Positions 1 through 64,000 of a DNA stretch of 64,000 bases are shown here, piece after piece. Numbering within the stretch: position 1 is the first letter of the stretch; each line of letters opens with the position of its first letter. The DNA is from Octopus sinensis. Its lineage: Eukaryota. The notes under the pieces are model-generated. The model saw only the letters and a list, made by a program, of their open reading frames with translations. It had not been told where the DNA came from and did no database searches. Made by a program: the position numbers and the translations under genes. The stretch is taken from the NCBI RefSeq assembly GCF_006345805.1, contig NC_043016.1:10788001-10852000 (forward strand). The letters run 5' to 3'.

Positions 1-65
1 CTTTCTTATCTTTATAGATGTTGATTCCAAAAACTGGTTCATTTGTTGAGTCTGCTTTGGCTAAT

Positions 66-102
<37 letters not shown>

Positions 103-428
103 AAGCATTCCCCACATTCAGAAATCTCTCACAGTGACATTTCCATGTATATATGTATGTATGTATGTATCATCGGAAAGAAGAAGCACACTTTAAGATG
201 TAGAGCAGTATATATTAAAAATAGGGAAGGTCGGTTTATGGAATTATCTTTGGTTTCCAATCCATAAAGGGTCCATGACAGATCATAGGCTTACAAAGTT
301 TTGGGATCTGATGATACGCTCTAAAGGTAAACCCTTTATGGACAAGAAACCTAAGGTAATCCCATAAATCGGTCTTCCCATTTATATATATAGAAATACA
401 CACACACACACACACATATATATATATG

Positions 429-459
<31 letters not shown>

Positions 460-562
460 GTATATATATATGTGTTGTGTTCTTGAGCAAGGCACTTTAC
501 CCTTTATATATATGTATACCCTTTATATATATGTATATATATATATATATACAAAAAATAGT

Positions 563-812
563 AGTTGACTGGCTTCTGTGCCGGTGGCACGTAAAAAGCA
601 CCAACCGATCGTGGCCGCTGCCAGCCTCCCCTGGCACGTAAAAAGCACCCACTACACTCACGGAGTGGTTGGCGTTAGGAAGGGCATCCAGCTGTAGAAA
701 CACTGCCAGATCAGACTGGAGCCAGGTGCAGCCTCCTGGCTTCCCAGACCCCGGTCAAACCGTCCAACCCATGCTAGCACAGAAAACGGATGTTAAACGA
801 TGATGATGATGA
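563..812 (+). mobile_element. RTE-tail-derived short element (very abundant family)
   Basis: GGCGTTAGGAAGGGCATCCAGCTGTAGAAAC...GTTAAACGATGATGATG. Further copies at ~6170-6530, 12607-12900, 33185-33550, 34420-34600, 39757-40010, 46157-46346, 46936-47040, 47830-48078, 48566-48848, 50986-51280, 55190-55400 and 55920-56250. Confidence 0.85.
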
Positions 813-888
813 TATATATATATAATAAAGTCCTAAAAACTGTTTAGTGTAAAAAACTATGAAGAAAGAGAAATTAAGATGAAAGGAA

Positions 889-1120
889 TTAATTTACTCT
901 GGACTTCAAAGATTTCAGGTCATAAGAAGGGGGAAAACAATGAGATGGAAGAGAGTTGAAAAGTCTGGCAGTTTGAGGGGAAAAAAAGCTAAGACTGTAG
1001 AAAGACTTTCTTATTCTTGGAAGCAGAACAGAATTTGGATGAGAATGCTGTATCAGGTGAGTTGGCACAGAGTGATCTGGAGGGTTTTGAGAAGACTGCA
1101 TGAAGCTTATGAGGTGTAAT
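889..1120 (-). mobile_element. LINE (Jockey/CR1/I group) RT C-terminal fragment
   Basis: SFFSPQTARLFNSLPSHCFPPSYDLKSLKSRVN*, a typical LINE ORF2 ending. Confidence 0.7.
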
Positions 1121-1537
1121 AGATTGAGACATGTCCATTGCTGCTGCTGTCTCTTATCTGCAAAGTTCATATTCTTCCTAATGTCTTTTTGCATGTATGT
1201 AGGAGTTGAGGGGCTGCAGAAAGTGGGGATGGGGTAGGACAGTCAATCAAAAAAATATTTGTGGACATTTATGCGGGTCATTCGAACACAAGACAGCTAA
1301 AAAACAACCACGTGGATTCTGTTGAGACTAGTAAGAAACAATTATGAACTTTTTTATTACACTCAACTTGAAATTTACAGCTATTATACCTTCATCACTT
1401 CATACTATTTTTTCCTGGGTCTACCTCTTCCACACCTTCCTTCCACTGGTAGAGATTGGTACTTCTTCACTCAGCTGTCCACATCCATATGCATCACATA
1501 ACCATATATATATCAAAGACAGGTGTAGGAACAATAA

Positions 1538-1952
1538 GGCAGTGAGCTGGCAGAAACATTAGCACGCCGGGCGAAATGCTTAGTCGTATTTCGTCTGCCT
1601 CTACATTCTGAGTTCAAATTCCGCCGAGGTCGACTTTGCCTTTCATCCTTTCGGGGTCGATTAAATAAGCACCAGTTATGCACTGGGGTCGATATAATCA
1701 ACTTAATCCGTTTGTCTGTCCTTGTTTGTCCCCTCTGTGTTTAGCCCCTTGTGGGTAGTAAAGAAATAGGTATTTCGTCTGTCTTTACATTCTGAGTTCA
1801 AATTTCACCGATGTCGACTTTGCCTTTCATCCATTCGGGGTCGATTAAATAAGTACCAGTTACGCACTGGGGTCGATGTAATCGACTTAATCCGTTTGTC
1901 TGTCCTTGTTTGTCCCCCTCTGTGTTTAGCCCCTTGTGGGTAGTAAAGAAAT
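1538..1952 (+). mobile_element. tRNA-derived SINE family A with a duplicated body
   Basis: Head GGCAGTGAGCTGGCAGAAAC..GAGTTCAAATTCC (A/B boxes), core GCCTTTCATCCTTTCGGGGTCGA; TSD aggtgtaggaacaa at 1521 and 1953. Other copies at 2425-2655, 5186-5417, 11642-11858, 41775-42005(-), 42600-42808(-) and 63450-63617. Confidence 0.88.
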
Positions 1953-3173
1953 AGGTGTAGGAACAACAAGCAAGTGTATTAGTTTAATGCTCGGGAAGAA
2001 TGGTAAAGTCTTTTACATTTCAAGCCTGCACTCTTCGACAGAAAGGATTAATAGGGGAAAAAATGGAGAGAGAATGGAAAAAAAACAGAGAGAAAAAAAA
2101 TTATTTTGTTGAGATTTATGGTCCAACATGATGAAATAGCCAGAAGAAAAAAGGCTGAATGAAAGGGAGATAATGACAGTGACCCGGTCGAATGAATTTG
2201 TTCTTGCACACATGTGTGCATATGAGAAGGGTGTATGTATGAATGAGGGTGAGGGTGTGAGTATGTATGTGTGGGTGAGCTGAAAAATATGTGGACTTGT
2301 GTGTGTATGTGCGTAAGTGACCCAGTGCATACATTACGTGGAGTGATATGCATTACATGTACTGGTATGTATGTGTGTATGCATATGGATGTGTGTAAAT
2401 ATATGTGTGCAAACGCATATATTAAGGCGGCGAGCTGGCAGGAACGTTAGCGCACCGGGCGAAATGCTTAGTGGTATTTCGTCTGCTGTTACGTTCTGAG
2501 TTCAAATTCTGCTGAGGACGACTTTGCCTTTCTTCCTTTCGGGGGTCGATAAATTAAGTACCAGTTACGCACTGGGGTCGATATAATCGACTTACTCCGT
2601 TTGTCTGTCCTTGTCTGTCCCCTCTGTGTTTAGCCCCTTCTGGGTAGCAAAGAAATATATATGTGTGCAAACGCATTGCCATGGGTGTGTGTGTGTATGC
2701 GTACAAATAACATAGTGTATGTGCTATGCGTTTTGTGTATTTGTGTGCACATGTATGGATGTGTGTATATGCATGAGCATACATATGACATGTGTATATG
2801 TGTGAGGTTAACATGTGTGTGTGTGTGGGCATGTGTAAAAGCTTGAGTTCAGCAGTTGATAAGTGCTTGTTCAGGTGGTGTGAGCACATGTGTATGTGTG
2901 TGTGAATGTAACCATATAGTGCACATGTGTACGGTGTATGTGGGCAAAAGTTATCTGTGTCTATGCATGTTGCATGTGTTTATAATCTAAGCAATCACCA
3001 CAGTAACTCTTCTTAGAAGGGGATGGCAGCGTAAAGGCTACACCTTCGAATCACGCAAAGAATGCTTGGTTATATTTCTGCTAATTTTTATAGAAGCACT
3101 CTACAAATCCAAGGCATGTGTACCAAATACATATGTTATAATATTCACACATTAAATAAGATGATTTGTAAAT

Positions 3174-3294
3174 CAAATTAAAATGCCTGATGAAATGAAC
3201 TGGCTCTAAATTTATTATATACCATTGCATAACTTTTGATTATAATATAAAATGAATGCTGTCGTTCATTGAAACATACATAATATAAATTTGA
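3174..3294 (+). ncRNA. Decayed hammerhead motif (probable Penelope 3' end)
   Basis: CTGATGA(3187-3193)-aatgaac...gttcatt-GAAAC(3271)-atac-ata, consistent with CpG-decayed GAAACGTACGTA. Confidence 0.5.
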
Positions 3295-3319
3295 CTTTTC
3301 TATTACTTAATTAAAATTG

Positions 3320-3352
<33 letters not shown>

Positions 3353-5414
3353 GTGTACATGCAAGCATACATGCCTACATGCATGCGGCTATGGGTGTAA
3401 ATGAATGCGTCTAAATTAAGTTTATTGGATCTTACTTTCACTTACAATAATTCATATTTCTATTAGAATTCTTAAGTGACAAGTCTAACGATAATTGATA
3501 AATGAATATTAAGTTAACAAAATTCTTAAATTTTTACAAATATTTCTAAATTTATATGAACATATATAGAACTAACTTTCCTTACAAACACATATGCATG
3601 CTTTCATATATATATATATATATATATATATGTAAAAATATATATATATGTGTGTGTGTGTGTGTAAATATATATATATATATATACATACATACACACG
3701 CACCCATATACACAGGTGCATATACAAATATATATACACATATACATATACAAACATGTATATATATACATATGTGCACATATGCATACAAACATACATG
3801 TACACATTCATCCATCCACCCATCCATGCATGCATGCAGCCATGCCTACACACCTATGTACACATGTACATACATACCAACTCACCTACCTACCTACATA
3901 CATGTATACACACATATGTAGACACACACACACGTGCATATATACATGCTTGCATGCATATGCATGCACACATACATGCACATGTGTGTGTATGAGAGAG
4001 AGAGAGCATGTGGGTTTGCAATTGTGCGCCGCATGCATGTTTGAGTGCATATCAAAACCAATCTCAGCATTTACAACATATCATCACATGAGGTACGTCT
4101 ATCAGATTATTGGATTTTTAAATATCCGCTCTTTAAATTTCATAACTATGTAATTTGAAATTTCTTAATTGTAAACATTACTGGATAATGTTTATTATAT
4201 TTTACGTTTAATTATATTATGTACCTTTTTTTTTTTTCCGTTTCATTAAATTCAGTTTCATTGTAATATGATTAATAATATCTTAATTACTCGCATGTTA
4301 TAATTATTGGCTTAGAAAATGTGAGGAAAATTTCTTTGCAACAATAGATTAAAGATAAATACTTTCACTGCAATAATTTACATGCAGTCCTTTCAGATTT
4401 TGATTTCAATTCCTGCCAGGGTGAAAATTTATGTCCATAAATTTTCCGCAGTGCTTAATGAATCATGTAGCAAAATAGAATTGGAGCCACAAGAAAAAAA
4501 ATGGTTGTCATTAGAAAGGTCATCCAGTTATAGAAACCATGCCAAGGTAGATGTGGAGGCATATGGCCTAGTGGTTAGAGCAGCAGACTCGCGGTCAAAG
4601 GATCGCAGGTTCGAATCTTAGACTGGGTGATGTGTGTGTTTATGAGTAAAACACCTAAGCTCCATGCGGCTCCGACAGAAGGTAATGACGAACTTCTGCT
4701 GACTCTTTCGCCACAACTTTCTCTCACTCTTTCCTCCTGCATCTTGCAGCTCACCTGCGATGGACCGGCGTCCCATCCAGGTGGGGAACCTATACGCCAA
4801 GAAAACCGGGAAACTGGCCCTTATGAACCAGGCATGGCTCAAGAAGGAAGAAGGAATGTCGAGGTAGATGATAGAGTTTGGTGCAATTCTCTGGCCTGTT
4901 GGTTCCTATCAAACTGTCTAACCCATGCCACCATGGCAAAACGGATGTTAAACAATGATAATACTAATGTTGATAATGATGACGATGTACCAGTGATATA
5001 CTGAGCACAGTGCATAGATTTATTCCACTCATTCTTTTAGCAAGTACATGCATAAGAATCGAACCACTAATCCAGAAATGTGGATACCATGCAAGAATTC
5101 AATAAAAATGTTAAAACTGAATTTTAGCATAACTTATACAAACTGCCATCAGTTCTATTATCCATCTTTGCATATATATATATATAGGCGGCGAGCTGGC
5201 AGAAACGTTAGCACGCTGGGTGAAATGCGTAGCCGTATTTCATCTGGTGTTGCATTCTGGGTTCAAATTCTGCCGAGGTCGACTTAGCCTTTCATCCTTT
5301 CGGGGTCGATAAATTAAGTACCAGTTACGCATTGGGGTCGCTGTAATCGACTTAATCCATTTGTCTGTCCTCGTTTGTCCCCTCTGTGTTTAGCCCCTTG
5401 TGGGTAGTAAAGAA

Positions 5415-5454
<40 letters not shown>

Positions 5455-6539
5455 ACATTAGCACTGAGTGCAGTAGTGGTGGCATTGTCATGATCACCAT
5501 CAATTTACATGGGGTAGCATAGGGTTTTCTCTCCAGCATTATCTCTGACCATTTGGGTCAGTCCTTTTGCCATCTTCTTTGTGAGGTCCATTCATTGTCC
5601 TAAGATTGGTTGTCACCACTTTTTCTCCTGTCCGTCTTGGTTGTCTGCTTCTGTCACTTCCTTCTATTCAGGGCATTTGATCCTTTTTTTCTCTTCCATT
5701 TATTTTTTTTAATTAACAGTCGCAGGAGTGGTTGTGTGGTAAGTAGCTTGCTTACCAGCCACATGGTTCCGGGTTCAGTCCCACTGCATGGCACCTTGGG
5801 CAAGTGTCTTCTACTATAGCCTCGGGCCAATCAAAGCCTTGTGAGTGGATTTGGTAGACGGAAACTGAAAGAAGCCCGTTGTATATACATATATATGTAT
5901 ATGTATTATGTGTGTGTATATGTTTGTGTGTCTGTGTTTGTCCCCCCAACATCGCTTGACAACTGATGCTGGTGTGTTTACGTCCCCGTAACTTAGCGGT
6001 TTGGCAAAAAGAGACCGATGTAATAAGTACTAGGCTTACAAAGGCGGTGCTCCAGCATGGCCAAAGTCAAATGACTGAAAGAAAAAGAAAGAGTCAACTG
6101 TCATCATAGGAATTCTACAAGAATTTGAAATTTATTTCGAAGACCCTCTCACTGTTGATTAATTGCTACACACAAGCACCCATGCAGCATCAGGTAAAAG
6201 TGTCTCTGTGTGGTGCCATGTAAAAGCACCTGTAAGATGCCATGTAAAAGCACCGATATGCATCACGTAAAAGCACTCATGGCAGTGCCACATAAAAGTA
6301 CCCGTGCAGTGCCACATAAAAGTGTCTGTGCAGTGCCATATAAAAGTGTCTGTGCAGTGCCACGTAAAAAGCACCCAGTACACTCTGTAAATTGGTTGGC
6401 ATTAGGAAGAGCATCCAGCTATAGAAACCATGCCACAGCAGACTGGAGTCTGGTGCAGCTCCTCTGATTGCCAGCCCTGGTCAAACCATCCAAACCCATA
6501 CTAGTATGGACAACAGACGACGACGACGATGATATGTCT

Positions 6540-8180
6540 TCTCACTTAAATCGCCTACAATTTCACTGAAGGCATCAAATGGAATTCCTTTTCAGCACAT
6601 TGAGAATGTTCATTTTTTAAAATTTTTATCCCTGTTGGCAATAGAATTCCTCCCACCTTCTTTCTTTCAAACCAAAACACTTGTCTTTGTTAGGTTTGCC
6701 AAGATCTCTCAATTCTAAGTTTTACATCCACACTTGACATTTCTTGTCAAGTTTTATGACAGATTCAGCTGTGGAAAATCACAGATCCTACACTAGAGAA
6801 CTATAACCAACATAAGGACTGAGAATTGAACCGTGAGGAACACCTACATGCATGCCAAATGTTTTACTGAGCTCATTGCTAACTTGCACTATCCTGGCAA
6901 AATCCCAATATATGAGTTGCCATTCATCCATACCCAGTTTACATTTTTTCAACAACAACAACCAGACTACAGGGAATATAAATTTCAAATTTTAGCACAA
7001 GGCCAGCAATTTTGGGGGGGAAGGGAGAGTCAATTACATCGAACCCAATGTTCTGGTACTTACTCTTTTACTTGTTTCAGTCATTTGACTGCGGCCATGC
7101 TGGAGCACTGCCTTAAATCGAGCAACTCAACCCCGGGACTTATTCTTTGTAAGCCCAGTACTTATTCTATCGGTGTCTTTTGCCGAACCGCTAAGTGACG
7201 GGAACATAAACACACCAGCATCGGTTGTCAAGCAATGTTGGGGGGACAAACACAGACACACAAACATACACACACACACACATATATATATACATATATA
7301 CGACGGGCTTCTTTCAGTTTCCGTCTACCAAGTCCACTCACAAGGCTTTGGTCAGCCCGAGGCTATAGTAGAAGACACTTGCCCAAGGTGCCATGCAGTG
7401 GGACTGAACACAGAACCATGTGGTTCGTAAGCAAGCTACTTACCACACAGCCACTCCTGCACCTTATTTTATTTTCTCTGAAAGGATGGAAGGCAAAGTC
7501 AACCTTGGCAGAATTTGAAGTCAGAACATAAATACGGACGAAATGCCAATCAACATTTTGTCCAACATGCTAAAGATTCTGCCTGCTTACCACCTGGACC
7601 ATAGAGAATATTATTCTCTGTGGATGGCATTGTTTTATATCAATGCTAGCTAGAATGGTTTGCTCTTTGTTAAGAACTTCTGTAAATGTTTCATATGAAG
7701 AGGGCTTTAGTTAGATCTATCCAGGCAGAAACCCAAACAGCATTAGATCTAAGCTAATATTTTCTTTCCTAATCGATTGTACTATAAGTCTTTCTGTTAC
7801 TTTCTAAATTTGGTCCATCAGTTTGATTCCTCTGCAGTTGCTGCTTTCTAAAACATCTCCATTATTCTTGGAACGGTTGATAAAGAGACTGCTACGTAAG
7901 TTATCAGATATGAAGCCCCTAATTGCATTACCTAATTTACTATGCAAGTAACTACTGCATACCTTTACTTTGAGGGATATTTTCAGCATCTAATTTACAA
8001 TCCCAGGTGGTCTGACTTCTTTGCTGATCCTTCCAATCTTTAATCACCTGATCACACTTTTGACTGTACACCTGTCAGTTTCAGAATTGGTCATCTGTGG
8101 GTTCTACATAGGTTGGTTCAGCCTTCTTATTCAGCAACCTTTCATAAGAGCATTTCCATATCCCTTTCTTGTCAGCATCA
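6540..8180 (-). mobile_element. Degenerate RTE RT fragments interrupted by SINEs
   Basis: NCRGIKLMDQI (~7810-7840), VGVPHGSILSP (~6810-6850), SYERLLN (~8130-8150). Confidence 0.6.
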
Positions 8181-8228
8181 GTTATATATGTGTGTGTATG
8201 TATGTGTATATATATATACATATATATA

Positions 8229-8282
<54 letters not shown>

Positions 8283-8284
8283 AA

Positions 8285-8618
8285 AGACCCCCTTCGGTCA
8301 TGAATGACCATGGGATTGCACCTAGAAAGTTACCCTCCAAGACACAAGTCCGGGCAAGGTTTTTTATGGAAGACCAGCAGTCGCCCATGCATACCAGCCT
8401 CCCCTCTCCACGCCACCAGTGTTATCCAAGGGAAAGACAAAGGTCGATACAGCTTTGACCAGTGACGTCGCAACTCATTTCTACAGCTGAGTGAACTGGA
8501 GCAACGTGAAATAAAGTGCCTTGCTCAAGAACACAACACGCAGCCCGGTCCGGGATTCGAGCTCACAACCTCACGATCGTAAGCTCGACGCTCTAACCAC
8601 TGAGCCATGCACCTTCAC
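8285..8618 (-). mobile_element. tRNA-derived SINE family C
   Basis: Minus-strand head GGCTCAGTGGTTAGAGC..GAGCTCGAATCCC then TTGAGCAAGGCACTT. Second copy at 58975-59299; related heads at 33780-33940 and 57250-57550. Confidence 0.85.
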
Positions 8619-8640
8619 ATATATATATGTATATATATAT

Positions 8641-8691
<51 letters not shown>

Positions 8692-9009
8692 ATATGTATA
8701 TAATATATATATATATATATACTGCATTAAATGAAGTAACAGTGACAAATGAAAATTCTGTAAACGATAATAATAATTATAAGCTTAAAGCTCATAAATG
8801 TTCACCATGTATTGGCTAAAGAAAATAGTTTAATATTGGGGCCTTGACAGAAAAAAATGGGTATTAGTATTTATGGTTTGATTCCCATGCATACTAATAC
8901 CAACTCTTTTCCGTCGAGATCTTATATGCCCCAGTATTAGACTATTTTCTTTAGTCATTACATAGCAAATGCCTATAAGCTTTAGGTTTATAATAATTAT
9001 TATTATGTC

Positions 9010-9855
9010 ATCATCATCATTGTCGTCATCATCATTGTCATTTAACATCCGCTTTCCATGCTGGTATGGATTGAGTGGTTTGACAGAGGACTGGCGAGCC
9101 TGGAGGCTGCACCAGGCTCCAATATGTTCCGGCAAGGTTCCTACAGCTGAGTGCCCTTCCTAATGCCAACTACTCTAAGAGTGTACCGGCACTGGCACTG
9201 ACCATGTTTGAATGGTGCTTTTTACATGCCACTAGGATGGAAGCCAGTCAGGCAGCACTGGCAACGACTACACTTGAATGGTGCTTTTTATGTTGTTACC
9301 ACCATGAGACCAGTCAAGCGGCACTGGCTTCGACCATGCTCATATGGTGCTTTTTATGTGCCACTGGCACAGGAGTCAGCCCGGTGGCACTGGCATCAAT
9401 CATGATCGAATGGTGCTTTTCCCATGCCACAAGCATGGGTGCCAGTCAGGCGGTACTGGTATCGGCCACAACAATGATTTCACTTGCCTTAAGAAGTCTT
9501 CGCAAGCACAGTTTATTTATGGGCTTAAATGGGCTGCTTATGCAACACTGGCACAGGCCACAATTACAGTCTCACTTGGCTTGCCAGGTCTTCTCAAGCA
9601 CAGCATATCTCCAAAGGTCTCGGTCTCTAGTCATTGCCTCCATGTGGCCCAACATTTGAAGGTCATGCTTCACCACCTCATCCTAGGTCTTCCTGGGTCT
9701 ACCTCTTCCACAAGTTCCCTCCCCTTTTTCAGACAGCTGTACTCATTCATATGTAACACATGTCCATACCAGCACAATCGTCTCTTGTACACCACCTCTG
9801 ATGCTTCTTATGTCCAACTTTCCTCTTAGGAAACTTACATTCTGTCATGTCATAT
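9010..9855 (-). mobile_element. Old RTE LINE 3' fragment
   Basis: RT C-terminus (RRLCWYGHV..RGRPRK) followed by the RTE 3' UTR and a (GAT)n tail. Confidence 0.75.
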
Positions 9856-10393
9856 ATCAAGTGATATATATATGAAGAATTATTAATAAGGCATCTAAGC
9901 AAAATATTTTGACAACTCTCAGCTAATACAAATATGTCAATACACCAGGTTGACAAAAGTTTTCAGATTGGTAATCCTTAGGCAAAATCTGAAGTTGAAG
10001 TCCATCATCAGACAATTTTGCAAATCCAAGGCTGCATTACCCAATTATGGTATCTTTTTACAGAATGATATATAAGAAAATACATAAATAATGGGCTTTA
10101 CGCATTTATTTATCTATGCATCATGTTCCAGATGCATTTAGGTGTGTTCATACTTCAGTTGATTGAAAAAAGTGAATGAGCTTAGCAAATACTATCATCT
10201 TCAGAGTTTGTGCAATAACCACAACTGGGAATGTACCTAAAATTTATATCAGAAACAGCTGTAAGTCTATGATGCACACATAAATAAATGCGTGAAGACC
10301 ATTACTTATGCCTTTTCTTGTAACACACACACAGAGACACACACAAATACACACACACACAGACACAGACACACACACACACACACACACACA

Positions 10394-11624
10394 CAGGATC
10401 TTGCAGATAAATTGAGACCAATTTTAAGCAGTTGACTTCCTGAGTTTAACATTCCATTTTGTAACAAAACCTTGCTTGCTTGAAAATCTAATCCTCCTCT
10501 TTATTCTTCAGCTAAATAGTGAACTGATTCAACAACAGAATCATTCTGCCATTGTTGTTTTGGCCCACGCTGAGCACACTGCCAATAGAATTAGGTTGAT
10601 GCAACTTCCTAAAGCAACAGTTTATTGTGTGTATAAACAATTTAAAGAAGTGAGAAAGATTGATAGAAAAGAACACAAGACTCAAAGAGATTCCAAATGC
10701 AATCCAAAGTTTCTCACTGGCTTCAAACACTTGATTGAAGCCAATCTATCCACATCCATGACCACTATTGCAAAGAAATGTTATGTGTCCCTTTCCATGG
10801 TGTCCAGAGCTGTGAACAGAAACCTTATTGTGACTAGCTATGTTCGATGATGCTTGCACCTCCTAACAGCCAAGGCCAAAGCAATCAGAGCCGAGAAATG
10901 CCCAAATCTTCTGTCATCATCAAGCACCAAGGTGCAGGAAAAACTTGAGAAGTTCACTGTGGACACTGAGGTGACTCACAGAAATTCTTGAATGATTGCA
11001 TACAACCCTTCTGATACCCCGCTGTGTTTGAGACTAAGAATCCTGCCTCTGTCGTGGTATTTGGAGCTGTGGTGAGTGATGGAAGTGTCATGGATTCACA
11101 CTTCATTGAGTCTGGTTTCAAGATCAGCACAAGGGAGTATCTGGACATCATGAAGAACTCTCTGTTACTTTGGATTGAGCAGAAGTTTGGGCTTTTACAA
11201 TGTGGTACTTATCCAGGATTCTGCACCATGCCAGGTCTTCCTGAGTGAGAAGGCGTCATTTTTTCGCGAGGGCCAACATCTGACCCAGTAATAGCCCAGA
11301 TTTAAACCTTCTTGATAAATTTTTAGAGGACATACTTCAAGCAAGGACCAATGCTTTGCCTCATTTGAGTGTCAACAGTTTGAAGACCTGCATCATGCAT
11401 GCAACATGCAAAATCAAAAAGACAGCGGTTGCAACAGCTGCAAAATAATTTCATTCTCGAGTGGAGGCAGTAATTGCCCAAAAGAGTGGGTGTATAGTGT
11501 GATAAATGTTTTTGTTGTAACAAATGTTACATTAAATTTATATTCTGTTTACTACCATTATTTTAATATTTATAACCAGTTTTAGGCATTGTAAAAATTG
11601 TCTCAATTTATCTGCAAGACCTTG
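10394..11624 (+). mobile_element. Tc1/mariner-superfamily transposon (DD37D/maT-like), full length, decayed
   Basis: 25-bp TIRs caggatcttgcagataaattgagac / gtctcaatttatctgcaagaccttg (23/25 match), TA on the right; transposase pieces TKNPASVVVFGAVVSDG, QDSAP, SPDLNLLD. Confidence 0.88.
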
Positions 11625-12307
11625 TATATATAAACTACAATGGGCGGCGAACTGGCAGAAACGTTAGCACGCCGGGCGAAATGTGCAGCCGTATTTCGTC
11701 TGCCGTTACGTTCTGGGTTCAAATTCCGCCGATGTCGACTTTGCCTTTCATCCTTTCGGGGTCGATAAATTAAGTACCAGTTACACACTGGGGTCGATAT
11801 AATCGACTTAATCTGTTTGTCCCCTCTGTGTTTAGCCCCTTGTGGGCAGTAAAGAAATATATATATAAACTACAATACTTATGTGAAAATTACTTGTTTT
11901 CGTACAGTATTTTAATTTCAAAAAGTAAAATAAATAATTAAATGTGGAGGTTGGACTTCTACATGCAGCTAAGTACTATTGTGCAAGAAATGAGATCTAA
12001 TTCATTACCAACTGATAATAATGACTGTCAATCCCATCAAGGGCATATTCGCAAACGAGCACAGCCATCTTGAATAAATTACTGAATTTTTCAATGCATT
12101 GGCTTAATGTGTATTAAGACATACATCATGTCATTGTTGTTTGACAGTATATGAGATGACCTGGTGTCAAGCAACCAGGAGGTCATCTCATACTGAGAAG
12201 TGTGATGAAAATCGTTCCAGCAATGTCCATTCTGTGTATCGCTGCCCCCACACCCCTTCAGATATTGTGTATCTAGAATAGATATTCTTTATATCTCCCG
12301 GGTGGGA

Positions 12308-12496
12308 GATGGGCTGAATCCTGGAAGTACTGCAATACCAGGCGAACCCGTGGCAAAGGCGGAGCAAGCCCCTAACACTTCGCCTCGTTCTAAAAATCAG
12401 TTTAATATCGATGGCCCCAAATAGGGACCGTATCAGATATTAAGCTGATAAGAACAGATACTACACTTTGATCTTAACCAAAAGGCCGAGAAGCGT
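12308..12496 (-). ncRNA. U2: U2 snRNA, full-length copy (variant or retropseudogene)
   Basis: Minus strand reads CGCTTCTCGGCCTTTTGGTTAAGATCAAAGTGTAGTATCTGTTCTTATCAGCTTAATATCTGATACG..., with branch-pairing GTAGTA, Sm-like GATTTTTAG and stem-loop IV CTGGTATTGCAGTACTTCCAG. Confidence 0.93.
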
Positions 12497-13145
12497 GTAC
12501 ATTTTCTTTTAATAAATGATAGGATATAGTTTGAGAGAGATTTGGTTGTTATTTCTAACAGGTAGATCTTTCATGTAGAGACTTTAACAGTCATTATGTT
12601 GTTCCCTCATCATCATCATAATTTAATGTCCATTTTCCATGCTGGCATGGGTTGGACAGTTTGACAAGAGCTGGCAAGCTACACCAGGTTCCAGTTACCT
12701 CTTTTGGCATGATTTCTATGGCTGGATGGCCTTCCTAAAGCCAACCATCTTACGGAGTGAATGGAGCACTTTTTATGTGGCACCAGCACCAGTGCTTTTT
12801 ATTTGGCATCAGCACAGGTACTTTCTACATGGCACCAGTACAGGTGCTTTTTACATGGCGCCATCATAGATGCTCTTTATGTAGTATCAGCACCAGTGGG
12901 GGTCACCAAGTAGCTTGCGAGAAAAAGGTTTCTCGGCTGAGAAGGGGAGTGGAACCAAAAGAAATGACTGCGTGCCAGGCAAGAGGTTTATACCAAAATC
13001 AATTTACTGTTGAGTGTTCGTGGATGCATCACTGTAAAATTCTTCACTTACCAATTATTAAACAAATAAATATTCAGTTATGCAAATACCATCTGACTAA
13101 CAAACAAATACAAATACAAATACAAAAATACATTTGTATCTAAAT

Positions 13146-13332
13146 CAAATGCCCTGCAACTTGTATGCAAGGGCACACTGGTGTGCCACAAGACGACGCT
13201 AGATGTGCTGTAGTGTAACCTGAATATAATTTTTTTCCCTATACTTTTAGTTATGTTTTTAGTTCAGATGTGTTACCAAATTTTGAACAGAATATAAGTG
13301 TACCACAAGTGAAAAAAGGTTGTGGATCACTG
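13146..13332. mobile_element. hAT-type MITE
   Basis: 8-bp TSD atctaaat at 13138 and 13333; CA...TG ends with degenerate TIRs. Confidence 0.65.
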
Positions 13333-13465
13333 ATCTAAATCAATAAAAATTGAAATGAAAAAAGAAACACCAAAAAATATCAACAGAGACAAAATAATAT
13401 TACAAAATGTAAAATTTTTTTTAAAAAATCAATAAATAGTTATATCTTTGAAGAATTAAACTCAC

Positions 13466-13712
13466 CTTCAATGTTGACTTTGCATTTTTGCTATCAACTT
13501 TATCAAAGTATTCAAATATCTGCCTATATAGTGTGTTCTTGCGAATCTTGTCGTCATCAGGAGGCAAATAGTTCCGAACTGGTGGACCGATGTCTTCATA
13601 TAATAACTGTATGATACGCAAGGCTACTCGGCGTACGTCTTCGGAACTATGATGGAGACAAGCAACGGTGCAGAAGTTCATAATATCTACAACAGCCATT
13701 CCTGGTGCATTA
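13466..13712 (-). CDS. CEP104: CEP104-like exon (end of TOG domain)
   Basis: tttttcag|T then NAPGMAVVDIMNFCTVACLHHSSEDVRRVALRIIQLLYEDIGPPVRNYLPPDDDKIRKNTLYRQIFEYFDKVDSKNAKSTLK|gtgagt. The YLPPDD..RKN.LY..IF..F.K.D motif is characteristic of CEP104. 247 nt, phase 2-0. Confidence 0.92.
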
Positions 13713-13879
13713 CTGAAAAATTTCAACATCAAAACGGAGATAAAATATCCTGTGTGTAAAAATTATTAAAAATTGTATTTATCAATTATGGAAATGTATT
13801 AAAAATTAAAAAAATTTTTTTTTAATTTAAAAAAAAAAATAATAATGATAATAATATAATAATAATAATAATAATTATT

Positions 13880-13970
<91 letters not shown>

Positions 13971-14633
13971 TAAGCATTGTCGCTGTGAGAACTATTACTA
14001 CCTATGTAGTAATAGTTTTTTAACTTAAAAAAAAAAAAATGAACGAACTATTGAGTTTAGTTTAATGGCCTACCAATATATACTATGAGTTTCTTTGCCC
14101 TAGGAGTCGAGAAGACACTCGGCAAGAAATGGAAGCAAATTTGAAAGAAGATAATAATAATGATAATAATAATAATAAAAATAATAATAAATGATGACAT
14201 GGAATCACATACAGCATATTTTACAGCAAGACAACTGCAGAAGTTCTTAACAAAGAGCAATCTGCAGAAGACCCATATTATATAGCCTGGTGGCTCCTAA
14301 GGAATACAGAACACTTAGGAGTGTTGTACAAGCCATGTACAAAGGTGAGATGATTAACTGAGTGCTAGGTGGAAAATTATATCTTTTAATTTTTATCTTT
14401 TACTTGTTTCAGTCATTAGACTGTGGCTATGCTGGGGCACCACCTTGAAGAGTTTCTTTTAGTCAAACAAATAGATCCCAGTACTTATTTTTTTTGTTTT
14501 TGTATAAACCTGGTGCTTATTGTATTAGAATCTTTTGCTGAACCGCTAGGTTACAGGGACGTTAATGCATCAACACCTGTTGTCAAGTGGGGTAGGGGGA
14601 AGACAAACACAGACACACACACACTCGTGTATA

Positions 14634-15509
14634 TCTACTACTTATGTGGAAATCTGTGGGTGTGTTTGTTTGTGGCATCGTTATCTAACTCTTCCTACAT
14701 CATTTTATCAATTTTGATGAAACTTGACACATGAGTAGAACCCATGTCTGGAAAAACTAGTGACATACTTAGATTGTTGAAAAAAATCAATAGAAGGGGC
14801 CCCTGCAAGGGATTTTTATATCTACTACATATAACTAATATATTATTTTTAAATATCAAAGGGAAATAACTCATTAATGTTCGTAAATTATTTTATATAA
14901 ATCAAATTCAGTATGCTTATTTCTTATTTGAACTATTTGTGTTATTTTCACAATTTATCAAGTACAACACTTAAAGTAGTAAATAGTATTTTCCTAAACA
15001 ATAGATCCACTTATTTCAGTTAGTTACTTATTCACAAATATACCAACACTAGTGCCACTGAGGGTAATATTCTCTGCAAATACACAAAAACTTTTTTCAA
15101 AGTTATTAACTTTGAATTGTTATTATCTCATATCTGATTAGCTTGTTATTATGTAACATACTTCACGATTTTAGTATACATACATTATTAGTATTTCCTC
15201 CTACATTCTATATACTCTGGGAATGTACTAAAGCCCTTTTTGGGGCTATTTTATTTGAATTCTTACTATTGGGTAATTAATTTCATGTTATTACATAAGT
15301 GACTTCACAATTTGGGTGTTCATAACTTATTGGGAATTTCTAAAAACAAGATCCTTTGTAAGACAGTTTGGTATTCTCAATAAATGAACAACAACCGTTT
15401 TAAGGGCAACATACTTTGTATTGTTATTACTAGATTAGTAAAACAATTGTGAGAACAGAACCAAGGGATAAGCCCTGATTTCCCGAGAAATACCAGGTAC
15501 ATCAGCTAG
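14634..15509 (+). mobile_element. Non-autonomous Helitron inserted in a family B SINE
   Basis: 5' TC start after A; 3' cccgagaaataccagg hairpin remnant plus CTAG|T. An inverted copy of the same family lies at ~40360-41060. Confidence 0.7.
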
Positions 15510-16313
15510 TAAATATATATGTTTACTAGCTGATGTACAGACTTCTTTCAGTTTCTGTTGACTAAATCTACTCACAAGGCTTTGGTTGGGCCAAGGTCAT
15601 ACTAGAAGGCATTTGCCCAAGGTTTCACACAGTGGGACTGAACCCAGAACCATATGGCTGAGAAGCAAACTTCTTATCTCACAACCATACCTGAATGAAT
15701 CAAATCTACGCACATATACATTAATGACCAAAACTTATATTTTATCCCCTCATTGTGCCACTACCACCACCACCACCACCCATCCTCAGGCCTTACACTA
15801 ATCACTATACTCTGAATCCCTTCCTCTCCAAAACATCACCATTGTGCTCTCTTTTTTTGTAAAGTTCAAGAGGAAAACATCAGACTCACTGGTGTAGGAA
15901 GATTTGCAAAGATCAGAGGCATTGCCTTTTCCTCAAGACTCAGCAAGAATAAAAAGAATAATGGTGATTTGAAATAAGGTGATATACTTTACTGGCCATT
16001 GAGGATGTGGCATAAAAGCTGCCCAATGTGGACCTTCTCCAAAACTTGGAACTCCTGGAAATGGACCACCATTTACATCAATGCTTTCATCAGCTACCAT
16101 CATTTACAACCTAACTTTAAAGCTTGATCAAGAGATCTCTGTCTATCTACCTTGTCAGCCAACCTACCTACATACTTCCCTCTCTCTCTCTCTATATATA
16201 TATATATATTACTCTACTCTTTACTCTTTTACTTGTTTCAGTATATACATATATACATGCACTAGCACTATGACCCGGCAACAATGGGTCTTTAATGCTA
16301 GTATATATATATA

Positions 16314-16698
16314 CTAGCAGTATCGCCCGGCGTTGCTCGGGTTTGTTTCGACCTTTTAGAATTGGAATTTTTGAAAAAGTAAAAATTTTACATTATGTAG
16401 CTTGTTATTGTCTTTAAGTGAATATTTTTCTGGTTGAAATACACCGAAAAATGGCGACACAGCAGTAAAAAAATAGGGATTTTCATAGAAAAAAAAGCAC
16501 CTTTTTGATGTAAATAATTTTTGGTGTTAACATGGTCCGATTTGGATTTTTTCATCTATGGAAGGAAGAGCAAGCCTTCTTCTATCATACTCTCAATTTT
16601 TGGTTAACTTGCGCCGCAGGGTCTTGGAGGAGATAGTGTTAGTTGAAGGCTGCCAAACCTGCCATACACAGACAACTTCAGCTTTATATATATATAGA
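16314..16698 (-). mobile_element. Non-autonomous Helitron
   Basis: Minus strand TCTATATATATAAAG start; 3' CCCGAGCAACGCCGGG hairpin about 10 nt before CTAG|T. Confidence 0.78.
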
Positions 16699-17861
16699 TA
16701 TAGATATATATATATAATCAGAAAATGGAGAAAACCTTAGATCAACAAGCACATCAATTGAACTATATTTATTGCTTAATATTTAATACAGAACATGGCA
16801 TAACATTTGTGTCACATAATTGTTATGCCATGTTCAATTTATGTCACATAAACGCTATGCCATGTTCTGTATTAAATAATAAGCCATAAATGTGGTCCAA
16901 TTGATGTTCTTGTTGATCTGAGGTTTTCTCCTTTTTCTGATTATTTGTATTTGTTTCCTGATAAACTTTTGTTTATTCTGTTATTACCTGTACTCTACGA
17001 GCATAGCGTACCTGCATACCCATGCCCTGAAATAACATGGATAACAGATACAGATATTATAATTGCTAACTCTGCTTACATTTATATATATATAGGAGTG
17101 GCTGTGTGGTAAGTAGCTTGCTTACCAACCACATGGTTCCAGGTTCAGTTCCACTGTGGGGCACTTTGGGCAAGTGTCTTCTACTATATCCTCGGGCCAA
17201 CTAAAGCCTTGTGAGTGGATTTGGTAGACGGAAACTGAAAGAAGCCCATCATATATATGTGTGTGTGTCTGTTTGTCTGTGTTTGTCCCCACCCCACCTA
17301 CATCACTTGACAACCAATGCTGGTGTGTTTACGTCCCCGTAACTTAGCGGTTTGGCAAAAGAGACCGATGGAATAAGTATTAAGCTTACAAAGAATAAAT
17401 CCTGGGATCGATTTGGGTGACTAAAAGCGGTGCTCCTGTATGGCCACATTCAAATGACTGGAACAAGTAAAAGAATAAAAGAATTATAGGTCACTCTGCC
17501 ACAGATTCAGAATATCCAATCCACTTTTTCTGCTACTGGAACAATTAGGATAAACTGTAAATAATGGATAATTATTTGGAAGATTGGGAGATTGGAAGAA
17601 TGGAGTAGCTGAACTCTTATAAAGAGTAGCATATTGGGTGAGACAAGAGGTCGGCAGGAATCACTGAGAGGGCGTTTTGGAGTCTTGTGAAGTACATTGA
17701 TTTTTACTTTCGTTTTGTTAATTATATATTCAACATTTGCCAAGGATATAAAAGTTCCTCACCAAAGTCTGCTCCAGCTCAGCAAATTTGACTGAAAAGT
17801 GACATTTAACAATTCCAGCAACAAATAACAACCAGTAACCGAAATAAATTGTACTAATACC

Positions 17862-18445
17862 TATTTCTTTACTACCCACAAGAGGCTAAACACAGAGGGG
17901 ACAAACAAGGACAGATATGGGTATTAAGTCGATTACATCGACCCCAGTGCGTAACTGGTACTTATTTAATCGACCCCGAAAGGATGAAAGGCAAAGTCGA
18001 CCTCGGCGGAATTTGAACTCAGAACGTAACGGCAGACGAAATACCTATTTCTTTACTACCCACAAAGGGCTAAACACAGAAGGCACGAACAAGGACAGAC
18101 AAATGAATTAAGTCAATTACATTGACCCCAGTGCGTAACTGGTACTTATTTAATTGACCCCGAAAGGATGAAAGGCAAAGTCGACCTTGGCGGAATTTGA
18201 ACTCAGAACGTAATGGCAGAAGAAATACCTATTTCTTTACTACCCACAAAGGGCTAAACACAGAGGGGAAATGAATTAAGTCAATTACATTGACCCCAGT
18301 GCATAACTGGTACTTATTTAATCGACCCCGAAAGGATGAAAGGCAAAGTTGACCTCGGCAGAATTTGAACTCAGAACGTAATGGCAGACGAAATACCGCT
18401 AAGCATTCTCGCTCGGTGTGCTAACGTTTCTGCCAGCTCACCACC
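17862..18445 (-). mobile_element. tRNA-derived SINE family A with a triplicated body
   Basis: One head plus three ~180-bp body units; 13-bp TSD ttgtactaatacc at 17849 and 18446. Confidence 0.9.
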
Positions 18446-18533
18446 TTGTACTAATACCAGCATCATGCAGTGAGCATGGATTATAACATGTGTCACAACG
18501 ACCCTTTTTTGCCCCTTTTTTTACAGCAACTAC

Positions 18534-18658
18534 CTGTTTATGGATAATCCTATTTCCTTGTACAGCATCTCTACTAATTCAGCTCGGCTTCGGGCAAATC
18601 TGGAGAACACCGACATCTTGAATGGTTTCACACATTCATTTGGCACTATATTAGAAGC
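18534..18658 (-). CDS. CEP104: CEP104-like exon (TOG)
   Basis: tttcag|ASNIVPNECVKPFKMSVFSRFARSRAELVEMLYKEIGLSIN(AG|gtagtt); 125 nt, phase 0-2. Confidence 0.85.
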
Positions 18659-18737
18659 CTGAAATTTAAAGCAGATATTTTCTTTCCTTATTAGAGATAC
18701 AATTACATAATAATAATCATATATGTATGTATGTATA

Positions 18738-21700
18738 TCATCATCATCATCATCGTCGTTTAACGTCCGTTCTCCATGCTAGCATGGGTTGGACGGTTCG
18801 ACCGGGGTTCTGGGAAGCCAGAAGGCTGCACCAGGCTCCAGTCTAATCTGGCAATGTTTCTACAGCTGGATGCCCTTCCTAACGCCAACCACTCCGTGAG
18901 TGTAGTGGGTGCTTTTTACGTGCCGCCTGCACAGGTGCCAGGCGGGGCTGGCAACGGCCACGGTCAGATTGGTGTATTTTATGTGCCACCGGCACGGAAG
19001 CCAGTCGAGGCGGTGCTGGCATCGGCCACGAGTCGGATAGTGCTTTTTACGTACCACCAGACCAGGGATCCTGGCTGGTTCAATTCGATTTCGATTTCGC
19101 TTGCCCCAACATGTCTTCACAAGCAAAGGGGGTGGTTGCATGGGTGCCTGTCGTACGGTCGCATTGGAGTATTTTACGTGCCACGGCCACGAGTCGGATA
19201 GTGCTTTTTACGTACCACCAGACCAGGGATCCTGGCTGGTTCAATTCGATTTCGATTTCGCTTGCCCCAACATGTCTTCACAAGCAAAGGGGGTTGGCAT
19301 GGGTGCCTGTCGTACGGTCGCATTGGAGTATTTTACGTGCCACGGCACGAGTCGGATAGTGCTTTTTACGTACCACCAGGCCAGGGATCCTGGCTGGTTC
19401 AATTCGGTTTCGATTTCGATTCGCTTGCCCAAACATGTCTTCGCAAGCATGGGGGGTTGGCATGGGTGTCTGTTGTCGGATGAGGTTCTATATCGACTTC
19501 GCTTGCCTCAACCGGTCTTTGTGTCCAAGGGAGGAAAGGCATTCATAAGTGGGCTGGGCTCACTTGTCCTGCCTGGTCTTCTCACGTACAGAATATTTCC
19601 AAAGGTCTCGGTCTCGGGTCATTTCCTCAGTGAGGCCTAAAGTTCGAAGGTCGTGCTTCACCACCTCGTCCCAGGTTTTCCTGGGTCTACCTCTTCCACG
19701 GGTTCCCTCAACTGCTAGGGATTGGCACTTTCTCACACACCTATCTTCATCCATTCTCGCCACATGACCATACCAGCGCAATCGTCTCTCTTGCACACCA
19801 CAACTGATGCTTCTTAGGTACAACATTTCTCTCAAGGTGCTAACGCTCTGTCGAGTATGTACACTGACATTACACATCCATCGGAGCATACTGGCTTCAT
19901 TCCTCACGAGCTTACGCATGTCCTCAGCAGTCAGGCCCATGTTTCGCTGCCATGTAGCATGGCAGTTCGTACACACGCATCATACAGTCTGCCTTTTACT
20001 CTGAGCGAGAGGCCTTTAGTCACCAGCAGAGGTAAGAGCTCCCTAAACTTTGCCCAGGCTATTCTTATTCTAGCAGTTACACTTTCAGCGCACCCACCCC
20101 CACTACTGACTTGGTCACCTAGATAACGGAAGCTATCAACTACTTCTAGTTTTCCCCTGGAAAGTGACGGAAGTTGTTTTCTCAGATTTTCGGAGGTTAA
20201 TGCTCCCGAGCATCTGCCACATACAAAAGCTATCTTCCCAGTTAGCCTACCTTTGACATTGCTGCACCTCTTATGTGTCATAGCTTACACTGGTACATCT
20301 TATAGAGTTTCTACCTACACCTTTTCTACAGATCGAGCAGGGCCATCTTCCTGAAGATATTTGTGGATTGTCTACCTTTCTACTTATTAGTACTTTGGTT
20401 TTAGCTAGGTTGACTCTAAGGCCCCTTGATTCTAAACCCTCCTTCCACACCTGGAACTTCTCCTCCAGTTCTGATAGTGACTCAGCAATAAGAGCAAGGT
20501 CGTCAGCGTAGAGGAGCTCCCAGGGACAGCCTGTCTTGAATTCCTCCGTAATTGCCTGGAGTAGTATATGATAAATAGGAGGGGGCTGAGTACTGAACCC
20601 TGGTGGACCCCAACCTCTACTTTGAATTCTTCTGTGTACATGTTGCCAACCCTAACCTTACTTACGGCATCTCTGTACATGGCTTGCACAGTCCTCACCA
20701 GCCATTCATCTATCCCTAGTTCCTCATTGACCACAAGATAAGGGATCGGGGGACCCTATCAAAAGCTTTCTCCATGTCAACGAAAGCCAGGTACAGGGGC
20801 TTATCTTTGGCTAGGTATTTCTCCTGCAGCTGCCTTACCAGGAATATAGCATCAGTGGTACTTTTCCCTGGCACGAACCCAAACTGCATCTCATCTAAAC
20901 TAACTCTCTCTCTAATTAGTTGGGCTATGACCCTCTCCGTAACCTTCATTACTTGATCCAACAGCTTGATACCTCTGTAATTGTTGTATCTAGGCATCAC
21001 CTTTACCTTTGTAGCAGTTGACTAGTATGCTGCTGCACCAGTCATGGGTATGACTCCTTCGTGTATCACCTGGTTGACTATACGGGTGACTAGGTTATAG
21101 CCGACACTGCCAGATATTTTGAGCATCTCTGCAGTAATTCCTGATGGGCCTGGGGCTTTCCCTGTCTTCATGCTTCTAATTGCCTTAGCTACCACGGAAC
21201 TATCAACTCGGATAGCTGGTCCCTCTGTAGGGTCAACATTCGGCAGACTCTCTTATCCCATTCATTTTCCTCATTCAGTAACCTTTCATAGTGGCGTCTC
21301 CAAGCTTCTCTCTTTGCATCCTCATTTAGCGCAAGTGAACCATCCTCCATGCGAACACATTTCTCTCCTACCACATCACGATTCTCTCTCACACACTGTC
21401 TTGCAACACGAAATACCTCAAGTCTTTCATCCTCACGGCGCAGGACATTGGCAAATTTTCTCTTATCTGCTTCCCCTCTGGCTAGATAGACCCGTCTCCT
21501 AGCTTCCCTTCTGGCAGTCTGATACCCTTCCCTGCTACCACCGTTCTTCCAGGCCTTCCAAGCCTGTTTCTTTTGTCTAATAGCCCTGTCAACAATATTG
21601 TTCCACCACCACGTTATTTTGGGTCTTAAGGGGACTTTGCACCAGCCACAGATCTGGTCACGGCTTTCAGCAGGTTGTCCTCAGAAACGTCCTCCAGTTG

Positions 21701-22237
21701 TCTTCTACCCATGTGTAGCTATACCCCCTTCCACTTCGTCAAAGGCTTCAAGTAACATATCTCTAATCTCTGTCCATTCGCAGGGGCTTTAAGCTTCCAG
21801 ACCCTTCTTCTCCATGTGGTCGTCTTCTAGTCGCCCTCTTAGTCCTGATCCTAAAGTCACTAACTACCAGTCTATGTTGTGGGGGTGCATTCTTGCCTGG
21901 GAAGGTTTTGGCATTTATAAGCAGCCATCTTTCCCTTTTTCTGGCAAGGATGTAGTCGATTTGGCTAGTATGCCGGCGCCCGATCGGTAGGTGACCAGGT
22001 GGCTTGTTGGTTTCCTGAAGTTAGTGTTGCAGACCATAAGACTATTCGCATCGCAGAACTCCAGCAGCCTGGTTCCCTCCTCGTTGCGGGAACCATAACC
22101 GTAGCCTCCATGTACGCCATGGAAGCCCCCAGCATGTCGTCCAACATGCCCATTGAAATCACCAGCCACAAAGAGAAGGTCCCTGTCGTTCGTCGATGAA
22201 TCACCAGCCACAAAGAGAAGGTCCCTGTCGTTCGACG
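18738..22237 (-). mobile_element. RTE-clade LINE, 5'-truncated, young
   Basis: APE motifs GDFNGHVG, NEEGTRLLEFC, NTNFRK; RT motifs NYRGIKLLDQ, QFGFVPGKST, FVDMEKAFDRV, GVHQGSVLSPLLF, YADD; C-terminal RLRWYGHVARM..RGRGRPRKTW; (GAT)n tail at 18738-18757. Confidence 0.95.
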
Positions 22238-22561
22238 ATGTATGTGTGTATGTATATGTGGGTATGTATGTATGTATGTGTATGTATGTATATGCGTGTG
22301 TGTGCATGTGTATGTATGTATTCATTTATTTGCATGTGTATGTATGTATTTGTGTGAGTGTGTGTGTGTATGTATGTATCTGTGTGTGTGTGCATGTATG
22401 TATTTGTGTGAGTGTGTGTATGCATGTATTTATTTGTATGTGAGTGTGTGTATGTATGTATGTATTATGCATGCATGTATATGAAACAAACATTAAACTT
22501 TTAAAATATGCATTTTTAAAGAAAATATTGCAAATATGCAATTTTGCTTTTTCATACTTAC

Positions 22562-22627
22562 CTTAATTTCTGGATACTGTGCAATTTCTAAAATAAATCT
22601 TTTGGCCTCTTCCCTTGTCCTCAATGC
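22562..22627 (-). CDS. CEP104: CEP104-like exon (TOG)
   Basis: tttccag|ALRTREEAKRFILEIAQYPEIK|gtaagt; 66 nt, phase 0-0. Confidence 0.85.
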
Positions 22628-22681
22628 CTGGAAAGAAATATATATTCTCATATATGCACACACACATATATATATGAATAT

Positions 22682-22717
<36 letters not shown>

Positions 22718-23147
22718 GACAGACAGACAGATAGATAGACAGACATGCATATATACATGCATATGATATACAAGAAGGTGCTCAAAAATTCCTGGCTTTA
22801 AAGGTATCGCGAAAGGCCTGGTTGAAGGCCCAACCTTGAGTTCTTCTACAAGACTTAGAAAAACTTCTACAAGGCTTAGAAAAAGGTGTGAACTAGCTAG
22901 TTCACTCTTTGACCTATCAACTTCAAGATGGTATGATTTTAATATATTCAGCCTTCTGGCCTCATCTTGAGGCCCTGTTCTTTTCTCTTCCCTTCATTTA
23001 TTTTATTTTATTTTACATATATATATACTACGGAGATGTACTTCCATAGCAAGTGATTTGATCTGAGATTGTGTGCCGAAACAAAGACAATTGCAGCGTA
23101 GAAGGTGTTTATAAGCCATTTAAGAAACACACAAAAGCCGTTCAATT

Positions 23148-23198
23148 TTTGTCAGTGAACAGGTCGCGGTCTTAAAGCGATGAAAATATTTTGACAAA
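23148..23198 (+). ncRNA. Hammerhead-like motif with G3:C8 swapped core
   Basis: tttgtca-GTGAACA-g gtcgc(ggtcttaaa)gcgat-GAAAATATTT-tgacaaa. Stem I is a perfect 7 bp; stem III AATATT is palindromic. Confidence 0.55.
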
Positions 23199-23344
23199 TT
23201 AAACTTAAATGTTGAAGTGAATCGAACGGCTTTTGTGTGTTCATATATATATATATATATATACTTTATTTAAAGCAGCAGAAAATTCAACAAAACCTGT
23301 TACTCTGAGTTTCCCGTTGCCGTTCATCGGACAGTTTTTTCTAG

Positions 23345-23394
23345 CAAAAACTGTCCGATGAACGGCAACGGGAAACTCAGAGTAACAGGTTTTG
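23345..23394 (+). ncRNA. Minimal type I hammerhead motif (mirrored on the minus strand at ~23291-23340)
   Basis: caaaaactgt-CCGATGA-a cg GCAA cg g-GAAAC-tcaga-GTA-acaggttttg. Stem I 9/10 bp, U4C core variant, palindromic stem III. Confidence 0.7.
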
Positions 23395-23549
23395 TTGAAA
23401 TTTCTGCTGCTTTAAATAAAGCATATTACTCTACCACTGGTATTTGAGTACTTTTTTTCCACCTTGTTTCACATTTATGTGTTTACTCCGGTTATATATA
23501 TATATATATATATATAATATAATATATATAATATATATATTATATATAT

Positions 23550-24456
23550 CAAAATGAAATCAAAACAAATCAAATCAAATCAAATCAAAACAAATCAAAT
23601 TAGATGAACATTAATGGAATTGTATCTTGTGGTACCAGTGCCGGTGGCACACAAGAAAACCATCCGAACGTGGCCGTAGCCAGTACCGCACTGACTGGCC
23701 TCCGTGCTGTGGGCACGTAACAAACACCATCCGATCGTGGCCGTTCGCCAACCTCATCTGGCACCTGTGTCGGTTGGCACATAAAAACACCATCCGAAGA
23801 CCTGGCAAGACTAGTCAGGCCATAACCTGTGGCCCCTACTGGGACGTAGTCAGTCCACCTGGCATACCTTCCTTCTTGTGACACTTGTGAAGACCTGTTG
23901 AGGCAAGTGAAAATCAAATCAAATCAAATCAAAACAAATCAAAATGATGAACATCAAGGGGATTTGTATCTTTGTGGTACCAGTGCCAGTGGCACGTGGC
24001 ACACAAGAAAACCATCCGAACGTGGCTGTAGCCAGTACCGCATCGACTGGCCTCCGTGCTGTGGGCACGTAACAAAACCACTGATCGTGGCCGTTTGCCA
24101 GCCTCATCTGGCACCTGTGCGGCGGCACATAAAAAACACCATCCGAGCGTGGCCGTCTGCCAGCCTCGTCTGGCACTGTGTCGGTGGCACATAAAAAACA
24201 CCATCCGAGCATGGCCGTTTGCCAGCCTCGTCTGGCACCTGTGTCGGTGGCACATAAAATCACCCACTACACTCTCGGAGGGGTTGGGCGTTAGGAAGGG
24301 CATCCAGCTGTAGAAACACTGCCAGATCTGACGGGACTGGTGCAGCTTTCGGGCTCCCCAGACCCCAGTGGAAACGTCCAACCCATGCTAGCATGGAAAG
24401 CAGACGTTAAATGATGATGATGATGATGATGAATATATAATATATAATATATTAAT

Positions 24457-24494
<38 letters not shown>

Positions 24495-25791
24495 ATAATA
24501 TAATATATTTATAATATATATATTATATATATAAATATATAATATTATCATCATCAATCAAAATCAAAATCAAAATCAAATCAAATCAAACCAAATAAAA
24601 ATAGATGAACATCAATGGAATTTGTATCCTTGTGGGTGGCACATAAGAAAACCATCCGAACGTGACTGTAGCCAGTACCGCATCGACTGGCCTCGTGCTG
24701 TGGGCACGTAACAAACAACATCCGAGCGTGGCCGTTCGCCAGCCTTGTCTGGCACCTGTGTCGGTGGCACATAAGAAAACACCATCCGAGCGTGGTCGTC
24801 TGCCAGCCTCGTCTGGCACCTGTGTCGGTGGCACATACAAAAAACACATCCGAGCGTGGCCGTCTGCCAGCCTCGTCTGGCACCTGTGTCGGTGGCACAA
24901 AAAAACACCATCCGAGCGTGGCCGTTTGCCAGCCTCGTCTGGCACCTGTGTCGGTGGCACATAAAATCACCCACTACACTCTCGGAGTGGTTGGGTTAGG
25001 AAGGGCATCCAGCTGTAGAAACACTGCCAGATCTGACTGGACTGGTGCAGCTTTCGGGCTCCCCAGACCCCAGTTGAACCGTCCAACCCATGCTAGCATG
25101 GAAAGCAGACGTTAAATGATGATGATGATGATGATGATATATATAATATATAAATATATAATTATATATATAATATATAATATATATAATATATATATTA
25201 TATATAATAATATAGATTATATATAATAGATATATATATTGTATATATATAATATATAATATTATCATCATCAATCAAAATCAAAATCAAAATCAAATCA
25301 AATCAAACAAATAAAAATAGATGAACATCAATGGAATTTGTATCCTTGTGGGTGGCACATAAGAAAACCATCCGAACGTGACTGTAGCCAGTACCGCATC
25401 GACTGGCCTCGTGCTGTGGGCACGTAACAAACAAAATTCCGAGCGTGGCCGTTCGCCAGCCTTGTCTGGCACCTGTGTCCGGTGGCACATAAGAAAACAC
25501 CATCCGAGCGTGGCCGTCTGCCAGCCTCGTCTGGCACCTGTGTCGGTGGCCACATAAAAACACCATCCGAGCGTGGCTGTCTGCCAGCCTCGTCTGGCAC
25601 CTGTGTCGGTGTGGCACATAAAATCACCCACTACACTCTCGGAGTGGTTGGCGTTAGGAAGGGCATCCAGCTGTAGAAACACTGCCAGATCTGACTGGCC
25701 TGGTGCAGCCTTCGAGCTTGCCAGACCCCAGTTGAACCGTCCAACCCATGCTAGCATGGAAAGCGGACGTTAAACGATGATGATGATGATG
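23550..25791 (+). repeat. Tandem copies of the RTE 3' UTR/tail unit separated by (TA)n
   Basis: Units at ~23550-24431, 24556-25137 and 25273-25791, each (AAATC)n ... ~57-bp subrepeats ... GGAAGGGCATCCAGCTGTAGAAAC ... GTTAAA(TGA)n. Confidence 0.85.
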
Positions 25792-26170
25792 ATATATATA
25801 TATTATATAATATATAATATATATAAGATATATATATATATATATAATAATATATAATATATAGATATATATTATATATATATAATATATATATATATAG
25901 ATATAATAGCAATTAAGGACAACTACTTAATAAGGAAAATTAACAAGAAATTGTCAGGTAAGATAGCGTAAAAACCTCATAAGAGAAAAAATTTCGAATA
26001 ATATTTTTATTGAACATATTAATTTATATATAGAGGGCATTATACATACATGCCAGAATGCATTATACATACATGCCAAACGCCTAAGAGGGACAATCAG
26101 TCATTTCTACCAAAAATATTACTAATCCCACCGAATGCAATTTTTCAAAGTAAGACATTTAAAAATATAG

Positions 26171-26214
26171 ACCTGTATCACAGTGATTTCATACTTACGT
26201 AATCATCAGCAGTA
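26171..26214 (-). ncRNA. Minimal type I hammerhead motif at the centre of a long palindrome
   Basis: Minus strand tactg-CTGATGA-t tac GTAA gta t-GAAA-tcactgtg-ATA-caggt. Confidence 0.7.
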
Positions 26215-26398
26215 ATTACGATGATTACGTAAGTATGAAATCACTGTGATACAGGTCTATATTTTAAAAAATGTCTTACTTTGAAAAATTGCATTCGGTG
26301 GGATTAGTAATATTTTTGGTAGTAGAAATGACTGATTGTCCCTCTTAGCGTTTGGCATGTATGTATAATGCATTCTGGCATGTATGTATAATGCCCTC

Positions 26399-26399
<1 letters not shown>

Positions 26400-26431
<32 letters not shown>

Positions 26432-26594
26432 TATTATATATATTATATATAATATAAGATATATATATATATATATATTATAATATTATAATATATATAA
26501 GATATATATTATATATAATAATTATATATTATATATATATATTATATATATTATATATATATATATAATATATAATATATATAAGATATATATT

Positions 26595-26626
<32 letters not shown>

Positions 26627-26829
26627 ATATATATATATATATAATAGATATATATATATATATAATATATAATATATATAAGATATATTATATATATATA
26701 ATATATAGATATATATATAATATAATATATATATATATATATATATAATATATAATATATAATTATATATATATATTATATACATATATATATATATAAT
26801 ATATAATATATAATATATATATATATTAC

Positions 26830-26874
<45 letters not shown>

Positions 26875-26885
26875 TCTATATACAT

Positions 26886-26918
<33 letters not shown>

Positions 26919-26943
26919 TATATATATTATATATATACATTAT

Positions 26944-26976
<33 letters not shown>

Positions 26977-26987
26977 ATATATTATAT

Positions 26988-27034
<47 letters not shown>

Positions 27035-27062
27035 ATATATATATACACATATATATACATAT
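26400..27062. repeat. (TA)n-rich microsatellite
   Basis: About 660 bp of almost pure A/T dinucleotide sequence. Confidence 0.95.
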
Positions 27063-27774
27063 AGAGGCACTGGAATGGCTGTGTATAAATGTTGGCTTCC
27101 CAACCAAATGGTTCTGGGTCCATTCTCGTCGACTAAAGAATTGTGAATCAATTTGGTAGACAAAAACTGAAAGAAGCCTATTGTATATGTATATGCATTT
27201 ATATCTATACCTATGTGTGTCTTTGCATTTGGTTTTTTTCCCCTCACCATTGCTTTAATAACCGGTGTTGGTGTGTTTACATCCCCATAACTTAGCAGTT
27301 GGGAAAAAGACACTGATGGAATAAGTAGCAGGATAAGAGAAATGAGTAAAAGAATAACAAAAGGCCTCAAACAAAAACAAACACATATATCTACACACAC
27401 ATGAACATATAAATATGTGTATTGTGATATACATGTGTGCGTGTGCGTGTGTGTGCACACGCACATGCACGCTCGCATGTGCATATTCAAGTTCAGAGAG
27501 GTTAGAAAAACAATGAAAGACCGGATAATTAAGATGTCACATAAGGTCAGAATAATCTACTTGTCACTTAAAACTATTTATGTCTGAGAGAAAAACTGAA
27601 GGTTTATGTCACCATAAACCACATGTCATCTTGCATGGCTTCTAATATCTTGGAATTAAAATTACTGTGAATGAAAACATAGCAATGCATCTCTTTCATA
27701 ATGCTGAAGAAATCGAGTGAGTTTTTAAACACAAGAAAATATAAGCCAGAGAGTTAATCATATATATATATATA

Positions 27775-28130
27775 GATTGTACGATGCATGTGTGCAAACT
27801 GCCATGCTTCATGGTAGTGAAACATGGGCTGTGACTGCAGAAGACATGCGTAGGCTTGAAAGAAATGAAGCTAGCATGATCCGCTGGATGCGTAATGTCA
27901 GTGTGCACACATGACAGAGTGTAAGCATCCTGAGAGAAATGCTGGACATAAGAAGCATTGAATGTGGTGTGCAAGAGAGAAATTTGCACTGGTATGGTCA
28001 TGTACGATGGATGCTTGAGAAGAGATGCGTGAAGAAGTGCCACTCCCAAACAGTTGAAGGAATAGAAATTGTAGTTGTGATACCTGTGCTGATGGCACGT
28101 AAAAAGCACCATCCAAAAGTGGCCGAAAGA
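27775..28130 (+). mobile_element. RTE LINE fragment
   Basis: RLYDACVQTAMLHGSETWAVTAEDMRRLERNEASMIRWM..RNLHWYGHV. Confidence 0.8.
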
Positions 28131-28149
28131 TGCCATGCGTGTAACAAGA

Positions 28150-28667
28150 TCTTCATCCACGTAAAACGATGTTGTGTGTATGATGGGACTGGGAAGGGAT
28201 TATCCATTATGAATTGCTTGAATGGAACCAAACGGTCAATACAGATGGAATGACTCAACATGGCTATTCAAGAGAAAAGACCTAATCAGTAGCATGGAGT
28301 TCCTATGCTGCATGACAACACCTGCCCTCATATCGCCAATATAACCAAGGAAGCCATTCAAACGTATGGCTGGGAAATGCTGCCCCACTTGCCGTACTCT
28401 CCTGATTTGGCACCAATGGATTTCCACCTCTTTTGATATCTTTCAGATGCTATGCGTGGAGTTTCATTCAATACTGTTGCAGAGTTGAGAGCTTTGTTGG
28501 ATCAATTTTTCAAGTCGAAATCAGGTGATTTCTACCAACGAGGTATTGAAAAGCTTGTTGAATATTAAGAAGAGTTTGTAAACAACAAGGGTGAATACAT
28601 TATTAATTAATTAGTTGTTTTTCATTAAACCTTTTAAAAAATGGCGGGAACTTAGTTGCCAACCCAG
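28150..28667 (+). mobile_element. mariner (DD34D) 3' fragment with TIR
   Basis: LHDNTCPH..HLPYSPDLAPMDFHLF..FYQRGIEKLV..NKGEYII*, followed by a TIR-like ggcgggaacttagttgccaacccag-TA. Confidence 0.85.
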
Positions 28668-29024
28668 TATATATATATGTGTGTGTGTGTTTGTGTGAAC
28701 ATAAGTGTTCGTGTACAAAGACAGAGAAAACCTCCAGAGATGTATTGAATATTTATATATTAGCCTGGAATGTTTTTCTTTTATTCAGCAATTAGAGATT
28801 ATATATTTAAATACGTAATTATTTATCATATAATTGACATTATTTTCAGAGCAATTATTATTATTTTTTTTTAACAATAACTATATTGTTTTCCCCCCAT
28901 TTCTTAAAAATACAACATTTCAAGTGTTTTCATTTCGCTATAGTAATTTTTAAAATATTTTTGGCAATAGATGTCTGTATGCTTTTTTTAAAATTTTTAT
29001 TATTATTATTATTATTAATTATTA

Positions 29025-29065
<41 letters not shown>

Positions 29066-29174
29066 ATGATTACACGACAAATTTGGGCAGAAAAATTAAA
29101 ATAATAACTAAAGCTAAAGAGAAGACAGAAATGGGGGGGAAATGTTGAGATAAGATAAACAGCTTAAATTTTCA

Positions 29175-29722
29175 TCTGTCTGTCTGTTTGTTTACCTATT
29201 TATTAGTCTGCCTATGTATCTATCAACCAATTTATCTATCTATCTATTCATCCATCCATCAATTCATCTATCTATTTAGCTGTCTGTCTGTTTATTTATC
29301 CGTCTATCTGTCTGACTGTCTATCAACCCATCCATCGATCTATTTATATGTCTATTAACTCATCCATCCATTTGTCTGTCTATCTATTTATCTGTCTGTC
29401 TGTCGATCTATCTATCTAATCTACACATCTATGTATGTATTCATGTATCTGCCTGTCTATCTATCTATCTATCTATCTGTCTGTGTATCTTTCTACCTAC
29501 CTATACGTCCATCTGTTTGTCTGCATCTGTTTATTTACCTACCTACCTATCTAGCTGTTCATCTATCTATCCACCCATCTATCTATCTATCTACCTACTT
29601 ACCTATCTATCTATCTACCTATCTCCATCCATCCATCTATCTGTCTATCTGCCTACCTGTCTGCCTGCCTGCCTACCTACCTACCTACCTACCTACCTAT
29701 CTATCTGTCTATCTATCTATCC

Positions 29723-29768
<46 letters not shown>

Positions 29769-29784
29769 TTATCTACCTACCTAC

Positions 29785-29819
<35 letters not shown>

Positions 29820-29980
29820 ATCTATCTGTCAGTCTGTCTGTCTGTCTATCTTCCTACCTACCTACCTGTTCATCTGTATATCTATCTATCTCTCTGCATC
29901 TGTCTACCTACCTACATATCTGTTCGTCCATCCGTCCATCCCTCCCTCTCTCCATCTGTCTGTCTATTCATCCATTTAAC
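29175..29980. repeat. (TCTA/TCTG/CCTA)n compound microsatellite
   Basis: Seen directly in the sequence. Confidence 0.95.
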
Positions 29981-31047
29981 TATTTATTTCAAGATAAAGT
30001 CGTCATGTTAGTCACTGTTGCTGCTTGGTATCATGAATCAAGCTGGCTGTGTGCGGCTATAACAGGAACAAAATTCATGACCATTTAACTATATATTTAT
30101 CTTCGGGAAGGCTAAACATTATACATACATAAATTATCCCATACACACTAGCAACTAGACTTAGGATATTGAGATTGACTTTCATACTGTCTGGATTCTG
30201 CAGGCATTAACGGCTTATTTAAGAGATAAAAAAGAATTGGTCTTGAATGAAAATCAAGATGTATGTTTATCTAAATTTACACACATTTCTGACTTGCTTG
30301 TTGCAAAAACTGAAATAATGTCTCTTTAACTGTGCTTACTCAGCCATTTGTTATTTTGGCAGTAAAAGACAAAAAGCTATGAGTTTGCTCCATCTTACTG
30401 AAGCTTTGTCTTTGATTTGTGGCGGTGAGAGGTGAAGAAATTTTGAGTTCATGGTATTAAATAGAGAAGAGTATTGGAAAAATGTGATTTTCATAACACA
30501 GCCAGGCAAGGACCAAAAATCATGTATGGCTTTCTATTGGGTCTCTGAAGCCCTGTGGTTTCCCTGGCCTGCTTGGCAAGAGCTTTGGCGTGTGTTTCCC
30601 TCAGTTGCCCTCAACACTCTGTGCATAGATGTTCACAGATACTGCTTATCAACAAGAAAAAGTATGTGAATCTCAAGGACATTCATTTTTGTTCTAACCG
30701 TGGCTTCATCTCCTGCAGGACACTTGGTTGATAAAGGAGGTGTTTGCATTAAGAATGCATGCATGTACTGAATGTGAGCAGCCATGTATGTATGCAGTGC
30801 TGAATTGACCATTAAGCAAAATAAGCATGTTTTTAGGGCATTAAGAGAAAAAGGGGCACCACAGAAATGGTAAATGGCTTACAGCACAAAAGAAATCACT
30901 TTAAACTTGCTAAAATAATATTCTGGATGCCTTAACTCCACTAAGTATAGTTTTACATAAAATTAATTTTAACGATATCATCAAGGACTTTGCAAGTAAA
31001 ATAAAAATGGAGAAAACTTTTCAAATATAAATAAAATGGAAGCATAA

Positions 31048-33000
31048 AATGATGATGATGACGATTGTAGTGGTGGTGGTGGTGGTGGTAGTGGTGATAA
31101 TGATGATGATGATGGTGCTGGTGCTGGTGACGATGATTGTGATAATGAGGATGATGATGATGATGATGATGATGACAGTGGTGATGTTATGATGGTGGTG
31201 GTGGTGATGGTGATGATTGTAATGGCGATGAAAATAATGATAATTGTGGTGGTAATGACGATGACAATGATGATGACAATGGTGAGGTGGTGGCGATGAT
31301 GGAAATGATGATGATGAAGATGGAAGTGGTGTTACAATGGTGGTTGATGACAACAACAATGATGATGGCGATCATGATGACGACGATGGATGATGAACAA
31401 CGATGACGACGATGACGATGATGAAGAACAATGATGGTGATGATGAATACCATATCCTGATATTGTGTGGAGAGAATGGATGATCCCTTCTGACAGGTCA
31501 CACAAGTATGAATGTCAGTGTAGCTTCTCATGCTAAGCCTGCTCTCTTCTAAACAGGTGGTTGTAAGGTTGCCTCGGTGTAACGATCAGTACAACAACAA
31601 CAATACAGTTTAAAGCAGAGACGCAGGTTCTGAATTCGCACACCAGTGATGTCACAATGCGTTCACTGCTGCTGCTGCGTCTACTGTTACGTAAGACGTG
31701 CATGTGAGAGTGCGTGCGTGCGTGCGTGCACGTGTGCATGCATATGCGTGGGTGCGCATGCGTGTGTGTGAGAGTATTTTTGTGGAGGATTTTTTTTTTA
31801 TTGTTTTCTTTTGCCGAGCAGTGGTGATGGTGGGGGGGGGATGGGGGTATAGTGATCCATTGGGAAGAAAAGAGAGAATGATGGTGATGATGATGATGAT
31901 GATGAGTGGTGATGTTATGATGGTGGTGATGGCAGTGATGATGATGATGACGACGACGATGACAATGACGATGATGACAATGATGATGATGATGATGACG
32001 ACGATGGTGCATTCAACAAAATGACTTAATATCTGTCTCTTGCTGTGCGTGTGTGCATGCTTGTATATGTGTGCGTGTGCATGTGTGAGCATACATGCGT
32101 GTGTGAGAGCATTTCAGTGGGGAGTTTTTTGTCAGGTTTTTTTTTACAGGGTGTGTATGGGGTGGGGTGGGGGGGAGCATAGCAGTCCCTTGTCAAGAAA
32201 AGATAGCATGAGCTGACTCTAGCACAAGCAAGGATCAAAATAACTTAATATCTGTCTCTTTCTGTGCTTTGCTCTTTCTTTCTCTCTGTATATGTGTGTG
32301 TGTGTGTGTGTGCATGCATGTGTGCATATGTATGTGTGTGCGTATGTGTACATATGTGTGTACGGGTATGGTGTGTGTGTGTGTGAGTATGCATGAGTGT
32401 GTAAGTTTGTGTGTGTGTGTATGTGCGTGGTGTGAGCTAGGTGTGTGAGTGTATGTGCATGTATGTGTGTATGGTGTGTGTGTGTGTGTGAGTGTTTATG
32501 TGTGTGTATGTGTATGGTGTGTGCAAGTGTCTATGTGTGTATATGTGTGAGTGTGTAAGTTTGTGTGTATGTGTGTGGTGTGAGCTAGGTGTGTGAGTGT
32601 GTGTGCATGTATGTGTGTATGGTGTGAGTGTGTGTGTGTGAGTGTTTATGTGTGTGTATGTGTATGGTGTGTGCAAGTGTCTATGTGTGTATATGTGTGA
32701 GTGTGTAAGTTTGTGTGTATGTGTGTGGTGTGAGCTAGGTGTGTGAGTGTGTGTGCATGTATGTGTGTATGGTGTGAGTGTGTGTGTATGTTTGTGTGTG
32801 TGATGTGAGTGTAGGTGTGTGAGTGTGTGTATATGTAAGAGTATGTGTATGTTTGCATATGTATGTGCATGTGTGTGTGTACATGAGAGTGTGTGTATAT
32901 GTGTGCATACACGTGATTGTGTGCATGCATGCATGTATGCACAAGCATGCATGCATGCATGCATGTGCATGCAAGCGTGTGTGCATGTGTGTTTGAGAGT
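31048..33000. repeat. (GAT/GGT)n and (TG)n compound microsatellite block with ~150-bp higher-order units
   Basis: gagctagg recurs at 32434, 32582 and 32732; acttaatatctgtctct recurs at ~32024 and ~32243. Confidence 0.9.
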
Positions 33001-34604
33001 ATTTCAGTGTAGTTTGGTGGAGCAGACACAGAAACTATTATTCTCCAAATTATGGAAGAGTCATAACAAATTTTTTTTTTGGGGGGGGGTTGTAATATGT
33101 CCTCTAAAATAGTTAATTGAATAGCATTGGCTGTATGGGGCAGAGAATTTGGTTAAAATATCCATGACCCACAAACAGGGATACTCATCATCATCATTTA
33201 GCGTCTGCTTTCCATGCTAGCACTGGTTGGACGGTTCAACCGGGATCTGGCAAACCAGAAGGCTGCACCAGGGTCCAATCTGATCTGACAATGTTTCTAC
33301 AGCTGGATGCCCTTCCTAACGCCAACCACTCCGAGAGTGTAGTGGGTGCTTTTTACGTGCCACCGGCACAGGTGCCAGACGGGACTGGCAAACGGGCACG
33401 GTCGGATGGTGCTTTTTACGTGCCACCGGCACGGAGGATCGTTGGTGTGGCGCTGGCAACAGTCACGTTCGAAAAGTTTGCTTACGTGCCACCAGCACTG
33501 GTATCACAGCTGCAATTACCATTAATGTTGATCGATTTCGATTTTGAAATTCAAATTCTAAGGAAAGAGAAGACGGGCCAACTCTATCTGCATAGCAAGA
33601 TAACTTAATCTTTACTCTCTCTCTCTCTGCTTCTTTCTTTCTTCTCTCTTCTTTCTCTCTCTGTCTCTCCCTCTCTCTCTCTCTGTAAATATATGTGTGT
33701 GTGTGTGTGTGTGTGCACATGTGTTTGTGCATGCATGTATGTGTACATGTGTATGCATGTGTGTATGCGTGAGTGTAGTAAAGGCAGATGGCTTAGTGGT
33801 TAGGGTTATGCAGCTCGTGGTCGTAAGGTCATCAGTTCAATTCCTGGTGGTGCGTTGTGTCCTTGAGCAAGACACTTTATTTCCTGTTGCTTCAGTCCAC
33901 TCAGCTGGCAAAAATGAGCTGTACCAGTAATTCAAAAGGTGCCATTAATTTCAACTGAAACACTCACTGTTATAACCAATGGGGAGCCAAGCCATGTGTG
34001 TGTGTGCGTGCATTTAAGTTTACAAGCAAGAGGACAAGTGTTCAATACAAACAAAAGTAGTGTGTATTTATTTATTGGGAGTGATGAGAATACTTTTGTC
34101 AGTTTTGCAAATGTTTTTGCTTACTTAACTAATGAGATGTTATGTGGAACAGGATAACAAAGAATAATATTCTTTCTTACTCTAGGCACAAAACCCAGAA
34201 TTTTGGGGGAGGGATGAAAGGCGAAGTCGACCTCGACGGAATTTAAACTCAGAACATAAAGACAGATGAAGAGAGAGTAATATTAATATAGTATTCGAGC
34301 AGAGTGCTATTCTGCAGCAAATTGGCAGGTAAACAAAGCTTACACACTATGTATGTGTGACCAATAATGTTTACATTATTGGAGCTGCTTTTAATAAAAA
34401 ATTTTATTTATTAAAAATGCCGGTAGCACGTGAAGAAGCTTTCGAGCAAAGTTGTTGCCAGTGCCTCTGGACTGGCTCCTGTGCAGGTGGCACATAAAAA
34501 ACACCATTTGAGCATGGCTGTTGCCAGTACCACCTGACTGGCCCTTGTGCCAGTGGCATGTAAAAGCACCCACTACACTCTCGGAGCGATTGGCGTTAGG
34601 AAAC

Positions 34605-35380
34605 ATATCACCAGTATCAAAGCGTAAAAAGCATTCTAAACGCTCTGAAATCATTAAAACACCTGAATTTGCCCAGCAACTTCAACAGACCATTGATTAC
34701 AATCCCAGAAAGTCCATGAGGTCAATTGCAAAAGATCTCCATGTGTCAGAAGGAACAGTCAGAAATGTTATTCGCAAAGACATCAGATATAAGTCTTACA
34801 TGATGAGGAAAGGTCAATCTGTCAGAAAAAGCAAAAGAAAATCACTACATCAGATCTAAAAGGCTCTTAAATAAACTGAAAAATCCAGCAGAAGAAGATT
34901 TGATTTGGTTTTTCACAAACAAGAAAAACTTCGACCAAGATCAAAAAGTTAACAAGAAATGACAGATGGTTATGTGCAGACTCTTCTGAAGTTCCAAGTG
35001 TTATGCATATAAAATTTCTTGCAACTGTTATGGTTTTAGGGGTTGTCAGTAATGAAGGACATGTGATGCCTCCTTACCTCTTTCCACAAGGCCTTAGAGT
35101 TAACTCAGCCATCTACATTGATGTCCTTGAAATAATTGTTAAGCCCTGGATAGACAGTGTATGCAATGGAAGGACATATGTGTTTCAGTAAGACTCCACA
35201 CTATTACACATGACTCTAGTAACACAGGAATGGATGGCTGAAAAATTTCATGATCACATAATCCCTAACAGTTGGCCTCCTAATTTTCCAGATCTCAATC
35301 CATTTGACTATTACATGTGGAGCATTGTTGAGAGAGAGAGGTCAGTGAACACGCCCATAACACCAAAGATTCTATGAAAG
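34605..35380 (+). mobile_element. Tc1/mariner (DD37D-like) transposase fragment
   Basis: NPRKSMRSIAKDLHVSEGTVR (HTH), VMVLGVVSNEGHVMPP, YVFQ*DS, WPPNFPDLNPFDYYMW. Confidence 0.85.
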
Positions 35381-35837
35381 GGCAGAAGAGCTCATGAGCA
35401 GTCAATGGCCATCCAACAGTATGTGTACATGTGTATGTATGCATGTATGTATGCATGTATGTATGTGCAGGAACATGGAAATACCTGGATTGGTGTCCAG
35501 GTGTGTGGTTGGTCCACTGGGAGTGGGGGGAGGCTCCTCTGTTGTTGTCACAACATCTCTCTGGGAGAGGGAAACTCAGAGAAAATTTGCAACACTGACA
35601 ATATTCAATGATGTAGACTAGTTCTTCTTTTCAAGTTTATGTTGTCCATATTCAGAGAGTGGGATTGGATCTGTGCAAATTGCTTCCTTTCTATAAAAAA
35701 CATCATGTACAGACATTACTTGCAAAAAATTACCTATCATAAAATTGGCTGGTTGTAGCCTTCGCATGGTTGGGGTTTTCGATTAGGCAATGACAATACT
35801 TGGACATGAGTTTGCAGCTACCATATATATATATATA

Positions 35838-36142
35838 TCACGTGATCACGTGACCAACCAGACCATCAGATGTAGTTACACATCGCTGGTCACAATGCGT
35901 TTGCATTGTTTTAGCCTTCGAATGACGCCACCCCGCTGGCTAAGCGAGCAGGCCGACAGAAGAAAGAGTGGGAGAAAGAGTGGTGAAAGAGTGCAGCAGG
36001 GATCACCACCCCCTGCCGGAGCCTCATGGAGCTTTAGGTGTTTTTGCTCAATAAACACTCACAACGCCCGGTCTAGGAATCGAAACCGCGATCCTGCAAC
36101 TGCGAGTCCGCTGGCCTAACCACTAGGCCATTGCGCCTCCAC
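35838..36142 (-). mobile_element. tRNA-derived SINE family D
   Basis: Head GGAGGCGCAATGGCCTAGTGGTTAGG..GGTTTCGATTCC; related copy at 4555-4850(+). Confidence 0.75.
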
Positions 36143-36233
36143 ATATATATATTTGTATGTATATGATATTTTTTTTAAAGAATGAATAGATGTTGGTTAA
36201 AAAATAAAATATGTACACAACCAGTTTACTTAC

Positions 36234-36306
36234 TGTGTAACCTGCTCTATGAAACAAACTTGGAAGAATCTTTTCGATAAAATTAACTGTGTCAGGTCGA
36301 GGAATC
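36234..36306 (-). CDS. CEP104: CEP104-like exon (TOG)
   Basis: tttcag|G then IPRPDTVNFIEKILPSLFHRAGYT|gtaagt; 73 nt, phase 2-0. Confidence 0.85.
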
Positions 36307-37233
36307 CTGAAATAAGAATATGATTTGGTAATATTAAAAGGAATTGTATGTCTTTGAACATTTCAACAGACATACACATGTCTGTTAAAAAAAGCAAGCC
36401 TACAAATCAGTGATAGAAAATAAACAAATTTATGACCAGTTCAAATATGTATGACAGATATTTGAACCTGTAAAAGACATTTCACTGTAGTTTGTGGTGT
36501 AAAAAAAATTCTTGCTTAAGATAAAAAGATATTGAAACACCATAGTCAGATCAGAGCATTCTCTATTGGATTGATGGATACATTTCAAACTCTTTAGTTC
36601 TCTTCAGCACCAGACACCAAGAGAGACAACTCTAAACTGACAAGAAAGAGCAGCTTCTTTTATCTCAACTCAATCTATATAATAGTCTGCTTCTTCATTT
36701 GTCCATTATCCATTAGTTAGTTAGAGAAGGTGGAGTAAGAGTGAGAAACAGAGAGGAAGGAGTGAAGAAAGAAGAGAAGAAGAAGAGAAAGGTGATTAAT
36801 ATTAATACACTTAGGGCAAATGGTCATGTGGTTAGCTGAAGGTAGAAGTGAAGAACAAGAGAAAGAGAGGGAGAGAGAAGTATTAACGATATGTAGTGGG
36901 GTGTGGAAGGAATACTTATTACAATGGTTAAAAGTTAGCTGAAGGGAAAGGTAGGGAGAGATGGACGGGGAGGCAGTTATATTGAGAGAGGGGCAGATAG
37001 TGGTGGTGGTGGTGGTGTGTGTTGATAGCGAAAGGTATTTTTTTGATTGGATTAATTTTTTTTATAGCAATCATCACTTAAAGCATATGCGTAAGTGCAA
37101 TTATTTATTGTCTGCTTGCTTAAAAGATTTCTATTTGTTTATAAGGGTTAATATATGGGTTAATTGATATTTGTTTATAAGGGTTAATTGATATTTGTTT
37201 ATAAAGGTTAATTTGTATATAAGGATTAATATA

Positions 37234-39010
37234 TCATCATCATCATCATTTAGCGGCTGTGAAGCCAGAAGGCTGCACCAGGCTCCAGTCTGATCTGGCA
37301 GTGTTTCTACGGCTGGATGCCCTTCCTAACGCCAACCACTCCACGAGTGTAGTGGGTGCTTTTTACGTGTCACCGGCATGGAGGCCAGATAGGGCGGCGC
37401 TGGCAATGGCCACGAATGGATGGTGCTTTTTACGTGTCACCGGCACGGAGGCCAGTCGGGGCGGCGCTGGCAATGGCCACGATCGGATGGTTCTCTTACT
37501 TATCACCAGCACTGGTATCACAGCCGCAATTTCCATTGATGTTGATTGACATTGATTTTGGTTCTGCTTTCTGATATCTGATTTGATTTTGATTTTGATT
37601 TTGATTTTCACTTGCCTCAACGGGTCTTCACAAGTGGAGTTTTGTGTCCCAAGAAGGAAAGGTATGTATAAGTCGACTGGCTACATACCAGGTAGAGGCC
37701 ACGGGTTATGGTCTCACTAGTCTTGCCAGGTCTTCTCACGCACAGCATACTTCCATAGGTCTCGGTCTCTAGTCATTTCCTTGGTGAGACCTAAAGTGCG
37801 AAGGTCGTGCTTCACCACCTCGTCCCAGCTTTTCCTGGGTCTACCCACCTCTTCACAGGTTCCCTCAACTGCTAGGGTGTGGCACTTTTGCACACAACTA
37901 TCTTCAGCCATTCTCATCACATACCATACCACGCAAACGTCTCTCTTGCACACCACAATTGATGCTTCTTAGGTCCAACTTTTCTCTCAAGGTACTTACA
38001 CTCTGTCGATTATGAACATTGACATTACACATCCATCGGAGCAATACTGGCTTCATTTCTTGCGAGCTTACGCATATCCTCAGCAGTCACGGCCCATGTT
38101 TCACTACCATGTAGCATGGCTGTACGTACACATGCATCATACAGTCTGCCTTTTACTCTGAGCGAGAGGCCTTTTGTCACCAGCAGGGGTAAGAGCTCTC
38201 TGAACTTTGCCCAGGCTATTCTTACTCTAGCAGTTACACTTTCAGCACCCCCACCCCCGCAACTGACTTGGTCACCTAGGTAGCGGAAGCTATCAACTAC
38301 TTCTAGTTTGTCTCCCTGGAACGTGGTGGAAGTTGGTCTCTGCACATTTCCAGTGTTTATTGCTCCTGAGCATCTGCCACAGACAAAAACTATTTTCCTA
38401 GTTAGCCTTCCTTTGACATTGCTGCACCTCTTATGTGTCCATAGCTTACACTTGGTGCACCTTATAGTTTTTCTACTTCTACCTACACCCTTTACAGATC
38501 GAGCAGGGCCATCTACCTGAAGTCGTTTGTGATTGGTCTACCTTCCTACTTATTAGGACTTTGGTTTTGGCTCGGTTGATTCTAAGGCCCTTCGATTCTA
38601 ATCCTTGCTTCCACACCTGAAACTTCTCCTCCAGTTCTGATAGTGACTCAGCAATTAGAGCAAGGTCATCAGCATAGAGGAGCTCCCAGGGGCATCCTGT
38701 CGTGAATTCCTCCATTATTGCCTGGAGGACTATGATAAATAGGAAGGCACTGAGGACTGAACCTTGGTGGACCCCAACCTCTACCCGGAATTCTTCACTG
38801 TACTCGTTGCCAACCCTCACCTTACCAGCAGCGTCTCTGTACATGGCTCGCACAGCTCTCACTAACCATTCATCTATCCCTAGTTTCCTCATTGACCACC
38901 AGATAAGGGATCAGGGGACCCTGTCGAAGGCTTTCTCCATGTCAACAAAAGCCAGGTACAGGGGCTTATCTTTGGCTAGGTATTTCTCCTGCTGCTGTCT
39001 TACCAGGAAT
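37234..39010 (-). mobile_element. RTE-clade LINE, 5'-truncated
   Basis: FVDMEKAFDRV, GVHQGSVLS, WELLYADDLAL, FRYLGD, LHGSETW, GRPRKSWDEVV; same family as 18738-22237. Confidence 0.93.
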
Positions 39011-39085
39011 TGAAAAGGTTGCAAGATGCAACGAAGATTTCAGGAAAATAAAAATAAGTGGAAATTTTACCGGTGAGTGTGTTAA

Positions 39086-39306
39086 CCCTTTAGTGTTCAC
39101 ATTAATCTGCCAAAATTAATGTTTTTTCATCCACTTTGTTTTGAACTAATCATGCATTATCTTGTAGTTATGAGATTTTGATGAGGTAGCTGTTAATTTT
39201 TAAAACAATATTGTAGGGTTGGTGTGAGAGACCAGATATGGCCAATTTGAACATAAAACAAGCAGAATACTTTTGGCCGGATATGGCCGGTTTAAATGCT
39301 AAAGGG
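39086..39306. mobile_element. piggyBac-like MITE
   Basis: ttaa|ccctttag ... ctaaaggg|ctaa termini. Confidence 0.6.
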
Positions 39307-41062
39307 CTAAATTATAAGGCACAAAAGAAAATGACTCCCCCCAGACACAACAGAATATGGGTTAATTGATATTTGTTTATAAAGGTTAATTTGTTTATAA
39401 GGGTTAATTTCACAAGAAACAGGGTTGCAAGCTGCCCGAGAAAGGATGCACAGACATAGAACACAGATCAGAGAGGAACAGCAAAAAGATATAATAAAAT
39501 GAGGTAAAAGACAACACTGAAGGAAACATAAGGAAAAGAATGTAGATGAACGTGAAGAATATGTAAAGAAAGCTAAACAATGAATGCTATAAAAATGCAT
39601 ATCATCCTTTCTTTCATGTTTCTCATTCTGTGGAATTTCCACAGATCCAACAAGTATATATTATTTAGGGATAAGCACACACTGGTTGAGAATTTTTCTA
39701 CTTGATAAATTGCAGTGAAAAGCATTTACAGGTTCAAATTTGTCATATATATATATGCCAGTGCCGCCTTGTCTGGCTTCTGTGCCGGTAGCACATTAAA
39801 AGCACCAACTGATCGTGGCCGATGCCAGACTCCCCTGGCACGTAAAAAGCACCCACTACACTCGCGGAGTGGTTGGCGTTAGGAAGGGCATCCAGCTGTA
39901 GAAACACTGCCAGATCAGACTGGAGCCTGGTGCAGCTCCTGGCTTCCCAGACCCCGGTCGAACCGTCCAACCGGTGCTAGCGCGGAAAACGGACGTTAAA
40001 CGATGATGATGATATATATATATGAGATATTTATACATACACACACATACATGAATTTATACATGAGTATATATAAATGGAATGAGAGAGAATAATTGTT
40101 TGTCAGGTTGACTGACATACATACAAGCATGCATACATATATACATACATGAGTACATACATACATACATGAGTACATGCATACATATGTACGTACATAT
40201 ATACATACATGTTCATGTAGGGTGTTTACGAAGTTTATGTCTTAACCAGTTGGCTTCAGGGTTATGCCCTCTGCACTTTACCTTCTGCTATATACCTGGA
40301 TTGATCAAAGCTTTATGAGAATTTAGTAGTTGTAAACTGAAAGAAATTTTTTTGCATTTACAGAGAATACCAAACTGTCTTACACAGGATCTTGTTTTTA
40401 GGAATTCCCAATGACTTATGAATACCCAAATTGTGAAATCAGTTATGTAATAACATGAAATTAGTTACCTGATAGTAAGAATTCAAATAGCCCTGAAAAT
40501 GGCTTTAAAACATTCCCAGAGTATATAAAACATAAGAGAAAATACTAATAAGTTATGTATACTAAATTGTGAAGCATGTTACATAATAACAGGCAAATCA
40601 GATATGAGATAATAATAATTCTAAGTAAATAACTCTGAAAAGGGCTTTTGTGCATTCCCAGTGAATATTGCCCTCAGGGATACTAGTGTTGGTATATTCG
40701 TGAATAAGTCACTAACCGAAATAAGTGGATTTATTGTTTAAGAAAATACTATTTACTTCTTTAAGGGTTGTACTGGATAACCTATGTAAATAACTAACAG
40801 TTCAAATACTAAGGAATAAGCATACTCAATTTCATTTTTACCAAATATTTAAAGAAAATGAATAGGTTATTTCCCTTGGCTCTATATATAAGGATCCCTT
40901 CCAGGAGCCCTATTAACAATTTGAGTATGCCATGAGGTTTCCAAACATGAGTTCTACTCACGTGTCAAGTTTCATCAAAATCGATAAAACGATGTAGGAG
41001 GAGTTAGCTAACAACTCCACAAACACACACACAGACAGAATTTCCCATACATATACTATATA

Positions 41063-41099
<37 letters not shown>

Positions 41100-42029
41100 A
41101 TAATAACATTAAGCAGAAGATACGACAATATCCTGAGCATGTTTGGGACTCACTAATTTTGATAACAATAACTGCTTGGTGGTACTATCCATAATTCCAT
41201 TGGCGGTACTATCTAATAGTCACAAGCCAGCTCTGACTGAACCAACGGGTTGTTAGGTGGGTATGAACCACGAGAAACATGCCTATCACACTTAGTTAGT
41301 TGATTGAATTTTAGGTTGCTTTTACAAGTGTTTAGTTTTATGTTTTGAAATTTCAGCTTCATATTCTTCTTGGTTTGACGTTAGTCCTCTTACCTTAAGA
41401 GCTAAAGTATAATAAAAATAATTGCTTCTACTGTTGGCACATGGCCTGAAATGATGGGGAAGTTTTCCAAAAGTACTTGGAGCCTTAGATATTCAAACAT
41501 CAATTTCATTATCAAAAGCACTCTTAAAGTTTAGTGTACTTCCGAGATAGTTTAATGACCTGATCCATTTGAGTGGCTTATTGTCAACCATCATATCTGA
41601 ATTTTGAGTATGTTCGGTCCTAGGCTTTGGTTGGAATGATGATGATGATAAAGTGAAGGAGGAGGAGGACGAGGGGAGAAAAGGAAGATATAATAAGGAT
41701 AATAATAATAATAAAATAAGCCGCATATAGTTTTAATTGAGAAAGAAAACAAACTATGCTGGATCATAGATATATATTTCTTTACTACCCACAAGGGGCT
41801 AAACACAGAGGGGACAAACAAGGACAGACAAAGGGATTAAGTCGGTTATATCGACCCCAGTGCGTAACTGGTACTTAATTTATCGACTCCGAAAGGATGA
41901 AAGGCAAAGTCAACCTCGGCGGAATTTGAACTCGGAACGTAACGTCAGACAAAATACAGCTATGCATTTCGCCCGGCATGCTAATGTTTCTGCCAGCTCG
42001 TTGCCCTAATCATAGATATAGCATGACCA

Positions 42030-42350
42030 GCTGACAACAAGGTATGCGATGAGGAAGAAAGAAAAGTTGAGATATATGGGAGTTTAAGCAGTTGTGGTCG
42101 ATGAGAAAGGTAGCAGTAATTGTCGGAGCCCTGGGAAGAGTGAGCAAAAATCTCAAGAAGTACGTGGATCAAATAGGGGCTGCGATAAGGGTGGAGCACT
42201 TGCAGAAAACAGTACTGCTTGGAACTGCTCGAATATTCCTGAAGGTGCTCGAAAAATAAGGGGTGTTACCTTAGTTCACTGGTAGTGAACAGCTGACACT
42301 GTAGTACATCTCCAGCGTTAGAAGCTGTGCAAAGGCAATGATAATGATAA
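42030..42350 (+). mobile_element. R4/Dong-like non-LTR element 3' end (restriction-like endonuclease C-terminus)
   Basis: VIVGALGRVSKNLKKYVDQIGAAIRVEHLQKTVLLGTARIFLKVLEK*, followed by a (TAA/TGA)n tail. A related fragment at 43655-44100 (KDLEIEIGKM..LVVIGAQG) is flanked by (TAA)n. Confidence 0.7.
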
Positions 42351-42815
42351 TTGTTACAACTTGAACTTACCACTACATGTTATGTGTCATTCAGTCTATT
42401 GTGTGTGTGCATGTATGTGTGTGTATGATGGTCAATTGTGATTGGTTCTTCTCCAATCCATAAAACCTGCTGTAAATTGTTTGGGAACAATAAATGTTTT
42501 GTTTATTCACAGCGTGCGTTTGGTGTTCTGTTTCCATTAGGCTATGGCCTGAATTATATATTACTGGAATAGGACTGGTACTTATTAATAATAATGGTTT
42601 GAAATCTTGGCACAAGGCCAGCAATTTTAAGGTAGGGAATAAGTCGATTACATCGACCCTAGGGCTCAACTGGTACTTATTTTATCGACCCCAAAAGGAT
42701 GAAAGGCAAAAATGACCTTAGCAGAATTTGAACTCAGAATGTAAAGGCAGACAAAATGTTGTTGAGCATTTCGCCAGGCATTCTAATGATTCTGCCAGCT
42801 TACCACCTTCCAACA

Positions 42816-42854
<39 letters not shown>

Positions 42855-42879
42855 TAATAATAATAGTCTTAATAATAAT

Positions 42880-43627
42880 GATTTAACATCTGTTGTCCAT
42901 ACTGGCATGGATTGGACAGTTTAACTAGGGCTGGCAAGCTGGCAAGCTGCACCAGTCTGATTTGGCATGGTTTCCACAGCTGGGTGCCCTTCCTAACACC
43001 AACCATTTCAAGGGTGTAACAGGTGTTTTACGTGCCATTTGTGTGACACCGGTATCTGCCACAACTGCAATTTTGCTCAGCTTGATGTGTCTTCTTCTCA
43101 AGCACAACATAATGCCAAAGGTCTCAGTCATTCATCATTGCCTCCATAAGGCCCTACACTCAAAAGGTGCTTTTCATGTATCACTGGCATCGGCCACCTT
43201 GCCTCCATGAGACCCAATGTCCAAAAGGTGCTTTTTACATGCTGCCAGTCATATGACACCCACATTGGCCATCACTGCAATTTCACTTGACTTGACTGGT
43301 CTGTACAGTATGCTCAAGTACAGCATATCTCCAAAGGTCTCGGTCACTAGACATCGTCTCCATGAGGCCCAAAGTTTGGAGACCATGCTTCACCACCTCA
43401 TCCCATGTCTTCCTGGGTCTACCTCTTCCACAGGCTTCCTCCACAGTTAGAGTGCAACACTTCTTCGCACAGCTGTCCTCATCCATATGCATCACATGAC
43501 CATACCAGTGCAGTTGTCTCTCTTGCACACTGCATCTGATGCTTCTTATGCTCAACTTTTCTCTCAAGATGCTTACATTCTGTTGTACATGCACACTGAC
43601 ATTGCACATCCAGCGAAGCACACTGGC
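42880..43627 (-). mobile_element. Old RTE LINE 3' fragment
   Basis: ASVLRWMCNVS..RQLHWYGHVMHM..GRGRPRKTWDEVV followed by the 3' UTR. Confidence 0.8.
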
Positions 43628-43659
<32 letters not shown>

Positions 43660-44049
43660 CCAGTATAAGGATCTTGAAATAGAAATTGGCAAAATGTAGA
43701 ACCTCAAGACTAAACCAATACTTGTTGTCATAGGTGCCCAAGGAATGATAGCAAAAGCTAGAATGATACCTAGCTCAGAAACCAAGAAATCCCAAAACAG
43801 TAGAAATTTTTTTTAAATGCTTGTGGGAATTGCCCGTATCCTATGTAAAATACTATGTAATTTCAAATCTTAAAACAAATTTATAATAATTTTCTTATGT
43901 TTTCTTAAACATTCTCTAGAACAATATTTTGTGCCAAACAAAATATATGGCACCGTAGTTATAACTTCAACTTCTAATTTTTATTGTCTCTTGAGGTCTC
44001 TGGGTGAGACTTGGAGTCAACTTGCACAAATACAAAGCAAAAGTCAAAC

Positions 44050-44080
<31 letters not shown>

Positions 44081-44609
44081 TAATAATAATAATAATAATA
44101 ATAAGTGTTATCATGTACATGTTTTGTCTTGGTATAAAAGATGGGCTACAGCAAATATTCTGCTCAATACCACAGATTTGCTTGTCAGTTGTTTGACCGT
44201 AACCAGTTGAGCATGTCCCTTAGTGGCTGACAATATGTGCATCTTGATCATGAGCAGAAGTAGTGGGGGAGCATCATAGCCAGTGTTGAGAGGGATTCTT
44301 TGGGGTTTGAATCGTTCACCTCTGGAAACATGGGTGTGGTTCTTTCAACATCCTTAAACAACCCTTAATCAGGGACCTTTTGAACGGGATGGGGTACTAA
44401 ACCTGAAGAAAATTCTAACTGGGCCCCACCTGTAAGGTCATGTGCTGTTTATCTTGATATGAGATCACCATGTCGCGCACATTATGGTCGTGATGCATTG
44501 TGTGGCCTGGTGTACCCTTATCAGACGGGGTAGTCATGATGGGGTATATTGGGCTTCATAGATTTTACCCCAGTGTCACTTTGATGGCATGCACTGCTCT
44601 CTACTCATG

Positions 44610-44665
<56 letters not shown>

Positions 44666-44967
44666 AAAAATGGCTTTAAGTTTTGGCACAAGGCCAGCAA
44701 TCTTCAGGGGAGATTACATCAATCCCAGTATCCAAATGGTATTTATTTTATTGACCCCGAAAGGATGAAAGCTGACTTTGGCAAATAAGTACCAGAAATA
44801 AGCAGAAGTTGATAGAATCATTTGTGATTTTTTTCCATTACACAAACGCTGGCATTTGGATCAGCAAAAATAATAAAACAAAGATTAAGAAACAAACAAA
44901 TAAATAAACTGAAAGTTACAAGAATCCTAATGACAGAAACCAGTGGAAGAATAAAGGATTAACATAC

Positions 44968-45029
44968 TTATTTTCTTGTATAAACTTGGTTAATACGAGT
45001 CTTAGAAGCTTCTGAGTAGCTTTGAAAAC
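44968..45029 (-). CDS. CEP104: CEP104-like exon (TOG)
   Basis: tctttag|VFKATQKLLRLVLTKFIQEN(AA|gtatgt); 62 nt, phase 0-2. Confidence 0.85.
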
Positions 45030-45047
45030 CTAAAGAAAAAGATATAC

Positions 45048-45082
<35 letters not shown>

Positions 45083-47051
45083 TATAAAATAACAGTTCTC
45101 ACTTGTTACTGTCACACTGACTTTATGGTTTACAAAGAGAGAGAAAAATATAAGAAAAACGTAATTATCATTTAATCCTGGTTTCCCCACCCCATTGCAA
45201 AAAGGAAATGAATGTAAAAAAAAAAAAAATCCAATTATAACTTTCTTTTTCTTCATCCTGAAAATAAAGAAAGAAATGTGGGTGGATGATAAACGGAAAA
45301 AAAGAAAGAAAAAAAAAAGATAAAGCAAATCTGGAATTGTCGTTCTTTACAAACTGAAGAGCAAATAAGTGTCAGTTACTCGAACAAGACGAATAGGGAA
45401 TAATTTTGTTCAGCTAACTGATCCGATTGTAAACAGAGGAAGCCATATAATCCCGAGTGCTTGAGATGTTGTTTGAATAATCAGAAATTTTGATAATTAG
45501 GTAATAGGTGCTTGCATAACCAAAACTTGTCTGTGTGTATATAGATGTATATATAAATATGTACATGTGTGTGTGTGTGCGTGTGTACAGATGGAGATGA
45601 GTACCAATATCTCAATGAAGCAGGGTTGATAATTGCTGGGAATTCTCAGCATGAAACCAATGGTAGCCTTGTCTGTCCAATATATGTCTTGTTTTGAATA
45701 TCATTTCATTTGTATATAGCTTATTTATTTCATATTTGTATGTTCACTTTCTGTCATGTTTGGTCTCTTGTTCATAGGCTCACTATTTCCCAGTGGCTTC
45801 TCATCACCAACACCACCAAAGAGGAGCAATATTAGCGTTAAAGGTGTGAAATTGCTGAGATCCTTTGGCTGATAACTGATGAGGATTTGGCAACTTTCTG
45901 TGTGTCTGTTTTCCATTTGTTTGTGCTTATATATATATTGTCTTTTAACTTATTATTTAACGGAAAGCTACACATTGTCTTTCATTTTGTTTACACTAAG
46001 TGAATTTATAAATATATATTATTTTTTTGTGGAATGGTGAAATTCGAAACACACATAAAGCTATAAATAACAGTGTGTGAATGACCCCTTAGAGACCATT
46101 TTCCGTCCGTCCATCCATCCCTGAATGCGTGCGTGCGTGCATGCATACATACATACATCATCATCATCATCATCATTTAGCGTCCGTTTTCCATGCTAGC
46201 ATGGATTGGACGGTTTAACTGGGGTCTGTGAAGCCGGAAGGCTTCATCAGGCCCAGTCAGATTTGGCAGTGTTTCTACGGCTGGATGCCCTTCCTAATGC
46301 CAACCACTCCATGAGTGTAGTGGGTGCTTTTTACGTGCCACCTGCATATTATACATACATATCATATTAAGAGGTACGACATAATATCCAGGCAGATACC
46401 GAATTGCTCTGAGTAAAAAGCCAAGGCTGGTGCTTTCAGATCATGCATTTTATGGAAAATTTCCTTTAACTCCCATCTGGTGTTACAGTTTTTCCTGGTT
46501 ACTTAGAGTGTAAAGTACAATATTGATAACAAGGAGAATGAAGAATTTGAACATTCAAACGTAATGTTTATTTACAGTTGGTTTATTCATAATAATATTC
46601 TGACACGTGTTTTGAACCACATTAAATGCATATCGTTGCATATTTATATGCACTGATTTATGCATTATAAGTATGATCTCTTCAGGGTGTATAGATATGA
46701 CATTGTTCGAAGAGAATTTTCAAACTAATAATGCAAGAAAATTCCTCTTCGAAAAATGTCATGTTTATACACCCTGAGGAGATTGTACTAATAATGCATA
46801 AATTGCTGCATATAAATATGCAACAATGAACACAATTGAAACACATGTTGCACAATTATCATGAATAAACCAACTATAAATAAACAATGTTTGAATGTTC
46901 AAATTCTTCATTCTCCTTATTATCAATATCATATATCATCGTCGTCATCATCGTCGTTTAATAACGTCCGTTCTCCATGCTAGCATGGGTTGGACGGTTT
47001 CGACCGGGGTTCTGGGAAGCCAGAAGGCTGCACCAGGCTCCATATATATAT

Positions 47052-47089
<38 letters not shown>

Positions 47090-48123
47090 ATACATATAAT
47101 ATATATATACATATATATATATATGAATAAATGAAAGAATGGAGTCGATCAAAGATTTTAAACAAATTTCCTTTACTTTCAACACATGTTTCGAAGACTG
47201 CATACTCTTAATTCCGATTATCCATACTAGGATAATTCATTCACCTACTTATATATATATATTATATATATATATAATATTAAGGAGTGTAACTCCAAAC
47301 TTAAGGAAAAAATCATTTAGTATTAAATCAAATTTCACAATATAAATATATAATATATAAATTAGAGAAAAACCACTAATATGTAATTCAAACAATGATA
47401 GACATAAACCAAATCATGAAGAAAAATAAAATATATTATAAAATATATAACTAGATCACAAAAATTACAAAAAATGAATAAACAATATAAGTAATAAGTA
47501 ATTGTTATTAATTTTTTGTACTTTTTGTGATCTAGTTATATATTTTATAATATATTTTATTTTTTCTTTATGATTTGGTTTGTCTATCACTTTTTGAATT
47601 ACATAATAGTGGTTTTCCTCTAATTTATATATATATATATATATTTAAATATAATAGTATATGAAATATACACGGAGAGAAAACCATCATGTGGATTTCT
47701 TACATGCTAAAAATGGCAGTCAAAGCCCAAAACCACAAAAAAATCATTCTTACATTAAAAAAAACTCTTTCACTTGCAAAGTTATTGCCATGCATCCACT
47801 AGTTTCAGTTGATAGTCATAGATGTTTACATCTATGACACGTAAAAAGCACCAACTGATCGTGGCCGTTGCCTGCCTCCTCTGGCCCCTGTGCTGGTGGC
47901 ACATAAAAAGCACCCACTACACTCACGGAGTGGTTGGCATTAGGAAGGGCATCCAGCTGTAGAAACACTGCCAAAATCAGACTGGAGCCTGGTGAAGCCA
48001 GTCTGGCTTTCCAGACCCCGGTCGAACTGTCCAACCCACGTTAGCATGGAAAACGGACATTAAACGATGATGATGATGTGTTTTCTGTACGTATTTTAGT
48101 GTCATATTTATACATTTTACAGC

Positions 48124-48221
48124 GACCTTACTGACGAGCTATGGATGACCAATTAATCAGTTAATTAACTTATTAGTTAATTTATTTGGTCCTTAATGGT
48201 GAAACTCATGGGTATAAGGTC
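48124..48221 (+). ncRNA. Type I hammerhead ribozyme motif (complete)
   Basis: gacctta-CTGACGA-long stem II (gctat..gacc aa...ttggtc..atggt)-GAAAC-tcatgg-GTA-taaggtc. Stem I is a perfect 7 bp; stem III ACTCATGGGT is near-palindromic. Confidence 0.85.
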
Positions 48222-50061
48222 AACTGAAATTTTTATTCACTCAAAAGTCTTGCTCATGTACAAGCAACGTGCTTTAATGTAAGAATGTTTTTTTGTGTGG
48301 TTTGGGGCTTTGACTGCCATTTTTAGCATGTAAGAACTCCAAATGGTGATTTTTCTCTTCGTGTATGTGTATGTGTGCATGAGTGTGTACATGTATATAT
48401 GTGTACATGCATATATATATATATATATATGTGTGTATATACCTGTTTTCCTCACATACTGTTTATATCGAAAAATATTTATGTCTTCTAACTTTTATTA
48501 TGCATACTAACCACCGGTATAAAATATTTAATAATTTTTACCCTTGTATTTATAAGTTATATATATCGCCGCCTCAACGGGCCTCCTTGCCGGTGGCACG
48601 TAAAAAGCACCATCCGATCGTGGCCGTTTGCCAGCCTCGTCTGGCACCTTTGCCGGTGGCACGTAAAAAGCACCCACTACACTCACAGAGTGGTTGGCGT
48701 TAGGAAGGGCATCCAGACATAGAAACATTGCCAGATCAGACTGGGCCTGGTGCAGCCTTCTGGCTTCCCAGACCCCAGTTGAACAGTCCAACCCATGCTA
48801 GCATGGAAAACGGACGCTAAATGATGATGATGATGATGATGATGATGATATAAGCAAAACATTTAAACATTGAGATTTAAAATCAGATGTCACTACTGTT
48901 CATATCATCTGTGGATAAATTTTAAAATTGATGATATCACCAGCAGTGTCATGCTTGGATCGCAGGCGCAATAGCATTAAATAGCTATGAATTATAAATT
49001 TGTACGAAGAGTTAGGATGCTTAACAAGCATCCACCTGCTAGAAATAAGAGCTAAAGTCTTAAAGTTATCCACCGTACCGCACCAAGATAACAGAGAAAA
49101 ACAGTATGCGAGGAAACAGATACATACACATATATATATATATATATACAGATACACATATATATTGTGGGAAATAGTTGAGATGGTAAACATTTTTAAT
49201 TTTCATTCCTTTCGTGAATTTATCCTTTTTTGTGGTCTTGAGATTTCTACTGCTCTTTCTAGCACAACGCTTTCCTGTTTGGAAAACTCTTATTGTATTT
49301 CTATACACATATATATACATAAATATACACATATATACATATACACACACATGCACACATACACACTCATCTACATACACCAATACACACATATCAATCA
49401 ATCAAACACCAGCATAAATGGATTTTCACAATCAATTCTTAAAATTTGTTTTTGTATTTACACAAGTACTTCATGGACTTTGTAACAACCATCACTGAGC
49501 ATTTTTATATAGTAACAGTTGCCTCTAGCTAAGTATATACATAGCAACTAACTCTCTTACTCTTTTACTTGTTTCAGTCATTTGACTGCGGCCATGCTGG
49601 AGCACTGCCTTTAGTCGAGCAACTCGACCCCGGGACTTATTCTTTTTGTAAGCCCAGTACTTATTCTATTGATCTCTTTTTGCCAAACCGCTAAGTGACG
49701 GGGACGTAAACACCCAGCATCGTTGTCAAGCAATGCTAGGGGGGACAAACACAGACACACACACACATATATATATATATACATATATACGACAGGCTCT
49801 TTCCAGTTTCCGTCTACCAAATCCACTCACAAGGCATTGGTCGGCCCGGGGCTATAGCAGAGACACTTGCCCAAGATGCCACGTAGTGGGACTAAACCCG
49901 GAATCATGTGGTTGGTTAGCAAGCTACTTACCACACAGCCACTCCTGCGCCTAACTCTAGATGAATACTTAAATGAATATTAACTTAAAATACCTGGCAA
50001 CAGTGACAACAACTAAATACTATCATTAAATAGCTACAGAAAAATAACATTTACAGCATTA

Positions 50062-50392
50062 CAGTAATACCTTGCCTTATTGCAGTTCACCTATCGTGGT
50101 TCACCTTTCACAGTTCGTTATATTTAGGCTTACAACGATTCTTCTCTGGTGTTGCTTTGCATTTATAATAAATTAAATCTTTTCCTTTCTTTTTTTACTT
50201 GTTTCAGTCATTTGACTGCGGCTATGCTGGAGCACCGCCTTTTAGTCGAGCAAACCAACCCTGGAACTTATTCTTTTTTAAGCCCAGTACTTATTCTATC
50301 GATCTCTTTTGCCGAACCGCTAAGTAACAGGGATGTAAACACACCAGCATTGGTTGTCAAGCAATGCTAGGGGGACAAACACAGACACACAA

Positions 50393-50429
<37 letters not shown>

Positions 50430-50711
50430 CATATATACGACAAGCTTCTTTCAGTTTTCATCTACCAAATCCACTCACAAGGTATTGGTCGGCCCGGGGC
50501 TATAGCAGAAGACACTTGCCCAAGATGCCACGCAGTGGGACTGAACCCGGAACCACGTGGTTGGTTAGCAAGCTACTTACCACACAGCCACTCCTGTGTA
50601 CAAATTATAATTAAAAAACAAAACAAATAAAGTACTGTTTCTACTTTGCGGATTTTCACCAATCGCAGGGGATTTGGGAACATGACACCCTTATTAGTTG
50701 AGGGATTACTG
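50062..50711. mobile_element. pogo/Tigger-like MITE containing a SINE
   Basis: ta|cagtaatacctt ... gagggattactg|ta termini. Confidence 0.6.
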
Positions 50712-50771
50712 TACTCCTTTCTTTCTAGTGAATGTAATTTCCAAATTAAAATCAAATTCAGTGCAGCATTC

Positions 50772-50983
50772 CTATCCATTCGAAACTGGTTTCAACTTCT
50801 CAATAAAACTCTTCTATTTTACTCTTTAAATAACTTCATTTGAGTTATAAAGCTTATAAAGTGGAAATCCAAAGAAATTTTTATTGCAGTATGTTTTTAA
50901 ATGGGTACCGAAAGGGATATGTCAGATCTGAAGTACCATAATCTGCTGCTGGTGTATTTCTGTGTTCTGAGAGTAAATTTCCT

Positions 50984-51019
<36 letters not shown>

Positions 51020-53560
51020 GTTTAACGTCCGTTTTCCGCGCTAGCATGGGTTGGATGGTTTGACCGGTGTCTGGGAAGCCAGGGGCTGCCCAGGCTCCAG
51101 TCTGATCTGGCAGTGTTTCTACAGCTGGATGCCCTTCCTAACGCCAACCACTCCATGAGTGTAGTGGGTGCTTTTTACGTGCCACCGGCACAGGTGCCAG
51201 GGGAGTCTGGCATCGGCCACGATCGGTTGGTGCTTTTAACGTGCCACCGGCACGGAAGCCAGCCAAGGCGGCGCTGGCTTCTGATGAATATATATTTTTT
51301 CACAAGTCAAGCAGTTAATACTGTACATTAGGTTTCTGCCCTGAGGTTCATATTTACACGTGTTAATATTTGTCCTTCAGTTTAAGTGTTGATATAATGA
51401 TCAACATATTTAAATTGATTGGCACTAAAACATTTGTCATTGCACTTAGATATCATGAAGTTTTTGTTACTGTTATTTAAATTGAATTTTTCCTTTGTCA
51501 ACTTTTGTTTTGAGTTTTTGTCATCTGCTTTGAACAAGCTGGTAATTAAATTCTTTAATTTATCACTTTGATAATTTGGTAACATTAAATGTATTACTGT
51601 TCTGTGAATTTGGGTCATTACAAAAAGTAATAAATCTTGGTTCTAAGTTCTTTTTGGGGGGGTTGAGGTGGGGGGTCACTCAGAGTTATTTCATGAACAT
51701 TTGTATTACATAATCAATACCATTTTGTATAAGTAAGAGAAGGTATTTTTGCTTCTTTCTTTTATTTCTTTTATATGTTTCAGTCATGAAACAGGAGTTG
51801 TAGCCATGCTGGAGCACAAAGTAGAAATCCCATGACTTCAGTGGGTCAGTTTTCTCTAAAATTCCATCATCAACAATAAAATCTCCTGGCTAGACAGGAT
51901 GCTACATTTTGCATATACTAAGTGGTATAATTTGAAGCTCCAACATGTGTCTGTTTTTTGGTTGTTGGTTTCTTATAATAGTGTATATCTATTGTGATAT
52001 TGGTGAAACTTTTAATTACCGTTTTTGTTGAGAAGTGGTAATTTTGAAGCACTCATCTCTTTTATAAATTTTGTAGTGACGCTATTTTGGAAGTCTTCAG
52101 CACGCATGTGCAGAGTTGAATTACTTCCGGTAGGCCACCGGAAGTTCCCTCATGTGCATGTGCAGAGAACTACCAACAGAAAGATTTCCTGCTGGATCTG
52201 TCTTTTTCGAAGCAGCAGCCGAATTGAGTGGACACGACTCAAGGTTCTCTCAAGCAAGCCAACACATAGAGAAGCTCCTTCTATGCTGGAATGAGACAGC
52301 ATTTGGCTCACACAAGTTAACTAATGTGACTAGTTTTGCCCTGAAGGAAATATATGTATATATATCATTTGCGAATCCAGAAAAATAAATATTTATTGCT
52401 GTTGAAGATATTCGAAGTCTTGGTTTTCCTTCCAACAAATAATTTAATGTAACAGCATAAGGCCAGCACCCCTCAAGTGTTCCAGAGACCTTCATCCTTG
52501 TTACAATTTCAAGGCTTGCAATAAATTGTGCACATGGACGCTGAAACATCTACAAATTTTGTCCAAATTAGAAAACAGCCAGAAAGAAAATCTTTCCATG
52601 TGCCCTCAATATATCTCCTAAATTTAGTCACAGTTTTCCATTACATTTTGATATAGTTTTGTTCCAAGTTTCCCATTACTGGGGTTGCCTATTCTAGATC
52701 AAATTTGGTTCCCATGGCAGCATCTCTAATTTGTAGATAATTTTCCTTACTGAAAAAAAAAAGTATTGTTCTCAAGAAAAAGGCCGATACTATCTAATAT
52801 AAAGTCTATGGTGAATCTACTCAGAATCACTGCATGTATTTTGGCACAATATTTGATTACTGTAATTCTTAAATCATGTGGAATATTCAAGTAGAGGCCT
52901 ACTACATCAAAATGAACCAACAACAAATATGTTCCTGTTATTTTGGATAATTGCAACAGGAAATCAATGTCATGCCTAATAAAACCTTCTCATGGTTATA
53001 GCAATTTTACATATTCACCACCTACTTCTTTCACTGCATTATTAATTTCCTTGACCAATGTATTCTCTGTAAGCCATATTAGTTGCCAGGCTTTAGTTCA
53101 ATATTGATAAGGCAATCTTTTTCCTCAGCAGTAAATGAATTATGATGATTTAAAACCAATTTTGCAGAGCTGCTTCACAATACAATGATGTATATTTGCA
53201 GGCATTTCTAAATAAAAGGTTATATTTCCCAGTTGATCCTCAGCTAAATGTTGATAACATTCATCACTTAATATGTCAAAAGCACCATTTTTAGAAGCAT
53301 GGCTGGTGACTCTTGTTTCATCGTTTTGGAATTGTTAAAGGTGCAACCTTCTCTGATTTGATAATATTTTGTCGAACATAAGTATTCTGCTTAATTTGGA
53401 GGTTTGCAAAGCATATCAATATATTGGTGTGGAGGAATATTTCTTGTTTCTGTTGGGGTGTATTTTGATTCATTCCTAACCAGATATTCATCAGACTCAC
53501 TATTTTCATCGACAAAAATCTCAACCAATCATAGTTTATAACAGAATTTGTAGATATCCT
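50772..53560 (-). mobile_element. Decayed Penelope-like retroelement (RT + GIY-YIG endonuclease)
   Basis: Fragments in order: FIRHDIDFL; FDVVGLYLNIPHD; FLENNTFFF; YLQIRDAAMGTKF; WKDFLSGCFLIW (RT5); KFIKEMSASKLPLL; TIDIHYYKKPT; KLTKEKF..SKCNDKC; NLMYSINCLTCEKIYI (GIY-YIG); IHQQQI..IPFGTHLKTYC..FPLYKL..FIEKLKPVSNG*. Many stops and frameshifts; interrupted by a solo LTR and an RTE-tail repeat. Confidence 0.85.
52072..52505 (+). mobile_element. Solo LTR (Gypsy-like) inserted in the Penelope RT
   Basis: TGTAGT...GTTACA termini, 4-bp TSD ATTT (52068-52071 and 52506-52509), internal AATAAA at ~52384; the Penelope protein motifs resume on both sides. Confidence 0.7.
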
Positions 53561-53593
53561 CCTCTAGTTCTTGATAGTTGTCTGTTGGAATAG

Positions 53594-54810
53594 TCATCAT
53601 CATCATCATCATCATTTAACGTCTGTTTTCCATTCTGGCATGGGTTGGACGGCTTCACTTGAAAACTGGTAAGCCGGGGATCTGCACCAGGTTTCTACAG
53701 CTAGATGCCCTTCCTAACACCAACCACTCCAAGTGTGTAGTGGATGTTTTTCACATGCCGCCAGCATGAGTGCCATTTATCTGACATTGATATCAGCCAT
53801 GACTACGGTCTCACTTGGCTTGACAGGTCTACATAAGAATGGTATATAACCAGAGGTCTTTTTTCACATGCCACCAGCATGGGTGCCAGTCAGACAACAT
53901 TGGCATCAGCCACGACTACAATTTCATTTGGCCTGACAGGTCTTCACAAACACAGCATATCATCCAATGTTTGAAGGGTGCTTTTAAAGGGCCAGTTATG
54001 TGATAATGGTATTGGCCATGACTATGATCTCACATGGCTTGATGTGTCTTCTCAAACATGGCATATCACCAAGGGTCTCAGTCACCTATGGTGTAAATGA
54101 GGTTCAAGGAACAAGGAAAAAAATTGTATCAGGCACAGGGCACAAAATTTATGGCACATGGCATGAGGAACAAAATTTATAGTATTTGGCATGAGATACA
54201 AGATATGAAATTTATGATACATGGCACAAGGAACAAAATTTGAGGTATATGGCACAAATCATAAACCTCCATGAAGCCCAACATTCACCACTTTGTCCCA
54301 TATCTTCTTGGGTCTACCTCTTCCACAGGTTTTCTCCACTGTTAGAGTGCAACACTTCTTCATACAGCTGTCCTCATCCATACACATCACATGACCATAC
54401 CAATACAGTTGTCTCTCTTGCAAACCACATCTGATGCTTCTTATGTCCAACTTTTCTGTCAGGATGCTTACACTCTGTTGTGTATGCATACTGACATTAC
54501 ACATCCAGCAGAGCATACTAGCCTACACATGTCCTCTGCAGTTACAGCACATGTTTCACTGCCATGTAGCATGGCTCTTCACACACAGGTATCATACAGT
54601 CTGCCTTTCAATGAGCGAGAGGCCTTTGTTACCAGCAGAGGTAGGAACTCTCTAAACTTTGCCTAGTCTAATCATATTCTAGCAGCTATGCTCTCAGAGC
54701 ATCCACCCCTACTACTAACCTGTTTACCTGGGTAATGGAAGCTATCAACTACTTCTAGTTCTCTCCCCCCACCCCAGCATGTGATGGAATCTATTTTCTG
54801 TACATGGTTA
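53594..54810 (-). mobile_element. Old RTE LINE 3' fragment
   Basis: ELEVVDSFHY.G, LHGSETC, RQLYWYGHVMCM..GRGRPKK, 3' UTR and (GAT)n tail. Confidence 0.8.
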
Positions 54811-56277
54811 GAGTCATAAATTTTAACTAACATGGGATAATTATATGAAGAAGAAAAGTTAATAATATATTAGTTAAAGAGCAATATTGTTTTCTAAACA
54901 ATTCTAACTTTCCAAGCTAATCAGTGGTTATACTTTTATATTTACATACTGACCCATCCATCATTTCTGCTGCTTTACCCTATATCTCTTTCTCACATTC
55001 ACCTTGTAGCTTGGCCACATCTTTCTCTCTCTCACTCACTCAATCTCTCTCTCCCTCTCCTTTCAGATGAAGAAGCCTATAAGTCACCCCTTCAGCAAGA
55101 CATCTGTTCCTGACCTTCTATACTTATTTCTTATCCCTCAATTCTTTACCCCATTCATCAGTTGATGGATTTTGTCATGCTGGTACCTGGAGACCTTACC
55201 AGTGCTGGTGCTGTGAAAAAATTTCATCAGTACACTCTCTAGAGTGGTTGGCATTAGGAAGGGCATCCAGTTGTAGATACCATTACAAAGTAGGCATTGG
55301 AACTTGGTACAATGTCATGGGTTGGGTGGCTTGTCATTACATGTAGAACCATTCAGCCCATACCAGTATGACAAAAGGGACATTAAACAATGATGATGAC
55401 AACGACGACAACGATGATGGTGGAGGTGATGATGATGGTGATAACGATGATGATGACGATTCCTTTAGCACTACTTAGGTAAATATGCTGGAGTCTGTTA
55501 AGCTGATACGGTAATAACAAAACTGAAATATCTCCAAAGTTGTTGCTCATTCTTGCAAAGAAAAAAAATTTATAGAAAGAATATTTGTTACATAATTAAA
55601 ACATGGAGATAATGAGTTTAAGTTCACCTGCAAGTGAATTTTGATGTATTTCTACTTAGAAATCTTTATTCTACATTTCATCAGCTTAGCTAATCAGTTC
55701 CAGAGATCACTTGGAAGCAACTTTAGCCTCAAACCTGAACATAATAGATTTTAGCTTATTTTTACCATTGAATGTGGAATTTAACTTCTGGTTTTGAATT
55801 ACATGTAATGGTTGCATATCGTATCCAATATTACATTAATCATGCACCTCATAAACTTTGTCTAGGAGACTTTTTTTTTTCTTAAGCATACAATTTACAT
55901 ATAACAGATAAATTTCCATCATCATCGTTATCATCATCATCATTGTCATCATCACCATTATCATCATCATTTAGCGTCTGCTTTCTATGCTGGCATGGTT
56001 TGGACTGCTTGACTGAAACTAGTAAGCTGGAGAGTTGTACCAGGTTCCAATCTGATTTGGCATGGTTTCTACAGCTGGATGCTCTTTCTAATGCCAACCA
56101 CTCCAAGAGTGCAATAGGTACTCTTTATGTGCCACTGGCACAGGTACCACTTACATAGCACCAGCATTGGCCACAACTATGATTTCATATGCCTTGACAG
56201 GTCTTCACAAGCATGGCATAAGGCCAAAGGTCTTGGTCACTTGTCATTGCCTTAGAGGAAATAATAAAACTACTCAC

Positions 56278-56436
56278 TGCATGAACTTGATCTTCAAGAC
56301 CTCTCTTTATTGGAAGAATTAATGCCCTTAGAATTGTTCGGGCATCCTCATTGATGGCATGCTGCCTGATTTGCTGTGATAAACTTTCCAGAGCTTCTTC
56401 ACGATGAGCATAACTTTTTGAGTAAGTTTTAGATAC
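56278..56436 (-). CDS. CEP104: CEP104-like exon (TOG HEAT repeats A/B)
   Basis: tttcag|VSKTYSKSYAHREEALESLSQQIRQHAINEDARTILRALILPIKRGLEDQVHA|gtgagt; 159 nt, phase 0-0. Confidence 0.88.
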
Positions 56437-56504
56437 CTGAAATCATAGCAGAAAATAATAGAATACAAATTTCTATTGGCAAGAAAATAAGCACTGAGTA
56501 TAAT

Positions 56505-57180
56505 GCATCGATACAAAGCACAAAATTTGTGGTGTAAATGAGGTCCAAGGAACAAGGAACAAAATTGTATCAGACACAAGGTACAAAGTTTATGACACAT
56601 GGCATGAAGAACAAAATTTATAGTACATGGCACATGGTATAAACTTCTGGCATGGGACACAAAACATGTATGAGATACAAGATATGAAATTTATGATACA
56701 TGGCATAAGGAATAAAATTTGAGGTATATAGCACAAAGCATAAAACTTGTAGTATGAAGTACAAAAGTTTGTGGTGTGTGGAATAAGGAAAAAATTTTTG
56801 GTACAAAGTACAAGGCATAAAATTTAAAGAATGAGGCACAGAACTCGTAAAAGACACAAGATAAGAAAATTGTAGTACATGGTACAAGGCACGAAATTTG
56901 AGTACAAAGTACATTGTTCGAAACTTGTGGTATGAGGTATAAGATACAAAATTTGTGACACAAAGGCAAGTGGCACAAAAATTGTAGTACGAGGGACAAA
57001 ACTCAACTCAAGCTACAAGGCACAAAATTTGTAGCACATGGCACATGGCTCAAAACTTCTTGCTTGAGATACAAGCTACAAATTTTGAGGGATGTGATAT
57101 GAAATGCAAAACTTGTGATTTAAGGTACAAAGTACAAATTTGAGGCATTAAGCATAACAAACTGGATATGATGCACACAA
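56505..57180. repeat. Degenerate minisatellite (..ggcacaaaatttgtggtac.. units)
   Basis: Recurrent acaaaa(t/c)ttg..gtac/ggcac units; a related segment lies at 54090-54260. Confidence 0.65.
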
Positions 57181-58188
57181 GACATTGTTATAAAACCAAA
57201 AACTGGTTGTTTGGATTTACTGGCATCATATTATTTCTTATAATACTAGCATTCCATTGGTTACATGACAAAGTTTCTGAGTGATCCAATCAATGGAACA
57301 GCCTGCTAATGAAATTAACATGCAAGTGGCTGAGTACTCCACAGACATATGTACCGTTAATGTAGTTTTCAGTGAGATTCAGCATGACACACAGAATGTG
57401 ACAAGACTGGCCCCTTTGAAATACAGGCACAATTTGTTTTTGCCAGCTGAGTGGACTGGAGAAATGTGAAATAAAGTGTCTTGCTCAAGGAATCGAACTC
57501 AAGACCTAATGATTGAGAGGCAAATACCGTAACCACTAAGCCGCACACACCTTCTTATAAACACAGCAGTTAAATCACTCTCAGAATAAACATGAAAACA
57601 AAAGCAAAACGAAACGACCGGTTGGAGTTGCTGCTGCAACATGGAAACACAAACAGTGCAGCGAGTGAGAGGTGTCAAGTGTGCTTAAGAAACCAAAACG
57701 TGTTCAATTACGATTAAACATAATAATCTTTTATAACAATAATTTGAAAGCAATTAACACGATTGCCTGCAGATTATCAGATAATCGTTCTGCATGAAGC
57801 CAATGATTATAGTTATGGATATATTATGAGAATCTAGGTGCAAAAAGTGAAATTATTATAACGATTCCGATAATTATTATTTCAATGCTTTTTCCTTTCT
57901 TTCTTGTTTGCTTTTTTATATTTTTTTTTTCATTTTCATTTTTTTTTGTGAGTAAAACGATGTAAAGTGATTAAGGGTTGGGAAAGAGGGGTGATTGTGG
58001 CTTTTGATTTTAAACTAAAGCTAAAACCAGAAGTTTGTGTGTTTCTAATTTCTAATTAAATATTCTATCGTAAAATAATAGCATATAAATTAAGTTTTAG
58101 ATTCAATTTAAAATGTTAAAAATGTGACAATTTGGTTATATTTAGTCATACGAAATAAGAAAACAAAAGTACAACATGATACTTGCAT

Positions 58189-58259
58189 TATAATACAAAT
58201 ATAATACAAATATAATACAAATATAATACAAATATAATACAAATATAATACAAATATAA
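58189..58259. repeat. 11-bp tandem repeat (TATAATACAAA) x6
   Basis: Seen directly in the sequence. Confidence 0.9.
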
Positions 58260-59304
58260 TTTATGTACTTTTTGTACTTTTTTATGACTTATTCTATATA
58301 TAAATAGTTTCTTTTTAATTGATTTTTGTTTTGTTTTTCTTTTGTTTTCTTACTTGATCATTTTTATATGAAATTGGAAATAAAAGAAAATATTATTACA
58401 AAATGGTAATGCAGATTTAGATATGGTCATGTGACTGAGAAGCTTAATTTGCAATGATATGGTTGGTTCTTGGTTTGATTCTAATCTCTGGTGTTGGTAG
58501 TGGTGGTGGTGGTGGCTGTTTTGGTAGTAGTAGTTGTGGTGTGGTGGCAGTAACATGGTGATGGCAGTGGTGGCAGCAATGATGGTGATGGCCACTACAA
58601 TGACCAGGAGGAGGACAAGGAAGATTGATAAAAGGGGACAATGAGAGAATGAGGATGGGAGGATGGACAGATGGGATGATGGGAGGGGAGAAAAAGAAGA
58701 GGAAGGGGAAAGATGATGATGAGGAAGAGGAGTGGGTGAGAATGTAGATGTCAACAGAAGACACCTGTTCACAAGGTGCTGTACATTGTGGCCAAAACTC
58801 TGCATAGAATTAAAGGTACTACCCAGTCAACATGCAGGAGGTGGAGTACTGAAGTGGACCCCAACTGGGTATTTTTGTTTTCGTTATTGTTTTTATACAG
58901 TTAAATATAATAAGCCAAACCAACCAACAGAAGACCTAGGGGTAGACCAAGAATGATCTGAGACCTCCGTCTGAGACACAGACCATGGGATTGCATCTAG
59001 AAAGTTACCCTCCCAGGCACAAGTCTGGGCAAGGTTGTTTATGGAAGACCAGCAGTCGCCCATGCATACCAGCCTCCCCTCTCCACACCACCAGTGTTTA
59101 CCCAAGGGAAAAGCAAAGGGGCCGATACAGCTTGGCACCAGTGACGTCGCAACTCATTTCTACAGCTGAGTGAACTGGAGCAATGTGTGAAATAAAGTGT
59201 CTTGCTGAAGAACACAACATGCAGCCCAATTTGGGATTCGAGCTCACAACCTCACGATCGTAAGCTTGACGCTCTAACCACTAAGCCATGCACCTTCACA
59301 TAAT

Positions 59305-59650
59305 GAATGAAACGGTTGAATAATATCCACAGTCTTAGTAGGTAATGCTTGGGGATCCATTTAGAAATTATAATGACAACTGCTTCTGATAAGACCCTAT
59401 GGAGGAGGAGATGCCTGAGGATTATCCCTATGTCTGGCAAGAGACCTAGGGGTAGACCAAGAATGGAATGGTTGGATAATATCCATAGTCTTGGTAGGTC
59501 ATGCTTGGAGTTCCATTTAGAAAGTATAATGACAGTTGCTTCTGATAGGACCCTATGGAGGAGGAGATGCCTAAGGATTCTTTCATTACAGCTTCTGATA
59601 GGACCCTATGGAGGAGATGCCAGAGGACTTTACAACCCATGACCCTCCCA
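59305..59650 (+). repeat. Tandemly repeated 3' end of a different RTE family
   Basis: GKRPRGRPRMEWLDNI..ASDRTLWRR; gcttctgata(a/g)gaccctatggaggag occurs three times. Confidence 0.65.
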
Positions 59651-59841
59651 GGAGTAGTGGGTGGGTGCAGAGGAAATGGTTGAGTGATTGGATGGTTTTA
59701 CAATGATGCTATTTGAAAATTTATCCAATAAAGTAAACAAAAATTTTCAGAAATTAAATATAACAACAAAAAAAAATGAAAAAGAAAAAATGCAAATAAA
59801 ATGAAATTCTTAAGAAACAAAAGAAAAATACATATATTTAC

Positions 59842-59924
59842 CAAATGCATGCCAAATACATTGATGGCTGCTGAAGCTTCTCGCATATCTTTCTCTGTTA
59901 AAGGTTCGATATCATCTTTGCTTT
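59842..59924 (-). CDS. CEP104: CEP104-like exon (start of TOG domain)
   Basis: ctttag|AA AGC... translates (E)SKDDIEPLTEKDMREASAAINVFGMHL|gtaaat; resembles vertebrate CEP104 EPLTEKALREASSAIDVLG as I recall it. Confidence 0.88.
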
Positions 59925-60074
59925 CTAAAGTATATTATAACCAACAGAAAGAAATTTATTAAAGGCTCAAAGAAAAAAATAAAGAAAAAAAGGAACCCCA
60001 AAAAACAGTAAAAGTAAAGGTTCGGAAAATCAAAAAAGAGATTAAAATTTATGACTGCCACTTTTTATAGAATA

Positions 60075-60480
60075 CTAGCAGCATAGCCCGGCGTTGCCTG
60101 GGTATGTAAGAGCCCCTAGTAGGCAACGACTAATCCCAATCTAGTTCTTTCCCTCTAGGGAACAAACGTGCATGTGTAGGTTGCCATGTCTTCTCTTCAC
60201 TCGAATACTTCTATGTATACGATGTTCCTTGCTGTCTCCCGACAGAAAATGTGTTGCATATAAAAAGCTTAGATTCTTGACCCCATGTTGAATTTATCGA
60301 TTTTTTTCAGAACTGGGGGAACTTTTCAAAATTTTCGCTGCGGTAGTTTTGAATTATGACATTGGGCTATGGGTGTGTCAAGTTTCATCAGAATCGGTTG
60401 AAAGCCGTGGTCAGGGTGAGGGTACAACCTGACAGCCACACAGACACACAGACAGACAAAGTGCCGTTTATATATATAGA
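60075..60480 (-). mobile_element. Non-autonomous Helitron
   Basis: TCTATATATATAAAC start; 3' CCCAGGCAACGCCGGG hairpin plus CTAG|T. Confidence 0.75.
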
Positions 60481-60764
60481 GATAGAGAAGAGATAGAGAT
60501 AATTCCTTCCTATCTACAACCCTACCCCTTCCATCCCTTCACACCCCGAATTCTTTTTTGGTTCATTAAGGATTCTATACTTAGCGCATGCATGGCTGTG
60601 TGGTAAGAAATTTGCTTCCCAGCCACATGGTTCCAGGTTCAGTTCTACTGTGTAGCTGTTTCATACCAATACATACATCTAAAGCAGGGGTTCTCAACCA
60701 CTTTTTTTTTTTATATCTATGGACCCCTTTGATTATTATTTTATTCTGGTGAATCCCCATAGCT

Positions 60765-60938
60765 AGGAGTGGCTGTGTGGTAAGTAGCTTGCTAACCAAC
60801 CACATGGTTCCAGGTTCAGTCCCACTGCGTGGCATCTTGGGCAAGTGTCTTCTGCTATAACCCCGGACCGACCAAAGCCTTGTGAGTGGATTTGGTAGAC
60901 GGAAACTGAAAGAAGCCTGTCGTATATATGTATATATA

Positions 60939-60971
<33 letters not shown>

Positions 60972-61168
60972 TTGTCCCCCTAGCATTGCTTGACAACCGA
61001 TGCTGGTGTGTTTACGTCCCCGTAACTTAGCGGTTCGGCAAAAGAGACCGATAGAATAAGTACTGGGCTTACAAAGAATAAGTCCAGGGGTCAATTTGCT
61101 CGACTAAAGGCGGTGCGCCAGCATGGCCGCAGTCAAATGACTGAAACAAGTAAAAAAGTAAAAGAGTA
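60765..61168 (+). mobile_element. tRNA-derived SINE family B (CORE-like GCACCTTGGGCAAGT segment)
   Basis: GGAGTGGCTGTGTGGTAAG..GGTTCAGTCCC head, internal (TA)/(TG) tract, tail ..GACTGAAACAAGTAAAA. Other copies at 5720-6090, 7060-7462(-), 14400-14630 plus 15540-15690(-), 17095-17483, 27065-27350, 49552-49950(-) and 50180-50597(-). Confidence 0.88.
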
Positions 61169-61261
61169 TAGCTACTTGATGTTTAGAGATTAGTTTTATA
61201 AAAACTTTTCAAAATTCCTATTTTGTTTTCTTGCTATACATACCAATACATACATCTAAAG

Positions 61262-61611
61262 CAGGGGTTCTCAACTATGTTTTTATCTATGAACCCCTTT
61301 GATTACTATTTTATTCTGGTGGAGCCCCAAGCCATTCTATGTTCAAAAACTAGTTTTATAGATACTTCTTTCAAAATTCCTATTCTGTTTTTCACACATT
61401 AACTTGTGTAGCTTTATAATAATGCACTCCGAGAGAACATAGCCAGAAACATGTAAAACATTTTGAGAAACAAACCTGTATCTCACAATAAATAAATCTA
61501 AAGCAGAATTTATTCACTGACCCTTAAAATATTACTGCAAATCCCCAATTTACTATTTTGCTTATGAGAACCTACAGAAATTTCATATGGACCCCCAGTT
61601 GAGAACCATTG
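61262..61611. mobile_element. hAT-type MITE (left part locally duplicated at ~60660-60760)
   Basis: TIRs caggggttctcaac / gttgagaaccattg. Confidence 0.65.
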
Positions 61612-61760
61612 ATCTTATCCCAACAGCCTTGAGATTCAGAAGGAATAACCCGAAAGTTTGCAAAGGCATTTAATCTCCATAATGCACAACAATCATTTCT
61701 CCTAAATACTTGAAGCTAGCATCAATAGTAAATGTCATTAATTAGCTTTAAGTTCTTCAC

Positions 61761-61843
61761 CTGTAGGAACTTTGACATCTTCGGGTTCTTGATCATTTAA
61801 GTCATCAGGCTTCTCTTCCACTGGCATAGAAATTCGTTTTGAT
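61761..61843 (-). CDS. CEP104: CEP104-like exon (linker before TOG domain)
   Basis: ttacag|A TCA AAA... translates SKRISMPVEEKPDDLNDQEPEDVKVPT(G|gtgaag). 83 nt, ends in phase 1, matching the next exon. Donor is weak and the sequence is poorly conserved. Confidence 0.6.
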
Positions 61844-62099
61844 CTGTAATGGTAGTGTTTAGTGTTTGTATTAGATGTGTCCAGTTGCAATCCTCGCTTG
61901 CAAAACGGTAAGTTAACACCTAACATTCTTCGGAATCACGCTCAAATCTGTTTGTTCATCTAAAAACCAATAATGACTTACTGTGTACTCTCGGCAGCCA
62001 AATGCTTTCATTACCAAATGCCATTGAACTTTACACATGCGACTCTGATAGCCTGCCATTTTACTGCGAACATATATGTCAGATGTATATAAATGTCTC

Positions 62100-62595
62100 C
62101 ATGTATATATGTATGTGTATTTGTACATGTGTGTGTGTGTGTGTGTGTGCGTACATATATATATGTGAGTGTGTTTGCATGTGAGCATATTTGTGTATGT
62201 ATGTGTGTACGTGTGTGTATGTGCATGAGTATATGTGTGTATGTATGTGAGTGTGAGTATATATGAGTATTTCTGTGTATTGAATGTTTCTCTGTGTGTA
62301 TGTGTGAGTGTTTGGGCATGTGTGTGTGTGTGTTCGAGCATGTGTGTGTGTGTGTTTGTGTGTGCATGTGTGTGTGTTTGTGCGTGTGTGTGCGTGCATA
62401 TATATGTGTGTTTGCATGTGAGCATATTTATGTGTGTTTGCATGTGAGCATATCTATGTGTGTGTGTGTATGTGCATGAGTATATGTGTGCATGTATGTG
62501 AGTGTGAGTATACATGAGTATTTCTGTGTATTGAATGTTTCTCTGTGTGTATGTGTGAGTGTCTGTGCATGTGTATGTGAGTATTTGAGCATGTG

Positions 62596-62643
<48 letters not shown>

Positions 62644-62747
62644 AGCATGTGTGTTTGTGTGTGCATGTGTGTGTGTTTGTGCATGTGTGTGTGTGTGTGT
62701 TTGTGTGTGTTTGTGTTTGTTTGTGATTGTGTGTATGTTTGTGTGTT

Positions 62748-62786
<39 letters not shown>

Positions 62787-62820
62787 GTTTGTGTGTGTGT
62801 GTGTGTGTCTGTGTGTGTTT
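62100..62820. repeat. (TG)n-rich block with a ~250-bp internal duplication
   Basis: gagtatttctgtgtattgaatgtttctc at ~62266 and ~62517. Confidence 0.9.
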
Positions 62821-63906
62821 TAGAGAGCCGTGTTGTGAATAAGTCTTGTACCAAAAACATGAAGCTGAGAACAATGAAAGAATGAATGATAATGTTACTG
62901 GTCAGGCTAGAGGCAAGAAGACAAAAGACAAATGAATAAACACCATGGTCATTCAAAGCCAGCTATAGAATAAAATCATCTATAGGAAGAAAAAAATCCA
63001 ACTAAGGCAGCAATATAAATATATAAATCATTCAATCAATAAATAGATATAAATGAAATTTTTTTTTTTTTTTTTTTTTTTTAGAAATCTATACAATTAC
63101 AAGCAGTTATGGAATAACAAGAATTACAAGGAGAAATGGCAATGCAGTAAAAACAAAAAAAAAAAAAAATTCCATTTAAAAAAAAACTTTAGCAAATGAA
63201 AACAGAAAACAGATATCTACTCAAATCTTTCATCATCATCATCATCATCATCACCATTGCTCTCATCATCACTATTGCCATCATCATCATCATCATCATC
63301 ACTATCGCCCTCATCATCATTATCACCATTTGTCTGCTTTGGAATGGTTTTGGTTTCTACAGATGGATGCCTTTCCTAACACCAACCACTTTACAGAGAA
63401 TACTGGGTGCTTTTTTTTACATGGCACCAGCATCAGCACATTTTAGCAGTATTTCTTCTGTCCTTACATTCTGAGTTCAAATTCCACCAAGGTCGACTTT
63501 GCCTTTAATCCTCTCAGGGTCCATAAAATAAGTACCAGTGAAACACTGGGGATCAATAAAATTTATTATCCCCCCCCTCCCACCAATATTTCAAGCCTTG
63601 GGCCTATAGTACAAAGGATTCAATATATATACAATGCATAAATACGAGCTACTGTTAGTTTCATGCTGTGGAAACACAATATACCAGCAGATTTATATAT
63701 CATGCCTTGTACTTTAAAGGAATCCTTCAGGCCCAAATACACAACATGGCTGGTCTCATTTGAAAAAGCAACAAAGGACGCTGGCCAATAAGGGAACATG
63801 AAAAAGGATGAGTGGAACATGAATATCAAAGTATATGTTTTGTCTCTGACTAGGTAACAAAGTATCTCCTTCTGTCCTCTTTCTTGTACCCTTCTGCTCA
63901 CTCTCT

Positions 63907-63942
<36 letters not shown>

Positions 63943-64000
63943 CCTCACTTTCTCTATTTTCTTTCTCTCTCTCACTCTCACACTCTCTTTCTCGATTTTT

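Follow-up and report, generated by a model that had tools for sequence, protein, structure and literature searches.

The eight fold-back inserts in the window analysed here, a stretch of 64,000 nucleotides from Octopus sinensis, are very probably back-to-back 3' ends left by single insertions of the Penelope-like element (PLE) type, with three of the families (el3, el5 and el8) travelling as passengers. Every element consists of two 3' ends of one family placed head to head, with a 5' junction that varies. Each family has two kinds of fixed 3' end, short and "tailed", which usually lie at (TA)n, and in all eight window copies exactly one arm is tailed.

Fold-back elements and their families

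An earlier note on this DNA had placed at least eight sequence-unrelated inverted repeats in the window. Arm alignment located all eight at or near those places (Table 1), with arm identities of 81-96% (52/62 to 202/210 matched columns; 21/22 in el3), and the eight family references gave no BLAST match among one another, being mutually unrelated. Self-BLAST of the window recovered seven of the inverted repeats with E values of 6e-16 or better and did not recover that of el3. The same note saw an unpaired tail on several elements. Such tails are present, on one arm in all eight, but they belong to the element, which is why the elements exceed the limits first drawn for them. The arms are not single-copy: each of the eight families has between 248 and 2,237 first-look candidates in the genome assembly (G000). 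Across these copies the 3' end is fixed, the 5' truncation is variable, an inverted copy lies adjacent and the tail is one-sided.

Table 1. Positions of the fold-back elements, hammerhead motifs and Penelope relic in the window
Feature	Position	Strand	Description
el1 fold-back	177..392		left arm (minus) tailed, right arm (plus) short; 3' end of ORF-bearing PLE family
el1 type I hammerhead, predicted	303..363	+	stem I 5-6 bp, stem II region 31 nt, stem III palindromic; core intact, stem II ends decayed
el2 fold-back	16708..17061		short left arm, tailed right arm; no hammerhead in window copy
el3 fold-back	23029..23241		left arm tailed, starts at +29, without hammerhead; right arm with hammerhead, clipped at +50
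el3 type I hammerhead, predicted	23149..23197	+	reciprocal G3-C8 core pair, stem I 6-7 bp, palindromic stem III
el4 near-perfect fold-back	23259..23492		short left end, tailed right end; 3' end of ORF-bearing PLE family
el5 fold-back of ORF-less ~480 nt unit	25907..26417		left arm tailed, right arm short
el6 fold-back	46378..46929		tailed left arm, short right arm; 3' end of ORF-bearing PLE family
el6 hammerhead, predicted	~46772-46851	+	long stem II; stems I and III partly decayed in window copy
el7 fold-back	47279..47650		tailed left arm, short right arm; cut behind the family's hammerhead
el8	47639..48561		left arm short, 47639-47759; intervening sequence, with a common interspersed repeat, to ~48076; then right arm
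el8 right arm hammerhead, predicted	48125-48220	+	tail interrupted by microsatellite
Decayed Neptune-type PLE, RT + GIY-YIG	50778..53588	-	stops and frameshifts; tblastn
Short interspersed repeat in PLE relic	~51020-51270
Solo-LTR-like insert in PLE relic	~52071-52532

End asymmetry and (TA)n targets

With class limits fixed after the histograms had been viewed and 38 rows set aside before the count, 130 of the 140 classifiable fold-backs in seven families combine a short with a tailed end, 6 have two short ends and 4 have two tailed ends. About 50% short-plus-tailed pairs would be expected with independent arms (binomial p 4e-28). The el3 family, counted separately, gives 26/28. L378, the one long copy observed for el4, has two tailed ends and was excluded from the 140 fold-backs. 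(TA)n is found at 182/248 short ends and 175/267 tailed ends, that is, at 357/515 family ends compared with 165/1,890 random positions in the same loci; this excess is inflated because some element ends are themselves TA-rich. The counts agree with the earlier observation that most of the elements border (TA)n.

Hammerhead motifs

A type I hammerhead with a palindromic stem III is present in the majority sequence of all eight families, 40-180 nt before the short end, so that the self-complementary stem III reported earlier is general. All of these hammerheads are predicted self-cleaving motifs. The core (C3 U4 G5 A6 N7 G8 A9 / G12 A13 A14 A15.1 / U16.1 H17) was found together with stems I-III in every family majority, with departures in el3 (G3-C8) and el4 (U4C in 64% of arms). 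Stem I has just 2-3 bp in el2, el6 and el7. Five elements had been credited with a core; the cores are real, and the count is six (el1, el3, el4, el5, el6 and el8). In el2 and el7 the window copies are truncated a few bases past the cleavage site, and both families have the motif. In el2 the window copy lacks it because both arms start 7-8 nt behind the cleavage site of the family. The el4 copy carries a hammerhead in both arms, with the U4C core and a stem II of 2-3 bp under a GNRA cap. In el5 the left-arm core is intact on the minus strand (C3 at 26209, predicted cut after 26176) and the right-arm core is damaged. An intact PLE family of the same genome has the same hammerhead layout about 490 nt past its stop codon.

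The G3-C8 pair of el3 is family-wide: G3 occurs in 100% and C8 in 93% of 30 arms, and the pair is found in 66/76 units. A natural G3-C8 hammerhead was not found in the literature searched, which gave this core only in engineered double mutants and, as a natural swap, the U3-A8 pair; supplementary hammerhead lists may include one. Mean conservation of the 10 core positions is 0.93-0.99 compared with 0.86-0.99 in the flank. In the young families el3, el4, el5 and el7 the core is barely better conserved than the flank, and selection within a family is therefore not demonstrated. The sequences of stems I and III differ from family to family, yet they pair in every one.

A strict descriptor, composed after the families had been seen, gave 2 window sites compared with 0.025 +/- 0.16 in 40 block shuffles. 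A looser one gave 4 sites, just 1 of them inside an element, compared with 0.5 +/- 0.9 in 20 shuffles. This looser descriptor, the first in use, missed el1, el6 and el8 owing to its stem II limit of 30 nt. For four of the six hammerhead stretches of the window the fold is no better than that of shuffled sequences, and the el4 transcript is predicted as one hairpin that buries the hammerhead motif. Rfam miRNA matches on el4 and el5 reflect hairpin shape only.

The 5' ends of arms were also considered as marks of ribozyme cleavage in vivo, with queries placed entirely behind the cleavage site. No sharp signal supported this, and a peak at +1 was absent. Only 1/30 el4 arms starts behind the site, the other 29 running through it. 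Starts near the site were found in 11/30 el7 arms (within -5..+18) and 6/28 el2 arms (within -1..+11), and the el7 ends are at most a weak hint of cleavage.

ORF-bearing families, ORF-less units and the Penelope relic

Upstream, the families el1, el2, el4 and el6 continue into Penelope-type RT and/or GIY-YIG endonuclease (EN) sequence of their own, and they are thus truncated PLE insertions. In el1 family copies, C-terminal GIY-YIG coding sequence lies directly upstream of the el1 end, and 18/20 loci found by it carry this end. In the el4 family, copy L378 spans about 5 kb head to head, and each of its arms includes RT and EN. In L370 of the el2 family, RT lies about 2.5-3 kb upstream on the same strand (E 7e-7), EN is recognised by eye and an inverted end is also present. 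The el2 and el4 links come from one to three loci each, with decayed frames. For el6 only EN was found, its C-terminus being collinear upstream in L080, L441 and L446 and, by eye, in L433 and L445. The assignments were made by tblastn and with a small profile of six EN pieces from the el1 family; Pfam gave no match in five el1-family ORF pieces. The el1-family ORFs have N-rich linker inserts. The el7 family has at least 2.2 kb of common AT-rich non-coding sequence upstream, and no collinear ORF was found within about 2.2 kb in the loci examined. The PLE type with type I hammerheads, as proposed in the earlier note, is upheld by RT or EN upstream in four families and the motif in all eight. Its assignment of all elements to one ORF-less class holds for el3, el5 and el8, which are retrozyme-like, and fails for the four families that are 3' ends of their own ORF-bearing PLEs. 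Likewise, when asked whether copies share both ends or extend into PLE ORFs, the families divide: the 3' ends are shared and the 5' junctions are not, four families reach RT or EN and three are ORF-less units.

The el3, el5 and el8 families occur as head-to-tail units of about 170, 480 and 535 nt. No ORF of their own was found, the units recurring head to tail instead; they are filed as non-autonomous elements and not as autonomous PLEs. Arrays of el3 have up to 7 units. In el5 the head-to-tail spacing is 473-482 nt in 13/31 loci, with up to 5 motifs in a row, and the predicted fold of the monomer (-134.8 kcal/mol, z -8.6) was equalled by 0/100 shuffles. ORF-less tandem units with a type I hammerhead each, as in non-LTR retrozymes, are thus seen in el5 and el3; el8 has partial tandems only, in the 2 long loci examined. 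PLE matches near the el4 and el5 loci L050, L036 and L017-L019 proved to be neighbours and not collinear parts. Contigs of four sequencing runs, none recorded as RNA, cover the elements partly and are uninformative on strand, ends and circles.

A decayed Penelope element with RT and GIY-YIG is present in the window, as the earlier note had it. It was found by tblastn with the intact 775-aa ORF of locus L234 (E 3e-49 to 8e-7), in which Pfam places GIY-YIG above the curated cut-off and RVT_1 just below. Pfam gave no match on the three minus-strand frames of the relic itself. The Neptune-type label of both relies solely on a CX2-5CxxC motif that precedes GIY-YIG. When the relic served as a DNA query, the search picked up the solo-LTR-like repeat inserted in it and not PLE copies. 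At the DNA level none of the eight families matches the relic or the end sequences of the intact family most closely related to it; the suggested role of the relic as their partner is therefore unsupported and was dropped.

Proposed insertion mechanism and alternative explanations

At a (TA)n target, a PLE RT/GIY-YIG endonuclease would cleave both strands and prime DNA synthesis at each end. The two fixed 3' ends may correspond to two internal RT start sites, as in an anole PLE in vitro, the near site being used on one target strand and the far site on the other. Both cDNAs would stop early and then be joined. The el3, el5 and el8 units might be non-LTR retrozymes copied in trans by the PLE enzyme. 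The hammerhead could act in the source transcript of the family, probably as a dimer held together by its palindromic stem III. In a fold-back it is buried in the arm-arm duplex, and the window copies are hence most likely dead products.

If the fold-backs were themselves mobile, as one ORF-less class of hairpin ribozyme elements spreading as palindromes, this could account for their being very common (e.g., 32 junction rows in 39 el4 loci), for the clustering of el4 5' ends just ahead of the hammerhead (14/30 between -47 and -32) and for the many el3 copies that start near -58. However, the position of the junction varies from copy to copy, so that a fold-back is what a single insertion leaves behind and not a unit that spreads, one of two possibilities weighed in the earlier note. 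This largely refutes such mobility, and the extension of four families into their own ORFs and the predicted burial of the hammerhead in the fold-back transcript also make it very unlikely. Inverted termini and TA context are typical of Tc1/mariner-type MITEs. The inserts have both, and the Rfam scan of the window (E<=10) gave no hammerhead family among the 150 of 190 matches listed, as would be the case for MITE or foldback DNA transposons with terminal inverted repeats and hammerhead motifs arising by chance. Such an origin is extremely improbable, as the ORF links and the asymmetric ends refute it: RT or EN lies upstream in four families, and many copies are single-armed with 5' truncation, asymmetric ends and variable junctions. 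Symmetric fixed terminal repeats with a fixed internal structure were not found, and the full core, with paired stems that differ in sequence, is shared by the eight families and the intact PLE family.

All eight families could also be truncated ends of autonomous PLEs, the el3, el5 and el8 tandems being local satellites formed by unequal crossover and not mobilised in trans. Local amplification of PLE terminal sequence is one route proposed in the available text of Li et al. 2026, several el3 arrays lie close together on contig C30, and no autonomous partner enzyme or RNA circle was found for the three families. Against this, el5 arrays are found on many chromosomes, are about 99% identical and each end at the same two fixed sites in (TA)n, and the el5 tail passes straight into the next hammerhead after 480 nt without an ORF between. 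Local origin is thus very unlikely, and single PLE-type insertions with three passenger families are preferred. A more specific version is tentative, the balance leaning somewhat against it: the short/tailed pairing would be the footprint of concerted, asymmetric two-strand priming by a dimeric PLE enzyme, retrozymes with this footprint would have been inserted by PLE machinery, and el3 would have a working natural G3-C8 hammerhead.

Significance and comparison with known systems

Earlier publications already describe inverted pLTRs with a tail on one side, insertion at (TA)n, hammerheads on opposite strands and the dependence of retrozymes on PLEs, and the general picture of described insertion products of PLEs and their protein-free dependants is mostly unchanged. 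Of remaining interest are the quantified end asymmetry and the family-wide G3-C8 core swap in el3. The elements matter for annotation, since such hairpins resemble MITEs or microRNA precursors. The counted short-plus-tailed rule yields a specific prediction that can be put to the PLE system already available in vitro, and the ORF-less families, being young and bearing PLE-type ends, are well suited as substrates for testing the role of PLEs in retrozyme movement. If true, a natural G3-C8 hammerhead would mean an abundant family missed by standard descriptors, and the shared footprint of el3, el5 and el8 would be direct genomic evidence for PLE insertion of animal retrozymes.

As far as the available text of Arkhipova et al. 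2013 (PMC3846280) and Craig et al. 2021 (PMC8557442) goes, EN+ PLE insertions are alike in head-to-head inverted ends, a one-sided tail, 5' truncation, (TA)n targets, ORF-less solo ends and the N-rich linker inserts seen here in the el1 family. The tails given there are 30-40 nt, compared with about 55-160 nt here; the one-sidedness is counted here, and most copies are very short stumps. The origin of the inverted ends and tails is described as open in that text of PMC8557442. Published type I hammerhead families share the type I topology, the palindromic helix III, the extra base at the 5' side of stem II, several sequence-diverse families per genome and opposite-strand pairs 100-700 bp apart. 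In contrast to them, stem III here has 3-5 bp and is nearer to the Drosophila and rotifer variants, four families have very long stem II regions of 63-87 nt, and el3 has G3-C8, the core swap described for the published families being U3-A8.

The metazoan non-LTR retrozymes, as covered in the available text of Cervera and de la Pena 2020 (PMC7229834) and Li, Clavereau and Pollet 2026 (bioRxiv 10.64898/2026.07.22.740005), resemble el3, el5 and el8 in consisting of head-to-tail units of 170-540 nt that are low in GC, lack an ORF and have a single type I hammerhead each, in the strongly self-paired monomer (el5) and in co-occurrence with PLEs. The arrays here, known from DNA alone, differ in having the PLE two-end and inversion signature; none was found for retrozymes in the available text of PMC7229834, where the words "inverted" and "microsatellite" are absent. 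The enzyme moving animal retrozymes has so far only been proposed, in what is available of PMC7761336 and the preprint 10.64898/2026.07.22.740005. In the Poseidon element of Anolis carolinensis (PAc; Frangieh et al. 2024, PMC11167929), as far as the available text of that study describes it, the start sites are a few tens of bases apart and are not assigned to two arms of one insertion. PAc is like the present families in its AT-rich target, in the cutting and extension of both strands, in two internal RT start sites that set the tail, and in the use of uncleaved RNA as the template, comparable to the 29/30 el4 arms that run through the cleavage site.

Fold-back elements and their ends

The eight inverted repeats (el1-el8) that an earlier note had placed in this stretch are present at the claimed positions, with arm identities of 81-96%. 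Self-BLAST of the window recovers seven of the eight, and comparison of the el1-el8 family references with each other gave no mutual match. The unpaired tail described on one arm is found on exactly one arm in all eight elements; since it is element sequence, the elements are longer than first stated. All eight families are multi-copy in the genome holding the window (G000, 2.72 Gb), which excludes single-copy arms.

Features of the window. First-look candidates in G000 are not copy numbers (40 were scored per family search); 3' ends are approximate short/tailed positions in nt from the predicted cleavage site; core, arms with 10/10 core bases among distinct motif-spanning arms.
Feature	Position	Candidates	3' ends	Core	Remark
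el1	177-392	1,378	~+36/+90	42/71	fold-back incl. tail
el2	16708-17061	554	+119/+278	23/29	fold-back incl. tail
el3	23029-23241	2,112	+90/+147	24/30	fold-back incl. tail
el4	23259-23492	370	+42/+110	74/93	fold-back incl. tail
el5	25907-26417	1,080	+161/+283	28/30	fold-back incl. tail
el6	46378-46929	348	+82/+236	24/52	fold-back incl. tail
el7	47279-47650	2,237	+171/+235	29/38	fold-back incl. tail
el8	47639-48561	248	+170-180/+260	19/37	fold-back incl. tail
Ninth fold-back	8720-9005	1,066			tailed left arm adjoining (TA)n, short right arm
Decayed Penelope	53,588->50,778				six pieces, mapped with L234 ORF
Solo-LTR-like repeat	52071-52532				~460 nt, TG...CA ends, splits the decayed Penelope
U2 snRNA gene or copy	12304-12497 (-)				Rfam RF00004, 171 bits, full length
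LINE-type RT fragments	19563-21,680 and 38,028-38,910 (-)				by eye, RTE-like, several frames
Interspersed repeat, 184-bp tandem units	1586-1956 (2 copies), 17856-18397 (3 copies)				the two stretches mutually inverted
Hairpin	15497-15538				near-perfect, 42 nt

For each family, a single natural copy served as the reference for mapping the ends. The 5' ends vary among copies; the 3' ends, counted from the predicted hammerhead cleavage site, form two sharp classes in each family, short and tailed, el8 being fuzzier. With class limits set after inspection of the histograms, and one el4 query selecting tailed arms, 130 of 140 head-to-head pairs from seven families joined a short to a tailed arm (6 short+short, 4 tailed+tailed), against 50% predicted by arm independence (p 4e-28); this count leaves out 25 rows that shared their coordinates with another row (true duplicates, but also some distinct loci), 10 rows of el5 in which an arm enters the following tandem unit, and 3 of el8 whose ends were intermediate. 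Pairs of el3 were counted apart because the query included the tail, and 26 of 28 were short+tailed (two more rows dropped). A long el4 copy outside the count, L378, is tailed at both ends. The bordering by (TA)n proposed for most elements extends to their families, with (TA)n after 182/248 short and 175/267 tailed ends vs 165/1,890 random positions.

Several copies of the ninth fold-back family carry a tRNA-like head (A-/B-box-like, by eye) in place of a visible hammerhead; the window element is possibly a tRNA-derived SINE inserted in the fashion of Penelope-like elements (PLEs).

Hammerhead motifs

Hammerhead cores of the window copies were assigned by alignment to families. Cores do exist as proposed, in six window copies (el1, el3, el4, el5, el6, el8) rather than five elements; the copies of el2 and el7 are truncated just behind the predicted cleavage site. 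The self-complementary stem III holds throughout, the majority sequence being a type I hammerhead with palindromic stem III in 8/8 families. A strict descriptor with such a stem, composed after the families had been seen, gave 2 window sites vs 0.025 in 40 shuffles; an Rfam scan of the window gave no hammerhead among the best 150 of 190 matches.

Core conservation is 0.93-0.99 and clearly surpasses that of the flank in none but the older families (el1, el2, el6 and el8). Stems I and III are family-specific in sequence and keep their pairing within each family; it is in this between-family change with kept pairing that the real evidence of covariation lies. Compensatory changes are rare inside families, and stem I of el2, el6 and el7 has only 2-3 bp adjoining the core. 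Folding the six window hammerhead stretches in isolation gave better results than shuffles for el8 (z -3.2), marginally for el3 (z -1.9), and for no other.

The el4 core has U4C in 64% of arms. All 30 el3 arms examined have G3 (100%) and 93% of them have C8; G3-C8 also occurs in 66/76 units, which were chosen by a pattern favouring it. G3-C8 is an engineered hammerhead rescue mutant (PMC8495972, PMC3884650, PMC11167929), and a natural core swap on record is U3-A8 (PMC3088659); no natural G3-C8 hammerhead was found in the main-text passages searched.

The Penelope relic and intact relatives

The decayed Penelope reported from the window is confirmed. The L234 ORF used to map it matches GIY-YIG in Pfam above the cut-off and RVT_1 just below. 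With an open stretch of the relic as query, 150 of 2,871 candidates were scored, some copies having open frames of 770-777 aa. The TG...CA repeat that splits the relic is flanked by 4-bp duplications in several copies. A hammerhead of this design is also present in the intact PLE family itself, ~490 nt past the stop codon and with a full core in 13/13 arms. None of the eight fold-back families matches the ends of this intact relative, so the relic, suggested earlier as the partner of the fold-backs, appears to be a bystander. Four BLAST rows of el families in 49 PLE loci were rejected as neighbouring insertions, not PLE parts. G000 holds intact PLE ORFs, which could act in trans; a recent octopus repeat annotation describes recently active Penelope families (PMC13282606).

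Loci L231-L240 represent a young PLE family in which open frames of 770-777 aa for reverse transcriptase (RT) and endonuclease (EN) are numerous, e.g. L232:4477-5877 - and L234:2787-5111 +. An overlapping ~450-aa open frame, without a Pfam match, precedes the RT-EN frame; the junction lies in A-runs and varies between copies, through either frameshift or assembly error.

Two kinds of family

A single ORF-less class, as proposed in the earlier note, covers only el3, el5 and el8, which are ORF-less tandem units; el1, el2, el4 and el6 are linked to ORFs. Just upstream of the el1 end lies coding sequence for the C-terminal portion of a PLE endonuclease; the el1 end is also present in 18/20 loci found by that upstream sequence, and two loci of the family (L406, L398) run on into RT via an N/S-rich linker. 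For el4, RT (E 1e-16) and EN (E 2e-7 and 8e-9) were detected in both arms of L378, a symmetric copy of ~5 kb with head-to-head layout. In el2 (L370), a same-strand RT lies 2.5-3 kb upstream, an inverted el2 end standing directly before it. The EN C-terminus is collinear upstream of el6 in L080 (E 1e-5), L441 (E 2e-8) and L446 (E 6e-4) and, judged by eye, lies upstream in L433 and L445. These four families are likely truncated head-to-head PLE insertions. The same is perhaps true of el7, whose copies share AT-rich non-coding sequence over 2.2 kb or more; no ORF was found in its upstream sequence.

In the el1-family ORF (L391-L409), RT and EN are separated by a long insert rich in N, S and T, similar to the N-rich inserts reported from Adineta Penelopes.

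In 13/31 loci, the el5 tail continues into a further hammerhead at a spacing of 473-482 nt, with no ORF found between the hammerheads, and monomer folding gives z -8.6. In both long el8 loci looked at (n=2), the next hammerhead follows the tail at ~535 nt, again with no ORF between. In el3 arrays as many as 7 units follow one another, most of them at 162-196 nt spacing and with (TA)n as spacer; single el3 copies start mostly near -58, upstream of which nothing but microsatellite-rich sequence was seen. Likely, el3, el5 and el8 are retrozyme-like non-autonomous dependants of PLEs.

Clustering of el3 arrays is seen on contig C30, where el3 arrays and an el5 unit are mutually nested (L176/L539, ~12.11 Mb).

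Formation of the fold-backs

In the anole, the PLE protein, a predicted dimer, cleaves AT-rich DNA on both strands and extends each; it starts internally at two sites whose interval equals the tail and takes uncleaved RNA as template (PMC11167929). For the fold-backs, the near start site would likely be primed by one target strand and the far site by the other; both cDNAs would stop early and then join into a fold-back. Alternatively, the fold-backs may stem from self-priming on an antisense template, a published explanation of head-to-head palindromes (PMC3846280). Among 30 el4 arms found from a query behind the cleavage site, 29 extend through the site and 14 end at the ribozyme 5' edge (-47 to -32), in line with an uncleaved template and with stalling at the structured ribozyme; in el7 and el2, clustering of 5' ends behind the cleavage site is no more than soft. 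The el4 fold-back transcript is predicted to form a single hairpin with the motif buried, so that fold-back copies would likely be inert.

Comparison with known systems

Both truncated head-to-head PLE insertions and retrozyme-like PLE dependants are already known. Inverted pLTRs with a one-sided tail, head-to-head palindromes and solo pLTRs have been described (PMC3846280), as have one-end-only tails and (TA)n targeting (PMC8557442), and minimal hammerheads in opposite-strand pairs have been ascribed to truncated PLEs (PMC4209133). Tandem hammerhead repeats have been described as non-LTR retrozymes, for which PLEs have been proposed as helpers (PMC7229834, PMC7761336, bioRxiv 10.64898/2026.07.22.740005); in the bioRxiv study, only 1/9 dimers assayed showed cleavage.

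What the first reader, a model, noticed from the sequence alone, without database searches (positions are those of the whole stretch)
26023..26408. ~190-bp-arm palindrome whose turn falls inside a hammerhead core
The minus strand (sense to CEP104) has an intact CUGAUGA (26209-26203), U-UAC(GUAA)GUA-U, GAAA, UCAC-U-GUGA, AUA site and CAGGU. The plus-strand mirror copy starts mid-core (ATGA at 26221). The architecture matches the 23345 motif (short GNRA stem II, 1-nt-centred palindromic stem III) although the sequence is unrelated. The left arm extends ~120 bp to (TA)n. Inference: the inversion point sits at the ribozyme, as expected if reverse transcription folds back near the cleaved RNA end.
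Basis: partly seen in the sequence, partly recalled or inferred. Interest (0 to 1): 0.72.

Follow-up and report, generated by a model that had tools for sequence, protein, structure and literature searches.

The report
Folded-back end of octopus Penelope retrotransposon
This is a mostly ordinary leftover of a jumping gene in an octopus intron: the last 190 bases of a Penelope-type element, with its small self-cutting RNA motif, were copied and then mirrored during insertion, and the mirror point is not where the RNA cuts itself.

Summary
The palindrome (arms 192/195 bp, 4 differences, 14-nt loop) and the type I hammerhead are real, in an Octopus CEP104 intron. The sequence belongs to a high-copy family whose other copies continue 5' of the core and extend stem I to 7 bp. 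Motif architecture, distance to the 3' end and (TA)n flank match Hydra-clade Penelope-like elements (PMC8557442). In metagenome loci the same motif type had a Hydra-type ORF upstream in 15 of 37 structured loci and 0 of 82 others. Head-to-head 5'-truncated copies are a described PLE trait. Turns in related loci are spread from -4 to -115 nt from the core. Best model: target-primed reverse transcription of uncleaved RNA, early stop, microhomology snap-back, joining to (TA)n. No ORF links this family itself to the clade. New member of a known kind; a stop hot spot at the ribozyme's 5' edge is not excluded.

The parts
26024..26212 (-). Left arm: 5'-truncated 3' end of the element, stopping 3 nt into the 5' strand of stem I; inferred first cDNA
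   Evidence: the family continues beyond 26212 in 13 contigs of X1
26221..26408 (+). Right arm: mirror copy starting at core A6; inferred fold-back copy, ends at an internal TA-rich stretch joined to (TA)n
26213..26220 (.). 8-nt junction filler; its pieces (4 nt direct, 6 nt inverted) match templates within 15 nt in the left arm
   Evidence: the local sequence is itself palindromic, so some matches are expected
26169..26212 (-). Type I hammerhead motif of Hydra-PLE architecture; predicted cleavage after AUA between 26176 and 26175; stem I cut to 3 bp at this locus
   Evidence: compared with File S2 of PMC8557442
26177..26187 (-). Palindromic stem III, 1-nt centre; can pair with a second copy (-10.1 kcal/mol duplex)
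26032..26077 (.). 23-nt tandem duplication near the element's 3' end, present in both arms
25897..26023 (-). 127-bp unique stretch beyond the left arm, possibly the one-sided 3' 'tail'; holds AATAAA on the minus strand
   Evidence: 3 contigs in 2 other runs carry a like flank; orthology not excluded
26409..27030 (.). Imperfect (TA)n array, inferred target site (end approximate)
22637..36179 (-). CEP104 intron that holds the insertion (bounds approximate, from tblastn)
23259..23426 (.). Sister palindrome of an unrelated family: whole hammerhead (U4C core) in both arms, centre 12 nt 5' of C3; right copy runs about 63 nt further to (TA)n
   Evidence: 83-84% over 44-46 nt to the hammerhead region of L095 and L077, and L095 has a Hydra-type ORF upstream

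Best explanation
A dead, recent insertion of a high-copy Penelope-like element (PLE), probably Hydra clade, reduced to two head-to-head 5'-truncated copies of its 3' end. Shown: palindrome, motif, high-copy family that extends 5' of the turn, intact consensus stem I, template not cleaved at this ribozyme. Inferred: the element's endonuclease nicked (TA)n; reverse transcription of uncleaved RNA ran from the 3' end through the ribozyme and stopped 3 nt into stem I; the cDNA end re-primed on itself through 1-2-nt microhomologies (leaving the 8-nt filler) and copied itself back; the new strand joined (TA)n at an internal TA-rich stretch. The turn lies at the ribozyme mainly because the ribozyme sits about 150 nt from the 3' end and these insertions are short. 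At this locus the ribozyme is probably inactive (3-bp stem I, buried in a 190-bp hairpin). Odds of the parts: PLE-derived about 0.85, Hydra clade about 0.65, snap-back rather than twin priming about 0.65.
For: Family: 1586/473/290/442 contigs laid in 4 of 4 runs; no variant of 2% or more listed in 26165-26212; loose-end variants fall in loops II and III; 13 contigs continue 5' of 26212. Architecture: many Hydra-clade rows of File S2 show CUGAUGAU, a 3-4-bp stem II with tetraloop, UGAA and a 1-nt-centred palindromic stem III; almost all Hydra families target (TA)n. Cleavage site to 3' end is 29-354 nt, median 87, in 24 published rows, against 152 here. Hydra-type (CxCX5C) ORF upstream in 15 of 37 structured loci (5 built the profile) and 0 of 82 others. 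Inverted 5'-truncated copies and palindromic head-to-head junctions are described for PLEs (PMC8557442; PMC3846280). Uncleaved RNA is the main substrate of a PLE in vitro (PMC11167929). cDNA snap-back junctions are described for R2 proteins (PMC11371274). Both arms share T26059 where 98-99.9% of family depth reads G, as expected from one template. The window's other long palindromes also have short spacers.
Against: No PLE ORF in the window and only 30 nt of upstream family sequence seen, so the clade rests on motif, position and target. The target arm has no sequence match to any of the 119 loci, nor did 4 short probes match the supplement of PMC8557442. Its triplet is AUA and stem II is AU-rich, whereas the published rows have GUH and mostly GC-rich stems. 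L105 has arms truncated at -10 and +82, and L063 and L119 have long spacers, which a plain snap-back does not give; L033 and L092 are tail-to-tail. The runs may be other species than the window, which weakens the T26059 argument. Both hammerhead palindromes in the window turn within 15 nt of C3 (crude null p 0.005-0.02, post hoc).
Confidence: 0.75

Rival explanations
1. One reading: the hammerhead cleaves the RNA and reverse transcription folds back at the cleaved 5' end.
For: The turn is within 40 nt of the site; the motif is conserved and has a consensus stem I. Cleavage of precursors is the proposed role of PLE hammerheads (PMC4209133).
Against: Both arms hold sequence 31-37 nt 5' of the scissile bond. 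No depth step and no cluster of ends at 26175/26176. No inverted arm ends at the site in the 2 window palindromes or the 5 related head-to-head loci, though the pattern required a core, so pure cleavage-site fold-backs could not be seen. Ribozyme mutants do not change PLE insertion in vitro.
Confidence: 0.04
2. Twin priming: a PLE protein dimer nicks both strands, primes two RNAs, and two truncated cDNAs are end-joined head to head.
For: The anole PLE protein cuts and extends both strands and has two start sites that bracket the tail (PMC11167929). One-sided extensions at 23259-23426 and probably here. Unequal arms in L105. Templated filler also fits end-joining.
Against: Independent stops should rarely fall 6 nt apart; the window's palindromes have short spacers. 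Shared rare T26059, although one donor locus would also give it.
Confidence: 0.2
3. The ribozyme's 5' edge is a true stop and junction hot spot, because the folded or dimerised ribozyme or bound PLE protein halts reverse transcription there.
For: 2 of 2 in the window at -3 and -12 nt; L105 at -10, L033 at -5. Stem III self-pairs. The anole hammerhead needs the PLE protein to cleave.
Against: Other turns at -22.5, -47, -81.5 and -115. 2 of 23 copies end within 15 nt, about what a smooth decay of mean 150 nt gives (2.2, hand arithmetic). Selecting for a whole core favours ends just beyond it.
Confidence: 0.15
4. A MITE-like DNA element that moves as a fixed palindrome into TA, or an assembly or amplification chimera.
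For: Long inverted repeats and a TA target; MITEs are annotated in O. vulgaris (PMC13282606).
Against: No strand-switch joint reaches 2% of depth, depth falls to about 0 in the filler, and copies continue linearly past the turn. The arms differ at 4 places, and the window's palindromes span 73-98% identity, unlike chimeras.
Confidence: 0.05

Closest known systems
Hydra-clade Penelope-like elements (Craig et al. 2021, PMC8557442; includes Hydra-1_Obim from Octopus bimaculoides)
   Same: Hammerhead near the 3' end with short stem II, U flanks and 1-nt-centred palindromic stem III; (TA)n target; inverted 5'-truncated copy noted for Penelope-13_HM.
   Different: Sequence differs from the listed Hydra-1_Obim motif; AUA rather than GUH triplet; AU-rich stem II; 5-bp stem III; ORF not seen.
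Minimal PLE hammerheads (Cervera and de la Pena 2014, PMC4209133)
   Same: Type I, unpaired base after A9, palindromic helix III suited to dimers; pairs on opposite strands 100-700 bp apart were noted in Schistosoma.
   Different: No G10.1-C11.1 pair; helix II of 3 bp, not 6-8.
Adineta vaga Penelope inverted pLTRs (Arkhipova et al. 2013, PMC3846280)
   Same: About 200-bp inverted terminal copies, palindromes at head-to-head junctions, one-sided tail, AT-rich targets; self-priming proposed.
   Different: Here no ORF lies between the copies; those authors placed self-priming on an antisense RNA, while cDNA snap-back is favoured here.
Non-LTR retrozymes (bioRxiv 10.64898/2026.07.22.740005)
   Same: Short non-coding PLE derivatives with a type I hammerhead.
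   Different: Retrozymes are head-to-tail tandems with at least two whole ribozymes; this is head-to-head with one truncated and one broken ribozyme.

Membership tests
Hammerhead ribozyme, type I | Core CUGANGA, GAAA, UH in order | tested here: met
   left arm only
Hammerhead ribozyme, type I | Three helices around the core | tested here: inconclusive
   Locus: stem I 3 bp, fold not favoured. Family: 7-bp stem I by hand from the loose end. Rfam HH9 11.3 bits, below the cut-off of 52.
Hammerhead ribozyme, type I | Self-cleavage after NUH | not testable with these tools
   needs an assay
EN+ Penelope-like element | ORF with telomerase-like RT and GIY-YIG endonuclease | tested here: inconclusive
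   None in the window, as expected of a 190-bp remnant; no genome held, so full-length copies could not be sought
EN+ Penelope-like element | 5' truncation with an inverted truncated copy at the 5' end | tested here: met
   trait as
EN+ Penelope-like element | Hammerhead in the terminal repeat near the 3' end | tested here: met
   152 nt from the arm end; published range 29-354
EN+ Penelope-like element | One-sided 3' tail of 30-40 bp | tested here: inconclusive
   127-bp candidate, longer than usual; like flank in 3 contigs of 2 runs
Hydra clade | (TA)n insertion | tested here: met
   not specific, as Naiads also use (TA)n
Hydra clade | CxCX5C linker, DKT motif, no CCHH in the endonuclease | not testable with these tools
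   No ORF for this family; CxCX5C seen only in related loci
Non-LTR retrozyme | At least two head-to-tail units, each with a whole hammerhead | tested here: not met
   (this locus only)
MITE | Many copies of one fixed inverted-repeat unit | tested here: not met
   No recurrent joint; linear continuation past the turn

The most novel reading that the evidence does not exclude
In these elements the hammerhead serves less as a cutter than as a pairing and protein-binding module. Two RNAs dimerise through the palindromic stem III, and the PLE protein dimer copies both or stalls once it has passed the core. Head-to-head junctions then pile up at the ribozyme's 5' edge. This would explain why PLEs keep a barely active ribozyme and why they make palindromes, and the thousands of octopus copies would test it directly.
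Probability: 0.15. Interest if true: 0.65.

Novelty: new member of a known kind. Interest (0 to 1): 0.27.

Why it matters
As it stands it is a clean example of a known PLE insertion form and marks a high-copy, recently active octopus family that I did not find described in the searches. It shows that the genomic copy came from uncleaved RNA, in line with the in vitro result for the anole element. The role of PLE hammerheads is still called unclear (PMC8557442). A young family with many copies would allow truncation and turn points to be plotted against the ribozyme, a cheap test of that question. Such remnants also put perfect 190-bp hairpins into pre-mRNAs of an animal known for heavy A-to-I editing (own knowledge; not tested).

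Tried and rejected
No whole genome is held, so the proposed breakpoint plot could not be made for this family. Exact probes from the arm found nothing in metagenome or viral contigs. No other copy of the arm or of the left flank in the window. No RNA holder listed on record: no evidence on expression either way. Read laying listed no joints, but single-copy junctions fall below the 2% filter and 68 loose ends were not shown; the fall in depth towards 26212 is confounded by the edge of the stretch and was not used. The extra C at 26083 seemed to mark two source alleles, but clipped contigs can explain it; not used. Rfam miRNA hits over the palindromes are hairpin-shape matches. Pfam named none of five related ORFs; they were assigned by the CxCX5C motif and by eye against File S7 of PMC8557442. 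Snap-back through cDNA of stem I was considered and rejected: it would leave the core single in the loop, but the core is duplicated. No ORF starts in the target's hammerhead (read by eye). Earlier scan findings: none returned. One paper sought by DOI was not held. A search on cephalopod editing was seen as a listing only.

Full report
Observation. The palindrome is real. Arms 26024-26206 and 26221-26408 align with one substitution and three small indels inside their TA-rich ends, around a 14-nt loop. A descriptor requiring the core and three stems finds only this motif in the window, and 1 of 100 shuffles gave a hit. With one mismatch allowed it adds the two copies of the 23345 palindrome, and 0 of 100 shuffles gave three (thresholds set after seeing the motif). 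Energy gives no support: z 0.3-0.7, forced fold +0.6 kcal/mol, Rfam HH9 at 11.3 bits against a cut-off of 52.

Setting. An exon at 13460-13729 is 97% identical to a protein named CEP104-like of Octopus sinensis (weak Pfam hit). Eight to nine exons map to the minus strand, and the palindrome lies in the intron at about 22637-36179. No whole genome is held.

Family. Laying four runs of contigs on the left arm and loop gave 1586, 473, 290 and 442 contigs and summed depths of 1e5 to 1.4e6. This is not a copy number, but it marks a high-copy repeat in three organism labels; 4 of the 24 listed runs were laid. No variant of 2% or more is listed in 26165-26212, but there is also no substitution in 26099-26164, so the core is not shown to be more conserved than its flank. 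Loose-end variants change loop III and loop II and keep the stems. Thirteen contigs of X1 continue 5' of 26212 with one sequence; its first four letters pair with positions 1.4-1.7 (C-G, G.U, G-C, A-U, by hand), giving a 7-bp stem I. So the window copy is truncated 3 nt into stem I. No strand-switch joint reached 2%, which argues against a fixed palindromic unit but cannot see single-copy junctions.

What it is. File S2 of PMC8557442 lists Hydra-clade PLE hammerheads, many with CUGAUGAU, a 3-4-bp stem II with tetraloop, UGAA and a 1-nt-centred palindromic stem III; almost all these families insert in (TA)n. The distance from cleavage site to 3' end is 29-354 nt (median 87) in 24 rows that I took from that table (one row per family, Penelope-18 left out), and 152 nt here. 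Forty matches in 37 loci passed a structure filter. A profile from five upstream ORF ends with the CxCX5C motif hit upstream of 15 of the 37 loci, five by construction, and 0 of the 82 others. The 23345 motif matches L095 and L077 at 83-84% over 44-46 nt; the target arm matches none, and the window has no PLE ORF. The target is therefore filed as PLE-like by structure, motif, position and target; its clade is likely but not proven.

The turn. Both arms hold stem III, GAAA and stem II and end 37 and 31 nt 5' of the scissile bond. A cleaved 3' product would lack all of this, so the template was uncleaved. Depth on the 5' side of the site is close to that on the 3' side in X1, X3 and X5 and about 30% lower in X8. 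This fits the anole PLE, where uncleaved RNA is the main substrate and ribozyme mutants insert normally (PMC11167929). Is the 5' edge of the ribozyme a hot spot? For: both window palindromes turn within 15 nt of C3 (crude post hoc p 0.005-0.02 for mean lengths of 200-100 nt), L105 joins at -10 and one L033 copy loses homology at -5. Against: head-to-head midpoints at -22.5 (L042), -47 (L009), -81.5 (L119) and -115 (L063) (L042, L009 and L063 failed the structure filter and were added after their palindromes were seen). Determinable truncations lie at -5, -6, -18, -46, -55, -82, -112 and -112, with 15 more censored, 13 of them at -46 or beyond; loss of homology can also be subfamily divergence. 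These are other species and families, few in number, and selected for a whole core. A smooth, short-biased truncation explains them; a modest excess is not excluded.

Mechanism. The left arm is the longer at the centre and may carry the 3' tail, so it is taken as the first cDNA. The 8-nt filler can be built from templates within 15 nt, as expected of repeated microhomology priming. The right arm stops at an internal TA-rich stretch and runs into (TA)n. Both arms share T26059 against G in 98-99.9% of family depth. The window's other long palindromes also have short spacers. These points favour cDNA snap-back, a junction class described for R2 proteins (PMC11371274), over twin priming. Twin priming stays possible because the anole protein cuts and extends both strands and L105 has unequal arms. 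In CEP104 pre-mRNA the region would fold into one hairpin of -305 kcal/mol, so cleavage of the host transcript is unlikely (inference).

Known or new. Inverted 5'-truncated copies (PMC8557442), palindromic head-to-head junctions with self-priming (PMC3846280) and hammerhead pairs on opposite strands (PMC4209133) are in print. O. vulgaris has 31 recently active PLE families (PMC13282606). I found neither this family nor a plot of turns against the ribozyme in the searches; repeat libraries such as Repbase and Dfam could not be searched and may hold it.

What I saw of each paper. PMC8557442: passages, section 11, supplement parts 1, 2 and 52 of 59 and one term search. PMC11167929: parts 1-2 of 4. 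PMC4209133: parts 1-2 of 4. PMC3846280, PMC6431247, PMC13282606, PMC11371274: passages only; the supplement of PMC13282606 was listed but not read. Retrozyme preprint: part 1 of 5 and passages; its supplements are closed. Unread supplements may list this family. Hammerhead numbering and the remark on cephalopod editing are own knowledge.

Verdict. New member of a known kind; observation confirmed, cleaved-end mechanism not supported; interest 0.27.

Noticed in passing
window 23259-23426 (and to about 23490): Second hammerhead palindrome, 96% arms, U4C core, stem I up to 8 bp with a bulge. Arms end 42 and about 105 nt past the cleavage site. An ATG inside the core opens a 30-codon frame in the right copy (read by eye).
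   Followed up: partly
window 47332-47650, 46520-46929, 16708-16950, 8767-9003: Four older palindromes (89, 81, 85 and 73% arms) with short spacers; two touch TA runs. 46520-46929 holds a possible decayed hammerhead with a long stem II, seen by eye only. Six such structures in 64 kb suggest that fold-back insertions are very common in this genome.
   Followed up: partly
window 12304-12497 (-): U2 snRNA gene or copy, 171 bits, full length, just downstream of the last CEP104 exon mapped.
   Followed up: no
window about 23550-25900: Four tandem units of 350-720 bp with 62-65-bp subrepeats; three end in (ATG)n then (TA)n. They look like 3' ends of an RTE-type LINE or its SINE (label from own knowledge). 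The target inserted at or beside the last tail.
   Followed up: no
window 19560-22325 and 38025-38910 (-): Frameshifted LINE-like ORF pieces with reverse-transcriptase-like motifs inside CEP104 introns (named by eye).
   Followed up: no
L033:127-451, L092: Tail-to-tail hammerhead pairs; L033 has a short TA run at the centre, as if two copies entered one (TA)n in opposite directions.
   Followed up: partly
L105: Complete mini-insertion: (TA)n, a 50-nt inverted 3' end, then a sense copy that starts 10 nt 5' of the core.
   Followed up: partly
L039, L012: Two hammerheads in direct tandem 197 and 144 nt apart; L039 has a Hydra-type ORF upstream (pLTR-like or retrozyme-like).
   Followed up: no
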